From contig OZ024746.1 in assembly GCA_964016885.1 (NCBI GenBank), positions 45,074,001-45,138,000 of the forward strand: a stretch of DNA of 64,000 nt, read 5' to 3'. The position numbers and the translations under genes are program-made. Below the pieces are notes generated by a model, which worked only from the letters and a program-made list of their open reading frames with translations, did not search any database and had not been told where the DNA came from. The stretch comes from Eledone cirrhosa (Eukaryota). Positions 1 through 64,000 of the stretch are shown piece by piece (within the stretch, counting starts at the first letter, position 1; each line of letters opens with the position of its first letter).

Positions 1-463
1 AAATTTAATTTCATTCGCAACATAAATTTAACGTTCCAATCTTCGGTTCACACATTAGACCATACAGACACCCATTATAGATTCTTTGGGTAGCATTTTT
101 TCGCGGCATTTTCTAGCATGAATGTAGTATGACCCTTACACTACACTTCTTTCTCCATTTCTTTCTTCCTTCTCATTCTTCTTTGACGGAGTGGTGGTAG
201 TTCTTTATAAGCCTTCGCCCCCTCACCCGATATTCATTAGTAGATTCAGTTGCCAACACTCTGAGGGCGACTGGCCGAGAAGCTAGCTGGTCAGTCGCCC
301 TCTTTGTCTCTGTCTTTGATTTTTCGGACACATGGTTTTTAACATATCCCTTTTATTATATTCCAATACCTGATGATATCACCGGATTCATATGGAACCC
401 GATCATTGAGATGATCATAGTATAATAAACTTTCAACGATTTACACCAGTCCAGCCTCCATTC

Positions 464-492
464 ATATATATATATATGTGTGTATATATATA

Positions 493-557
<65 letters not shown>
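464..557. repeat. (TA)n microsatellite
   Basis: Direct dinucleotide run; a second run lies at ~690-730. Confidence 0.95.
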
Positions 558-561
<4 letters not shown>

Positions 562-685
562 ATAATAATAAATTTTAAGACTAAAATCCAAAGAGGGCTC
601 GATAAGGATAAATATATATCAAATATATAAGAACCGTAGAGCAAATATTAGTAGATTCTGTTATTTTAATAAACCTGTTATGTTA

Positions 686-737
<52 letters not shown>

Positions 738-1421
738 TTATAAATGTGTGTGTTTGTGTGTGTATGTATTCGTGAGTGAGTAATGATAATATTATACTAA
801 TATCATTAACATTCGGTTTGTTTACAAGTAAACAGCCTCATAAAACACCACGTGGTAGATGAACAACTTCATCCTTTTGTTCCACTGAGAGAAGACAATC
901 AACAATTGACAATTGTTTCGGATTACCTTGCTTCGTGTCAACATTGTATATTCTGCTTTAGATAGCCGATGTATACATTTGAGAATATTAAGTATTCTCA
1001 GCAGTTCCAGGGAGTAGCAGTTCCAGATGGACGGGATTAATTTCATCTCAATTTCACACACCGGTAATTATAATTCACAATTTCTCCTACAGAATATACT
1101 ATGCAGAGTGGAGGATACAATATTCTGTTTGGTGCATGCAAACCACTGAAGCCTTTTGTAGGATATATGGATGATGTAAGTAGCATTTCTTTGTTCGATG
1201 GGGAATTAACTGTTAGAGTGAATTGGCATCTAGATATAACACATATATATATATGTATATAATTAGTTATTGTGTGAAATACCTTGATGTAAAGTGAAGG
1301 ACAATGTCTTGATTGCAAGAAATTTGACCGTTACAAAGAATCGTATTCACCCCTGCAAATATATATATATATATATATATACGATGTTAATAAATTGAAA
1401 CTATATTTATAAAACCATATT

Positions 1422-1486
1422 TACTTCATTATATATATTTCAAGGATACCAAGTTACATTATGGTATGCCTTCATCAGACAAAATA
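1422..1486 (-). ncRNA. Candidate type-I hammerhead ribozyme in a short TA-flanked insert
   Basis: Minus strand: tattttgt-CTGATGA-aggcatacca(loop)tggtatcctt-GAAA-tatata-TA-atgaagta; stem I pairs with G-U wobbles, short palindromic stem III. Confidence 0.6.
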
Positions 1487-1564
1487 CAATATATAACAGT
1501 TTTATAAATAGACATTGACGTACCCCTTTTAAAAATTGACCCTTGATTTTGGAGGCCATCAGGA

Positions 1565-2678
<1,114 letters not shown>

Positions 2679-2794
2679 TTGGTCGAACACTGGAAGGTAA
2701 TATCCGTAGTGGTAGACCACTCAGTCCACGGGACGAGTTAGGTAGAAGTGGTTACACTACAGATAGTTCACCATACCTAACTGTTGTGTAACCA

Positions 2795-2843
<49 letters not shown>

Positions 2844-4223
2844 TCACATAAACACATACAATACACTCACATAAACACACACAATTACATATATATAAAT
2901 CGATTAGGCCCAAATATGACAAATTAAAGACATAACTCACAACTATGCTATAGATAGCTAAACATAACTATGTGATATTTATTTTCCAGATATCTCTCTA
3001 CACATGTATTCCAACCGAAACTAAAGGAACGAAGAAACAAACAAACTGACGTATGAAAATAAGAGATAACTTACGATATATGTTATCTTAAATATAATCT
3101 GCTCATAAAAGCATTATAATAATCGCATGTAATATCTGTTCTGTGCACCACAATAGAAGCTTATAGATGTTATAACGCCAAAGTTGTAAGTGTTGAGTTA
3201 GCTTAAGGCAAAGATCATCAGACTGCTTTATGCTATTTAATATTGTATCTCTAGGTACTCAGTTCAAATCATTTCTTGACCTTTATTATTCATCTAATAT
3301 AGTTCAAACAAATGTATACCTGTAATATATTGCAGTTATCATAGACAACCGCAACCATCCTCTGTGAAATAAATAATGCCAATTATATGTTGCTGCGACT
3401 GTTCTTTTTAAAGTATTACTACTACAGTCACTACTGCACTGAATATACTTTTACATGCCAATCACACATTGTATTGTTGTTGTTAATAATGATGATGCTA
3501 TCTTTATAAGTTTGATTATAGTCAAATAAATCGATAATATTTTAACACTCATGCGTATTTTCCCAACATTCCAAAGGATATGAATTCATAATCTAATACC
3601 TGGAATGTATTTCATCATGATCGGCACTCTCATCTATAAAAGCAAGAATATCTCACCTCTAAGCCAGCAACATTAATTCTCATAGATGGGAACTATAATT
3701 CTCTCAAACATTCTATTCTCGATGGGAAACTGGAATTCATTCAGACACTGTATTCTATATGCATTGAGACGAAATCCATCCTCAATCAATAAACTCTCCG
3801 TGATGGAACTATTCAATATATGACCTATTTCCGTTGTGCATCCTCTATCCATCTCTTCTGTTTTCTGAATATCTACCGCGAGATGTGCACTTCATAATTT
3901 TCCGAACTAATCTGAAAACTCATCCTTTAACGATAATTAAAAATGTCATTCTTCTTCAGATAGAACAATAACCAATGTTAGTTTTGGCATTTATAAATCT
4001 CAAATTATTACTTTGAGTGATTAAAGGAAAATACCTTTATTTTAAATATTTCATTCTTCTCTCGCTTTACCTTCTGCCACATTTTGTGCACGCGTTTTGT
4101 TTATGAGCTGAATCCATATATATATATATATATATATATGCAAAGGTTGTATATAATTTTGGGGGATTCAACAAGCTTAAAAATGTTATAACTGAATAAA
4201 GCACTCAACAGTATACAATATAT

Positions 4224-4330
4224 ACAATATATTAATAAATGGAAACTATATTTATAAAACCATATTTATTTTATTATATATATTTCAAGGGCAACCAAGG
4301 CAAATTGTTTTATAAATAAATATTGACATA
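4224..4330 (-). repeat. Second, internally deleted copy of the 1381-1520 insert
   Basis: Shares ttaataaat-gaaactatatttataaaaccatattta...tatatatatttcaagg and ttttataaata; the CTGATGA half is missing. Confidence 0.7.
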
Positions 4331-5679
4331 CTTGGAAAAAAAGACAGCCTTAATGGTTGGAGCTTCCTGGATAGTGGAGATATTACTTTTATTTTGTGTG
4401 ATACAAAATTATGAGTGAGTATGCAAATGAGTGTCCGACAGGTTGAAAAGATAACGGTTTATTTAAATTAAACTGTTGGAAGAAGGTGATATGTGAGGGA
4501 GAGAGAAAAAAAAGAAAAAAAAAGAAGAAAGAAATGAGAAAGATAGAAGAGGAAAGAAAGAACGATTATATATATTGACAGTGAAAATAGCGTGCATGAA
4601 GAGATGAATTTCAAAGGATAAATACAGCGTAAGTATATTTAAGTGAGAGAATAAATGAGTTTCAAAGGATAAATACAAGGTAAGTATATTTAAGTGAGAG
4701 AAGAAATGAAGAATAACGTGGAAGAATAATGTTTATAATGCAGGATTCATTATGTTTTGATTATAATATTTATAATGATAGGTTGAAAAATTAGATTAAA
4801 ATTAAAATTAAAAAATTAGAAATCAAAATTAAAGATTAAAATTTACCTTAATATTAAAGATTTAATTTAATAATTTAATAATTAGTTTAAATATGTATGT
4901 TAAGGATTATAAATTATTTAAATAAATATATATTATTTTACATTAGAGCAAATCTAGTATAGTTTATTTTATTAAAAGTTGTATGTCAAACATTTTAAAC
5001 ATCCAAATAATTTTAAATTTATGTAAACTTTTCGAGAGTTTACAAAAGAATAACCACTTAGTTATATTATAAAAACAGTAAGGAAGTTATACGTGATTTT
5101 TTAAGAACTCAGATGACTCTAAGGATTAAATGTTATAAAGTTAAAACGTTAAAAAAATTTGTTATCTTAAGAATATAATTAAAACATGTACCATGTGTTA
5201 TTTTATACGAAGTCATAAATTTACTTGCTATAAAGTTAAAACATTTAAAATATTTATCTTAAGAATATATTTAAAGCATAAACGATAGGTTATTCCACAT
5301 ATAAAAAAAAATCATGTTTTTCCACATATATATAAACATTTGGATATATATATATTAAAAACGTTTGAAAATATAAGAATATAAAAATATAACAATATAA
5401 AAATATTGGAAGGTATGAACATAATGTTTTTTGTATATCTTTCAAAGAAATTTTCAAAAGATGTTCTTAAAACCTTCCGTAAGTTTTTCAAGAAAAAATT
5501 TCCTTAAAGAAGTTTCAAGCAGTCATATAAAGAAATTTTATAATCTATCGATAGGTTTAATAATATATATGTGAAGTAGAGATAATAGAAAGTAAATTAA
5601 ATATATGAATCATATATAGATATAGAAGACATTATGTAAAAGATATAAATCGTATATTACATTTTATATATATATATTT

Positions 5680-7742
5680 AAAAGTTGAGTTTAAACGATG
5701 TTTGCAGGAACTGAATAAATTATTTCGCAAATTAATAGAGTTCTTACTTTTTAGTATAAAGAATATTTCTTTGGCACAAAGGGAGCAATTTTAGGATATG
5801 AAGGAGCTTTGGAAATAATTTTCCAAATTAGGAACATTTATGGTTATTAAAACGAGATTTGAAGTCTGTTGAAGTAGAGCCGACATAGTTAAAGGAGTTT
5901 TCATTTGTTTTGACATTACAATTGTATACTATATTTTTAACTAAACAATTATTATTTAGAGGACAGTTAGATTTATTTCTACAATTACATTTATCTAAAT
6001 TTATATTATTGGGAGCCGTAACATTATATTGGATATTGCTAGGGGTATTAATGCTATTCTGGTTAGGTTTTAAGTTTCTATTATTAATTCTATTAATAGT
6101 TTGCGCTAAATTCATAATGGTGGAATATGAGAGTTTAATAGTAAGTCTATTAAATATTGAGTAATACCTGTGTGTCCTAGGAAAGCACCTATCTAGAGCT
6201 TTAAAGAATAATTTAGCAATAGGAGTTTTAATACTTAATGAGAAAAGGGAGGCGAACCATAATATATTTCTAGTTCTATTTTTTCTTTTGGTTTTCAAGT
6301 TAGTGTAAGGTTTTCTATTATAATTATATTTATAGTTATGGTAAGTTGGCACATCCTTATTATCAATGTATTTAATTTTATTACTATAGCCTGCTCTACC
6401 TAACGCTTCGTTATAATATTGTGCCTTATCTTCAAATATATTTTTATTAGCTGAAATTCTAGAAATACGTTGCTGCACAGAATTTACGATAGTGTTTTTA
6501 ACGGATCTGGGGTGATTGAAATTAAAGTTAACATAGTTTAAATTCTCATTTATTTTATGAAATGGATAATAAAGACCAGTGTTAAGTTTAAAGTTACATC
6601 TAAAAAATTAACTATTTTATAATTATTCTCTACTTCTACTTTAAGATTAACGCTTTTAGAAAGTTGTATAATTTCTTTTCTTTTCCTATTTATTTCACAA
6701 TTATCATTATTTTCACTACGTAATAGCTTATCGTCACGATATAAACCACCCGTCATCTCAGTTAATTGCGCCGAGTCCGATGATCCCATAGTGATATCGA
6801 AATTGTTATCTCTGTCTGCTCTAGTCCAAAGGTGGTTGCTAAATTTAATTAATGTTTTACGTGCAGTTAAGATAATGTGCATTTCATTGCTAGTTAAATA
6901 TGTATATTTAAATGCATATGTAAGGGCTTTATTAACTAGATTAGGAGTGATAGATGAGTAATAATTAGCAATATCCAATTGAATAAATTTATTGTTATGC
7001 TTATATTTAATGTACTTAAACCAGTCGATAACTTCATTAGTCCCATTCCATAATTTTAAATAAGATATTTCCTTAAGTTGTGGTATGATTCTATCTAAAA
7101 TATTCTTGCTAAATATGCCAAGGTCCGATTTAGATGATGCAATCAATCTAACTGGTGATTCAATTTCAAAATGTCTTTTATGGTCCTTAAGATTATTTTT
7201 TGGTTTCCTAGGTATGAAGAGTTGAGTCCTATTTTCGATGCCTAATTCCTGCATTATATAAGAAGCTTCAGTATTTAGTTTTTCAAGGTCATCATTGGCT
7301 GCTCTTTTGTAATTCTTCCTTAATTCCTTCAATATAAGATCATTGTAATTATCCTTTTGCATTCCGTAAAGATTGTTGGTTTTATGTTATTTAACAAGAA
7401 TTTTTTTCCGTTTTTTTCAAAGCTTCCTATATTATTTTTGAGACTGTTTAGGTAACCCTGGCCTACAAAGTGGTTTTTCTTAAATTTAATGCTTTGTATG
7501 ATACAGATAATCTCATTTTCAAATTCCATTAATAGTTTGTTGGAAGGTGGATTCTTTTTGGATTTGAAGATTCTATCAAGATTGGAAATATTTTCTTTCG
7601 CATCAGATTTATCGAAATGAAAATCACGCCATCTTAGTCTTCTTATAAATGAGTCCGAATTTTCTATAAGTTGTTTTAGAAAGTCCTTATTCCTAGGTAA
7701 AGCTATGTCTTTGAGAGAAGAAGAGATCTTAAAGAATTCCAT
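5680..7742 (-). pseudogene. Penelope-like element ORF (RT + GIY-YIG endonuclease), frameshifted and deleted
   Basis: ORFs 7329-7742, 6550-7362 and 5828-6478: SLKDIALP, FIRRLRWR, DIANYYSSI, FDITMGSSDSAQ, GLYRDD, FLDVTLNL, CNCRNKSNCPLNNNC, IVYNC..YVGST..FKSRFNNH; C-terminal CSLC..CKHR near 5700-5785. Motifs resemble Naiad/Neptune-type PLEs. Confidence 0.9.
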
Positions 7743-7891
7743 TTTTAATCAGTTATAATTTAAAGCGCTCAACAATAAAGGAGCAAAACAAATGTTTAAG
7801 CTTGTTGAATCCCAACAAATTAAATATAACCTCTGCATATATATATATATGTTTTGCGAGGTTTTTTATATGAAATCGTATGTCGAAACAA

Positions 7892-8220
7892 ATATTGTTG
7901 TACTTGGGGAGGGTCATACTGTTGTAAAAATATTGCCAGAAATAATAACAGAACACACTAACTGTTTGGTTGGTTTTCGCTTCTGTATATCTTTTATACC
8001 TCCACAGTTAATTCATTCGTTCCTCAATATTTACCATTGACTGACTAACGGTCAAAAATACAGATATAATATAGATATAAACACATATATATAGTCTAAC
8101 AAAGTTCTTTTGTTGCACATCTGCAACATCATCAGTGGTACTATTATTTTCCTCCTGTTGTATTGTATATCTACGCCATTTTTATTTTATCTATTTATTT
8201 ACTTTTGTCTTCTTCTCTGC
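7892..8220 (-). repeat. ~320-bp hammerhead-bearing repeat, copy 1 (pLTR-like), upstream of the PLE ORF
   Basis: Direct repeat of 8995-9312; minus strand CTGATGA-t-gttgca(gatg)tgcaac-aaaa at 8091-8144. Confidence 0.65.
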
Positions 8221-8344
8221 GGGGGTAACCACAGTAAGTAAGGTACTCAATACATAGCAGAGTATAAATGTTTAATATAGAAAAGCTTCTACGGGTCTAG
8301 AAATGATTTCTCACGAATGAAACAGTTCTAATCCTGTAGAAGCT

Positions 8345-8399
<55 letters not shown>

Positions 8400-8408
<9 letters not shown>

Positions 8409-8830
8409 TAAAAAAATAATGAATAAAACAATGAAACAGTTCCTTATATTAAACAAAAAAAGTTCATTATTTAACGATCGTTTCTAGGATATATATGTGT
8501 TAGAATTGGCATGCATATTCAACAGATCTATGTACAAAATTATACAAAATTATACAAACTATCAAGATTAAATATACATACCAAACACACATATATGCCG
8601 TCTTCAGAAATAATCATTATTTCTGAAGACGGCATATATGTGTGTTTGGTATGTATATTTAATCTTGATAGTTTGTATAATTTTGTATAATTTTGTACAT
8701 AGATCTGTTGAATATGCATGCCAATTCTAACACATATATATCCTAGAAACGATCGTTAAATAATGAACTTTTTTTGTTTAATATAAGGAACTGTTTCATT
8801 GTTTTATTCATTATTTTTTTAATATTTTAT
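8400..8830. repeat. 431-bp palindrome (215-bp arms, 1-nt centre at 8615)
   Basis: 8400-8614 reads as the reverse complement of 8616-8830. Confidence 0.95.
8615..8765 (+). ncRNA. Candidate type-I hammerhead ribozyme with long stem II (mirrored on - at 8465-8615)
   Basis: cattattt-CTGAAGA-cggcatatatgtgt...acacatatatatccta-GAAAC-gatc-GTT-aaataatg; 8-bp perfect stem I. Confidence 0.7.
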
Positions 8831-8959
8831 CTTGACTCTGTATTCCGTTTATCTTTCACCGAAAGTGATTTTTCATTGCATCTCTTCTTTCCATGATATC
8901 CGGACTACATTGAGTTCTTCATACGGATTGGACACTACCGTAAACTCTTGGTAGATTTA

Positions 8960-8994
<35 letters not shown>

Positions 8995-9004
<10 letters not shown>

Positions 9005-9312
9005 ACTTGGGGAGGGTCATATTTTTGTAATAATATTGTCAGAAATAATAACATAACACACTCACTATTTGGTTGGTTTTCGCTTCTGTATATCTTTTAT
9101 ATCTCCACAGTTAATTCATTCCGTCCTCAATGTTTACCATTGACTGACCAACGGTAAAAAAAACAGATATAATATAGATATAAACACATATATAGAGCCT
9201 AACAAAGTTATTTCGTTCCACATCTGCAACATCATCAGTGGTACTATTATGTTCCGCCTGTTGTATTGTATATCTATGCCATTTTTATTTTATCTTTTGT
9301 CTTCTTCTTTGT
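8995..9312 (-). repeat. Hammerhead-bearing repeat, copy 2, followed by an inverted partial copy (9313-9390)
   Basis: Repeat of 7892-8220; minus strand CTGATGA-t-gttgca(gatg)tggaac-GAAA at 9192-9247; 9313-9390 is the reverse complement of 8143-8220. Confidence 0.7.
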
Positions 9313-11004
9313 GCAGAGAAGAAGACAAAAGTAAATAAATAGATAAAATAAAAATGGCGTAGATATACAATACAACAGGAGGAAAATAATTGTATTGTAT
9401 GTGTATGTATGTATGCTTGTATGTATATATTAGGTACGTACGTATGTTGGTGTGTGTGTGTGTTTAACGAATCTTTATGTTTAGAATTCATTCTATATCG
9501 GACCTATCTACGTTATACACCCAAGAAATTGCAATGAAATTCGGACTATATATGCATGAACAGACCTAGAAAAATATTTAAAATATTTTCTCATCGTAGG
9601 TTTTCTAAATTCTATTATCTGAAGTTTATTGACTCAACGCATCATATTCTTCACATCTTCCTTGAGTCGGAAATGAGATTATTGTATTCAGAATATTAAG
9701 GTAAACTGGAGTTGAAGAGGAACCCCCATGACATGATATTCGCAGAGAGATGCAAATATGAAATAATAATCATTAAGTAATGTTTCGTACATTGCTGAAA
9801 TATGAAAGTTAGATGCTTCTTAAAATGCGAGCTTCGATCAAGTATACGCTTTTGCAAAATCTGTCTAAGAAACCAGACATTGATAAAACCAGTTGCTTGT
9901 ACAACGATAGGTGGGTTGATGATTTAACTTGCTTTTCAAAAGAGGACAATTTAGCAAAGGCTAATTAGGTTACGATAAATTTAGACACGGTTTGCATTAA
10001 CGGATAAGGCAATCCGTCGATTGTATAGAATAATGCTGATTGGCGATAATATACCTTTAGAGAGTGATATACTTAGCAATTGACACTTGCATAAAAATGT
10101 GTCAACAATATAATTGTCTAATGATATAGTTATCATAGAGTTAATCTATTGAATATATCGATGGCATGGAATTTATATATCGAATATATTGATACATTGA
10201 TATAATTGTCTATCAATATATAGTTTATCAAATGTATGTAGTACGTAAATGATGTAAAGAAAACATAAATACAGTTTGATATTGATATTTAGCCTACGCT
10301 ATAGGTAGGTGAGAATATATAATAGCCAGTGATAAAGTTATCTGGCATTTAGATAACAAAGGATATACACATTATGTGCTGGACGTAATCATTATATATT
10401 TATCTAGTGCTATATTGGTTTTCTCGTTATATTTAACCGGAAACATTCTAAAATCAAATCCAATATCTATAAATATGAAAATCAATTTGGTAAATTAATT
10501 TCATAATAATTTATTACCAAAACCTTTATTACATTATACAGACGAATACTTCGGTAGGAATAATCTCTTTTTGTTTTAATGGTTACAACTATTTATTCTT
10601 ATATATGTTTTAACCTATGGATTGCAACCAGCTGGGGCATCACCAACAAAATTTGGAATATTTTGCCAGTATTTAATTCAAATCAAAATATTATTTGTAC
10701 TAATTTTATAGACAACTTAGAAACTATCATTGATGATCTAAAAATAGGTTATTAACCATGTGGAAACATCGAGAAAATAATCCAGTACGTCTCAACATAG
10801 GAGTGATAGGGAACGGCTTTCGCCTGACATGCAGCTTTGGTACCACAAAAACACAGCTTCAGCACACTGGTACTAAAGAAGCACAGTTCTACACCGATAT
10901 ACCAAAACCTATATATATAGTCTCACACACACACATTCACCGCTACACACATATATATATGAAATGTATAGAGTTTTAACGTACCAAGTTCTCTTCACAT
11001 GTAC

Positions 11005-11090
11005 AATATACTTCTTTTGCCAAACGTTTTCGACTGTGGAATCGAATTCAAAGCTATGTGACTGCAAAGAAATCATCTTAACCACATAGT
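11005..11090 (-). mobile_element. Degenerate tRNA-derived SINE head
   Basis: Minus strand tgtggttaag (A-box-like) and gaattcgattcc (B-box-like) with tRNA-like spacing. Confidence 0.35.
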
Positions 11091-14000
11091 TCTGTTGTTT
11101 TCTTTAATTCAGTGCCAATATGTATAATGATTTTCCGATTTACGTTTCCACTTTTGTGATTCAACGCATAAATAAAGGTGCTGTATCAGAGCACTGCCTA
11201 CCTTCAGCAACAGTAGCTAAATGCAAAATATATGGATGATTGTATGTTTTTCAGTATATTACCTAAGAGTCTGAATGTGATAAATAACGATTATATTTTA
11301 TATATATCATACACGATGTTTGAATATACATAGAAACCCACATTACAATCATAGAGGATATTTTATATTGAGCAAATACTTTTTCATAATCCATATTAAA
11401 GGAATGTTCCCTGTGCCGACTCAATTACAACCGACTCAATTTCACCGAGTTATTCGATTCAATATCAAGTAGCACTATATAGTGATAGCATATGTTATTC
11501 AGAAGTATGAGTTCAAACTAAATTAATATAAGGGAAATATAAGATCAGGGAGATGCATAGTTAGTCTCGGTGACGCAGTTTCACATCGTGCTTCGAAATC
11601 TCTTAGCAATAAAAACATCTGGGGAGAGTATTAATCAGAGCTGTCTACAGATGCTTTCTATTAAATATCGTTTGCAATAAAATTGTTGGCTCTTTTGTCA
11701 TTAATTTGACCTCATCTTCTTTGCATTCATATAAATCAAACTATCCTATCGGAAATCGAAACCATATGAAAACATTCTGTGAGAAATTATAAACTGCCCC
11801 AACGCAATTGCCATATTGAAATAGACTAAAATAGTATCTGCATAACCAAGCGCTGTCTTTTCGATAAATTAGAGTTACTAAACACAGTTGATTTTATTGC
11901 CGATTCTATTAGAAACTAATATTATGCTTTGTCTTAGCATGTTCGTTTTATGGGAATCTATCACTCGACGTTGGATAATATTCCTATTCAAATAATGTCT
12001 ATCACATGCATTTATAAACTATAACACAAGCTAACATTTCTCATCTGTGTGCATATAGGTGCGTCAGACTTTTACGTTAGTAGGGTAGTGTACAGACAAT
12101 AGAATATATTTAGGATTTTGTATCTTTTCCTAGTTTAGACATGATTCTGTTTAAGGTAGTGGGAAGGGACGTGGGAAGAGGGGTGGAAGGTACCCTTAAA
12201 TACGAAACCTGAACCGAATGCTTTCAACAGAGTAAACTCAGTTAATGTCATTAAATCAACATATGGTGTCTTCTACACGTTGTTGCAGAGTGGATATTTT
12301 GTTTCAATCTTACTTAATACCTACGAAGGATGAGGCAGGAAAGTGTGTTTAATATTTCTGTAATAAAATATTGTAACAAATGGAAACAATGTGAAAGTGA
12401 CTTTAGAATTCTAAATGGAATTCTAAAGCTTATCATTGTTAAAAGAACCACCCATGCTATGTTCTTAAGAGTCATTCTCATTTCAGTATTACATAAATTG
12501 TATTATTTATTACAATAGAATTATACATTTCCCTAATGACTGATAGTCATAGTTTTTGCAGCCCCTCAGCATTTAAATCAGATAAAGTAGTTTGATTCAA
12601 TGCAAAGAAGCATACCAGACAAGAGATTTCAACATTATGAAAATTATTTCTTAATCTCCATGCCTCTCTTGAAGCGGATGCATACAATGTAGCAATATAT
12701 ATAAAGAAATGTTGGCTAGAAATCAAATTGTGATAGTGAACTTACATTGCTTATGGCAACAAACCTATTGAATTATGTAAACTCCACAAATATTTGAAAT
12801 CTAAAATTCCCAATAGAATGCAAAAGCTTGAAGTAATTTGGTTTTCCTTCAGTTTTTGTTTTTATTTATCAGGCATAATCTGTTATATTCATAGATAATT
12901 TTATTTTCATCTCACCATATTGTATTGATTGGTAGGCTATTGGTTTTAAAATGCTAGACACAGTAATTATATTCGTGTTCAGTACAAAGTAAATATATAT
13001 TTTCGAGCATTTTATATTGTGGATCATAATCCATAAAAAGAACTATACTCTATATGGAATATATATTTACTGATATATAAAACCAACATGTTTTTAAAAT
13101 GAAAGTAATACTTTTAGTTCGATATGTTCAATTTATCAGTCAATAGTAATTAAATGTAAACGTCATCTATACTCACCTCAACATAATGCTGTTGATAATA
13201 ATTTTAACCCACCAGCATAAAATCGGTGGCACCATTATTTGGGATAAGTAACGAAATATATCCATTGTAAAATATGTTTTCTCTACGAAATGTCTTAAGT
13301 GCAAATAACATTGTCAAAAGGAGCATTCTCAAACTGATAAGTCTTTGATTGCTTCTTATCTGCCTACACATATGCGTTACACTTGCTCTCATGCATGTTA
13401 TCGATCCGGAAGGTCATATCTGGAACGGTTTCGTTTATTCATCAGTGTGATCAAAGAATAAATGCTATTGCGACATTCCTATATTTCATCCAAGGAATTT
13501 ATTTTCAATTTTGATCGCAAATATTGCATTCATATGCATCCTTTTAGTGTCGATGTATCAACTCGTAATATGACATTTCACCATTTTCGCATCAAGCTGA
13601 AGTGGACGACTCTAAGCAATCACTCCATTTTACAGGAATAACAACCATATTTCACTTCAAACTAAATAATTCAACCTTTAAAAAAGGGAAAAAAGATTAT
13701 GTACCTTCCGATATGTTATGCTTTAAAATGAGATGGAATAATCATGTCATTGATCATAATTATGCACGATCAGACCTTAACTCGGCCTAAACAACAACAT
13801 CTATTCTGGATGACTAAACAACACTTTTGTAAATAACACAATTACATGATTATAAGAAGCGCGTATAAATACAAGTATTCTCACCTACTATTATAAAATG
13901 TCTGATTATAATTAGTTGTAATCAAAACACGTAATGCATTAAACATGAGTACAGTCGTTGTACATTAACGTCCAACATAATTTAAACACAGCTTTGTAAA

Positions 14001-14460
14001 GAATATGCATAATTGATCGACTGATTAAAGTAAACTATTCTCTTTATATATTATTTCTAGATTAATGATACATCTCTACTCCTCATTTTTAATCTTACTA
14101 ATTCCATTGATCCCCCAACATCATAGTCTAGCTGATTTGAGTTTGTACTCCAGCTGCTCTATTTTCCTTTCTTCGTATCTTTACACTAAAGCATATTTGG
14201 AAGGCGATGTCTAACTAAAACTACAGAAAATAAATCTAATAACTCCACAAACTAGATCTGTTTTAGATAGCGCTGGAAAACACCTTCACTAAATACAGAT
14301 CTAAACATTTTATTGCTGATGTGGTTTTGTTTGTTCTCTTTCCCGTTTCTTTTTTTTCTGTCGTGTCTTGGCAACAGTCATTGAAGTGTTTATAGAGTAA
14401 TCTAAAGTTGGGTACATTGGAAACTATAATAGTTTGTAACAAAACAAGGAAATGTTAGGA

Positions 14461-14682
14461 ATAATTGTTTCTTATATAGGCACAAGGCCAGCAACTATCG
14501 GGCAGGGAAGTATCGATTAAATCGACCCCAGTGCGTGACCGGTACTTTATTTTATCGACCCCGTAAGGATGAAAGGCAAAGTTAACCTCGGCGGGATTTG
14601 AACTCAGATCATAAACGACCGTAACTCTATGCTGCAAAGCATGGCATCCGGCCCTCTACCGATACTGCCAATCCACCGCCTT
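14461..14682 (-). mobile_element. tRNA-derived SINE, near full length
   Basis: Minus strand A box tggcagtatcggtag, B box gagttcaaatccc, core gcctttcatccttacggggtcgataaaat; homologous to 48717-48891 and 16913-16985. Confidence 0.85.
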
Positions 14683-16624
14683 AGGACTATTGCTAATAAT
14701 TCAACACAATGTTTATAAAATCCTAACGGTCCCTTACAATTAAAAATATTAATGATTGTCACCTTTAAAGGCACTTTCATTATTCATATTTTAACGATAT
14801 ATATGGTATCAATCTTTTGCCATTTTACAGCACTGTAAATATTACAGGCAAAACAACTGAACGTATCTAAATAAATGTTATATGGCATAAGAAATATGAT
14901 GATATTATATTCCAAATGTGAATATATTTTATTCCAAATCTATGGACAATTAAACTAAAAAGCTCTCCTGATTTCAGATAATGAAAACAAAATTGAGTTA
15001 ACAAATAACACCATTATATGATATAAAACTGACTTCACACTGTCTGCACATTCGTCGATGCATTTTGTTACACCTATTTCTAAATGCACCTGAGATAACA
15101 TAATTATTTCAAATAAAGATTAATAGTCGCAGAATAATGCTCGTAACAGAAGTTAGAATTAGATATTCTGTGACAAATTATTGTAGGAAAATTGTATCTG
15201 TACACGAACTACAATGAAGCATGTAGTTTTGAAATGTTTATCTGAAACCTATTTCCCCTGTGAAGGGAAATGTTATTGCTTTGCAATCTTATATTTGGGT
15301 ATCTGGTAACCCTCATTGGTTGAAGTAATTATAAGACAAAATCGGTTGATAAGAGGGATATTTAGATTTAGAGAGAGGAAGCAGGCGAAAAAGTGAACAA
15401 TTACTGATAAGAATAGTGTGAGTTTCAAAAAGAAAACTTAACTGAAAGGAATCAGATAAAAATGTAATTTAAGTAAAGATTACATTGAATAAATGGAACA
15501 AGTTGAGCAGAGAATGGCATTAAAATTCGCAACTTTTCCGAAAAGTAAAGACATAAATCGTTTTTAAGAAAATGAGAAAGAAATTATTTCATTATTTAAG
15601 AGAAGATTTTTAAAATAGCTATTGAAATATACTACTGAATAAGAATTTGTGAAAATGATCTCTACTTGCTATTCATAACGGAAGTCACTAAACATGAGAA
15701 CTAAATTGTACAGTCATGTATTTAAATAAAGGGGAAAAAAGGGTGAATACAAATTGAAAAATCTATCGTTCGGAATAAATATCCACCTATGAAAATTGAT
15801 CAATCTCTTCACACATAGGAAAAACCAATATGCTTTTCCAATAAACTTCAGTTAAGCATGAATCACAGACACACATGAAGTTATTTTATCATTTTGAGTC
15901 ATAGGATAAATAATAAACGGTTAAGTTTTATCCACTAGCCAGGATTAAATTTATATTCTGCTGAAGTTGGCCGTAAACCCCTCATTTAAATGATTGGTCA
16001 CGTGTATCAATAATTCTCGCATTCGACAAAAGTGTCTCAAATTTAAATTTGAATATCTAAGACGAGAGTGGTCTGAAAGTCGTGAATCAGAAGGAACTTT
16101 GTAAATTATATTCTTTTTTCTAATTCCCCTCAGTTCTAAAATGTGTTTAAATCATTAAATTGTGAAGATAATCTTGGTTGAATGAGGCTTTCCTTTTACC
16201 ATTCTCCTTATTCAGAGAGTGAGGGCCTATTTGTGTGTATATACGTTATACAGAACTGTCCCTCAGGTATTTTTACCTTACCCATTTTTGACACACGTTA
16301 TCTACTCACCCACATTCCTATAACTGTTGAACCTTTTTTTTCATCAAGTTGCCTTGTAGACAAGGTCATTCCTAGTACATTCTAGTTTTGTTGGTTCTAT
16401 TTTCATGTATCATTTCCCAGTAGTTATATATTTTTAGCAACAAACATAACTGGAAAAATGTAGGTATCCTGCCGTTTCTTTATCGGACTTGCAATAGTCT
16501 GTCCAGAAGGCAGCCAATGAATGGATGGCTTATGTTTGTGCATGTTTCGTTTCGTATTGTAGTCGTCGGAGTATATATGAAATTTCCTCTAAAATCACAT
16601 AATTTTATGGTTATAGATAAAAAC

Positions 16625-16900
16625 TGATACTACGATGCAGCTGATTATTGAAGGAGAGCAAATCAAATGTGTTCAGAAATTTAGATATCTTGGAGTTATG
16701 TCTGGTGGTGGTGGCATTGGGGAAAGCTGATTCCGATCGAATATAGCGAAGCAAGCATTCCTATAGAACGCTCACATCACGTACATTAACCTCGATAGCT
16801 TTCCAATATTATGTTACTCAAAGCTTAGTCGGTATTCCGATACGATTAAGGATAGAGAAAGATGGAGGAGAATTGTTGATCGCATTGAATATCAGACATG
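16625..16900 (+). mobile_element. RTE-like LINE remnant
   Basis: Translates to QLIIEGEQIKCVQKFRYLG (RT thumb-side YLG motif) and, further on, DRERWRRIV (typical RTE C-terminus). Confidence 0.6.
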
Positions 16901-16912
16901 ATGGGGCATGAT

Positions 16913-16985
16913 AATCCCGTCGAGGTTAACTTTGCCTTTCATCCTTACGGGGTCGATAAAATACAGTACAGTAATGTACTGGGTA
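16913..16985 (+). mobile_element. SINE core fragment
   Basis: aatcccgtcgaggttaactttgcctttcatccttacggggtcgataaaat matches the 14.5-kb SINE. Confidence 0.75.
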
Positions 16986-18254
16986 TTTGCTGGCGTTGTG
17001 CCTAAAGTAGAAACAGTTATATTATATACATGTATACGTGCATACGTACATGCAAGAATCAATCCATCCAACCATCCATAAATCCATACATACATGTACT
17101 TGTATATATTTGGAACTGGGTGCCTGTGCACTAACATACACCCACATGTATATCGGTTGAGAGCCTTTGTGTGTAGATGTGTGTGTGTCCATTCGTACAT
17201 CTAGGTACATGTGCGTGCATGTATGGGAGTGCCGCTTGCGTTTGTGTGGCTGTATGTGCATGTGTTTTACATGTATCCTGAAGGATGATATTTCAAAGGG
17301 GACTCTACTGAAGTATCACCGGTGGAATAATCTGAATACGGCTGACGAAAGGGGCAGAATTAACGCGTCTCGGCAAACTCCGAATAACATGGAAGGTAAT
17401 AGACAGTTTGCCATGTATTTTATACAACATACTGTATTTACCTCTGCGATTACATTTTGAGGGCTCTTTATTTAGGGATTACTACCACACATACAGGCAA
17501 CAGTAACACACACACACATATGTATATATATATGTATGTGTGTGCGTCCTGTGTGTGTGTATGTGTGCGTCTAGATCTATGTATGTAGATGTCAGTGTAT
17601 ATGATTGCAAGTATGCATACTGATAGGATGAAATTTCTTATGCCATACTTTCCATATGAAATATGTCAACAGTCTACGTTAAACACTTAAAGTACATACG
17701 CAATCACTATTTCACTTTATGAAGATAATCATGCAATTCTTCCTCAGAATTATTACGAATTATGTATAAGAGAATTTCATCTCCCCTGTGATCTTTCTCA
17801 CACATCACTAGAAACTTAATACTTAAGCATGTTCAAAAGATTGTCATGATATTTAGTTATACCCCAAGCCGAAGGCTTTCTCTATTCATTCATATGTAAG
17901 TACTAAACTACAACGTTAAATATATTAGTCCTATTGTTGCTGATGATGTCACAGGATACACAAATGCGATAGCAATGTCTAACCTGGTAAACAAAATGTC
18001 ACATAAATCTAACTGTAAAAGAAACCTATTCGCTGTCATTCGGATTATTAGAAATAAAAGCTACATAGATACCAAATTGCCTATTTTATAACGTAGTCTC
18101 ATATTAACTTACTTATCTATGCTTGCAAACCAAATGTTTCAGTATAGATCTCTCTGGACAGAGCTGACAAGGAATTCAATAACGACAGTCGATTTTAATT
18201 GATTTTAATATTTGATTTATTAGTTATTGTATATATATATATATATATATATAA

Positions 18255-18481
18255 TTTTTTTTTTTTTTTTAAATATATATATTTATTTGGTTCCTTTACC
18301 GGTTTCGCAGTTCTTCTGCTTTTCAAAAGGTGAGTTGAGATGGAGGGTCTGTGGTTTTTCTCACATCAGATGTGAGAAAAATCACAGACCCTCCATCTCA
18401 ACTCACCTTTTGAAAAGCAGAAGAACTGCGAAACCGGTAAAGGAACCAAATAAATATATATATTTAAAAAAAAAAAAAAAA
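18255..18481. repeat. ~227-bp palindrome (centre 18368, one mismatch) containing a degenerate hammerhead
   Basis: Arms are reverse complements; 18406-18443 = cctt-TTGAAAA-gcag(aagaa)ctgc-GAAAC-cg-GTA-aagg. Confidence 0.9.
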
Positions 18482-18560
18482 AAAAGACTCCAGTTGCATT
18501 TTCGATTTCATCTCTTTTTCTTTCACTCGTGTAGGACACCTCGGTTATTTTTCATTTTGT

Positions 18561-18574
18561 AAAAAAAACCTCAC

Positions 18575-18612
<38 letters not shown>

Positions 18613-18660
18613 GTGAGGTTTTTTTTATGGTCCACCTGGTTCCTTACCACATTTCCTTCG

Positions 18661-18696
<36 letters not shown>

Positions 18697-18732
18697 CGAA
18701 GGAAATGTGGTAAGGAACCAGGTGGACCATAA
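18561..18732. repeat. Two adjacent inverted duplications, each centred on a (TA)n run
   Basis: aaaaaaaacctcactttctaa/(TA)n/ttagaaagtgaggtttttttt and ttatggtccacctggttccttaccacatttccttcgt/(TA)n/its reverse complement. Confidence 0.9.
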
Positions 18733-18776
18733 CGCACCAAAGTACTCAATACTTAGGGTAGTAGAGTGGGTAATAG

Positions 18777-18886
18777 GAACGAGTAGGACCCCGACGGCTG
18801 AGCTTAAGCCGTTTCGACGGCTACTTCTGGACTCAGAATTAGCCGTCGAAACGGCTTGAGCTCATCCGTCGGGGTCCTACTCGTTC
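18777..18886. repeat. 110-bp imperfect palindrome retaining the GAAAC half of a hammerhead
   Basis: gaacgagtaggaccccgacgg...ccgtcggggtcctactcgttc; related arm at ~19708-19745. Confidence 0.85.
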
Positions 18887-18946
<60 letters not shown>

Positions 18947-19201
18947 GAGTTAAACAATATTCAATGAGTATGTCAAAGAATGAGTTTTACAGTAGATTGG
19001 AAGCACTCTACGAAAAAATAATTTTCCGGAGTTATTAATATATATATATATTAAGGAGTTGACGGACCCATCATATTTATCAATGCCAGGACCGGTTGTA
19101 GCTCAGCGTACTCAATAGGTAATGTAGGATACATTCCCAGTAGTATACACATAGTTATTCGCTTCAATACAACACACGTAAAACGGGTGCCTATAATAGT
19201 T

Positions 19202-19295
19202 CCCGTACTCGAGTTTCGGCCACACTTAATGCAGCAGTTGGGTGCACTGCACCTTCTGTCTGCATATAATTGCCGTATGTGGCTTCATCAGCGGG
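19202..19295 (-). ncRNA. Type-I hammerhead ribozyme (PLE/retrozyme-type)
   Basis: Minus strand cccg-CTGATGA-agccaca...tgtggcc-GAAAC-tcga-GTA-cggg: complete core, stems I and II, palindromic stem III, GUA cleavage triplet. Confidence 0.8.
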
Positions 19296-19656
19296 TATCG
19301 CCTAATCAATAACCAATCGATCGACAGAATCCAAACCCCAGCCCATGCCGGCTATGACTGTTTGTGACGTCCGACACAGTAAAGTGATTAGCAACTGGAA
19401 TCCGATACAATTCTGTCTCTCACCCAGCCACCCATTTACAAACTTTACTTGGTGGCGGGAGAATAGAAAACAAATATTTTCGTTCCCGTCAAAAATCCTC
19501 AGCCAACGTGTCTCAAACACAAATTAATAAGAAGCGAAAAGATGGTTACTAGAAAGAGCAGTCCCACATCGATGTATAATAGAATGGTAGCATTCAGCTC
19601 ATGTCTCCAAGTCCCATGGCTAGAGGAAAGAGATAGTAACAATGGTAATGCCAAGA

Positions 19657-19702
<46 letters not shown>

Positions 19703-20915
19703 AAAAGGTACGACCCCGACGGCAGAGCTCAATCCGTTTCGACGACAATATATATATATACACACATATGTATGTAGTGTGAATCGAACTTTTTACCCGT
19801 ACAATCATCCCTGTTACTAATGTAAAAATAACATATGCATATTCTCCACAATATAATTTATAATCATAATTATAAATGTTTCGACAAATACGATCTGATA
19901 TATTGCGCTATTATTACACTCCGCAGCAAAATATCGATGTCACTCCACTAGTTGAATTACATGTATAATGTAGCACACGAGTAAATAGGGAAAATTAGTA
20001 TATCTAAATATTATATGGAAATATTTACTTCCATTTATCATCTTTGTTTTCTCTTCGTAGTTTATGTTAGCATTTGTTAAAACCTATTCCAAATGTTCCA
20101 CATATTAATATATCTCTTTCAAGCATAATTCTAATGTTTCAAATTGTTCTTTCTATTATACTGTGGTCTTATCTCTATTATTTACAGTTGTTTAATTTGA
20201 GTACAATGATATAATCTGATTTCATAAACTACTGAAATCTGATTTCTATATATAGTAGATCTGAGTACCATCAAAAATCTCTGATGCTTAACTTCGTTGG
20301 TCCACCAGGAAGCACTTCTTGTTATGCCAACTGACTATTTTATAGCAGTTAGCTATTTATATATATGGCGTTAACGATTTGTCGTCGTTAGGTTCTAAGA
20401 AGTAAAATCCTCCTATAAATGATTATCTCTTTTTACAGATATTTCAGTGTAATGGCCCAGAATAGATTCAATCACAAATAAATGCTTTTGTGATGAAACA
20501 AAATACAAAATTGTAGTTAATAAAAGGCAGAGCATAATTCCTTTGTCACGAAAGTTGTCAATAAAATATGTAACAGTCTTTTCAGTTCTTTTGTCTATAT
20601 CGAATATACTCATGGCTTTGAAATTTGTATTTTCCCATTTTGATTTCGATTTCCGAATATACATATATTTAATAGAAACCATTCTTTCGAGTTTTCTTTT
20701 TCTCAATTCTTTCTTTCAATTTCTTTCTTTGGTGGATTAGGTTTCTTAGAATGCAATATTTGTTTATTCGAAGTATTTACTAGGGAAATATAGAATAACG
20801 TTAGTCATACATGTCAATATATTTTATTGTTCTAGATTTATTTCTCCGCCTCATTGTCACAGTTGAGCTGTGATTGCTAGCGTAACAATAGAAGAATTTA
20901 AAGACAACATTGTTG

Positions 20916-20935
20916 TTATTATTATTATTATTATT
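20916..20935. repeat. (TTA)n tract, left edge of the retrotransposon array
   Basis: Similar tracts separate all elements: ~21884-21925, 28004-28042, 34018-34053, 36625-36653, 42519-42554, 47065-47130, 50271-50302, 51559-51600. Confidence 0.95.
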
Positions 20936-21882
20936 GGAAACTGGAATGTCTTCAGGCGCGCACAGCCCTCGGCCAATCGGGCAATGTGATCGGTGGAAAC
21001 TCCACCTTGGCGTTCTATAGGGGATTAGTTGAGGGAAAGAGCGACGACGTACTTGGAGAAACTCTAGGCGTCGACGAAAATCAACTAGCCAATCTCTTCG
21101 GAAGGACTTTCGGGCCGGGGCCTATGGTCAACTTCCAGAAATCCCTGGCCTGGCAGTGCTACCGAGGAGCTTTGCCAGTTCGGGATAAACTCTACAGGCA
21201 TGGAGGTGCCGTCAGCCGGGCATGTCCGAGATGCGCGCAGGGCGACGAAACCGTCCTGCACGCACTCGTCCAGTGTCCGAGCATTGCTGACTTATGGGTT
21301 TATGTCGAACACCTGCTGTCACGTGTAGGACGGATCCAGCTATCAGCTGAGTCCATCGTGAGGATTGCCCCGCCCCCTTCCTTTAGCCGGGAAGGGCAGG
21401 CAGTTTTTATCTGTCTGGTGGCCATGGCGAAAGAGATAGTATGGTGGACACGTTTGAAAGGGCTGAAGACGAGCACTTACCTCTTCGGTGATGCCCTGAT
21501 TAGCTTTTTCAAATTTCATTTGAAAAGGAAAGTCAGGGTAGAGAGGGAAGTGCTCTCTTCCCAGCATTTTGTTGAAAGATGGGTGAGAGAAGCAAGTATG
21601 GCCCGAATGAATGGGCCTTCTCTGAGTATGTGTCTGTAAATTAAAGGTGGAAAACTGGGAGAGGGCACTTGCCCTTGTGGTCAGGGCCACTGTGGTCTTT
21701 TAATGGGCTTTCTCCACAAATGTCCCTCGGAAGTCTCCCCCCTATTGGGGAATTTTTCTTTGTTATTTTATTTCATCCGCTGTGTTTTTTACACGCAGAA
21801 ATGCCCATTTGTACCGTCCTGTATTGTCCTGTACTGTCCTTAATGTCTACTTTATGTAAACCCTTGTGGTTAATAAAGAAAA

Positions 21883-21883
<1 letters not shown>
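20936..21883 (+). mobile_element. 5'-truncated L1/Tx1-like LINE (ORF2 C-terminus and 3'UTR)
   Basis: ORF 20986-21639 with CPRCAQGDETVLHALVQC zinc finger; AATAAA then (TTA)n. Confidence 0.9.
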
Positions 21884-21925
<42 letters not shown>

Positions 21926-22142
21926 GTTGAATGCTATGGTTGACGGAGGCTCGGCTCTGTAAGGTACAGTAATTTTTAACCGCTATAACAATTGTAAATT
22001 GTTTAAAACTTTAACCAAGTTGTAGATAAAAACACCCTCCTCCTCGTGAGATGGGTCTTTCTGCCCGTTATTTGGCCCTTCGGGGTTAAATAACCGCTTA
22101 TTCGGGTTTTGTGCCCAATATTCATTTTAAACCAAAAAAAAC

Positions 22143-24294
22143 ATGGCTACAAAAAAGAATTTTCACAAGTCACTCCCACTCATTCCGTCTTCTTCTTCCT
22201 CAATCGTCACTACATCAGAGAGAAGATTGTCTCTCTCCCTCCCTTCTCTAAATGTGTCTCTCTCCCTCGCGTCTCTTTCGCAAGCGACGCCAGTAAAGAA
22301 AAAGAAAAATATAGTTTCTGATAGTTTCCTCGCGCACGTGCAAACCGAGGAACATTTCTCCACGACGACGACAACGACGAATAATGTGTGCGGTAAATAC
22401 GGAAACCCATTTCATTCGTCTGACGTCATGAATAATAGCAGTAGCTGCCGTAATAACAGCAGCAGCAGCAACAGTGACAAGGAAAACAATAGTAGCAGCC
22501 GCAACAGCAGCAGCAGCAGCATAAACAACAACAGCATTAGCAGCAACAACAACAGCAGCAGCAGCAACAACAACAACCACAGCAACAGCGGTAGCGGCAG
22601 TGGTAGTACCAGTAGCAACAACAAAAGTAACAGCAGCTCTGACGACAACAATAACGACAAGAAAGAAAAACCAATCTCGTTTGCAGGTATCGCAAAGAAC
22701 CTGGAAACCATCCTTATAACAAATGAGGAATTACAGGAAGCAAAGAAGATGGTGACGAAAACCGGACACCGAGCAAACGCAAGGCAGCCGAAAAACTTTT
22801 CGAACCCAACAGCACTGTACGGTCACGTACCGTACAGTAAGCACAAAATCCCGTAGTGTTGAAAGAGCCAAAGAGGCTCAAATACAAAAAGCCTTAGGGT
22901 CTGTGTGGCAGCGGAAAACGCATATCACCCGAGGCAAGAAATATGCCACCGTAGACGTGCTTTTTGCCACACCCCAGGAGGCAAAGGCTCAATCCTTAGT
23001 GACCCTAAGGAGCGAGGAAATGGTGTTGGTGCCCTCCTACTGCGGGAAAAAACTTGTAAGGGTCATACTGACTCCCCGGGTGGGCCCTTTCTTGTCTGGG
23101 CGCGTCTGTCCTCGTCGGAATAGAGGACAAAACAACTGTACTGCAAGTACAGAAAAAGTGAGAGAAGATTGGGTCGGCACCTCCATTGAGATGTTAATCT
23201 AAACCAACCAGGAGTGCTTCGAAGCTATCACGGATGTGATAGACTTCGATAACGGCACTCAACTGCCCATAAGTGTTGAGGGCAAACGCCCGAAATGCTT
23301 TCACTGTGGATCGAAGACTCACCTCAGGGCCCTTTGCAATGAGAAGACCCTGAGAAAGGAGAAAACCCCCCTCCTTCCGAAGCCGGCTCCACTGCTACCA
23401 GCAACAGGACAAGCGGCAATCAGGAACGATAGGTCCGTGGCACCCATACCCACGCCACGGAAATCAAGAACAGCAGCAGCAGTGGAAGTATTAACAACAA
23501 CAACAGTAATACCAAATGCAGCTGCAACAGAGACTCCACTGCAAACATCACCAACAACAACAAGTGAAAGAGTGGAGCTGGTACCCCTCCCCGACCTCAC
23601 AGAACCAGACATTGGGTGTGAGGTGGGAGAGGGATGGCAAAAGGTCGCAAGAAGGCACAAACGCAGAAGCAGCACATCGTCGCCTTCGAAAAGGGAGGAA
23701 AGAAAGGAAAAAAGGTTAAAGGTTACTGCAAAGAGACTAAAAGCAGCAACACCACCAACACCATCACCACCATCGCCACCATCACTAGCACCACCATCAC
23801 CACCGGCAACAACCCCACCGCCAACAACAACAACACCGTCAACACCACCACTACAAGCACCAACATCGCAAACACAAAAAAACACACACACCCAGCAACA
23901 ACGACAAGAAAATAGCAGAACCACACCCCACTCCCAGAAAAACAAATGCACAGCAATAAATATACACAAGAAATTAATGACTTACATAATTGAACACACA
24001 GATATTTCACAGCACGACTACATAATACCAGCACCAATCAAAACACCAACGAACATAAGACTGGTAAAAATAGCACAGAAACAATACACAAACATTAAAA
24101 CGAAATTCCCCAACGCTGTTGGTGATCTCAGAGACCTAGGAGGGACACTCAACCGGAGGGTATATTCGGATATACTTACAGAAGTGCCAACGACCAGCCG
24201 AAGGGGCGATTCAACAGTCCCTTCACCAGACGACCAGCCGAAGGGGCGATTCAACAGTCCCTTCACCAGACGATCAAGTGAAAAGGGATGGTGA
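22143..24294 (+). pseudogene. ORF1 (gag-like) of A1, frameshifted
   Basis: Fragments 22143-22856, 22903-23202 and 23236-24294; Ser/Asn-rich N-terminus, RRM-like RGKKYATVDVLF segment, CX2CX4HX4C, Pro/Thr-rich tail. Confidence 0.8.
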
Positions 24295-24362
24295 AACCAT
24301 CCTTCCTCTGCGAGAAGAAGTAAGGTAAGTGGTCTTCACCATCTTTTCCACTCTATTTCAAC

Positions 24363-27300
24363 ATGACCTCACTCAGAATAGGCAGCATAAATGCGCGTGG
24401 CATGGGGTCGTCATGGAAGCAGGGACCCCTGCTCAACGACCTCAGGTCACTAAACATAGATGTAGTGGCCATCAGCGAGACCAGAATCTTCGAAGCACGG
24501 GCCTTCGCACCGATCTTCAGCGGCTACGATGTGTAAGCATCTCCCAGCCGTCCTGGATCGGGGTGAAGGAGTTGCTGCGCTTTTTCGGAGAGGTTTGGAA
24601 CTCGCCATACGGGCCATCTTCCTGGACCCAGAAGGTAAGTTGGTGGTGCTGGACGTTACCAGCGGAAACGGGCAAGCTTTCAGGCTAGTGGCCGTCTATG
24701 TCCCGACAGGAGCAGGGCGGCCTGATTTCTTCCGGCGTCTGGAGAACTTTCTTGGAACGTCCCGCTCGTTAGTGTTAGTGGGCGACTGGAACGGGATCTT
24801 AGATGCAAGCTGGGACTGTGTGGGATCAGCGGATAGGGGAGAAGGGTGCAATAGCCTCACCAACCTGCTCAGGCGTTTTGAACTGTCTGACAGGTACCGA
24901 TTGGATTTCCCGGATTTGCCAATGTGGACTTGGACAAATCGCATTGGGTCATCCAGATCATATCTAGATAGAGTATTTTGTAGGGAAATAGATAGGTCTT
25001 GCATAGGCTGTCCACAATTCAAGATAGTCAGCTACACGGACCACAAATTCGTGATCTGTGTGCTTGACTGCTTGACTTAGATAGGCCTCATAGAGGAGGA
25101 CCCGGATACTGGAAGCTAAACGGGACCTTACCAGCGCGCAAGGCCTACAAAGAACGGATTAGCGAACTAGTTAAGCGGACGTTGACGGGGGCCATCGTCA
25201 ACAAGTGGTGGTTTGCTCTGAAAAGAGCGATTAGAATATAGTCAATTAGGTTTAGTAAGGCTTTAGCAATAGAGAAAAATAGAGCAGAGGGAGAATTAGT
25301 TAGAAAACTAGCCGAGGTGCTTAGCAAAGGCATCGCGACCGACGTACTTGCGGCGAAATTGGCCCTTGACCAATTCTTCAATGCAAAGCACGAAGGCTGC
25401 GTTGTCAAAGCTAGGGTGCGTACTCTCAGACACGAGGGGACGAAAGCCGTTCAATGGGCCACGATCCGGTCTTTGGTGAACCACGCCGGGCGCATGCTAC
25501 TCGATCCCGGGCAAATGTGTGAAGCTTTTTAGCGACATTTCGCACAGCTGTTCGGGGGCAGCGGCGGGCCGGATCGAGGGTTGGACGTTAGTGTTTACCT
25601 AGACGGACTGCCGCGGCTCGGCCACTGAGGCGGAGTGTTGCGAAAGCCGATAACAGCCGCTGAAGTACGGGAGGCAATGACTGGCTGCACAACGGGTAAA
25701 TCGCCTGGTTTGGATGGTCTTCCCTATTAACTTTACGTACAGATGCCAGACCTGTTCGGAGGCCTCTTGGCGGACGTCTACTGCAACTGGCAACAGAACG
25801 GGAGAATTCCCAGCTCTGTGAGCCGAGGAGCGGTGGCGCTGCTAAGAAAGGATCCGAACAAGGGGGATAACATAGATAATTTCAGGCCCATAACTCTGCT
25901 AAACACGGCGTTCAAGATTTTGGCCAAGAGGTTGGCGCTTGTCGTTGGTGGTCTGGTGGGAGAGGCGCAGACATGCGCAATTCCCGACAGATCCATCCAC
26001 GACAACCTCCACCTCATGCGATACATCGTAGAGAGGGTAGCTAGGGAACCTGGCACGGGTGGGTCCTTGATCAATTTAGATCAGTCGAAAGCTTTCGATA
26101 GGGTCGACCATCGTTACCTAGCGGCAGTCCTGAGGGCGGCTGGCTTTGGGCCCGTCTTCAGAGGCTGGATCGCTGCCATGCACAGCGACATCTGCTCTGT
26201 GGTGAGAGTGAACGGTCACCTGTCGGAACCGTTCAACATCATGCGCTCGGTCCGCCAAGGATGTCCCCTCTCGTCCCTCTTGTACGTATTGACTCTCGAG
26301 CCATTACTGCACAAACTGGAGACGTTGAGGGGAGTCCCGCGCGAACTAGGATGCGGAAGATCCGTGTCAGCATATGCGGACGATGTCACCGTAGTGGTGT
26401 CGAACGCCAAACACATCGAGGCGATCGGCACTACACTAAGAGAATACGAAGCGGTGACAGGAGCAATGATCAACCAGGAAAAGTCAGTGGGCCTGCAGCT
26501 CGGCACCTGGAGAGGCAGGTCCATGCCGTCCAACAGCGTCGTCGGGCGCTGGACGGACGGACCGGTTAAATTGCTAGGGGTCTGGTTCGGTCCGGACCTC
26601 CAGACGGACAAAAACTGGGACGAGGTGACGAGCAGGGTGGCTTCTCTCACCCAGAAATGGGCGGAGAGGAAGCTATCCCTGAAAGGTCGAGCGGAGGTGG
26701 CTAACGCGTACATCGCGTCTGTCATCTGCTACCGCCTAACCGTCGTACCTTGTCCTAAGCCTCGCCTGACTGCGCTGGAGCGTTTGCTCTTTCGCTTTTT
26801 GTGGATGGGACGTGCTCCGATGGTCAGGCGGTCCATCTGTTGTCAACACCCGCTACGTGGAGGGCTGGGCATGCCGTGGCTGATGATGCGCAGGCACGCG
26901 CTCAGGCTACGACATCTCCACCTCTTCCTCGACGGTGATCAGGTGTGGTCGCCGTTTGCTAGACGCGTTTTTCCCCAGCTCGTTTCCTTGACGGAGCTGC
27001 AGTCCTGGGTCAAGCGAAGACCGAGAGGGAGCGCCTGGAGACTGGAATGTCTTCAGGCGCTCACAGCCCTCGACCAATCGGGCAATGTGATCGGTGGAAA
27101 CTCCACCTCGGCGTTCTATAGAGGATTAGTGGAGGGGAAGAGCGACGACGTACTTGGGGAAACTCTAGGCGTCGACGAAAATCAACTAGCCAATCTCTTC
27201 GGAAGAACTTTCGGGCCAGGGCCTATGGACAACTTCCAGAAATCTCTGGCCTGGCAGTGCTACCGAGGAGCCTTGCCAGTTCGGGATAAACTCTACAGGC

Positions 27301-27740
27301 ATGGAGGTGCCGTCAGCCGGGCATGTCCGAGATGCGCGCAGGGCGACGAAACCGTCCTGCACGCACTCGTCCAGTGTCCGAAAATTGCTGACTTGTGGGT
27401 TTATGTCGAACACCTGCTGTCGCGTTTAGGACGGATCCAGCTATCATCTGAGTCTATCGTGAGGATTGCCCCGCCCTCCTCCTTTAGCCGGGAAGGGCAG
27501 GCAGTTTTTATCTGTCTGGTGGCCATGGCGAAAGAGATAGTATGGTGGACACGTTTGAAAGGGCTGAAGACGAGCACTTACCTCTTCGGTGATGCTCTGA
27601 TTGACTTTTTCAAATTTCATTTGAAAAGGAAAATCAGAGTAGAGAAGGAAGTGCTCTCTTCCCAGCATTTTGTTGAAAGATGGGTGAGAGAAGCAAGAAT
27701 GGCCCGAGTGAATGGGCCGACTCTGAGTATATATCTGTAA
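24363..27740 (+). pseudogene. ORF2 of A1: APE endonuclease + reverse transcriptase + C-terminal zinc finger; 5' half broken, 25743-27740 open
   Basis: MTSLRIGSINARG, GDWN, YLDR, TDH (APE); FRPITLLN, DQSKAFDRVDH, QGCPLS, YADD (RT). Confidence 0.92.
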
Positions 27741-28001
27741 ACTAAAGGTGGAAAACTGGGAGAGGGCACTTGCCTTGGTGGTCAGGGTCATTGTGGCTTT
27801 TTACTGGGCTTTCTCCACAAATGTCCCTCCGAAGTCTCCCCCCTATTGGGGAATTTTTCATTGTTATTTTCATTGTTATTTTTGTTACATCCTCTATTTT
27901 TGTTTTTTTTACACGCAGAAATGCCCATTTGTACCGTCCTGCATTGTCCTGCACTGTCCTTAATGTCTACTTTATGTAAACCCTTGTGGTTAATAAAGAA
28001 A

Positions 28002-28042
<41 letters not shown>

Positions 28043-28259
28043 GTTGAATGCTATGGTTGACGGAGGCTCGGCTCTGTAAGGTACAGTAATTTTTAACCGC
28101 TATAACAATTGTAAATTGTTTAAAACTTTAACCAAGTTGTAGATAAAAACACCCTCCTCCTCGTGAGATGGGTCTTTCTGCCCGTTATTTGGCCCTTCGG
28201 GGTTAAATAACCGCTTATTCGGGTTTTGTGCCCAATATTCATTTTAAACCAAAAAAAAC

Positions 28260-30411
28260 ATGGCTACAAAAAAGAATTTTCACAAGTCACTCCCACTCAT
28301 TCCGTCTTCTTCTTCCTCAATCGTCACTACATCAGAGAGAAGATTGTCTCTCTCCCTCCCTTCTCTAAATGTGTCTCTCTCCCTCGCGTCTCTTTCGCAA
28401 GCGACGCCAGTAAAGAAAAAGAAAAATATAGTTTCTGATAGTTTCCTCGCGCACGTGCAAACCGAGGAACATTTCTCCACGACGACGACAACGACGAATA
28501 ATGTGTGCGGTAAATACGGAAACCCATTTCATTCGTCTGACGTCATGAATAATAGCAGTAGCTGCCGTAATAACAGCAGCAGCAGCAACAGTGACAAGGA
28601 AAACAATAGTAGCAGCCGCAACAGCAGCAGCAGCAGCATAAACAACAACAGCATTAGCAGCAACAACAACAGCAGCAGCAGCAACAACAACAACCACAGC
28701 AACAGCGGTAGCGGCAGTGGTAGTACCAGTAGCAACAACAAAAGTAACAGCAGCTCTGACGACAACAATAACGACAAGAAAGAAAAACCAATCTCGTTTG
28801 CAGGTATCGCAAAGAACCTGGAAACCATCCTTATAACAAATGAGGAATTACAGGAAGCAAAGAAGATGGTGACGAAAACCGGACACCGAGCAAACGCAAG
28901 GCAGCCGAAAAACTTTTCGAACCCAACAGCACTGTACGGTCACGTACCGTACAGTAAGCACAAAATCCCGTAGTGTTGAAAGAGCCAAAGAGGCTCAAAT
29001 ACAAAAAGCCTTAGGGTCTGTGTGGCAGCGGAAAACGCATATCACCCGAGGCAAGAAATATGCCACCGTAGACGTGCTTTTTGCCACACCCCAGGAGGCA
29101 AAGGCTCAATCCTTAGTGACCCTAAGGAGCGAGGAAATGGTGTTGGTGCCCTCCTACTGCGGGAAAAAACTTGTAAGGGTCATACTGACTCCCCGGGTGG
29201 GCCCTTTCTTGTCTGGGCGCGTCTGTCCTCGTCGGAATAGAGGACAAAACAACTGTACTGCAAGTACAGAAAAAGTGAGAGAAGATTGGGTCGGCACCTC
29301 CATTGAGATGTTAATCTAAACCAACCAGGAGTGCTTCGAAGCTATCACGGATGTGATAGACTTCGATAACGGCACTCAACTGCCCATAAGTGTTGAGGGC
29401 AAACGCCCGAAATGCTTTCACTGTGGATCGAAGACTCACCTCAGGGCCCTTTGCAATGAGAAGACCCTGAGAAAGGAGAAAACCCCCCTCCTTCCGAAGC
29501 CGGCTCCACTGCTACCAGCAACAGGACAAGCGGCAATCAGGAACGATAGGTCCGTGGCACCCATACCCACGCCACGGAAATCAAGAACAGCAGCAGCAGT
29601 GGAAGTATTAACAACAACAACAGTAATACCAAATGCAGCTGCAACAGAGACTCCACTGCAAACATCACCAACAACAACAAGTGAAAGAGTGGAGCTGGTA
29701 CCCCTCCCCGACCTCACAGAACCAGACATTGGGTGTGAGGTGGGAGAGGGATGGCAAAAGGTCGCAAGAAGGCACAAACGCAGAAGCAGCACATCGTCGC
29801 CTTCGAAAAGGGAGGAAAGAAAGGAAAAAAGGTTAAAGGTTACTGCAAAGAGACTAAAAGCAGCAACACCACCAACACCATCACCACCATCGCCACCATC
29901 ACTAGCACCACCATCACCACCGGCAACAACCCCACCGCCAACAACAACAACACCGTCAACACCACCACTACAAGCACCAACATCGCAAACACAAAAAAAC
30001 ACACACACCCAGCAACAACGACAAGAAAATAGCAGAACCACACCCCACTCCCAGAAAAACAAATGCACAGCAATAAATATACACAAGAAATTAATGACTT
30101 ACATAATTGAACACACAGATATTTCACAGCACGACTACATAATACCAGCACCAATCAAAACACCAACGAACATAAGACTGGTAAAAATAGCACAGAAACA
30201 ATACACAAACATTAAAACGAAATTCCCCAACGCTGTTGGTGATCTCAGAGACCTAGGAGGGACACTCAACCGGAGGGTATATTCGGATATACTTACAGAA
30301 GTGCCAACGACCAGCCGAAGGGGCGATTCAACAGTCCCTTCACCAGACGACCAGCCGAAGGGGCGATTCAACAGTCCCTTCACCAGACGATCAAGTGAAA
30401 AGGGATGGTGA
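28260..30411 (+). pseudogene. ORF1 of A2
   Basis: Translations identical to A1 ORF1 fragments. Confidence 0.8.
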
Positions 30412-30479
30412 AACCATCCTTCCTCTGCGAGAAGAAGTAAGGTAAGTGGTCTTCACCATCTTTTCCACTCTATTTCAAC

Positions 30480-33400
30480 ATGACCTCACTCAGAATAGGC
30501 AGCATAAATGCGCGTGGCATGGGGTCGTCATGGAAGCAGGGACCCCTGCTCAACGACCTCAGGTCACTAAACATAGATGTAGTGGCCATCAGCGAGACCA
30601 GAATCTTCGAAGCACGGGCCTTCGCACCGATCTTCAGCGGCTACGATGTGTAAGCATCTCCCAGCCGTCCTGGATCGGGGTGAAGGAGTTGCTGCGCTTT
30701 TTCGGAGAGGTTTGGAACTCGCCATACGGGCCATCTTCCTGGACCCAGAAGGTAAGTTGGTGGTGCTGGACGTTACCAGCGGAAACGGGCAAGCTTTCAG
30801 GCTAGTGGCCGTCTATGTCCCGACAGGAGCAGGGCGGCCTGATTTCTTCCGGCGTCTGGAGAACTTTCTTGGAACGTCCCGCTCGTTAGTGTTAGTGGGC
30901 GACTGGAACGGGATCTTAGATGCAAGCTGGGACTGTGTGGGATCAGCGGATAGGGGAGAAGGGTGCAATAGCCTCACCAACCTGCTCAGGCGTTTTGAAC
31001 TGTCTGACAGGTACCGATTGGATTTCCCGGATTTGCCAATGTGGACTTGGACAAATCGCATTGGGTCATCCAGATCATATCTAGATAGAGTATTTTGTAG
31101 GGAAATAGATAGGTCTTGCATAGGCTGTCCACAATTCAAGATAGTCAGCTACACGGACCACAAATTCGTGATCTGTGTGCTTGACTGCTTGACTTAGATA
31201 GGCCTCATAGAGGAGGACCCGGATACTGGAAGCTAAACGGGACCTTACCAGCGCGCAAGGCCTACAAAGAACGGATTAGCGAACTAGTTAAGCGGACGTT
31301 GACGGGGGCCATCGTCAACAAGTGGTGGTTTGCTCTGAAAAGAGCGATTAGAATATAGTCAATTAGGTTTAGTAAGGCTTTAGCAATAGAGAAAAATAGA
31401 GCAGAGGGAGAATTAGTTAGAAAACTAGCCGAGGTGCTTAGCAAAGGCATCGCGACCGACGTACTTGCGGCGAAATTGGCCCTTGACCAATTCTTCAATG
31501 CAAAGCACGAAGGCTGCGTTGTCAAAGCTAGGGTGCGTACTCTCAGACACGAGGGGACGAAAGCCGTTCAATGGGCCACGATCCGGTCTTTGGTGAACCA
31601 CGCCGGGCGCATGCTACTCGATCCCGGGCAAATGTGTGAAGCTTTTTAGCGACATTTCGCACAGCTGTTCGGGGGCAGCGGCGGGCCGGATCGAGGGTTG
31701 GACGTTAGTGTTTACCTAGACGGACTGCCGCGGCTCGGCCACTGAGGCGGAGTGTTGCGAAAGCCGATAACAGCCGCTGAAGTACGGGAGGCAATGACTG
31801 GCTGCACAACGGGTAAATCGCCTGGTTTGGATGGTCTTCCCTATTAACTTTACGTACAGATGCCAGACCTGTTCGGAGGCCTCTTGGCGGACGTCTACTG
31901 CAACTGGCAACAGAACGGGAGAATTCCCAGCTCTGTGAGCCGAGGAGCGGTGGCGCTGCTAAGAAAGGATCCGAACAAGGGGGATAACATAGATAATTTC
32001 AGGCCCATAACTCTGCTAAACACGGCGTTCAAGATTTTGGCCAAGAGGTTGGCGCTTGTCGTTGGTGGTCTGGTGGGAGAGGCGCAGACATGCGCAATTC
32101 CCGACAGATCCATCCACCACAACCTCCACCTCATGCGATACATCGTAGAGAGGATAGCTAGGGAACCTGGCACGGGAGGGTCCTTGATCAATTTAGATCA
32201 GTCGAAAGCTTTCGATAGGGTCGACATCTGCTCTGTGGTGAGAGTGAACGGTCACCTTTCGGAACCGTTCAACATCATGCGCTCGGTCCGCCAAGGATGT
32301 CTCCTCTCGTCCCTCTTGTACGTATTGACTCTCGAGTCATTACTGCACAAACTGGAGTCGGTGAGGGGCGTCCCGCGCGAACTAGGATGTGGAAGATACG
32401 TGTCAGCATATGCGGACGATGTCACCGTAGTGGTGTCGAACGCCAAACACATCGAGGCGATCGGCACTACACTAAGAGAATACGAAGTGGTGACAGAAGC
32501 AATGATCAACCAGGAAAAGTCAGTGGGCCTGCAGCTCGCCCCTGGAGACGCAGGTCCATGCTGTCCAACAGCGTCGTCGGGCGCTGGACGGACGGACCGG
32601 TTAAATTGCTAGGGGTCTGGTTCGGTCCGGACCTCCAGACGGACAAAAACTGGGACGAGGTGACGAGTAGGGTGGCTTCTCTCACCCAGAAATGGGCGGA
32701 GAGGAAGCTATCCCTGAAAGGTCGAGCGGAGGTGGCTAACGCGTACATCGCATCCGTCATCTACTACCGCCTGACCGTCGTACCTTGTCCTAAGCCCGCC
32801 TGACTGCGCTGGAGCGTTTGCTCTTTCGCTTCTTGTGGAAGGGACGCGCTCCGATTGTCAGGCGGTCCATCTGCTGTCAACACCAGCTACGTGGAGGGCT
32901 GGGCATGCCGTGGCTGATGATGCGCAGACACGCGCTCAGGCTACGACATCTCCACCTCTTCCTCGACGGTGATCAGGTGTGGTCGCCGTTTGCTAGACGC
33001 GTTTTTCCCCAGCTCGTCTCCTTGACGGAGCTGCAGTCCTGGGTCAAGCGAAGACCGAGAGGGTGCGCTTGGAGACTGGAATGTCTTCTGGCGCTCACAG
33101 CCCTCGACCAATCGGGCAATGTGATCGGTGGAAACTCCACCTTGGTTTTCTATAGGGGATTAGTGGAGGGGAAGAGCGACGACGTACTTGGAGAAACTCT
33201 AGGCGTCGACGAAAATCAATTAGCCAATCTCTTCGGAAGGACTTTCGGGCCGGGGCCTATGGACAACTTCCAGAAATCCCTGGCCTGGCAGTGCTACCGG
33301 GGAGCTTTGCCAGTTCGGGATAAACTCTACCGGGATAGAGGTGCTGTCAGCCGGGCATGTTCGAGATGCGCACAGGGCGACGAAACCGTCCTGCACGCAC

Positions 33401-33774
33401 TCGTCCAGTGTCCGAGCATTGCTGACTTGTGGGTTTATGTCGAACACCTGCTGTCACGTGTAGGACGGATCCAGCTATCATCTGAGTCCATCGTGAGGAT
33501 TGCCCCGCCCTCTTCCTTTAGCCGGGAAGGGCAGGCAATTTTTATCTGTCTGGTGGCCATGGCGAAAGAGATAGTATAGTGCACACGTTTGAAAGGGCTG
33601 AAGACGAGCACTTACCTCTTCGGTGATGCCCTGATTAACTTTTTCAAATTTCATTTGAAAAGGAAAATCAGGGTAGAGAGGGAAGTGCTCTCTTCCCAGC
33701 ATTTTGTTGAAAGATGGGTGAGAGAAGCAAGTATGGCCCGAATGAATGGGCCTTCTCTGAGTATGTGTCTGTAA
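30480..33774 (+). pseudogene. ORF2 of A2 (APE-RT), multiply disrupted
   Basis: Fragments 30646-31197, 31860-32612, 32818-33579 and 33589-33774; YADD retained. Confidence 0.9.
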
Positions 33775-34053
33775 ATTAAAGGTGGAAAACTGGGAGAGGG
33801 CACTTGCCCTGGTGGTCAGGGTCACTGTGGGCTTTTAATGGGCTTTCTCCACAAATGTCCCTCGGAAGACTCCTCCCTATTGGGGAATTTTTCTTTGTTA
33901 TTTTATTACATCCTCTGTTTTTTTACACGTAGAAATGCCCATTTGTACCATCCTGTATTGTCCTGTACTGTCCTTAATGTCTACTTTATGTAAACCCTTG
34001 TGGTTAATAAAGAATACATTATTATTATTATTATTATTATTATTGTTGTTATT

Positions 34054-36629
34054 CCTTGAATCTCAGTCATTGATGTTGGTTAACTGGAAAGTCCGTTGGA
34101 ATGAATATCAAGCCACTACCTGCAGCCTCAGATATTCAGGACGTATCGGAGGGTTCTTGCTGTTCCAAGCAAGCATGCCTTTTGAAGCGTTCCAAAAAGC
34201 GTGAAGGGGCCGATTTTCTTTAACCATCCCTGGAAACTTTTGGTGATAGTCCCCAGTGCGCCTATGACAATCGGGATCACTTTGACTTCATGGCAGTTCC
34301 AAATCCTTTTCACCTCCCACTTTAGGTCCTGGTATCGGTTAATGTTCTCCCTCTCCTTCTCTTGCACTCTCGTGTCGAAAGGGCAGGCCATATCCACAAT
34401 CAGACACGATCTTTTTTCTTTGTCCACAACCACCAGGTCAGGTCTATTGTGTTCCAGTTTTTTGTCCGTCTGTATCCTAAAATCCCACAGCACCTTCACC
34501 TGATTGTTCTCCATCACCGCCTCTGGCCTATGCTCATACCATTTCTCAGAATGTGGTAAATTGTTTACTTTGCACAGGGGCCGTTGGATCACCCTGCTCA
34601 TCACATCGTGTCTCCAGCCCTTATAGTGGGTCTGGGCTAGGTGTTTACACTCGGACACAATGTGAGCCACAGTCTCCTCTCTCTCTCCACAGATCCTGCA
34701 CAGTGGGCTAGCCTCCTCCTTGTAAATATGGTGCTTCAACCACTTCGTTTTGAGGGCCTGCTCCTGCGCAGCCATTAGCATTCCTTCTGTAGCCATTTTG
34801 AGGTCTCCTCTTCTCAACCAGTTCCATGTCTGTGGATCTCTAAATTCAGTTTTCTCAAAGAAGGTACTATGAAGGGATTTTCCCTTAAGGCTGCTCTTCC
34901 TCCATTGATGTTATTTCCTCCTTGGACTTCCCCTGGCCTACTGTCCCCTCCTTCAGTACAGTTCTGAGCATTGGCTCCTTACTGTAGGTCACGTATTTGT
35001 ATAGGTTGTTTTTCTCCATCTGAACACAGTCCTCTATGCTGATAAGACCTCTTCCACCCTCAGATCTCCTTAGGTAGAGTCTATCGACATCACTCCACTT
35101 GTGGAACATGTTGTAGATAGTCTTCCTATCCATTTCTTTTTGTTCAGCAACATTCCATCTCAGAATTCCCGCACTGTACCTAATAATAGACACAGCTCGG
35201 GAATTTACTGCGCTTATGGCATTTCTGCTGTTCAGATGTGACTTCAATACGCTCCTTACTCTCCGAATGTATTCAGTTCTTAACAATTCCTTCATTTTTT
35301 TATTCTTTATGCCATCAGCCTCCAGAACGCCCAAATACTTGTATCCTTCCTCAGAGTCAATTTCCTTTATCATCTCACCTGTTGGTATCTGGATCCCGTT
35401 ACTTCTGCTCAACCTACCCCTCCTCATCACAATGACTCCACATTTACTAATACCAAACTGCATACATATATCACTGCTGAAAATACGGACAGTGTCAACA
35501 AGCACATCCAACTCCTTCTCACTTTTCCCGAAGAGCTTAAGATCGTCCATGAAGAGGAGGTGATTGATGGTAAGCTCTCCCTTTCCCAACTTGTATCCTG
35601 CTCTCACTTTTCGCAGCTTAATGGTCAAGGGCATCAGGGCAAGGACAAACAACAGAGGGGACAGGCTATCTCCCTGGAAGATACCTCTCTTGATCTTCAC
35701 GCTTCCCAAGGATACTCCAGTTTGATGTCAACTCTGTCTCCCAGGACCCCATACTCCTGCCCAGCAACTGTCTGATGTTATCTGCCACCCTGAAGATCTC
35801 CAGGCTTTTGGTGATCCAAGAATTAGGCACCATGTCAAATGCCTTTCTGTAGTCTATCCATCCCATGGCAAGATCAGTGTGTCTCCTCCTGCAATTCCCC
35901 ATTACCATCCTATCAATAAGTAACTGGTCCTTTGTACCACGTGACTTCTTTCGGCATCCTTTCTGTTCGTCCGGTAACAAGTTGTTTGTGTGGAGGTGAT
36001 GGTAGATTTCCTCAGACACAATGCTCGTCAACAAGTTTCCACATTACGGACAGACATGTGATAGGTCTATAGTTGGTAACATCATTACCCTTGATTCGGT
36101 ATTTCATTATCAGAACCGTGGTACCTTTTGTCAACCACTCTGGCACCTCACCCGACACCAAGCAGTCATTGAACATGGCCGTCAGCTTCGGGTGGAGGGA
36201 TGTTAAATTTTTAATCCAATACCCCTGCACACCATCTGGGCCTGGTGATTTCCAGTTGGTTAGTTTTTTGGCCTGCCCCTTAAGAGTTTCAACTGTGATA
36301 CTCAAACAGTTTGTTGGTGTGCCTGCTCACCGATCTCCCTCTGTACTGTCTCAATCCACCCTGCCTGGACATTATGTCTAACATCCTGCTCCCATATTCC
36401 TCTCCAGAATGTTTTAGTTTGCTCCGCCCCAGGGATCAAGTCGTTGCCTCTTTCTTTCCCCTCAAGCTGTCCAAACAGCATCTTCTGGTTGTTGTCGAAC
36501 ATGCGGTTCTGTTTATACTGACTGACTCTGTTCTCGTATCCCCTGATTTTTGCACTCTTTGCTACAATGCGTTGCTTCAGTTCGTCTATGATAATATTTA
36601 GCTTTTTCCTCCTAGTTTTGTACTTTATT
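34054..36629 (-). mobile_element. R4/Dong-like RLE non-LTR element D1, 5'-truncated
   Basis: [61 protein letters not shown] (restriction-like endonuclease); sense-strand (TAA)n tail. Confidence 0.9.
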
Positions 36630-36861
36630 ATTATTATTATTATTATTATTATTGGCGACCTACGTAGTAAATCGTATCATTGTGAGCTCCGCAAAGGTTT
36701 GTTATTTCCGTTTGTTAAAAATTGTCATTTATGGAAAATGTTATTGTTAACTGTTTATAAGCGCACATACATTGTTTTCCGAAAAGGACACCCAAAAAGA
36801 TTGGGGCCTTGTGCCCAAAATTTAAACTTTTATTATTATCAAAAAAATTTCTTTGAAAAAA

Positions 36862-38820
36862 ATGGCTAATTCACCTCTGCACGAAGCAGCTGAAAGCCTT
36901 CCTCACAAATTAACACCTCACACCGACACCACCATTGTAAATGTTACTACGTTTGCCAACACAAAAAAAATATAAGCACTAGCAATATTTTAAATTTGTC
37001 TCAGGCAGACATTCATTTCCCGCCATTACCAATGACTGCAGGTGTTAAAGCCTCCACCACCACCACCACCACCGCGACAACAGAAACAAAAGAAGAAAAA
37101 AATAAATTAACTCGTGATGTCGAAATGAAATTAAGCAAAATGGACTCTTCCCCACCAAAGACGACTGACGTCACCACCACCACAACTGAAACTAAAATTA
37201 ATATTAACGATAGCAACAACAACAACAATGACATTATAAAAACCCCCCTCAGTTTCCCCAGAGTAGCAAAACAGTTCGAAGCATTTACGGTAACTCAGGA
37301 GGATTTAGAAAATGCCAAACAAATGGTAAAGAAAGATGGGTACAGGGTCATTCCCCCCCCCCACACACCTAATAAAATGGAGCATCGGCGCCTATGCACC
37401 GTGTCGTATAGAACAATAAATGTAAAATCGCGCCGAGTGGAACGGGCATCCGAGTCCCAAATCCAAAAAGCTTTGGGACATGTGTGGGCAAGAAAAACCC
37501 ACATCTGACGTGGGCAAAAGTATGGAACCGTGGACGTATTCTTTGAAACACCACAGGAGGCTAGAGAACACTCCATGGCCCCATTAAGAAGTGACGACTT
37601 CACACTCGTCCCAAGCTATTGTGGCCAGAGACTCGTAAAGATCAGGGTGACCCACGTTCCACCGGCCATCGAAATTCCCTGGCTAATAGCGGCTGTCCTA
37701 GCCGGCATCGAAGCCAACACGAAAATAATAGCAATAGCAAAAGAAAAGCAGGAGAACTGGTCCGGATCTGGGATGGAGCTCCTGATCCAAGCGGACCAAA
37801 AAAGCATTGAGGAGGTCCCAGAGGTAATAGACCTCACTGACGGCAGCCACCTCACGGTAATTGTCGAGGGAAAAAGACCTAGGTGTGTCGTTTGTGGTGA
37901 AGGAACCCACCTAAGGGCTTTCTGCCCTCAGGCTAAAAGGTTGAGGCCACCACTCCTACCCACCCCAGTGACACAACCATCAACACCACCAGTAGCAGAG
38001 ATGGCAGCAACAACTGTAGCAGCAACAACAGAAGCAACTATAACAGCAACAACCCCAGCAACAGTAGCAAAACCAACACCACCACCACCACCAGCAAAAC
38101 CAACACCACCACCTCCCAACGCTTCAGAACTAGCACCAGTGCCTACACCATCCACCACGCCACAAGCAAAACTAACGCCTGTGAAGGATTTTCCAGTCCC
38201 CGGCCTATCACAACTGGAGACAGATTGTGACGACGAGGAGTGGGAAACGATATCCGGAAAAAAAAAGAAACCAAAAAAGAAAAAATTCTCTTCCTTCCCC
38301 CTCCAAAAACAAAATACAGAGGGAAACAAATAAATTAAGAAACAAAAAAGTTAGGACAGATATACCACCATCCACACCAGCATCACCAACCCCATCAACC
38401 CAAACACCAACACCATCACCATCATTAACCCCAACACCACCATCACCTACACCACAAAAGTCACCAAAATGCGAAACAGAAACAATCCCACAACAAACGC
38501 AAACAAAACAAAACAACCAAAACGATACACACTACACAGCATTAAATTTGAACAACAAGCAATTATTACACTACATCCAACACAACACCAGCATCACAGA
38601 AAGAGACTACACAACAACCCCAAAATTGACACCACCTCCACACATACAAATCACTCGCATCACACAGAAAACGTACATGACACTAAAACAAAAATTCCCC
38701 AAAGTCATCGGAGACTTCCGACAAGCACTCTCCAGGAGGATTTATAAGGACATCCTTCCTGAGGAGGCCACAAGCAGTGAAAAGGATGGAAAAACCGTCC
38801 TTCCCCTACGAGAAGTAAGG
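36862..38820 (+). pseudogene. ORF1 of B, broken
   Basis: Fragments 36996-37508, 37530-38333 and 38227 onward; homologous to but clearly diverged from A ORF1. Confidence 0.75.
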
Positions 38821-38857
38821 CAAGTGGTCTTTCCCATCTTTTCCACTCCTTTTCAAC

Positions 38858-41800
38858 ATGACCTCACTCAGAATAGGCAGCATAAATGCGCGTGGCTTGG
38901 GGTCGTCATGGAAGCAGGGCCACCTGCTCAACGACCTCAGGTCACTAAACATAGATGTAGTGGCCATCAGCGAGACCAGAATCTTCGAAGCACAGGCTTT
39001 CGCACCGAACTTTGGCGGCTACGATGTGTACGCATCTCCCAGCCGTCCGGGATCGGGGGGAGGAGTTGCTGTGCTTTTTCGTAGAGGTTTGGATTTTGCC
39101 ATACGGGCCATCTTCCTGGACCCAGAAGGTAAGTTGGTGTTGCTGGACGTGACCAGCGGAGACGGCCAAGCTTTCAGGTTAGTGGCCGTCTATGCCCCGA
39201 CAGGAGCAGGGCGGCCTGATTTCTTCCGGCGTCTGGAGAACTTTCTTGGAACTTGGCTCGTTAGTGTTAGTGGGCTACTGGAACGGGATCTTAGATGCAC
39301 GCTGGGATTGTGTGGGATTAGTGGATAGGGAAGGAAGGTGCAAGAGTCTCACCAACCTGCTCAGACGTTTTGAACTGTCTGACAGGTACCGAATGGATTT
39401 CCCGAATGTACCAATGTGGACTTGGACAAACCGCATAGGGTCATCCAGATCATATCTAGATAGAGTATTTTGTAGGGAAATAGATAGGTCTAGCATAGGC
39501 TGTCCACAATTCAAGATAGTCAGCTACACGGACCACAAATTCGTGATCTGTGTGCTTGACTTAGATAGGCTTCATAGACGAGGACCCGGCTACTGGAAGC
39601 TAAACGCGTCCTTACCAGCGCGCAAGGCCTACAGAGACCGAATTAGCGAACTAGTTAAGCGGGCGTTCACGGGGGCCATCATCAACCACAAGTGGTGGTT
39701 TGCTCTGAAAAGAGCAATTAGAATAGAGTCCATTAGGTTTAGTAAGACTTTAGCAATAGAGAAAAATAGAGCAGAGGGAGAATTAGTTAGAAAATTAGAT
39801 GAGGCGCTTAGCAAAGGCATCGCGACCGACGTACTTGCGGCGATATTGGCCCTTGACCAATTCTTCAATGCAAAGCACGAAGGCTGCGTTGTCAGAGCTA
39901 GCATGCGTGCTCTCAGACACGAGGGGACGAAAGCCGTTCAATGGGCCCGAGTGGCGGAGGCGCGTCGTGGCAACAAAGCCACGATCCGGTCTTTGGTGGA
40001 CCACGACGGGCGCATGCTACTCGATCCCGGGCAAATGTGTGAAGCTTTTCAGCGACACTTCGCTCAACTGTTCGGGGGCAGTGGCGGGCCGGATCGAGGG
40101 ATGGACTTTAGTGTCTACCTCGACGGACTGCTGCGGCTTTCGGCCACTGAGGCGGAGTGTTGCGAAAAGCCGATAACAAACGCTGAAGTACGGGAGGCAA
40201 TGACTAGTTGCACAAGGGGTAAATCGCCTGGTTTGGATGGTCTGCCCTATGAACTTTACGTACAAATGCCAAACTTGTTCGGAGGCCTCTTGGCGGACGT
40301 CTACTGCAACTGGCAACAGAACGGGAGAATTCCCAGCTCTGTGAGCCGAGGAGCAGTGGCGCTGCTGAGAAAGGATCCGAACAAGGGGGATAACATAGAT
40401 AATGTTAGGCCCATAACTCTGCTAAACACAGAGTTCAAGATTTCGGCCAAGGTGCTAGCAAAGAGGTTGGCGCTTGTCGTTGGTGGTCTGGTGGGAGAGG
40501 CGCAGACATGCGCTATTCCCGACAGATCCATCCACGACAACCTCCACCTCATGCGATACATCGTAGAGAGGGTAGCTAGGGAACCTGGCACGGGTGGGTC
40601 TTTGATCAATTTAGATCAGTCGAAAGCCTTCGATAGGTACGACCATCGTTACCTAGCGGCAGTCCTGAGGGCGGCTGGCTTTGGGCCCGTCTTCAGAGGC
40701 TGGATCGCTGCCATGCACAGCGACATCTGCTCTGTAGTGAGAGTGAACGGTCACCTTTCGGAACCGTTCAACATCATGCGCTCGGTCCGCCAAGGATGTT
40801 CCCTCTCGTCCCTATTGTACGTATTGACTCTCGAGCCATTACTGCACAAACTGGAGACATTGAGGGGGGTCCCGCGCGAACTTGGATGCGGAAGATCCGT
40901 GTCGGCATATGCCGACGATGTCACCTTAGTGGTGTCGAACGCCAAACACATCGAGGCGATCGGCACTACACTAAGAGAATACGAAGTGGTGACAGAAGCA
41001 ATGATCAACCAGGAAAAGTCAGTGGGCCTGTAGCTCGCCCCTGGAGACGCAGGTCCATGCTGTCCAACAGCGTCGTCGGGCGCTGGACGGACGGACCGGT
41101 TAAATTGCTAGGGGTCTGGTTCGGTCCGGACCTCCAGACGGACAAAAACTGGGACGAGGTGACGAGCAGGGTGGCTTCTCTCACCCAGAAATGGGCCGAG
41201 AGAAAGCTATCTCTGAAAGGTCGAGCGGAGGTGGCTAACGCGTACATCGCGTCCGTCATCTACTACCGCCTGACCGTCGTACCTTGTTCTAAGCCCCGCC
41301 TGACTGCGCTGGAGCGCTTGCTCTTTCGCTTCTTGTGGAAGGGACGCGCTCCGATGGTCAGGCGGTCCATCTGCTGTCAACACCCGCTACGTGGAGGGCT
41401 GGACATGCCGTGGCTGATGATGCGCAGATACGCGCTCAGGCTACGACATCTCCACCTCTTCCTCGACGGTGATCAGGTGTGGTCGCTGTTTGCTAGACAC
41501 GTTTTTCCCCAGCTCGTCTCCTTGACGGAGCTGCAGTCCTGGGTCAAGCGAAGACCGAGAGGGAGCGCTTGGAGACTGGAATGTCTTCAGGCGCTCACAG
41601 CCCTCGACCAATCGGGCAATGTGATCGGTGGAAACTCCACCTTAGCGTTCTATAGGGGATTAGTGGAGGGGAAGAGCGACGACGTACTTGGAGAAACTCT
41701 AGGCGTCGAAGAAAATCAAGTAGCCAATCTCTTCGGAAGGACTTTCGGGCCGGGGCCTATGGACAACTTCCAGAAATCCCTGGCCTGGCAGTGCTACCGG

Positions 41801-42274
41801 GGTGCTTTGCCAGTTCGGGATAATCTTTACAGGCATGGAGGTGCCGTCAGCCGGGCATGTCCGAGATGCGCACAGGGCAACGAAACCGTCCTGCACGCAC
41901 TCGTCCAGTGTCCGAGCATTGCTGACTTGTGGGTTTATGTCGAACACCTGCTGTCACGTGTAGGACGGATCCGGCTATCAGCTGAGTCCATCGTGCGTAT
42001 TGCCCCGCCCCCTTCCTTTAGCCGGGAAGGGCAGGCAGTTTTTATCTGTCTGGAGGCCATGGCGAAAGAGATAGTATGGTGGACACGTTTGAAAGGGCTG
42101 AAGACGAGCACATACCTCTTCGGTGATGCCCTGATTAACTTTTTCAAATTTCATTTGAAAAGGAAAATCAGGGTAGAGAGGGAAGTGCTCTCTTCCCAGC
42201 ATTTTGTTGAAAGATGGGTGAGAGAAGCAAGTATGGCCCGAATGAATGGGCCTTCTCTGAGTATGTGTCTGTAA
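38858..42274 (+). pseudogene. ORF2 of B (APE-RT) with frameshifts near 39255 and 41035
   Basis: ORFs 38858-39328, 39192-41033 and 40796-42274 together give a complete APE-RT-ZnF protein. Confidence 0.92.
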
Positions 42275-42554
42275 ATTAAAGGTGGAAAACTGGGAGAGGG
42301 CACTTGCCCTTGTGGTCAGGGCCACTGTGGTCTTTTAATGGGCTTTCTCCACAAATGTCCCTCGGAAGTCTCCCCACTATTGGGGAATTTTTCTTTGTTA
42401 TTTTATTACATCCTCTGTTTTTTTTACACGCAGAAATGCCCATTTGTACCATCCTGTATTGTCCTGTACTCTCCTTAATGTCTACTTTATGTAAACCCTT
42501 GTGGTTAATAAAGAAAACATTATTATTATTATTATTATTATTATTGTTGTTATT

Positions 42555-45500
42555 CCTTGAATCTCAGTCATTGATGTTGGTTAACTGGAAAGTCCGTTGG
42601 ATTGAATATCAAGCCACTACCTGCAGCCTCAGATAATCAGGACGTATCGGAGGGTTCTTGCTGTTCCAAGCAAGCATGCCTTTTGAAGCGTTCAAAAAAG
42701 CGTGAAGGGGCCGATTTTCTTTAACCATCCCTGGAAACTTTTGGAGATAGTCCCCAGTGCGCCTATGACAATCGGGATCACTTTGACTTCATGGCAGTTC
42801 CAAATCCTTTTCACCTCTCACTTTAGGTCCTGGTATCGGTTAATGTTCTCCCTCTCCTTCTCTTGCACTCTCGTGTCGAACGGGCAGGCCACATCCACAA
42901 TCAGACACGATCTTTTTTCTTTGTCCACAACCATCAGGTCAGGTCTATTGTGTTCCAGTTTTTTGTCCGTCTGTATCCTAAAATCCCACAGCACCTTCAC
43001 CTGATTGTTCTCCATCACCGCCTCTGGCCTATGCTCATACCATTACTCAGAATGTGGTAAATTGTTTACTTTGCACAGGTGCCAGTGGATCACCCTGCCT
43101 ATCACATCGTGTCTCCAGCCCTTATAGTGGGTCTGGGCTAGGTGTTTACACTCGGACACAATGTGAGCCACAGTCTCCTCTCTCTCTCCACAGATCCTGC
43201 ACAGTGGGCTAGCCTCCTCCTTGTAGATATGGTGCTTCAACCACTTCGTTTTGAGGGCCTGCTCCTGCGCAGCCATTAGCATACCTTCTGTAGCCTTTTT
43301 GAGGTCTCCTCTTCTCAACCAGTTCCATGTCTGTGGATCTCTAAATTCAGTTTTCTCAAAGAAGGTACTATGAAGGGATTTTCCCTTAAGGCTGCTCTTC
43401 CTCCTTGATGTTATTTCCTCCTTGGACATCCCCTGGCCTACTGTCCCCTCCTTCAGTACAGTTCTGAGCATTGGCTCCTTACTGTAGGTCACGTATTTGT
43501 ATAGGCTGTTTTTCTCCATCTGAACACAGTCCTCTATGCTGATAAGACCTCTTCCACCCTCAGATCTCCTTAGGTAGAGTCTATCGACATCACTCCTCTT
43601 GTGGAACATGTTGTAGATAGTCAATAGCTTCCTAGTCTTCCTATCCATTTCTTTTTGTTCAGCAACATTCCATCTCAGAATTCCCGCACTGTACCTAATA
43701 ATAGACACGGCTCGGGAATTTACTGCGCTTATGGCATTTCTGCTGTTCAGATGTGACTTCAATACGCTCCTTACTCTCCGAATGTATTCAGTTCTTAACA
43801 ATTCCTTCATTTTTTTGTTCTTTATGCCATCAGCCTCCAGAACGCCCAAATACTTGTATCCTTCCTCAGAGTAAATTTCCTTTATCATCTCACCTGTTGG
43901 TATCTGGATCCCGTTACTTCTGCTCAACCTACCCCTCTTCATCACAATGACTCCACATTTACCAATACCAAACTGCATACATATATCACTGCTGAAAATA
44001 CGGACAGTGTCAACAAGCACATCCAACTCCTTCTCACTTTTCCCGAAGAGCTTAAGATCGTCCATGAAGAGGAGGTGATTGATGGTAAGCTCTCCCCTTC
44101 CCAACTTGTATGCTGCTCTCACTTTTCGCAGCATAATGGTCAAGGGCATCAGGGCAAGGACAAACAACAGAGGCGACAGGCTATCTCCCTGGAAGATACC
44201 TCTCTTGATCTTCACGCTTCCCAAGGATACTCCAGTTGATGTCAACTCTGTCTCCCAGGACCCCATACTCCTGCCTAGCAACTGTCTGATGTTATCTGCC
44301 ACCCTGAAGATCTCCAGGCTTTTGGTGATCCAGGAATGAGGCACCATGTCAAATGCCTTTCTGTAGTCTATCCATCCCATGGCAAGATCAGTGTGTCTCC
44401 TCCTGCAATTCCCCATTACCATCTTATCAATAAGTAACTGGTCCTTTGTATCACGTGACTTCTTTCGGCATCCTTTCTGTTCGTCCGGTAACAAGTTGTT
44501 TGTGTGGAGGTGATGGTAGATTTCCTCAGACACAATGCTCGTCAACAGTTTCCACATTACGGACAGACATGTGATAGGTCTATAGTTGGTAACATCATTA
44601 CCCTTGATTCGGTCTTTCATTATCAGAACTGTGGTACCTTTTGTCAACCACTCTGGCACCTCACCCGACACCAAGCAGTCATTGAACATGGCCGTCAACT
44701 TCGGGTGGAGGGATGTTAAATGTTTAATCCAATACCCCTACACACCATCTGGGCCTGGTGATTTCCAGTTGGTTAGTTTTTTGGCCTGCCCCTTAATAGT
44801 TTCAACTGTGATACTCAAATCAGTTTGTTGCTGTGCCTGCTCACCGATCTCCCTCTGTACTGTCTCAATCCACCCTGCCTGGGCATTGTGTCTAACATCC
44901 TGCTCCCATATTCCTCTCCAGAATGTTTTAGTTTGCTCCGCCCCAGGGATCAAGTCGTTGCCTCTTTCTTTCCCCTCAAGCTGTCCAAACAGCATCTTCT
45001 GGTTGTTGTCGAACATGCGGTTCTGTTTATACTGACTGACTCTGTTCTCGTATCGCCTGATTTTTGCACTCTTTGCTACAATGCGTTGCTTCAGTTCCTC
45101 TATGATAATATTTAGCTTTTTCCTCCTAGTTTTGTATTTTATTTCCAGCCTATTTTTAGTGCCTATGTTTTTTAGTGTCCCATTCAGTAGTGACTCAAGC
45201 TTTCCTATGTCATTTCTCATTTCCCCGATTTGCCCACTCAGTCGCTTCTTCCACCACGGCTCTGCTCTTTCTTGTCTGTTGTTTCCTCTCGCTTTCATAC
45301 CAAGTAGTTTCCTCACCGTATTTGCTGTTGCTTTGAGGATATTGTTGCACTGGTGAAGGCTCCTCGCCTCAAGGTATGGGATGACTTTGTTTACTTTAGC
45401 TGTTGTTTCTTTTAACTTTTTCCTGTCTACAAATCTTAGGTTCATAGGTCTCCCACTATCATTGTTCAATTCATCTACCACTAAATTTAGGATGTCAACC

Positions 45501-47060
45501 GAATCTTGTCCTAGCCCGTCAGCATTCATCTCCTCAGTGGCCGTATCTCTGTTCCAGGTATTATTTATCTCAGTATTCAGATCATTGTCTGCTTCGGGTG
45601 GTTCCTCCGTTCTCAGGACCTCTTCACCTTCATTTCCCACTGGCTCGCTTGTCTGGCATTCTACACCCGCCATCTCCAAGCCATTCTCTCTGCTCAGTTC
45701 CTCCAGTTCCAGCTCGCTTATCCATCCATTAGTTCTTATTACCCGAGCCTGCCCGGCCAATTTTTGTTCATCTAATTTAAATAAACCAATCTCGTTCCAG
45801 ATGTTATGCATCCGTCTCCTGTAGCCCCTCTCCTTGGGGTTACTTTTCAGGTAACATTGCATAACAGTTCTATTCAATTCTTTCGTCCAGTTGGTTCTGG
45901 CCCCTTTCCTTCTTCTCCTTCCTCCAACATCAGCAGTATTTGGTTGACAGTCAGGTTCCTGCTGCTGAGCCAGGGGGTACCTGTTGGGTGAGAGTCTGTC
46001 ACATGACGTTCTAGTCTCCATTTCATCGTTATTCGAACTGTTTATGTTCGATATTTAAACACTCTTATCGAGGATTGGCGAATGTATGGTTACATATCCA
46101 TCTGTGGATCCGCCAGTCCACTTGGCCCTTGTGTGGCATTATCACCACGCTGTATACGAACACACAGGCAGAAAGGGCCCCAAAGATGAATAAGCATAAG
46201 TTTCATTGTAATGTAGTGTTCGAATGTCTGACTTAGTTTTTGTTTTTTAAGTTTTAGTTTTTCCCCCCTCTTCTCTGTCCGTCCGCCTGCTTCTCTCTTC
46301 ATTCTTATTTTCTTTACGTTTTTGGGTTTTTTTTTTTTTTTTTGTTTTTGTTTTTCTCTGTTTGTTTTTCTCGTTTTTTGCTGTTGTTGCTGTGCTGCTT
46401 TAGTTTTGTTGTTTGTTTTTTCTTTTTTCTTTTGAGTCTATCTATATATTTTGATGCCTTCCTCTTTTTTAGCAGTAGGGATTCTATAATGTGGTGGCAG
46501 CAGCCAGCTAGAGGAAATGGGAGACTGGCGGCGGTAGCGATACTGAGACAGTGGTGGTGGTGATGTCGATACCGAGGCAGTGGTGGCGGTGATGTGACCG
46601 TATTACTGTAGTGATGGTGCTGTAGCGGTGGTAGCAGTGAAGGAGTGAAGGAGTGGTGGCGGCAGTGATGGGATAATGGTTGTAATGATGGCCGTAGTGA
46701 GCGGTGGTGGTTTAGTGTACACAGGTGATGGGGTGGGTGGTGTATCTAGTTTCTGGTGTTGGTGAGTTTGGCTGTTCTATATAGTGTAGACAGAGGAGGA
46801 GGGGGGGGGGGGGTTCTTCTTCCATTTATAGCCATTTTCTTTTTTGGATATACAGTGTACAATACAAAGTTGAATATTTGAATATTTGAGCCTTATAACA
46901 ATATATTTTGGGTCCGAATTTTTTGGGGCTCAAGCCGGGTGCTTTACGTAGCATTTGTACTAAGAGTTGTTATTTCACAAATGATTTAAATATGTTAAAA
47001 ATTCAAAACTTACGGGAGCGATTTCATGACCTCCGTCACCTCGTGCGTCTTCTTCCCTAT
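42555..47060 (-). mobile_element. Full-length R4/Dong-like RLE element D2
   Basis: Single reading frame 46021-42629, ~1 kb 5' region, short 3'UTR, (TAA)n on both sides. Confidence 0.9.
42629..46021 (-). pseudogene. D2 ORF (~1130 codons): Myb-like N-terminus, RT, CCHC and RLE; three in-frame stops
   Basis: ORFs 44738-46021, 43043-44698 and 42818-43018 share one frame; the stops match CAG, AAA and TGG codons in D1. Confidence 0.9.
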
Positions 47061-47064
47061 ATAA

Positions 47065-47130
<66 letters not shown>

Positions 47131-47131
<1 letters not shown>

Positions 47132-50100
47132 GTTGCATTTATCTTGCTTTATGTTCATACAAGTTATCACCAAGTCACAACCAGTGACCTCAAGAGACAA
47201 CAAGGTCCGCCATGTTCAAGAAAGAACACACATACACACACATGCATCTTTAGGTGTTTAGACTTGTGATGTACTTATATTGACAGAATCTTCCTTAGTA
47301 TATGGGCAGTTCCCATTAGTACTATCTTTTGTATTTCTCATATAGCTGGGTTTCCTGTGATTTGCGATAAGTAATCATTAGACCCCTTAGGTATCATTCC
47401 TAGAGCGCTTACAACCACTGGTATTGTTTTAGTTCTCAATTTCCACATTTTTCCAATTTCTATCTCCAGGTGTTTTATAGATACATTCTTGTCTATTGGA
47501 ACGGATATATCAATTAGCAGGCGTACTCTCTTTTTAAAGTCCTTCAGTATTATATCAGGTCCATTTGCATCTATTTTTCGGACTGTTTGGATGCTAAAGT
47601 TCCACAAGATTTAAATGTGATCTTTTTCAAGACTGGGGTCCAAAAATCAGCTAATGTTTCAAATCTTCCCATTACTTCGGGGCTGGAGACCTCCCATAAC
47701 CGGAATACTCCTACTGTTGGCCCTCCATGCTCACCACCAACAAATCAAAAGAAAAAGAGAGAAAAATGGTCAAGGGAAGACAATAAAGAAGTTATTGAGG
47801 CTTTCTACACTGCCATGTACTACCCATCAAATAGATCGAATACGGAACAGACATATATCAACTAGAAAAAGAAACATCCCGAAAACAGAGGCTATATTGA
47901 CAGTAACAAATTAGCCAATATGCGAAGAAATATTGTTATAAAAAAGTTACTAACTGATATAGAAAATGATCAGATCAAGCTATTAGCACAAAGTCAGCGA
48001 AGGGAAAATGAAACATGTGTCAGTGAAAACGAGGTAAATTGTAACACTTCGAATCCCAGGGTTGGGGCGGAATCACTGACAACAGAACAAATTTAAGAAA
48101 GGATCGAAAAAGTGGAGGGAGTGCATACTAAAGATGAAACTCAAAATGAAAACAATGAGATCGCAAATGATAAAGAAATGAATGAGAATGAACTTGCCAA
48201 CTTGAAGGATGCTTGAAGGATGAAATTATGATCGAATGGATGAAAATGAAAGAATCTGACATGGGAGAACGAGACACTGTCCCTAAGATCCAGAACTCCA
48301 AACAGAACTAAAAGATAATACACAAGAATCACATTATTCTCAAAAACATTATCATCACAAACAAACTAAACATTACTGATTTAAATCATCTCTATTATGC
48401 ATCGGCTAAAGTTGCCACTCACTTATGTGGAGGGAAAATGAAAAACAAAGGAATCCCCACAAGAAATCTACTTGGCAAGAGAACATCAATCGCCAAATAA
48501 ACCTTCTCCGGTCTGACATAGAAATTTTAACAAACTACAAAGTAGGAGAACATGTTAAACAAACTAAATTTAGAAAATTGAAAAGAAAATACAGTATAAA
48601 ATCAACAAGTGACATAGACATGCTGATAGAAATAATCAGGCAAAAATTTTCGGCCAAAGCTGCTCGTATAAGGCGCTTTGAAAAACGATCTAGATTCTAT
48701 AAGGACAATAATTGTTTCTATTTTAGGCACAAGGCCAGCAATTACCCATTACATTACTGGTACTTTATTTTATCGACCCTGTAAGGATGAAAGGCAAAGT
48801 TAACCTCGGCGGGATTTGAACTCAGTTCATAAAGGGGCGTAACTCTATGCTTCAAAGCATGGTGTCCGACTCTCTACCGATACTGTCAATCAAGAAACTT
48901 CTACAGAAAAATTGGCAAGTCATCAATAACTGCTAAATCAATACCACCCAAGGAGGAAGTGCAAGAATTCTGGGAAAAGATCTGGACCGAAGAAAATGTT
49001 CATAATATACATGCCCCATGGATAGACAGACAAATGAAAGATACGGCTCACCTTGAGGAACAAATATGGTAAAATATAACAGTTGAACAGTGGCGTTTGG
49101 CTCTTAGAAAAACCAGCAAATGGAAATCCCCAGGAAAAGACAAAATACAAAGTTTTTGGATAAATGCTTTCACAGAGTCTCATGAGCTGTTAGCCCAACT
49201 TTACAATGAAATAGTTAAGGAGCCAGAAAAGATACCATCATGGCGAGTTAACGGCATTACATTCCCGCTTCCGGAGAATGATGAAACAAACAATCCCAAA
49301 AATTACAAACCGATAACTTGCTTGACCACAATGTATAAAATTTTAATATCAGTCCTAACTGAATATACATATGACCACCTGATAACAAATGATCTATTTC
49401 CCAATGAGCAGAAAGGGTGTAAACGAGGCTCATATGGCTGTAAGGATCTGCTTTTGGTTAACAAAATGATACTGTTGTTGGTGAAGGGGGGAGCCAGCAG
49501 TGCCATAGTCGTCTATTTATATCTTTTGCTAGCCTCTCCCTTGTCTAGTGATACAGCCACCTTGCCCTTTCTTAAGTTACCAGAAGGTAGTGTGGGAATA
49601 GCGGTGGTAGCAATGAAGAAGTGGTGGCGGCGGTGATGGGATAGTGGTAGCAATGATGGAGTGGTGGCGGCAGTGACTATAGCGATAGCGTTGTCGTTAC
49701 TGAGTTTTGTTGAATAGACTGTAGTAGTATGCGTTTGTTTGATCTGTGTATCTATGTGGTTTGTCGCGTATGTTTAATAAATGTGTTGACATATTTCCTT
49801 AATATTTGAATTAAATATTTTGAGAAAACTTGAGATACAATAATAGTAATTATTATTATTATGCTGGGATTGGTGGTGGTGGTGGTGAAATTGCCGTTAT
49901 CTGGCTGTTGATTTAGTGTACACTGAGGGGTGATGTGATAGGTGGTGTATCTAGTTTGTGGTGTTGGTAAAATTGCTGTTATTTTGCTGTTCTATATAGT
50001 GTAGACAGAGAGGGTTTTCTTCCATTTATAACCATTTTCTTTTTTGAATATGAAATTTATAATACAAAATTGAATATTTGAGCGATATAACAGGATATTG

Positions 50101-50250
50101 TGGATCCGAATTTCCTGAGAGCTAAGCCTGGCGCTTTATGCCCCATTTGTACTACGAATTGTTATATCACAATTGTGTTAAATATGTTAAAAATCAAAAA
50201 CTTACACGAGCGATGCCATAACACTCTATCCACCGCGTGCGTCTACTTCA
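47131..50250 (-). mobile_element. Divergent R4/Dong-like element D3 with an inverted, partly deleted interior
   Basis: 3' end 47131-47611 on - (WNFSIQT..GPDII..DISVP..ALG); N-terminus to RT start on + 47612-49474 (KWSRED, KSPGKD, YKPITCL, EQKGC); 5' region 49475-50250 on -, similar to D2 46600-47060. Confidence 0.75.
48717..48891 (-). mobile_element. tRNA-derived SINE nested in D3
   Basis: Same family as 14461-14682, with A and B boxes; interrupts the D3 frame. Confidence 0.85.
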
Positions 50251-50302
50251 TCTTCTTCTTCTTCTTGTCATTATTATTATAATTGTTATTATTATTATTG
50301 TT

Positions 50303-51561
50303 CTTTGAGTCTCAGTCATTGATGTTAGTTAACTGGAAAGTTTGTTGAAATGAATATCAAGCCACTACCTGCAGCCTCAGATATTCAGGACGTATCGGAG
50401 GGTTCTTGCTGTTCCTAGCAAGCATGCCTTTTGAAGTGTTCCAAAAAGCGGGTCGGGGTCAATTTTCTTTAACCATCCCTGGAAACCTTTTGAGATAGTA
50501 CCTAGTGCGCCTATGACAATCGAGACCACTTTGACTTCATGGCAGTTCCAATTCCTTTTTACCTCCCACTTTAAGTCCTGGTATCGGTTAATTTTCTCCC
50601 TCTCCTTCTCTTGCACTCTCGTGTCGAATGGGCAGGGCATATCCACAATCGGGCACGATCTTTTTTCCTTGTCCAAAACCACCAGGTCAGGTCTATTGTG
50701 TTCCAGTTTCTTGTCCGTCTGTATCCTAAAATGCCATAGCACCTTCACCTGATCGTTTTCTATCAACGCCTCTGGCTCATGCTCATACCACTTCTCAGAA
50801 TGTGGTAAATTGTTTACTTTGCATAGGTGCCAGTGGATCACCCTGCCCATCACATCATGTCTCCAGCCCTATAGTGAGTCTGGGCTAGGTGTTTACACTC
50901 GGATACAATGTGAGCCACAGTCTCCTCTCTCTCTCTCCACAGATCCTGCACAGTGGGCTAGCCTCCTCCTTGTAAATGTGGTGTTTCAACCACTTCGTTT
51001 TGAGGACCTGCTCCTGCGCAGCCATTAACATTCCTTCTGTAGCCTTTTTAAGGTCTCCTCTTTTCAACCAGTTCCATGTCTGTGGATCTCTAAATTCAGT
51101 TTTCTTAAAGAAGGTACTATGAAGGGATTTTTCCTGAAGGCTGCTCTTTCTCCTTGATGTTATTTCCTCCTTGGACATCCCCTGGCCTATTGTCCCCTCC
51201 TTCAGTACAGTTCTGAGCATTGGCTCCTTACTGTAGGTCACGTATTTGTGTAGGTTGTTTTTTTCCATCTGAACACAGTCCTCTATGCTGATAAGACCTC
51301 TTCCACCCTCAGATCTCCTTAAGTAGAGTCTATCGACACCACTCCTCTTGTGGAACCTATTGTAGATAGTCAATAGCTTCCTAGTCTTCCTATCCATTTC
51401 TTTTTGTTCAGCAACATTCCATCTCAGAATTCCCGCACTGTACCTAATAATAGATACAGCTCGGGAATTTACTGCACTTATGGCATTCCTACGGTTCAGA
51501 TGTGACTTTAATACGCTCCTTACTCTCCAAAGGTATTCAGTTCTTATCAATTCCTTCATTT
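50303..51561 (-). mobile_element. R4/Dong-like element D4, 5'-truncated (same family as D1/D2)
   Basis: ORFs 50885-51559 and 50377-50853 are near-identical to the D2 C-terminus; TTA on both sides. Confidence 0.9.
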
Positions 51562-51600
51562 ATTATTATTATTATTATTATTGTTATTATTATTATTACT

Positions 51601-52460
51601 ATTTATCATCGGACTGGGAAGGTGTGTTCTTGTGAGCTCCGTCAGTTAAATTTCAAGTTTTTAAATTAAATTAATTGTTGTACTTTTTGTGTGGCAATGG
51701 GTCATAAGACATCCGTCTTTGCCTGGTATAAAGAACACCCCGTAATATTTGGTCCTTGAGCCCTGATATTCAAACTTTGCTTTAAAATATCTTTTTCGAA
51801 AACGAAAAACATGGTGGAGCCACCCCGCCACCAAACTTTGAGTCTGCTGTCGTGAGACAGTAGTGCAGGTGGAGGCATTGGGATAAGTAACACCGTCCCC
51901 AACAAAATGTTAGGCAATATTGTCAACAACAAAAACAACAGCATCAAAACCAACAAACAAATGACAGACGAAAAAAAACAATGGTAACAAAAACAACAAC
52001 GAAATTAGCAACACCATCAACAGCATGACTAACGGCAGCAGCAACAACAAGATAGAAACAACTCAAGTAAACAATGACAACAACAACATCACTAACAACA
52101 TTGTGACCAGCAACACGGACAATAACAAGAAATCTTTGCTGCTGCAGCAGCCAAAAAGAGGTCATGCTTTAGCATGGACCTTACCTAAAAAGAGAAAACT
52201 TTGGCACAGGCATGGAAACGCATTAAACAATAGCAAATCTGGACCAACTTAACCGTCCCTGCAGATGCCATAGAAGTGATGGAGAGAAGAATAGTGTTCT
52301 TTAGATGTATTTCAGTGGAGGCTGAAGCTGCGGCCATCACTCTCCAGGCAGAAATCGAAGCTGCGCTGAGGTGCATCAGAGCTGACACCTAATACAGAGC
52401 CAGGGGCAGATAATACGACACCATCTCGTTACTGTTTGAGAAACCCTCGCTGTGAAACAT
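51601..52460 (+). mobile_element. 5' fragment of a third Tx1-like family (C): leader and decayed ORF1
   Basis: Leader motifs shared with B (ttgtgagctccg, acaccc, ccttg-gccc); 52253-52455 translates ..ERRIVFFRCISV..EIEAALR..ARGR*YDTISLLFEKP, aligning with B ..QIQKALG..RGQKYGTVDVFFETP. Confidence 0.7.
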
Positions 52461-52461
52461 T

Positions 52462-52489
52462 CAGCAGCAGCAGCAGCAGTAGCAGTAGC

Positions 52490-52542
<53 letters not shown>

Positions 52543-52552
52543 CAGCAAGAGC

Positions 52553-52598
<46 letters not shown>
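52462..52598. repeat. (CAG)n/(TAG)n compound microsatellite ending the array
   Basis: Direct. Confidence 0.95.
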
Positions 52599-52599
<1 letters not shown>

Positions 52600-55500
52600 T
52601 TATGAAAATATTGACATCACATATTTCCGGCAAATTGTATGTTATGCAAACCTCCTTGCAGTATATTATTTAAACGTTATTATTCCTTAAATTTATTTAG
52701 AAGTAGGTTCAGTGATTATGTCAGTTTGTAATTTACCAGTAAATGAACCAGATTTGTACCTACTGGCCCCATTTTAAATTGCGTCTACTTGTGGTTTAAT
52801 GATATACATATGCATGCAAGAAAATATAGGCCCACAATTTATAGCAAATAATCTATATGCAGCTTCCATTTTTATAAATTGAATGTGGGAAGTAATTTAG
52901 TACAACGTACATTCTGCATAACAAACTATTAACCTGATGCTATTATTAACATAATAATTGTTTCCTTAATGGGTTTACTTTGAAAATGAACAGTAATAGT
53001 CATTCATCATATCGTAAACAGATATACTCAACTGTATAATACGTTCAGGTTCAGCTAAATATCTTTAGAAATTGACCTGCTTTAGTGATAATACAAAGTG
53101 TCTTTATGAACATTTTTCTTCATTATAACTCGATGTCTTTAACAGAGGAAGATTTCTGCTGCGCACTCGAGCAATATGGAATCTATGCAGAGGAAAAGTA
53201 AATACGTCAAAAGCTAATAATATCGGACAGTTGAAGATAGATGCTCAAGGATAATGAGAAGAATTTGCAAATGTTTTTGAAACGTAAGAATCCAATAAAA
53301 GTTCTGTGTGAAACTGAAAGGCGCTGAAATCTCCATTCTTACAGCAAGAGAGTAGAGGCGAATAAGTGATTGAAAACAAAATTAATGAAAGAACAGGACG
53401 AAGCGCAAATAACATTTTTCCCGAGCTACTGAATAGATATCAGAGCAGTAAATGAAAATATCAAAGAATATAAGTGAGTCTAATCAATAAATTGAAAACT
53501 GGCCGAAACTCAATATCAAATATCAGATGAACATAGATTATAATCGACATACTGGCGTTGGAAAATTCTTTGGATGAAATATTACAATTATAGGCACGCG
53601 GAATTGTAGTCTGTTTAATATAGTTGAGTGTATTTTTATATAATATAATTAGAACGACGTATATTTAATTGTCGTAATCAAATAAGATGTTTAGAAATCC
53701 AGAATTTCTTGCACTTTCATTATACTAAGTAGTTTAATAGTTTCATAATTTTTATCTTACAATTGTATATTTTAAAGGTCTTAGTAAAATAGCAACCTTA
53801 ATGAATTTCTTATTTTTTTTCAAGTTAAGAGTAAAAGCTCGATACAAAATTCTTTACATAGATATTGGGATGTTCCAGATGTGAATAATATCCACAATTC
53901 TCGCAAAAGACGATGTAGTAGATTTCAAATTCAGCTTCATTTAGTTTACAGTATGTCTTCGTGTATTCATAGCTGGCAGAATAGAATCGAGAAATTTAGT
54001 TTCGAAACTATTATTATTAGTAGTGGTATATTAGCGTTACTCATGCCAAAATATTAGAATTCTTGAAAATATATAGGTTATATCTATTGCAAAAAATAAA
54101 TATGCTATGAATGAAGTGACTTAATCTCAAGCCGATAGTTAATAATTAAACAGTTTCTTTATTGGAAATACCCTATTTATTGCAATCTCTTTTTCAATCC
54201 TGAGCGGGTAAAACGTGAAGAAGCCAGTGAGAAAATGTTAAGTAAATCTGTAGAAAATATGAAAGATAAATCTATTCTATCTAAGGCACGCATTTCACAG
54301 ATAAAATTTGAATAACCTATAGCAAATTAAAATATATCCTTATTCTAGATATCTCCTTTGTCGGTACACACAATAATCTAAGTCCAAAGAATAATTATAT
54401 CCTCAAAATCACATATAGGTTTGTTGAGGCCATTCACATGCTCATTACATGCAACTCAGAAAACACTGACGCCTTGGTGTCTACTGTCCATGAAGCAAAC
54501 TGTCTAAACAAATACAAAACTCACAATATATCTGCAGCTATGAAACATGTTATAAAGTTAAGGATTATTAATGAAATTTAAATACAACACAAAGTCAACA
54601 TTATAATTTGATGAAAGCAGCTTGAGAAAATAAATTCACTAAATGTTTTATCTCTATTTTTAGGATTACAGTTTCTGCAAATATTGATACTTGTTTATGT
54701 GCATCTTGGTTGTCATATTTTAACATGTTTTGTTACTATATATTACATTCGCTGTATGAGTGCATTATTTCCGGGCAATTAAATGTCATCCTTTTATCAA
54801 ATTACATATTTAAAAAAACAAGATAAATGGCTTCAAACGGAAATCAAAATCATTTTGGGGCCTCACCTCTCATCAATATATATTTACATATAAGATTAAT
54901 GATACGTTTATAACAATGTTAGTATTATCCAACATACTAGGTTTACACATGTAGAGTTTTCCATACATAAATGCATATCAGTTGGGAATCTAAAAAATAA
55001 ATGGAATCATTTATTATATTATGATATTTGTTTCCGGGTTATTTTATCTAAATTTAATTCTATAATAATTGCAAACAGATTTATTATGCCTTTTGAGAGC
55101 TGACCCAGCAAATAACCCTCTGGGGCATTGCTGTACGAACAAGATAAAGCATATATGCCTTGAAGCATTATCTGATACGACTGCTTTCCTGTTTTAATCT
55201 GTAGACGAGGTAATTATCTTCTGAGACCTTAATATTAGACAATTGAAGAAGCCGAACTAATAATCAACAATATAAAAATGTAGCAAGCTATTATATATGA
55301 ATCATTGAAACTTTGATGAGAAAAAGTACTACAGCAGTAAAATGGCCTGTAGCAAATAGAATGATTTTGAGTATTATATCGATTTTAGTTGAAGAAGCAA
55401 TAGCAATTATTCATAGATTAATTTCGTTTTAATATCGATAGTAAACATGCCCGAAATCTAATCATTATACTTTTAATTATTTCTAATTTCTTTTCTAATT

Positions 55501-58500
55501 TTCTGATTCTTGAATATAAAAACATCGACTTATCAAACTTACATTCTTTCTAAATTATACATGCATTCAAAGGAAATATTTTAGTTGTATACCAAAGTTA
55601 ATGACTGAATATGTTGCTGGTTGTATCTGCAGCGGTATAATCGATGATAATCAGACAAACCAAAGCCAGATCCTTTTTATAACGATCTGTAATTTTGCAT
55701 GTTGGAATATGGATCAAAATATCTAAGGTGCTAGCATATCAGGTAATTACAATGCCATTATCTTATCTGCTTAAATAAGACAGTTGTATCAACGTGAAAT
55801 CCACAGTGGTTGTCAGAATACATGTAGTTAGCTCTTCTCTTAGAAACATTTATGAATGATTTTGTAATATGAATACGAAAATCACTCATTATAATTTCAT
55901 AATGTAGATATTAATGCTAAGAATCTGATATTAAAGTTTTACTAATACTTTTAATATTTCTGACTTAAAATAATTTTCAAATATTAGCACATATGGCGAG
56001 AATAAAAGGGCACAAGCTGCATAAGGACTGATTTATTTTCGACGATGTTAATGTTGATTACGTAGGCAGTACAACAATAAACTGAAGAAGAAAGCATCCA
56101 TTGTAGTAACCTTGTAATGAGAACTTGCCATCTGTTCCACAACACTGCATGTTGTTATGAGATTATTAAGTAGTAGTAAATCTATGTACTTAAATTTCTC
56201 TCTGAAATTCAATAAACATATTCATCATAAGCAAACATTACAACATACTCAGAAAATAAATGGATCTATGTAGAATTCATGTATTTTATAACGAAATTAA
56301 CAGCATAGGCAAAGAAGATTTACTGGTAAGAAAATCTGAATCTAGTGCAGAGATATAGATCGAGGAAGGTGACTTTCTTGCTCTACGATGCATACCAGAG
56401 TTACATTAAGTATTAGTTATCTTTTATGTTATGTGCAAAGAACTATAAGATAAATTACATGGACAAATTTGTCTTACAGGTATTTGTGAATAACGTTTCT
56501 GGCGTATGTAATGCCAAATTGATTTAATCGGAAATTCAAAACTTGTCATGGATTCCACTGACAGGAAAGTTTTCTTCCTGTAATTTCTTTTAGCTTTAAA
56601 TTAAATTCTTTGTCTGTACCTGAAACGTTATGCAACTTCATATAACATTGGCAAACTTATCTGCTGCAGAAGGTAAACAGAATATATTCTATCCATGATA
56701 TTTATACAATACTTGATATACTTATCAACATGCATATTATTTAAAGTATTTTGCTGTCTAATAAATATAGAGGTAACATGGTAGTTCATAATATAGTAAC
56801 TACAAGTACATCAGTTTGGGTAGTCAGAGAACGATTCAGTTGATGGTAACATATGATTAAAGTTATATCATTCGATACATAATCCAGAATGTAACTGTTC
56901 ATGTCCTTGTACACCAAAGATATGACAATGTACTTAATGCTATATTGTTCTTTACTGCAAATAAAGAGAGAAATGTATTTAGCCTGATGCTTCATCCGAA
57001 TTCAATACATCATGAAAAACATAACTATTGTAAATTAGATTCCTAACCAAAGAAGCATGTATCCTATCTATTTAATACTACATAAATTGAAATAGATTAA
57101 CATCCTTGTGAGATACCAATGAGCCACACAATCTCTCCCTCTTTCTCCCCCTCTCTCTCTCTATTGAAAAATGGAAAAATAGTAAAGTATATCTAGGCAG
57201 ATGATCATTGAAGTTGAATATAACGTTTTATTTCAATCTCAACGTAAATATTGTTTAAAATACATGTTAGTAGAACATTTGATATAATGGTAACTGATGT
57301 TATTAATTTTATTTGAGTTCCCTGGTGATATAAGAAAGAACTCGCATTTGCAAAGGACGTTGTTTTGGTAGACAAATAAACTTACTAGATCACAGCGCTT
57401 GATGGGCTAATAAAGAGATAGAATTTTGTGTAAGAGTAGACTGGGAATTATCTTCAACAAGTATAACTTGGAGATATTATCGAGCTCAAATACGTCGGAG
57501 GGGTGGATATTAAGCAGAAACTTTTGGAAACGTTGCCTTCTGTTGGCAGGAATGAAATCGAAATTACCTTTCTAAGATTTGCTGTTTGTCAATAATTGTA
57601 AAAAATAGACCAAAGTATGTCTTTGAAATGCGAAACCAATTAATTGACTTTTGCGCAGGTTTTATGCAGCAATGATACTAAACCACCCAGTGTAATGTAG
57701 GATTATACATTTGGTACATCGGGCGAATTAATTTCATAGAAGATCGTATAGTATTACATCAGAACGATAAGGGATCGATCATTTATCATTTGAACTACAT
57801 ATTGCTGATATTCTATTTACTAAAATACAAATGGGGTCTCATATTTAAGTTATTTCACATGTTTTAAACTGGACACTATAAATTATACACTTTCGTTATG
57901 AATTTTACAATCCATCATCTTATAATAGATTCAAAACATGAAGTGTATAAAATGTAACCGCTTTACCTACAATGAAAACACGGTACTTCTATATATAAAC
58001 CCAAATGTGATGCGCTACTACGATATCAAACATGGTTGACTTAAAATTGTATACAAGACAAAATTAATTCAGCTGGGAGGTAAAATACTGTAATCTCGTC
58101 TTTGAAAAATATCACCCGCTAGTTTTGTTATGCATACCATACTACCTTAGGCAATACAATCTCGGAAGCCAAGTGCCAACATTTAAAGAAAACGGTGTCG
58201 TTCTTTCTGTAACTTAATTAAAGCGAACATCAGCGCTAAAAACATAGCACATAGCAAAAGTCAACTCAAATAACAAATGTTGGAAATTTTCTTTTTTGGG
58301 TATCTTGTTGCATTTATTTGCGTGTATAAGTTACGCAGTTCAAGATTTGAAAATAAAATTTTCAATCTGAATAAAATAATATACATTTCTAGGATTTAAA
58401 TTACTGATAACGCAACTATTCAAAAGTTCAGTTGTATTCTAGAATCTGTTAACTTTGAATTAAAATCCGTCACAACCTTGATTTGCAGCAACATTTACAC

Positions 58501-58914
58501 GTCAGATTTAACGTAAGTTTGTTTACTAGTTAAAGGATATGAATTAAATTAAGTTTTAACTTGTGCAACCAAAGCCAAATGATCTCATTACTATCCCAAG
58601 GCATTTTCGTAGCAAAAACATGCCATTATTTCTAAATCTGAAGATTCAAAACTGATAATTATTTTTCTATCCTTATTAGACTCCACAGATTTAATAATAG
58701 ATTTACTGAATCAAAGAACTTTGAAAAATGAATATGATGTTTACCATTCTGTAAACAACATAACAAGTATTTAAAGACAAACTAAATTCTGAGATGGTAA
58801 GAAAAATGTACACTGAAACAGATTTATATATTCTGTTTCTTATATTTGAATTCATCTGTGTCAATTTCTGAATTATGATGTACAGCCACTTACTCTTTGT
58901 CAACAACGTGTGAG

Positions 58915-59182
58915 TCAAGAGAATCGCTTTTTACCCATGGACAGTTATATGTAGGTTATTCACGAGAGGGAACACCTAGAAAGCTTCAGAAACTAGACAA
59001 AAACGGTAAAACGAAGAATCTGGTGTATCTGAAGAATTTTACTGTTTTCCTTTGTCACACACACACAACACGGTCTCGCCTCATACTGTAAATCAGACAA
59101 CGCATCCAATACTGTCATTTTCTCTTTTACTTGTCTTCTCTTATCATCTGTTTACCTGGGTAAAGCTGGATCCGTCAGCTAG
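58915..59182 (+). mobile_element. Helitron 3' remnant (RepHel helicase C-terminus and terminus)
   Basis: FTHGQLYVGYSR..GKTKNLVY matches the PIF1-type FSHGQLYVAxSR..KTKNIVY motif; ends in a degenerate GC hairpin (cctgggtaaagctgga) then CTAG|T. Confidence 0.75.
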
Positions 59183-59214
59183 TATATCATATATATACAC
59201 ACCAACATTTCTTT

Positions 59215-59367
59215 CTCCCTCACTCTCTCCCTCTCTCTCTCCCTCACTCTCTCTATATATATGTGTGTGTGTGAGTGTGTGTGTGTGTGTGTGTGTATGC
59301 GTGTGTGTATGCGTGTGTGTATGTGTGTGCGTGTGTGTATGTGTGTTTGTATGTGTATATATATATA
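59215..59367. repeat. (CT)n/(TA)n/(TG)n compound microsatellite
   Basis: Direct. Confidence 0.9.
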
Positions 59368-59974
59368 CCGTACCCTATATATAGTATATATAGAAGTTTA
59401 TACTTTTTGACATGATGAATCGAAATTTGTTAATAAATAGATAGTTCACTGGAGCCATCCGCGTGACAGATAATAGACATTTCTGTATATTTGTTTCATT
59501 ATTCGTTTACTCATACTTAAAACGCTATACAGTTTTAGGGCAGATACTTAACTTGAACATGCCTGCAATTTCATTTTCATAATTACGTACAAAACAATAT
59601 ATGTACGAGTAATCGTAGTTTTCCCTTAAGGCGGAGTCCATTATTAGAAGGTGTTGTATTATATTTTATGACAAATGTTTAATGGCAAAAGTAGCAGCTC
59701 ATGAAAATAAATGTCTCACCGCATATTTTCTGTTCAAATAATGTTGGTATTGGTTTATCATTCTGGTGTTCATTATATAACTACGGCTCTTACATTGGTC
59801 AACCCAAGTATCTCCTACAATACATTTGTGTCTAGTAAAAATATGCTCAATTTATATCAAATAAAATGAGCAGCATTGTACGGTATTACTCAAAGGTATT
59901 TAGTAATAAATATCGTTTTCTGTACACATCAATTGTTATATCTACTTCTAACAATTATGATTTCTGTCTACCTA

Positions 59975-60132
<158 letters not shown>

Positions 60133-62319
60133 GTATGTAGGCCTATGTTTGTGGTCACATGTATGTTTTATATCACTATGCTTTTCATCATACACCTAGT
60201 AGGTTAATATCTATAATGATATTAAAATCAATATTTTACATCAATACAAAACTCTCCAGTCTACAAATCATACATGGTGCAGAAGTGTAATTCGCAATTC
60301 GTATCACCCAGATCGACTAAATATTTCTAGTAAAATAGATTCAATTGATCAACTGCCCTCCTTAAAAGAACAATATTAGACCAGACATAACGTAAATATT
60401 CATGCATTCGTTAACTAATAGACTATATATTAATTTGTCATTTAACTCCATATCAACTTTGATTGAGCAGAACTATTATCACAGATATTTCCGTCACAGC
60501 CCACGGATTAGATTATGTAATGTCTCCTTCCGTTATTTACAATATTGCATATGAGGACTATTTGGTTATTATTTTAGCAAGTCTAACGATGCTATAGAGG
60601 ATTTCTCTTTGGCTTCGCTTCATTTTACGTTATGTAAAAAGATGAAACATTGTTATTCATTAATAAATGAAGATAACAAATTGAATCATTGTTACTGTCC
60701 ACTGTAAACCTTAATGAGAATAGTTGATTCAATCAACTTCACTCTCATAATGATGTACGCATTAGTAACTCCGGGGAGAAGGAAGGCAATTTTATTCACT
60801 TTCACATATTTCATCTGATACGACACCATATTATACGATGTATATAAGATAGTATTGCATTACAGTGTCTCAACTAATTTATTTACCCGGGATATTTAAA
60901 TGACTATACATGCAAATCAGATAATCGAAGAAGACAGCCTGAGAGCTTAATCATTTAATACATTGGATTTTGGGCGACTATGACCTGTGATGTTCATATT
61001 AAAGCTTACAAACTTTTATTCATTATTGGCTTAAATAAGGAGATAACTATATCAAGTAGAAGAAGTCTCAAGAAAGGAATATATTTTATGGGTTTGTCTG
61101 GGGTTTTTTGGTATATTTTTCGCAAATTCTCTTAATTGTAGGTTTATTACTTCAGTGAAACTTACAATCGAATTGCAAATAATTATGTTATGAAAAGCGA
61201 TGAGTCCTGAAAATATATAGTTTCTATCATCGTAGAAATCTAATTTTAAAAGAGAAACGTTATTAAATATATTTTTGTATAACTGACGTTTCTAAACGTG
61301 TGCACAAAACGAAGGACAATTAAAGCTATGTATGATAAAAAGACCATTATGATTAGGTTCATTTTAAAAAATCGAAATATTAAAAACAACTCTATTCTGT
61401 TGATATATTTTCAAGTCATCTCAGAAAGAGTAAACAGTTGTTATGGATATCAATAACTATTTGTGTACTTGGATTGATTATATAATGTTACTGTTGTTGT
61501 TCTTTTCTTTTGTATATGCTCATTTAGCTTTCATTTGTCCGTGCTATTGTTGTATATATGTATGTGCGATATACTGAAATTCTGAATAGATTTTTAGGAA
61601 ATGAATACGACGGATATTATTGACTCAATTGAACAACTTTGTATATCACAATCCATGTGTGTTCAACTTTGACTTTTTCCGACCAAACTCATATATTAAT
61701 TTTACAAATCCAACATACACTCGAGTTTACAACGCAAATTCATGAAAAATTAAGCGAAAGAATTTTAATTATATATCAGAAACTATGGTTTTTAATGATA
61801 ATTTTTGTTATTATTTTCATAATTTCATTATATTCATAATTCTATTATTTCCATTATACTTACAAATATATACCAAATATATGTGCGTCAAAATAATCGT
61901 CTTTCATATTTAAGAACGTATATATCCTTTCTACATCTAAATCTCAATGTTCAAATTAGAAAGCTATCCGCAAGTTAATACCAGTAGTGTTCTGTCTAAA
62001 TAACCTCGTCTATAATTATATTCCAAACAGTTGTGCCATTACACCAATGTAGAAATCATTATAGTCCTTACAGTGATATGCAGGCATGTAATTAGATTTA
62101 ATAAAATTGTTCATTCTACATATAGATGTATACACGAAAACACATGCACATAGACAAATACACATACATAGATATATATATAAATGTAAATATATACACA
62201 AATATTGGTTCACCCAACGAGACACTTAAACACGGGTTCATAGTTTCAAGACTCAACTTCGGGGAAGGAATGTTTTTTTTTTAGATGTATATATATATGT
62301 ATTAACGGGGGTATGTGTG

Positions 62320-62356
<37 letters not shown>

Positions 62357-62829
62357 GTGTGTGTGTGGTCACCAAATCCCTCGACGTTCACAAAGATCTA
62401 AATTCCCGTTTATTCACACCCTTCCATGATATTAATGAACACATTACATATGTTAACTAACACTCTACGAGAGTATAAACGTTGATCGCTAGAAGTCCTT
62501 GAGATGATGACAAAAAGAGATCTATTAAACGCCAATCACAGAATCTTCAATTGCCAACATAAATCTTTAAACACTGTCTATAAATATAATCCATGTTTGC
62601 ATATATATCCAAACTTACCAACTAACCTCATATGCACATCTCCTTAACTAAACACGACACCCCCAAAACCTTAATAAACACAGATTATATATAAGTTTAC
62701 AGTTATACACACAATCGCTACTCCATTATGGGACAAATAACAAGGGCGATGGAACTGGGGGCTGCAGAGGTATTTATATTATTCTCCCCAAACTACCAAA
62801 AACACATCTATGTGTACATGTTATGTAGA

Positions 62830-63445
62830 GACAAATGAGAGAGATAGATAAAGATATAGAGAGGAGGAGAATGGTCGGTAATTGAAAAATAGAGGATGAT
62901 TGGGAGAGTATGTTGTATATTAAATTTAGAGAGGGTGACAGATTAATGTTTATTGACATAGAGAGATTAATTTGAAGAGAGTTCCTTGTAGTAGATATAA
63001 AGAGGAGGAGAGGTTAGCGCTAATGATATAGAGAGAGGGAATGGAAGAAATTTCGGTATAGTAGATATAGAGAGGGAGAGAGTTTGGTGCTAATTAATAT
63101 AGAGAGGAGGGTTGGAAGAGAGATCCTTGTATTAGATATAAAGAGGGGAGAGTGTGGTGTTAATTGATATAGAGAGAGGTATTTTAAGAGAGTTCCGTGT
63201 AGAAGAAATAGAGAGGGTGGTGATAGATAGAGTGAGAGGGAATGAGAGAGAGTGTATATGGTAGATACGGAAAGGGGGAGTGTTTGGTGCTAATTGATAC
63301 AGAGATGGGTGTTGGGAGAGAGTTCCATGTAGTAGATATAGAGAGGGGGAGAGTTAGATGTTTATTGATATACAGATTGTGATTGGAAGAGAAGTCCGTG
63401 TAGTAGAAAGGGGGAGAGTTTAGTGTTAATATATATATATAGAGA
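62830..63445. repeat. Degenerate GA-rich minisatellite, ~70-71-bp period
   Basis: Recurring gtagtagatatagagagggnagag-tt-ggtgctaattgatatagagag units at ~62988, 63059, 63129, 63200, 63329 and 63400. Confidence 0.75.
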
Positions 63446-63553
63446 TGAAAACATTGGGTATAATACCAGTTTCTTACCAAATGCGAAGATACCCGCTATA
63501 TTAAACCCTTAGCAAATAGCAGACCATAATTTTTTGAAAAAACAATATATGTA

Positions 63554-63790
63554 CAGTGGCGGTGTAACAGGGGGGGGGGGATACACACTCCAATAATTAA
63601 GTTTTTTTTCCCGAAACTACCTAAACACACATCTGTTTGGATATGCGCTAAATTTATGTAGATGTTATGTTTAACGCATATCGAAATGTTCTGAGCATTT
63701 TAGAGTGTAAAGAACTAAACTAATCAATACAACTAAATTGTCCAAATTTGCCCACCCACTCCTAATTCAAAAAGGCTTCCACCACCCCTG
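63554..63790. mobile_element. Putative non-autonomous DNA transposon (MITE, hAT-like)
   Basis: Imperfect TIRs cagtggcggtg / caccacccctg; flanks tatatgta / tataaata fit a decayed 8-bp TSD; related partial copy at ~62742-62820. Confidence 0.5.
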
Positions 63791-64000
63791 TATAAATAAC
63801 ATTAAAATGTAGGTAATAATCCCAGCAATACATAAATTACAAGCTATTTTAACCGTGTACGCTTTGACCTCAAATTCCACTCAGACGCATCTAATGTAAA
63901 CTGAACGTTTTACCAAATAATACGACAATACATGATTCAATCCCATAATATTCTCACTTTCACCTATTGTTAAACCAAAACTTACTTATACATTGAACAA

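What the first reader, a model, noticed from the sequence alone, without database searches (positions are those of the whole stretch)
8400..8830. Hammerhead-bearing inserts in (TA)n repeatedly fold back on the 5' side of the ribozyme
Seen: in the 431-bp palindrome the axis (8615) is the first base of hammerhead stem I. At 18255-18481 the axis lies ~38 nt 5' of the hammerhead. At 9246-9390 it lies ~65 nt 5' of the minus-strand hammerhead. At 18777-18886 it sits inside what looks like stem II, with only GAAAC surviving. At 8279-8347 the arms extend a putative stem I. Known: Penelope-like elements carry hammerheads in pLTRs and often have inverted 5'-truncated pLTRs. Inference: truncated cDNA snaps back, sometimes through the ribozyme's own stems, and self-primes second-strand synthesis.
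Basis: partly seen in the sequence, partly recalled or inferred. Interest (0 to 1): 0.7.

Follow-up and report, generated by a model that had tools for sequence, protein, structure and literature searches.

The report
Fold-back stubs of Penelope-like retroelements
The hairpin-shaped inserts and most of their hammerhead ribozyme motifs are in the sequence, but they are likely the ordinary short fold-back leftovers of Penelope-like jumping genes landing in TA repeats, with the ribozyme probably a passenger rather than the hinge.

Summary
All five listed inverted repeats exist, plus two missed ones centred on (TA)n; 8 perfect arms of 14 bp or more versus 0 in 40 shuffles. Whole hammerheads sit in 8400-8830 and 18255-18481; the other three are partial or decayed; Rfam finds none. 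The three clean cases share one plan: a long copy with a 3' tail, a short inverted copy without it, both 3' ends on (TA)n, a 1-4 nt loop. That is the published insertion unit of Penelope-like elements (PLEs), self-priming included (PMC3846280, PMC8557442). A broken Hydra-clade PLE lies 650 bp away. 'Axis 5' of the ribozyme' follows largely from copying that starts 3' of it. Snap-back through stem I would leave the hammerhead as the loop; 8400-8830 instead duplicates it around a 1-nt loop. Four hammerhead-bearing inserts have no fold-back. One hint survives: 8615 and one foreign Hydra locus (L002) both end exactly at stem I's 5' edge. Reads show very abundant families but no visible row for the 8615 junction, so it stays unconfirmed. 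The scan reported such stubs before on other DNA. Ordinary; interest 0.25.

The parts
5828..7748 (-). Broken Penelope-like ORF (RT, linker, GIY-YIG start) in three frames; Hydra-clade marks RW[KR], (D)KT, CxCX5C
   Evidence: definition in PMC8557442 section 11
4126..4290 (-). 3' half of a hammerhead, TTGAGTGCT motif and long 3' end on (TA)n; same family as the 1380-1563 unit; its last ~50 nt recur inverted at 7792-7850
7892..8220 (-). Repeat copy 1 with decayed hammerhead (core intact, G12 changed, stem I poor); no fold-back
8279..8349 (.). Old fold-back, 21 of 24 bp; loop holds the rest of a decayed hammerhead whose first core bases are replaced by the arm
   Evidence: loose ends of other copies at 8303 end in CCTG at 0.5 agreement
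8350..8402 (.). (CT)n(TA)n left flank
8400..8614 (-). Short inverted copy (no tail), second hammerhead core at 8607
8615..8765 (+). Type I hammerhead: stem I 8615-8622/8758-8765, CUGAAGA 8623-8629, 116-nt stem II 8630-8745, GAAA 8746, palindromic stem III, U17 at 8757; axis base 8615
   Evidence: not found by Rfam or by the Hydra model
8616..8830 (+). Long copy, part mirrored by the short copy
   Evidence: contig of another organism label identical over 8727-8830
8831..8957 (+). 3' extension (tail) present on the long copy only, ending at (TA)20
   Evidence: contig 8801-8947, 1 difference, depth 43 in run X1 bridges 8830
8995..9312 (-). Repeat copy 2 (92% to copy 1), decayed hammerhead core at 9238
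9313..9394 (+). 82-nt inverted piece matching copy 1 (81 of 82), stops before the hammerhead
18255..18481 (.). Fold-back, 112 of 113 bp, axis 18368; U3-A8 hammerhead on each arm (core 18410+, 18326-)
   Evidence: E 0.078; variant described in PMC4209133
18482..18580 (+). Tail of the long copy, ending at (TA)13
18607..18661 (.). Two stubs (21 and 37 nt), each a perfect inverted copy of the tail end across the adjacent (TA)n, overlapping by TTA at 18625-18627
18696..18833 (-). Long copy: 3' half of a hammerhead (GAAAC, stem III, GUC at 18793), TTGAGTACT motif at 18748, tail ending at (TA)17; supplies the 4-nt loop
18834..18886 (+). Short inverted copy ending at the proximal 3' end, then (TA)28
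19037..19660 (-). TA-flanked insert with a complete hammerhead (19199-19298, 67-nt stem II) and no fold-back; control case
   Evidence: (E 1.8e-4)
19698..19744 (-). Solo third copy of the 18777 family, same proximal 3' end, no fold-back; control case
1380..1563 (-). TA-flanked insert with a complete hammerhead (core 1478), no fold-back; control case

Best explanation
These are short, TA-flanked inverted duplications of hammerhead-bearing repeat ends, likely made when a Penelope-like element's enzyme nicked a (TA)n tract, began reverse transcription 3' of the ribozyme, stopped early and probably turned back on its own new strand, with the ribozyme likely carried as a passenger. Shown: long copy with tail plus short inverted copy without tail, both 3' ends on (TA)n, 1-4 nt loops, two discrete 3' ends per family, hammerhead motifs, a Hydra-clade ORF nearby. 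Inferred: the tailed copy is the first strand (the loop bases belong to it at 8615 and probably at 18830-18833); the U-turn needs little or no pre-existing pairing; the copy-back is resolved at the element's inner 3' end and joined to the other (TA)n end. The axes sit near ribozymes mainly because the ribozyme fills most of the last 50-250 nt of the element. The (TA)n-centred stub pair at 18607-18661 is likely a separate, later event: a break in a TA tract between two tails, snap-back of both ends, and joining through 3 shared bases.
For: Three of three clean palindromes show the long-with-tail / short-without-tail plan; for 8400-8830 a multi-copy contig bridges 8830 into the tail. This is the unit drawn in PMC8557442 and PMC3846280, the latter reading junction palindromes as self-priming; two RT start sites define the tail and ribozyme cleavage is not needed for insertion in vitro (PMC11167929). 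The solo copy 19698-19744 ends at the same inner site as the short arm 18834-18886. Loops are 1, 1 and 4 nt although up to 60 was allowed. Hydra ORF at 5828-7748. A WGAGYRCW motif follows 38 of 53 distinct Hydra hammerheads within 250 nt (1 of 48 upstream) and follows the 18777 and 4250 half-hammerheads. Summed contig depth is about 10^5-10^6 on these families against about 15 on unique DNA, and falls from 524k at 8802 to 88k at 8645, giving a crude 0.8 chance that a copy reaching GAAA stops inside the ribozyme. Fold-backs or inverted joints far from any hammerhead occur in Hydra loci L045, L053, L025 and L037/L059/L063. Arms at 18777 differ at 3 of 53 sites, two of them where one arm alone departs from the family majority (18805, 18865), which a read chimera would not give.
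Against: No read row shows the 8615 junction (tables cut, 1079 joints hidden), and its arms are 100% identical. No parent element for any palindrome family was recovered (empty; no genome), so the sequence 5' of each axis is unknown and small priming stems cannot be excluded. The nearby ORF is not shown to be the mobiliser. The motif tie to Hydra is exact for only 2 units; the 8400 tail has a 1-mismatch version and the 18255 tail none (and direct reading). 9246-9394 does not fit the plan. 8615 and L002 both end exactly at stem I's edge and L016 6 nt before it; the chance for 8615 alone is about 0.05 under the crude model.
Confidence: 0.6

Rival explanations
1. Same PLE reaction, but the 5' edge of the ribozyme (stem I, or an RNA 5' end just before it) is a preferred stopping and turning point, so axes are programmed.
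For: 8615 is the first retained base of stem I. In Hydra locus L002 the upstream copy begins exactly at the first base of stem I, joined to an inverted tail; in L016 it begins 6 nt before stem I: 2 of 11 usable 5' junctions (14 rows, 3 dropped as not pLTR junctions: L008, L019, L036). The two copies 7892-8220 and 8995-9312 begin at about the same base. Multi-copy joints land at 18834 and 18843.
Against: Other axes lie at -42, -75, inside the core, inside stem II or in (TA)n; 9 of 11 foreign junctions lie elsewhere (+124, +43, -165, 550-1670 nt up in the ORF, one with no hammerhead hit). No axis is at a cleavage site. The read joints have sides of only 22-24 nt, were laid at 88% likeness, and land where the reference copy starts, so they are biased.
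Confidence: 0.17
2. Two cDNAs are primed at nicks on opposite strands, one from each RT start site, and are joined head to head; no U-turn.
For: Both outer ends are the element's own 3' ends. The anole PLE protein cuts and extends both strands (PMC11167929). Asymmetric inverted joints exist in L002, L025, L037/L059/L063. The 9313-9394 arm comes from a different template than its neighbour.
Against: Independent stops would rarely agree within 1, 1 and 4 nt when copy lengths scatter over about 85 nt.
Confidence: 0.1
3. The palindromes, at least 8400-8830 and the (TA)n-centred pair, are library chimeras or assembly errors.
For: 215 of 215, 21 of 21 and 37 of 37 identity; no contig or read row displayed spans these axes; (TA)n can self-prime during amplification (own knowledge).
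Against: A simple fold-back chimera would mirror the tail and the right flank too; here the mirror stops at 8400 and enters a different flank. Three other palindromes have diverged arms. Unique stretches nearby match short-read contigs with 0-3 differences. The plan matches published PLE units.
Confidence: 0.08
4. Host replication or repair template switches made the inverted arms after ordinary PLE fragments had inserted.
For: Fits the stub pair 18607-18661 well (snap-back at TA primers, joining by short microhomology: PMC5728401 passages; TA tracts break and are repaired by MMEJ: PMC13645644 passages) and perhaps 9313-9394.
Against: Does not explain why short arms end at the element's own inner 3' end on (TA)n, a site shared with a solo copy.
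Confidence: 0.05

Closest known systems
Insertion unit of endonuclease-bearing Penelope-like elements (Arkhipova et al. 2013, PMC3846280; Craig et al. 2021, PMC8557442)
   Same: 5'-truncated copy with an adjacent inverted 5'-truncated copy, head to head, palindrome at the joint, tail on one end only; self-priming proposed in print.
   Different: Here only the element ends remain, arms are symmetric to within 1-4 nt, tails are 80-127 nt rather than 30-40, and no target duplication can be read inside (TA)n.
Hydra clade of PLEs (PMC8557442 section 11)
   Same: (TA)n targets, type I hammerheads, ORF marks at 5828-7748, shared downstream motif in two units.
   Different: The palindrome families are not shown to belong to that ORF; stem II is 67 and 116 nt in two window units against at most about 25 nt in descriptor hits on the + strand of 76 fetched Hydra loci.
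Minimal hammerheads of PLEs (Cervera and de la Pena 2014, PMC4209133)
   Same: Type I, palindromic stem III, extra base before stem II, U3-A8 variant, pairs on opposite strands 100-700 bp apart ascribed to truncated PLEs.
   Different: Much longer stem II in two units; the parts read do not discuss axis position.
Snap-back synthesis-dependent end joining (PMC5728401)
   Same: Inverted templated insertion primed at TA/AT, closed by short microhomology, as at 18607-18661.
   Different: Here both ends snapped back and the copies are 21 and 37 nt; the enzyme is unknown.
Non-LTR retrozymes (bioRxiv 10.64898/2026.07.22.740005)
   Same: Short non-coding hammerhead repeats derived from PLE ends.
   Different: No head-to-tail tandem array here; units are inverted or solo.

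Membership tests
PLE insertion unit | Inverted 5'-truncated copy joined at the 5' end, 3' ends outward | tested here: met
   3 of 5 listed palindromes clearly (8400, 18255, 18777); 8279 partly; 9246 not
PLE insertion unit | 3' tail on one end only | tested here: met
   127, about 99 and about 80 nt; 8831-8947 continuous with the arm in a multi-copy contig. Longer than the published 30-40 bp
PLE insertion unit | Type I hammerhead in the terminal repeat | tested here: met
   Descriptor 5 hits versus 0 in 40 shuffles; model hits 19199, 1423, 18290, 18403; no Rfam hit; cleavage not tested
PLE insertion unit | Repeat is the terminal repeat of an RT plus GIY-YIG ORF | tested here: inconclusive
   A PLE ORF lies nearby but no palindrome family is continuous with it; parents not recovered
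PLE insertion unit | Target-site duplication | not testable with these tools
   Both ends lie in (TA)n; no empty allele available
Hydra clade (ORF 5828-7748) | RWK-type and DKT motifs, CxCX5C linker, C-terminal GIY-YIG | tested here: met
   RRLRWR, KTNN after a frameshift (DKT in relatives), CNCRNKSNC, YVGST
Hydra clade (ORF 5828-7748) | No CCHH motif in the endonuclease | tested here: inconclusive
   Not seen in the part read or in relatives, but the frame stops inside the domain; no tree was built
Hydra clade (palindrome families) | (TA)n insertion and Hydra-type terminal repeat | tested here: inconclusive
   (TA)n flanks met; motif exact in the 18777 and 4250 units, near matches at 19108, 8243 and in the 8400 tail, none in the 18255 tail
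Non-LTR retrozyme | Head-to-tail tandem units each with a hammerhead | tested here: not met
   No such array
   0 of 4 decidable cases (8400, 18255, 8279, 9246); 18777 undecided

The most novel reading that the evidence does not exclude
The 5' edge of hammerhead stem I is a built-in stop-and-turn signal for PLE reverse transcriptase, so the ribozyme's fold, not its cleavage, sets the 5' boundary of many insertions; this genome, with tens of thousands of TA-anchored copies and hammerheads with 67-116 nt stem II hairpins, would be the place to prove it.
Probability: 0.17. Interest if true: 0.55.

Novelty: new member of a known kind. Interest (0 to 1): 0.25.

Why it matters
As it stands it adds uncatalogued-looking families to a known pattern. 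Its value is as material: how PLEs form their inverted 5' junctions is still open (PMC8557442 calls for it; PMC11167929 leaves second-strand steps unvalidated), and a genome with this many short copies would let one histogram of axes decide between random U-turn, two-primer joining and a ribozyme-set stop. It also shows (TA)n tracts collecting chains of inverted repeats (four palindromes in 630 bp).

Tried and rejected
No whole genome is held, so the genome-wide axis plot could not be made. Rfam on the window at E up to 1 gave 85 rows, none a hammerhead; mostly miRNA models matching any hairpin; two hammerhead sub-regions at E up to 10 gave none. Pfam did not recognise the three PLE frames; homology did. 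Exact-pattern scans for parent copies found nothing: 8400 family in metagenome contigs, 18777 family in viral and prokaryote contigs; Hydra protein scan of viral contigs none. Reads: 4 of 8 listed runs laid once on 7700-19800 at 88% likeness; repeat copies swamped the tables, so no axis was seen either way; runs X1 and X2 hold only 0.13 and 0.06 of the words and no habitat or organism is drawn from them. In 76 Hydra loci only 4 had a local palindrome; short-read contigs collapse such structures, so the low count is not evidence. The antisense control for the downstream motif (29 of 53) is not independent because the motif is nearly self-complementary. I first read 18733-18776 as sequence upstream of the 18834 copy; rejected, because it continues the left arm as its 3' tail to (TA)17 and carries the downstream motif. 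MITE origin rejected: no short terminal inverted repeat, asymmetric tails, hammerheads. Searches of earlier findings by place, by sequence and a second word set were empty. Paper searches listed no study of axis position relative to hammerheads; the library lacks most subscription papers.

Full report
Observation. The window is animal DNA, 38.5% GC, rich in microsatellites and LINEs. The focal palindrome is exact: 8400-8614 pairs with 8616-8830 at 215 of 215 bases around one C. The other four listed repeats exist, and two more, 18560-18627 and 18625-18732, have their axis inside (TA)n. Eight perfect arms of 14 bp or more were found against none in 40 shuffles, with the TA array 1551-2700 left out.

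Ribozymes. A type I hammerhead descriptor gives five hits, none in 40 shuffles: both arms of 8400-8830 (8-bp stem I, CUGAAGA, a 116-nt stem II with 6 G-U among 44 predicted pairs, GAAA, palindromic stem III, GUU site), both arms of 18255-18481 (U3-A8 core, a variant described in PMC4209133, parts 1-2 of 4 read), and a solo one at 1478. A covariance model built from 23 Hydra-clade hammerheads (98% of cells paired) hits 59 of 76 fetched loci, 23 of them training loci. In the window it adds a complete hammerhead at 19199-19298 (E 1.8e-4), scores 1423-1485 and the 18255 pair weakly (E 0.07-0.08), and misses 8623, 9238, 8303 and 18834. Rfam matched none. So two of the five listed cases carry whole hammerheads; three carry partial or decayed ones. 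No cleavage was tested.

Anatomy. The three clean palindromes share one plan. One arm continues past the mirror as a 3' extension to a (TA)n tract: 8831-8957, 18482-18580 and, on the minus strand, 18776-18696. The other arm stops short and meets (TA)n directly. For the focal case a contig from a run with another organism label covers 8801-8947 with one difference at depth 43, so the extension belongs to the repeat. A solo copy at 19698-19744 ends at the same inner site as the short arm 18834-18886, and the 1478 and 4250 units likewise show a short and a long 3' end. Loops are 1, 1 and 4 nt. The 9246-9394 case differs: its inverted piece matches the copy at 8139-8220 at 81 of 82 bases, better than its own neighbour, and stops before the ribozyme.

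Origin. A broken RT-GIY-YIG frame at 7748-5828 has relatives of about 700 aa (178 at E up to 0.001) and the RW[KR], KT and CxCX5C marks of the Hydra clade, which inserts in (TA)n and carries hammerheads (PMC8557442 section 11). In 76 Hydra loci from metagenomes, 38 of 53 distinct hammerheads with enough flank are followed within 250 nt by WGAGYRCW, against 1 of 48 upstream (73 of 77 model hits used, 4 cut-off ones dropped). The motif stands exactly at 18748, 4207 and 7771 on the minus strand, among 20 matches in the window, with near versions at 19108 and 8243. This ties the 18777 family to Hydra-like elements; the tie is weaker for 8400 and absent for 18255. Summed contig depth is 10^5-10^6 on these repeats against about 15 on unique DNA; it is no copy number, but the families are clearly very abundant.

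Does the ribozyme set the axis? First, direction is forced: reverse transcription starts 3' of the ribozyme (PMC11167929, parts 1-2 of 4 read), so a recognisable hammerhead implies a stop in or 5' of it. Depth falls six- to seven-fold from 8802 to 8645; taken crudely as an exponential, about 0.8 of copies that reach GAAA would stop inside this ribozyme. Second, priming through stem I predicts the ribozyme as loop with an intact core. The focal case has a 1-nt loop and two ribozymes; at 8279-8349 the arm overwrites the first core bases; at 18255 the axis is 38 nt away. At 18777 the parent's stem II is unknown, so it stays open. Third, four hammerhead-bearing inserts have no fold-back, two axes lie in (TA)n, and Hydra loci L045, L053, L025 and L037/L059/L063 (probably one event, 98-100% alike) have fold-backs or inverted joints away from the hammerhead; these loci were chosen by their ORF, the mirror-image bias. 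Fourth, ribozyme mutants still insert in vitro. Against my reading: 8615 is exactly at stem I's edge (about 0.05 by the crude model), L002 is too, and L016 is 6 nt before it, 2 of 11 usable foreign junctions. That keeps a stop-site effect alive at modest odds.

The TA-centred pair. Between the tails of the 18255 and 18777 units lie two stubs of 21 and 37 nt, each a perfect inverted copy of the tail end across the neighbouring TA tract, overlapping by TTA. The simplest account, inferred, is a break in one TA tract, snap-back of both ends and joining by microhomology, as in synthesis-dependent end joining (PMC5728401 passages; TA fragility in PMC13645644 passages). No ribozyme is involved.

Real or artefact? 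The read tables were cut and show no row for any axis, so the focal junction is unverified. Indirectly it looks real: the mirror ends where the repeat meets (TA)n and enters a different flank instead of mirroring the tail; the 18777 arms differ at 3 of 53 sites, two where one arm alone departs from the family majority; unique DNA nearby matches short-read contigs with 0-3 differences.

Comparison with print. PMC3846280 (passages) describes inverted truncated terminal repeats with junction palindromes and a one-sided tail and reads them as self-priming; it argues for an antisense template, whereas the U-turn on nascent cDNA given here is an inference. PMC8557442 (passages and section 11) gives the same unit. 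PMC4209133 notes opposite-strand hammerhead pairs 100-700 bp apart. PMC6765202 and PMC13282606 (passages) and the retrozyme preprint (part 1 of 5) add context only. Searches listed no test of axis position against the ribozyme. Two earlier notes of this scan describe the same kind of stub in other genomes.

Verdict. New member of a known kind; interest 0.25.

Noticed in passing
window 19199-19298 (-) and 8615-8765 (+): Two unrelated hammerheads with very long stem II hairpins (67 and 116 nt) and intact cores; descriptor hits on the + strand of 76 Hydra loci had at most about 25 nt.
   Followed up: partly
window 18255-18886: Four palindromes back to back in 630 bp, two head-to-head and two centred on (TA)n.
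   Followed up: yes
L001-L076, 44-67 nt after the hammerhead in most: A conserved TTGAGCACT-like motif in Hydra-clade terminal repeats (38 of 53 versus 1 of 48 upstream); a candidate protein-binding or RT-start signal. Not seen in the passages of PMC8557442 that I read; its supplements were not checked.
   Followed up: partly
L002:711-904: Hydra element with a 48-nt inverted tail joined to a copy that starts at the first base of hammerhead stem I, two extra bases making an 8-nt palindrome at the joint.
   Followed up: partly
L045:1-160: Chained fold-backs (55- and 41-bp arms) at the 5' end of a Hydra ORF, 2 kb from its hammerhead.
   Followed up: partly
window 20800-46100 and 50270-51565: Tandem and inverted array of LINEs with AP endonuclease, RT and zf-RVT domains separated by (ATT)n tracts; a 6.1-kb unit is duplicated almost exactly (22131-28247 and 28248 on). 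Tx1-like by recall.
   Followed up: no
window 1564-2679: 1.1-kb interrupted (TA)n array with GTAC, GAAG and GATG variants.
   Followed up: no
window 14460-14680, 16913-17020, 48707-48891: Very abundant SINE-like repeat (highest read depth); by recall it resembles octopus SINEs, untested. The third copy interrupts a decayed RT element.
   Followed up: no
window 2680-2797: Short insert between two (TA)n tracts with a 12-bp inverted repeat at its right end and no hammerhead core seen.
   Followed up: no
window 363-426 (+): Possible decayed hammerhead (intact CUGAUGA, E 0.63) upstream of a (TA)n tract.
   Followed up: no
window 8316, 8430: A shared 13-mer between the 8279 hairpin and the 8400 arm, suggesting related repeat ends.
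   Followed up: partly
window 62830-63444: Diverged 70/71-bp purine-rich tandem repeat, 6-7 copies.
   Followed up: no

Follow-up and report, generated by a model that had tools for sequence, protein, structure and literature searches.

A mixed LINE array in TTA repeats

The window, i.e. the whole 64,000-nucleotide stretch of Eledone cirrhosa DNA analyzed here, harbors nine LINE copies or fragments between positions 20916 and 52460. Five are Tx1-like (APE-type) and lie on the plus strand, and four are Dong/R4-like (RLE-type) with their termini on the minus strand. A TTA tract of 8-21 units stands between each neighboring pair, and TTA directly follows all four Tx1 3' ends present in the array. 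This layout had been predicted from the letters alone, and it was borne out element by element, at the same coordinates, by motif and Pfam content and by family relatives.

The left edge is a (TTA)6 tract (20916-20933, plus strand), followed by a 5'-truncated Tx1-like copy (20934-21884, plus) with the C-terminus of ORF2 and a 3' UTR closed by a CTTGT stem-loop and AATAAA. Next is a full-length chimera of the TxA family (21924-28004, plus), whose 5' part equals the neighboring copy and whose 3' 1.9 kb derive from a young TxA type, with 2-4 mismatches to young TxA copies in about 1.8 kb. The neighbor (28041-34018, plus) is an older full-length TxA copy with broken frames. Further along are a 5'-truncated Dong1 copy with RT, CCHC, RLE and a TAA tail (34043-36624, minus), a full-length Tx1-like copy of the TxB family (36652-42519, plus) with a leader, an ORF1 with a zinc knuckle and an APE-RT-zf ORF2, and a full-length Dong1 copy (42544-47060, minus) in which a 1-kb leader precedes one RT-RLE ORF, interrupted by stops in this copy. 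The longest spacer, (TTA)21 (47067-47129, plus), leads to a rearranged Dong2 copy (47130-50262, minus) and a 3' fragment of Dong1 (50298-51559, minus; approximately 93% identity to the full copy). Last is TxC (51599-52460, plus), an old Tx1-like 5' fragment with a leader and a decayed ORF1 start, which ends in CAG/TAG repeats. Its nearest other copy is 80% identical, and it was classed as Tx1 via family relatives that lead into Tx1 ORF1 and ORF2. The remaining TTA spacers are found at 21885, 28005, 34019, 36625 and 42520, as well as at 50271-50297 and 51560-51598, the latter two being imperfect.

The Dong2 copy has an inverted middle and deletions of 0.4 and 1.5 kb, its 3' end (47125-47637) and 5' end (49470-50270) being on the minus strand and its middle (47630-49474) on the plus strand. 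The plus-strand RT piece was considered as a Dong copy of the wrong polarity and rejected, being an internal inversion of Dong2. Within the Dong2 ORF lies a tenth element, a tRNA-like SINE (48700-48891, minus) with a Tx1-type 3' stem-loop and an ATTAT tail.

Classification of the two LINE groups

Exo_endo_phos, RVT_1 and zf-RVT domains were identified in the Tx1-like copies of the array. The intact ORF2 of copy L396 contains PF03372, PF00078 and PF13966, and ORF1 has a CCHC knuckle, in agreement with the Tx1 hallmark of two ORFs, the second combining APE, RT and a C-terminal zinc finger without RNase H. Many intact copies of the 1152-aa TxB ORF2 occur elsewhere in the genome. ORF2 matched that of Xenopus Tx1L at 216 bits (E 2e-58) and human L1 ORF2p at about 105 bits, and the RT is 37% identical to Tx1L as against 31-32% to plant L1. 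An RT tree left the placement without resolution. In a quick tree of APE plus RT, sampled without Kibi, Koshi and Keno, the element grouped with Tx1L (SH-aLRT 92) and plant L1 formed a separate branch. Membership of the Tx1 clade, as originally proposed, is likely as judged by domains, target and scores, with trees that do not settle the grouping. An AlphaFold model of the APE domain built from one sequence reached a pLDDT of 37 and was set aside.

The four Dong copies lack an APE domain and show the CCHC and PD..D motifs. An open frame of 1140 aa is present in the Dong1 copy at L403, and direct reading of the Dong frame gave CRICG..H..SEC and PDL..D, which we take to be the CCHC and restriction-like endonuclease motifs. 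The hallmarks of R4/Dong, namely a single RT-CCHC-RLE ORF without APE and a TAA target in sense orientation, were both found. The best PDB matches were R2 proteins, and no named Dong or R4 protein was among the 120 matches listed. Dong1 and Dong2 are 44-46% identical in the RT and both fall among TAA-flanked relatives in a quick tree. Their union in one clade was rejected (p-AU 1.9e-108, 26 rows) in a test that was run after the first quick tree had been seen, on a group defined by the shared leader described below. A search for Rfam ribozymes gave no match in 20500-53000 and none in 16 outside relatives either, which marks the test as insensitive.

A 5' leader shared by Tx1 and Dong

Both Dong lineages in the array have a 5' module homologous to the Tx1 leader, in the full-length Dong1 copy at 46805-47019 (minus; E 1.6e-5) and in Dong2 at 50032-50211 (minus; E 3.3e-7; z 10.2 against TxC). 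Such a module could be mistaken for a minus-strand Tx1 5' fragment upstream of a Dong ORF, and thereby for a breach of polarity, a reading ruled out by 30 out of 30 such 5' ends running into a Dong ORF. Reciprocal profiles established the homology, over about 190 nt, between Tx1 (as represented in this genome) and the two distant Dong lineages. With a Tx1-only profile, 38 of 40 matches to Dong1 leaders had E<1e-3, as did three of six to Dong2 leaders (best 5.3e-12). A Dong-only profile found 15 of 25 TxC-type leaders at E<1e-3 (best 7.5e-8) and no TxB leader. Reversed-sequence profile controls gave no matches. Eighty outside Dong loci were without a leader match (best E 0.41).

The resemblance might instead have arisen convergently, AT-rich DNA in both groups having come to follow one host promoter grammar, or through donation by a third element, with targeting and polarity being just as real; we consider this rather unlikely. 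It would fit the identity of 47-66% between the groups in AT-rich sequence, the weak match of TxA and TxB leaders to Dong (z 1.1-2.6), and the other 5' heads, which we take to be tRNA-like, of the outside Dong relatives L244, L245 and L268. Against it, the match is colinear up to the ATG, sense-only, and keeps GC-containing motifs in register. The leader motif is moreover restricted to these leaders: all 21 genome matches (control 0) fall in them, 16 in Dong-type and five in Tx1-type leaders. Lastly, most of 12 Tx1 leaders contain a palindromic hairpin (-4 to -18 kcal/mol), of which seven Dong leaders retain the 3' arm alone (0 to -4 kcal/mol), as would fit a derived copy.

The Dong leader was likely captured from Tx1. 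Identity is 57-66% between the Dong leaders and one group of Tx1 leaders, and 68-93% among the Dong leaders themselves, even though a single clade of Dong1 and Dong2 is rejected. Dong is not nested inside Tx1 in the leader tree, so the direction of transfer is only indirectly supported. With Tx1 and Dong leaders aligned together, RNAalifold returned no shared fold.

Origin of the array

Part of the array is a duplication. The segment at 21887-26000 (plus) is identical to 28004-32117 over 4,114 bp, shared frame breaks included, and the two Tx1 copies concerned are therefore not independent insertions. In addition, a Tx1-3'/Dong1-3' junction is present twice at approximately 97% identity. The array as a whole could by extension be mainly the product of unequal crossover, segmental duplication or assembly error and not of repeated insertion, but this is improbable, as the remaining copies vary in family, truncation point and age, the 3' end of the duplicated copy comes from a separate young subfamily, and mixed arrays occur in other orders at many loci. 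The idea of one (TTA)n microsatellite that was filled also needs trimming. It holds for the left side, but the right edge is the 3'-truncated TxC running into CAG/TAG repeats and not TTA, so that a single ancestral microsatellite is evidenced on the left side only.

Polarity and targeting across the genome

Outside the window, 351 loci totaling 1.63 Mb were surveyed for polarity, with 226 Tx1 and 276 Dong termini from a sample of best-scoring, mostly young copies (best 30 of 40 listed per query) that is not random. TTA was found at 212 Tx1 termini and TAA at none; TAA was found at 249 Dong termini and TTA at none. No tract at all was present at 14 Tx1 and 27 Dong termini. Broken down by end, TTA accompanied 87/93 3' ends and 112/112 5' ends of Tx1, and TAA 132/139 3' ends and 70/79 5' ends of Dong. 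A family member lay across the tract within 330 bp of 110 out of 143 query termini, and all 110 kept the rule; Tx1-Dong neighbor pairs across a tract were opposite in 40 of 40 cases (the locus sets were not deduplicated for either count). Copies were hence neither mostly outside TTA nor randomly oriented, and the repeat was not confined to 3' ends, two outcomes that would have spoken against the original prediction. Its strict opposite polarity stands without exception among the tract-flanked termini surveyed, but not as a rule for the endonuclease class, since TTA is used by four of the 67 outside relatives of Dong that the quick tree included; polarity is thus a lineage trait.

On another reading neither family targets the repeat: TTA and TAA would be templated tails that built up passively, with polarity as a by-product. 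This is very improbable and largely refuted: both groups do end straight in the repeat without poly(A), full-length copies could have copied 5' repeats from a transcript starting in the tract, and the SINE is frequently found at a bare ATTAT, but at 5'-truncated junctions, too, the repeat stands in the polarity proper to each family (Tx1 13/21, Dong 47/58, opposite 0), the neighbors across tracts keep the rule, and TAA targeting by Dong is published (in the accessible part of PMC3812793). The repeat at truncated junctions marks it as the target and not merely a tail.

The SINE and the putative nick site

Target duplications of the LINEs themselves were masked by pure repeat in 63 Dong and 62 Tx1 copies, with one suggestive case, L396. 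The SINE was more informative. It has in common with Tx1 a GAAA(A/T)CA end and the CTTGT stem-loop, the stems of which (AACC-CTTGT-GGTT, GCC-CTTGT-GGC and GGC-CTTGT-GCC) have changed in sequence across Tx1 and SINE with pairing kept. Polarity was the same in all 21 cases of adjacency. SINE 3' ends continued into ATTAT in 112 of 135 copies, and by flank they were divided into 61 with TTA, 34 with none and three with TAA (n=98), a looser tie to long tracts. An anchored direct repeat of at least 9 nt was found in 69 of the 135, and 45 of these 69 were not pure ATT. The latter had lengths of 9-21 nt, in most cases 14-19, and were preceded by C or T in 34/42. Such duplications support the predicted regeneration of target at each insertion, and since they begin at ATTAT, the Tx1 APE likely nicks at ATAAT^R. 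A 3' end and a target shared with a LINE, as expected of a Tx1-dependent SINE, were both found; we infer that the SINE is mobilized by Tx1, which would make Tx1 the likely LINE partner of this abundant element.

Proposed mechanism

Taken together, the original interpretation is supported, and we regard the following as probable. The array would be a mixed one, with Tx1-like LINEs and their partner SINE entering (TTA)n one way and Dong the other, each family likely nicking and priming on its own strand and likely duplicating a few repeat units per insertion; the Dong leader would likely be of Tx1 origin. Priming from opposite strands would follow from the geometry of TPRT. The nick by the Tx1 APE would fall in the (TAA)n strand at 5'-ATAAT^R, which like the L1 site is a pyrimidine-purine step, and the 3' end of the Tx1 RNA (CUUGU stem-loop, then UUA) would prime there; the Dong RLE would nick the (TTA)n strand. 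With target remaining on both sides of each insertion, tracts would fill up. The 4.1-kb duplication may have formed when young TxA cDNA joined its homologous neighbor during insertion, or by later conversion. The shared leader, a predicted internal promoter, would have reached Dong from Tx1 and later moved from one Dong lineage to another.

A broader scenario, to which we give slightly less than an even chance, is that APE and RLE elements come together in (TTA)n tracts and exchange parts there. Here Dong would have taken the Tx1 promoter module, perhaps via co-oriented insertion into AAT-rich codons of Tx1 ORF1, replacing a ribozyme-type 5' end. Another, distantly related Dong lineage would then have gained the module, which would have favored the expansion of Dong in this genome.

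Significance

Octopus-type genomes have Dong-R4 and L1-Tx1 among their most active LINEs (accessible part of PMC13282606), and tract filling may explain local retrotransposon pile-ups there. Strand choice and microsatellite targeting, both called poorly understood in the accessible part of a review (PMC3812793), become directly testable with these elements, which are young and in part intact and form a natural pair, their unrelated nucleases addressing the same 3-bp repeat, it would seem, from opposite faces. The repeat (TTA)n is added to the targets of Tx1. If the leader transfer is true, regulatory modules can cross the deepest split among LINEs. Target sharing between LINEs is already known from TRAS/SART and Keno/Utopia, as far as the accessible accounts go. 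A TTA-specific Tx1, a mixed Tx1/Dong array or an APE-RLE leader exchange was not found in the searched literature, a scope that excluded Repbase and most subscription papers.

Comparison with known systems

L1 lineages recruit new 5' UTRs, and TxA and TxB are similar in this respect, with near-identical ORF2s of the same family and unlike leaders and ORF1s; the difference is that here a leader has probably moved between an APE and an RLE group as well. TRAS and SART belong to the R1 clade. In the (TTAGG)n repeats of Bombyx, these site-specific LINEs insert in opposite directions, a choice set by the endonuclease (PMC7265360, accessible part). The likeness is that of two LINE families in opposite directions in one asymmetric repeat, and orientation together with the SINE target duplications suggests strand-specific nicking by each endonuclease in the same manner. 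In contrast, TRAS and SART are both of APE type and telomeric in that account, whereas the Eledone pair combines APE and RLE in interstitial (TTA)n on many chromosomes.

Keno (Tx1, APE) and Utopia (RLE) evolved in parallel to target the U2 snRNA gene (PMC4640811), again an APE-type Tx1 and an RLE family on the same target. They differ in that their 3' flanks are identical, site and orientation both being shared, and in that the gene they target is of low copy number, and the accessible part of that source mentions neither mixed arrays nor a shared leader. Microsatellite specificity is known in the Tx1 clade from Kibi in (TC)n, Koshi in (TTC)n and crocodilian Tx1 in (TTCC/TTTC)n, and Tx1-Mar mobilizes SINEU with a common target preference (accessible part of PMC4494074). 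Our elements resemble these in microsatellite specificity and in having a likely SINE partner, but they use (TTA)n, form a deep branch without strong support for joining Tx1L, and have a tRNA-like SINE with a shared 3' stem-loop. Lastly, Dong of Bombyx, Anopheles and Biomphalaria has, according to the accessible parts of PMC3812793 and PMC3774820, a single RT-RLE ORF and TAA in sense at both ends, as here, but Bombyx Dong begins with a self-cleaving HDV-like ribozyme, in contrast to the 1-kb leader of the Eledone Dong, which starts with a Tx1-like module and in which the insensitive Rfam search gave no ribozyme.

Composition of the array

The window (G000:C6:45074001-45138000) lies in a genome of 3.0 Gb whose size, AT-rich microsatellites and type of SINE would fit an octopus-like animal. 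Tracts of at least four TTA units are confined to positions 20916-51598 of the window, except for a single (TAA)4 at 560, and nine LINE pieces were located between them. The APE-type Tx1-like pieces lie on the plus strand, i.e. a 3' fragment (20934-21884), two TxA copies (21924-28004 and 28041-34018), a TxB copy (36652-42519) and an old 5' fragment of TxC (51599-52460). The RLE-type Dong-like pieces lie on the minus strand, i.e. three Dong1 copies (34043-36624, 42544-47060 and 50298-51559) and one Dong2 copy (47130-50262). Both ends of Dong2 are minus; its middle is inverted, and it has undergone two deletions and holds a SINE. The Tx proteins have an APE-RT-zinc finger layout, score 216 bits against Xenopus Tx1L versus about 105 bits against human L1, and fall near Tx1 in our trees, without strong support. 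Dong proteins carry RT, CCHC and PD..D motifs, and their best relatives among solved structures are R2.

The original prediction described a single microsatellite filled with nine abutting elements or fragments. The nine pieces do stand among TTA tracts, but on the right the array is truncated into CAG/TAG repeats, so that a single ancestral tract is presumed rather than demonstrated. Nor are the pieces all independent insertions: part of one TxA copy duplicates its neighbor, 21887-26000 being identical to 28004-32117 over exactly 4,114 bp. Over its other 1.9 kb, the first TxA copy has only 2-4 mismatches in about 1.8 kb relative to four young TxA copies elsewhere, and its 5' part differs from these by about 5%. 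The simplest account would be that a young TxA inserted and its cDNA joined to the homologous neighbor, thereby duplicating the interval. Templated chimeric L1 insertions are known, mostly shorter than 250 bp (10.1101/2024.08.27.596794). Gene conversion or an assembly fault are other possible sources of the identity.

TxA and TxB (21924-24280 versus 36652-38780) share 93-96% nucleotide identity in ORF2 and differ in leader (the 5' stretch ahead of the ORF) and ORF1, the latter with about 45-50% amino acid identity, which makes this a 5' swap within Tx1. Elsewhere in the window, disrupted RT-like ORFs with a GIY-YIG-like motif at their end (5828-7748, minus strand; no Pfam match) presumably represent a Penelope element, and a degenerate 70-bp tandem repeat of about 6-8 copies occupies 62850-63440.

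Polarity across the genome

By querying 3.0 Gb of genome with element ends stripped of repeat, keeping the best 30 of 40 listed loci per query and adding 74 longer stretches, we obtained a sample biased to young copies, in which polarity was counted at 351 loci from outside the window after duplicates with the same junction sequence had been removed. TTA was found on the sense side of Tx1 at 87 of 93 3' ends, all 112 5' ends and 13 of 21 truncated 5' ends, and TAA on that of Dong at 132 of 139, 70 of 79 and 47 of 58, respectively. Opposite-polarity termini were absent from this counted set, from which 25 junctions judged to be internal deletions or SINE interruptions had been excluded, among them a low-complexity match reading TAA. 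Another family member lay within 330 bp of 110 out of 143 query termini, always in the expected orientation (110/110), and neighboring Tx1-Dong pairs were opposed in 40 out of 40 cases. The strict opposite polarity first read from the array thus holds genome-wide, and the rule is solid.

Starting about 11 kb to the right of the window, a further array (G000:C6:45148001-45173199; loci L408, L191 and L218) mixes Tx1, Dong and SINE copies over more than 20 kb, in opposite absolute orientation and obeying the same rule. At L191:3637, Tx1 and Dong copies, both 5'-truncated, are fused head to head with the tract absent, which could reflect a deletion between neighbors or the priming of two elements at a single target, one from each strand. 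Deletions do occur, as evident from a tail-to-tail fusion at locus L405.

Polarity is not determined by nuclease class, since 4 of the 67 Dong relatives from outside this genome in our tree, all in one clade, end in TTA (23 have TAA tails and 40 show neither). Five metagenome contigs (L237, L239, L240, L243 and L286) carry Dong-type RLE elements with TTA instead of TAA on the sense side, in L239 at both ends; four of them form one clade, which marks a change of strand among RLE elements.

Strand choice and a SINE

Under TPRT geometry, TTA on the sense side means priming from the TAA strand, and conversely for TAA; Tx1 would hence be primed from the TAA strand and Dong from the TTA strand. A tRNA-like SINE is followed by ATTAT at 112 of 135 3' ends. 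Leaving aside those made up wholly of the repeat unit, its direct repeats (n=45) are mostly 14-19 bp long and begin with ATTAT or ATTAA, with C or T as the preceding base in 34 of 42. Their start, length and preceding base would place the initial cut at 5'-ATAAT^R of the opposite strand. Such a pyrimidine-purine step is available once per 3-base unit of (TAA)n, and the L1 target site is of the same kind. The SINE and Tx1 have a terminal CTTGT stem-loop in common, whose stems differ yet stay paired, and next to family members the SINE has Tx1 polarity in 21 of 21 cases. We infer that it uses Tx1 proteins, for which Tx1-Mar/SINEU offers a precedent (PMC4494074). As a duplication of 14-19 bp amounts to five or six units of the repeat gained with each insertion, the SINE supports the proposed self-extending landing pad.

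SINEs also occur at one ATTAA site in TxB ORF1 (TxB ~1890, window ~38540) in loci L185, L192 and L424, with differing lengths and, in two of the three, duplications of 18 and 14 bp. Beyond the array, the window has two more copies of this SINE at short ATTAT-like sites (14479-14690 and 16913-17020).

A leader common to Tx1 and Dong

Homology to Tx1 leaders extends over the first 200 bases of Dong. In pairwise comparison, scores reached z 10.2 for TxC versus Dong2, close to the 11.6 for TxB versus TxC, with TxA and TxB versus Dong at 1.1-2.6 and controls at most 2.7. A profile of 31 Tx1 leaders matched Dong1 leaders (38 of 40 hits below E 1e-3) and Dong2 leaders (best 5.3e-12), and one of 34 Dong leaders recovered TxC-type leaders (15 of 25, best 7.5e-8) and no TxB leaders; reversed-sequence controls gave no matches. 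Whenever an ORF can be recognized after a TxC-type leader, it is Tx1 ORF1 or ORF2, and the Tx1/Dong alignment is colinear as far as the ATG. A leader motif had 21 genome matches, all within these leaders, and none in the control; two of its five Tx1-type leaders have no ORF in view and were placed there from their profile score and flanking TTA.

Identity among Dong leaders is 68-93%, even though the RTs of Dong1 and Dong2 agree at 44-46% of residues and a single Dong1-Dong2 clade was rejected by a clade test. The module was absent from 80 outside Dong loci (best E 0.41), at least 10 of which are complete at the 5' end and preceded by a TAA run. Tx1 leaders are more diverse than those of Dong, and most of them have a palindromic hairpin of which a single arm is left in Dong, so transfer from Tx1 to Dong, followed by transfer between Dong lineages, seems the likelier order, though the leader tree itself does not nest Dong inside Tx1. 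Position alone suggests a promoter function.

Some outside Dong relatives (L244:1-320, L245:1-320 and L268:90-507) have 5' ends resembling tRNA heads, with A and B boxes, suggesting frequent exchange of Dong 5' ends. Six others (L223, L226, L229, L230, L233 and L234) have a conserved GC-rich element directly after the TAA run, possibly a structured RNA or ribozyme, with no Rfam match. Bombyx Dong carries a self-cleaving ribozyme at the 5' end (PMC3774820); an Rfam scan matched no ribozyme in 20500-53000, nor in 16 outside relatives, and is therefore an insensitive test for one.

Comparison with known systems

Reported microsatellite targets are TC, TTC and TTCC/TTTC for Tx1 (PMC4494074) and TAA for Dong (PMC3812793). 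Cephalopod repeat papers describe Dong-R4 and L1-Tx1 as abundant or active, the sections available giving no target data (PMC13282606, PMC8967140, PMC9115989). Searches of mostly open-access literature found no TTA-specific Tx1, mixed array or cross-group leader exchange; Repbase and subscription papers may bear on this. That two families can enter one repeat in opposed directions is already known from TRAS and SART (PMC7265360), and Keno and Utopia show a Tx1 APE family and an RLE family converging on the same site (PMC4640811); the surprise for a specialist is the leader exchange.

Follow-up and report, generated by a model that had tools for sequence, protein, structure and literature searches.

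The window analyzed here, a stretch of 64,000 nucleotides from the 3.0-Gb assembly of Eledone cirrhosa, raises the question of whether non-LTR retrotransposons with different endonucleases, restriction-like (RLE) in one group and of the APE type in the other, share one 5' leader, and, if so, how they came to share it. Between 20.9 and 52.5 kb, the window is a nest of such elements in (TAA)n arrays. On its plus strand lie two-ORF, L1-like elements that we take to be Tx1-like: A (21926..28003, with a leader at 21926-22142, ORF1, and ORF2 from 24363), a tandem second copy of A (28043..34017, leader 28043-28259), B (36654..42518, leader 36654-36861), and C (51601..52460), the 5' remnant of an older Tx1-like family that retains the leader and the start of ORF1. 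The minus strand carries elements with a single ORF, in which RT and CCHC are accompanied by a restriction-like endonuclease motif. One of them, belonging to RLE family F1, begins with the leader D2 (46836..47058), 5' of which is a (TAA)22 target array (47065..47130), and continues through a spacer (46055..46835), in which the frame of the leader ATG lasts 29 codons before giving way to A/C-rich low complexity, into a single ORF (42629..46054) that encodes RT, CCHC, and a PD-xxx-D restriction-like endonuclease motif and is broken by stops in this copy. Another, of RLE family F2, begins with the leader D3 (50036..50250), followed by a spacer, body, and 3' end (47140..50035). Two 5'-truncated pieces lie on the same strand, an F1 copy (34054..36624) and, immediately 5' of D3, a 3' fragment of F1 type (50290..51559).

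Several other features of the window deserve mention. In the F2 copy, positions 47630-49507 are inverted relative to other copies, with a deletion, and the 5' end is normally oriented, unlike in simple twin priming. A SINE-like repeat of ~190 nt occurs at 48699-48891, 14527-14700, and 16913-17025, as well as at many loci elsewhere; it ends in (ATT)n, its tail looks like that of the Tx1-like elements at their 3' end, and it inserts into the same arrays as the Tx1-like and RLE elements, even within RLE spacers. At 5828-7386, on the minus strand, two open frames whose sequence is RT-like and, C-terminally, nuclease-like presumably represent a Penelope-like remnant, and 62834-63444 is a tandem repeat with ~6.6 copies of a 70-bp unit.

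The D2 and D3 leaders are the true 5' ends of RLE families F1 and F2. Indeed, all 30 D2 loci continued into an F1 body, all 19 D3 loci outside the window continued into an F2 body, and 12 of the 13 extended loci carrying D4, a leader found in L071, continued into the body of a third RLE family, F1b. Leader and body are joined at dozens of loci on many contigs, with 95-99% identity and RLE-type (TAA)n 5' flanks. The RLE families are young and abundant (95-99% identity); for the F1 ORF start, a first look gave 1372 candidates. Conversely, among 30 loci picked by the F1 ORF start, five of which also belong to the D2-picked set, 20 had a full D2 leader, 2 had a partial one, and 8 were truncated below the leader, and none had another leader ahead of the ORF; the possibility raised by the earlier note that other Dong copies might lack the leader was thus not borne out. 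Tx1-like bodies followed 12/12 A, 12/12 B, and 24/25 H leaders, and also 15/15 C-type leaders (11 by protein match and 4 by DNA match). No solo leader was found among the loci examined, each search being represented by its best 40 candidates. Of note, L092 and L093 are F1 copies in which the leader and early spacer are duplicated in tandem.

The two kinds of bodies differ in class. F1 has one long RT ORF, with 1141 stop-free codons in copy L124 (RVT_1 E 1.9e-23), and, being 4.5 kb long with an intact frame in that copy, it is not a non-autonomous element of the SIDE type, which is short and lacks an ORF. In a PDB comparison, the best solved relatives of F1 were R2 proteins (E 4e-30) over L1 (2e-13), whereas those of the Tx-type ORF2 were L1 ORF2p (1e-28) over R2 (4e-18). 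The translations of F1 and F2 display in their C-terminal parts what we take to be a CCHC motif and a PD-(D/E)xK-type endonuclease motif, and no APE match lies between leader and ORF in either family. The Tx1-like ORF2 contains Exo_endo_phos (APE), RVT_1, and zf-RVT domains, in the ORF1 plus ORF2 layout of the L1 group. The (TAA)n arrays at the 5' and 3' ends of RLE copies are an insertion context of the R4/Dong type, and the (ATT)n 5' flanks of A, B, C, and H copies correspond to the target specificity for a repeat described for the Tx1 clade (PMC4640811). The RT tree contains database proteins, essentially unnamed, and no named R4/Dong or Tx1 reference; we use Dong-like and Tx1-like as provisional labels drawn from architecture and target.

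The earlier note had proposed that the leaders of A, B, C, D2, and D3 form one module, and its placement of the five is confirmed: each is preceded by a (TAA/ATT)n array and ends in an A-run, with an ATG following at 22143 (A), 36862 (B), 51811 (C), 46835 (D2, minus strand), and 50035 (D3, minus strand). Pairwise global alignments were compared with 400 dinucleotide shuffles. The RLE pair D2-D3 gave a z of 24, and similarity exceeded the shuffles in all cross-clade pairs, with z values of 7.0 for C-D3, 5.0 for C-D2, 4.6 for A-D3, 4.3 for A-D2, 3.6 for B-D2, and 3.4 for B-D3; among the Tx1-like leaders, B-C reached 7.3, A-C reached 3.0, and A-B, the weakest pair, only 2.0. An nhmmer profile built exclusively from 17 natural Tx1-like leaders recognized all 46 D2/D3 leaders extracted from 50 loci (the ATG motif was not found in the other 4) at 10.5-30.6 bits, the matches covering mainly profile positions ~35 to 150-210. 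It also recognized all 20 D4 leaders, which scored 28.4-46.6 bits with E values from 1e-12 to 5e-7 for a search space of 0.96 Mb, and this makes D4 the clearest cross-clade link among the RLE leaders. The 66/66 RLE leaders therefore score 10.5-46.6 bits, compared with maxima of 6.8 for 600 shuffles, -0.1 for 316 genomic windows, and -2.1 for reversed or complemented leaders, and the leaders of RLE family F5 and Tx1-like family G fell below 0 despite having the same layout. Reciprocally, an RLE-only profile detected 12/12 C-type leaders at 7.9-26.8 bits and gave -1.0 to 4.8 bits on A and B, with a shuffle maximum of 4.4, so that A and B are, by these sequence scores, the weakest partners in the homology.

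Cross-clade identity amounts to 48-58% in AT-rich sequence, over a collinear match of ~170 nt, and among the Tx1 families compared, from the best 40 candidates per search, none has a leader more than ~58% identical to a D leader. Altogether, these comparisons indicate that the leader is very probably homologous, by shared ancestry, across the RLE and Tx1-like clades. The recurring motifs listed in the earlier note were matched partly out of register: TTGAGCCC of D2 aligns to a part of C other than that which holds TTGAGCCC in C, and TGACGGAGG is common to A and D2 only. Likewise, the layout of ~210 nt, an A-run, ATGG, and low complexity is present but generic, as it also occurs in the F5 and G leaders. 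An inverted repeat near the 3' end of the leader (22068-22095 in A) is strong in the A, C, and H leaders but degenerate in those of the RLE families.

Among the RLE families, the history of the leader differs from that of the body. The F1b body is 85-88% identical to F1 at the nucleotide level in most copies, whereas its D4 leader is closer to the F2 leader (77-80%) than to the F1 leader (71-75%). F1 and F2 share 46% of amino acids in the RT and 34% in the C terminus, yet ~410 nt of their 5' ends have a nucleotide identity of 75%. The RT tree places F2 as the sister of F5 (99/98) and F1 and F1b in a group with database proteins; the leader tree disagrees with this tree for the RLE families. 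Furthermore, the F1 spacer is a mosaic, its first 125 nt resembling F2 and its last ~230 nt resembling F1b. Since an F1-type body stands behind an F2-like leader in F1b, leaders seem to have passed from one RLE lineage to another. F5 likewise targets (TAA)n, but its leader is a different, stacked one, which is unrelated to the D leader and recalls monomeric L1 promoters. This 5' end (L223:2690-3701 on the minus strand; also L224, L225, and L207) consists of ~330 nt, followed by two paralogous ~200-nt monomers with an internal (ATT)n that has been struck repeatedly by SINEs, and then by a low-complexity stretch. Genome-wide matches of an F5-leader profile were discarded because a SINE-bearing row contaminated the profile, and the F5 leader evidence used here consists only of how F5 leaders score with the other profiles.

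The frame that follows the leader ATG bears on the direction of transfer. In Tx1-like copies this frame runs for 47-519 codons (A) and 37-523 codons (B), compared with 18-40 codons in D2, 14-27 in D3, and 14-71 in D4, and low-complexity Thr/Ser/Asn/Pro coding, which the earlier note had read after the ATG of all five leaders, has no intact frame in the RLE families. Over the 600 nt after the ATG, indels of 3n length account for 26/50 in A and 21/46 in B versus 28/121 in D2 and 24/87 in D3, a modest excess; low-complexity codon repeats favor 3n indels in any case. The RLE spacer shares an A/C-rich makeup with Tx1 ORF1 starts, with DNA matches restricted to low complexity, and a translated comparison of spacer and ORF1 gave no protein-level match. 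We consider that the leader ATG and spacer of the RLE families are likely a dead ORF1 start. In the leader tree, which is unrooted, comprises 221 columns, and has a weak root branch (57/77), all RLE leaders fall into a single shallow group (99/97), in which D2 nests within D3, and the A, B, C, C64, C65, H, and I leaders form a deeper Tx1 radiation; identity between rows is 46-78% for the more diverse Tx1 leaders versus 73-79% for the RLE leaders. A capture from Tx1-like elements by RLE elements is favored because long ORF1 frames occur only in Tx1-like copies and because Tx1 leaders are more diverse.

Building on what is observed directly (the homology of the leaders, their linkage to each body, the mismatch between leader and RT trees, and the loss of frame after the ATG), we regard it as probable that a Tx1-like leader was captured once by RLE elements, together with the ORF1 start, that it was then passed between the F1/F1b and F2 lineages, and that it would serve these families as an internal Pol II promoter. 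The swap of a promoter and ORF1 start advanced by the earlier note is thus retained as far as leader ancestry is concerned, but the ORF1 start is nonfunctional in the RLE families, and no homology between their spacer and ORF1 was found at the protein level. Similarly, the two clades do meet in shared arrays, as that note had supposed, but Tx1-like and RLE elements face opposite ways in 83 of the 85 adjacencies (loci overlap and the counts are not independent), and this orientation leaves simple tandem insertion unable to explain a Tx1 5' end before an RLE body, so that an extra step is needed. Such a step could be a template jump of the RT onto Tx1 5' RNA, template jumps in vivo having been shown for R2 (PMC3414825), or a sense insertion of an RLE element into an (AAT/AAC)n stretch inside a Tx1 ORF1, after which a read-through transcript would have been copied. 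Only one clean case of a same-strand fusion between a Tx1-like 3' end and an RLE sequence was found (L222), indicating that joints between the two can form, although it involves the 3' end and not the leader. At this site (L222:4945-6024), the Tx1-like 3' end reads in the same direction as the C-terminal F1b fragment to which it is joined, and the junction shows short microhomology but lacks an array.

The leader-bearing copies have fixed 5' starts, which bear only indirectly on where transcription would begin. A captured promoter would free the RLE families from the route of cotranscription and 5' HDV-like ribozyme processing. No Rfam match to a ribozyme was obtained at E≤5 on L004, L022, L036, and L043, and a homemade scan, run without a positive control, detected no L3-like motif of an HDV-like ribozyme. 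On six loci, Rfam returned only microsatellite-driven miRNA matches below gathering scores and nothing on the leaders; NCBIfam and tRNA scans yielded nothing relevant. In folding comparisons, only the hairpin of A was more stable than shuffles (z -2.8), B, C, D2, and D3 not being so, and the GC-rich segments that precede the ORFs of F1 and F2 were no more stable than shuffles either; a ribozyme/IRES reading was therefore dropped. It is quite possible, if somewhat short of probable, that RLE and L1/Tx1 elements draw on a common pool of exchangeable 5' promoters, that Dong-like lineages abandoned the ribozyme route when they captured a Tx1 promoter with its ORF1 start, that this promoter was passed even among RLE lineages whose proteins are only ~40% alike, and that its splice site may strip the dead ORF1.

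Whether the captured leader was instead selected in the RLE families for a role at the RNA level, rather than for transcription initiation, can be weighed on the same splice-like signals. The leaders of A, C, H, D2, D3, and D4 have, at corresponding alignment positions near +45, a GT(A/G)AG motif that is among the best kept; in D2 it reads GTAAGT (47008..47013, minus strand), which we take to resemble the splice donor consensus. An acceptor-like signal, a U-rich tract plus YAG, is retained ahead of the ORF in F1 as well as in F1b (46150..46154, minus strand, in the F1 spacer). The geometry suits a putative 871-nt intron (47013 to 46150) that spans 8 of the 12 upstream ATGs and whose removal might be the selected function, or else U1 bound at the 5' splice site might protect the transcript. 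Four ATGs remain past the acceptor, B lacks the motif at that position, no fold is conserved, and spliced genomic copies were absent from both a pattern search of the assembly (0 matches) and the F1 ORF-start loci (0/30). We consider such a role decidedly unlikely as a replacement for the promoter, although the two could coexist. Convergence, by which unrelated leaders would have evolved the same ordered host-factor sites, draws on the low cross-clade identity in AT-rich sequence, on the failure of the RLE-only profile to recognize A and B, and on the GTAAGT near +50 of the unrelated F5 leader; it is very improbable in view of a collinear match that reaches 46.6 bits, of the negative scores of the F5 and G leaders, and of the D4 and H leaders, which already partly bridge the C/H and D leaders.

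The transfer might also have run the other way, from an RLE lineage, or both clades might have taken the leader independently from elsewhere, for instance from a promoter of the host. The lack of a root in the leader tree and of a close Tx1 donor, together with a spacer that has no ORF1 protein match, leaves room for these scenarios, but they appear unlikely given that the Tx1 leaders are the more diverse ones, that the ATG is productive in Tx1-like copies only, that F5, the sister of F2, lacks the leader, and that the loci examined contain no solo leader. The last observation also leaves without support the independent module capping both clades that had been offered in the earlier note. Finally, in so dense a nest of insertions, D2 and D3 could be thought to be remnants of neighboring Tx1 insertions lying outside the RLE elements, a view that the linkage of D2 to F1 in both directions refutes and to which we give next to no credence. 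Capture of the leader from a Tx1-like element is the reading that we retain as probable.

The Tx1-like families show 5' changes of their own. A and B are 92% identical over ORF2 and the 3' part, while their leaders and ORF1 barely align, which looks like the same process as the recruitment of 5' UTRs in mammalian L1. Many C-type copies (L052-L065) are internally deleted, with the leader joined to ORF2 or to 3' pieces, and are possibly non-autonomous derivatives. A second donor-like motif, GTAAG or GCAAG, followed by a pyrimidine tract, stands just before the ORF2 ATG (24310-24330 and 38815-38830 in the window; L126 and L128) and occurs in several Tx1-like families.

In mammalian L1, a young 3' body can gain the 5' end of another family, with 11 such replacements described in the mouse (PMC3600994, PMC5381506). 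That exchange stays within L1, whereas the leader described here is common to the APE (L1/Tx1) and RLE groups. Elements of the L1Tc/ingi type that bear the Pr77 module reportedly form one related group, so that Pr77 also remains among relatives, in contrast to a leader that spans endonuclease classes. In trypanosomatids, Pr77 is a single 5' promoter module present in several element families of a genome (PMC4748587). Closer in kind are the R2/R1 hybrid SIDEs of Drosophila, in which a 5' module crosses between RLE and APE elements that share a target locus, by template jump or non-homologous recombination as proposed (PMC3414825). These hybrids, however, are short, non-autonomous elements in which the RLE part, a ribozyme, is joined to an APE 3' end (PMC3414825), whereas here full-length RLE elements (1141-codon frame in L124) have an APE-type leader, the opposite direction, and with it a likely promoter. 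Dong of Bombyx mori and R4 resemble F1, F1b, and F2 in their single ORF, RT, C-terminal RLE, and (TAA)n context, but they release their RNA with a self-cleaving 5' HDV-like ribozyme, in the case of R4 in Ascaris (PMC3774820), whereas F1, F1b, and F2 start with ~1 kb of Tx1-like leader and spacer, in which our scans detected no ribozyme. The octopus repeat papers list Dong-R4 and/or L1-Tx1 families, without a shared leader in the sections that treat them (PMC13282606, PMC8967140, PMC9115989). In the open literature we found no full-length RLE family with an L1/Tx1-type leader; Repbase/Dfam and supplements may hold consensus sequences. What appears to be new is a leader shared across clades in full-length RLE elements, recruitment within L1 and non-autonomous R2/R1 hybrids being known.

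The transcription of RLE elements outside the rDNA is poorly understood, as has been noted for non-LTR elements (PMC3774820), and F1, F1b, and F2 offer a testable case of RLE elements with a likely internal promoter. Together, our results indicate that the exchange of 5' ends can cross the deepest split among LINEs, which bears on host silencing, where one promoter type would serve two clades, on the classification of repeats by their 5' ends, and on gene writing with RLE elements, for which such leaders would be natural designs.
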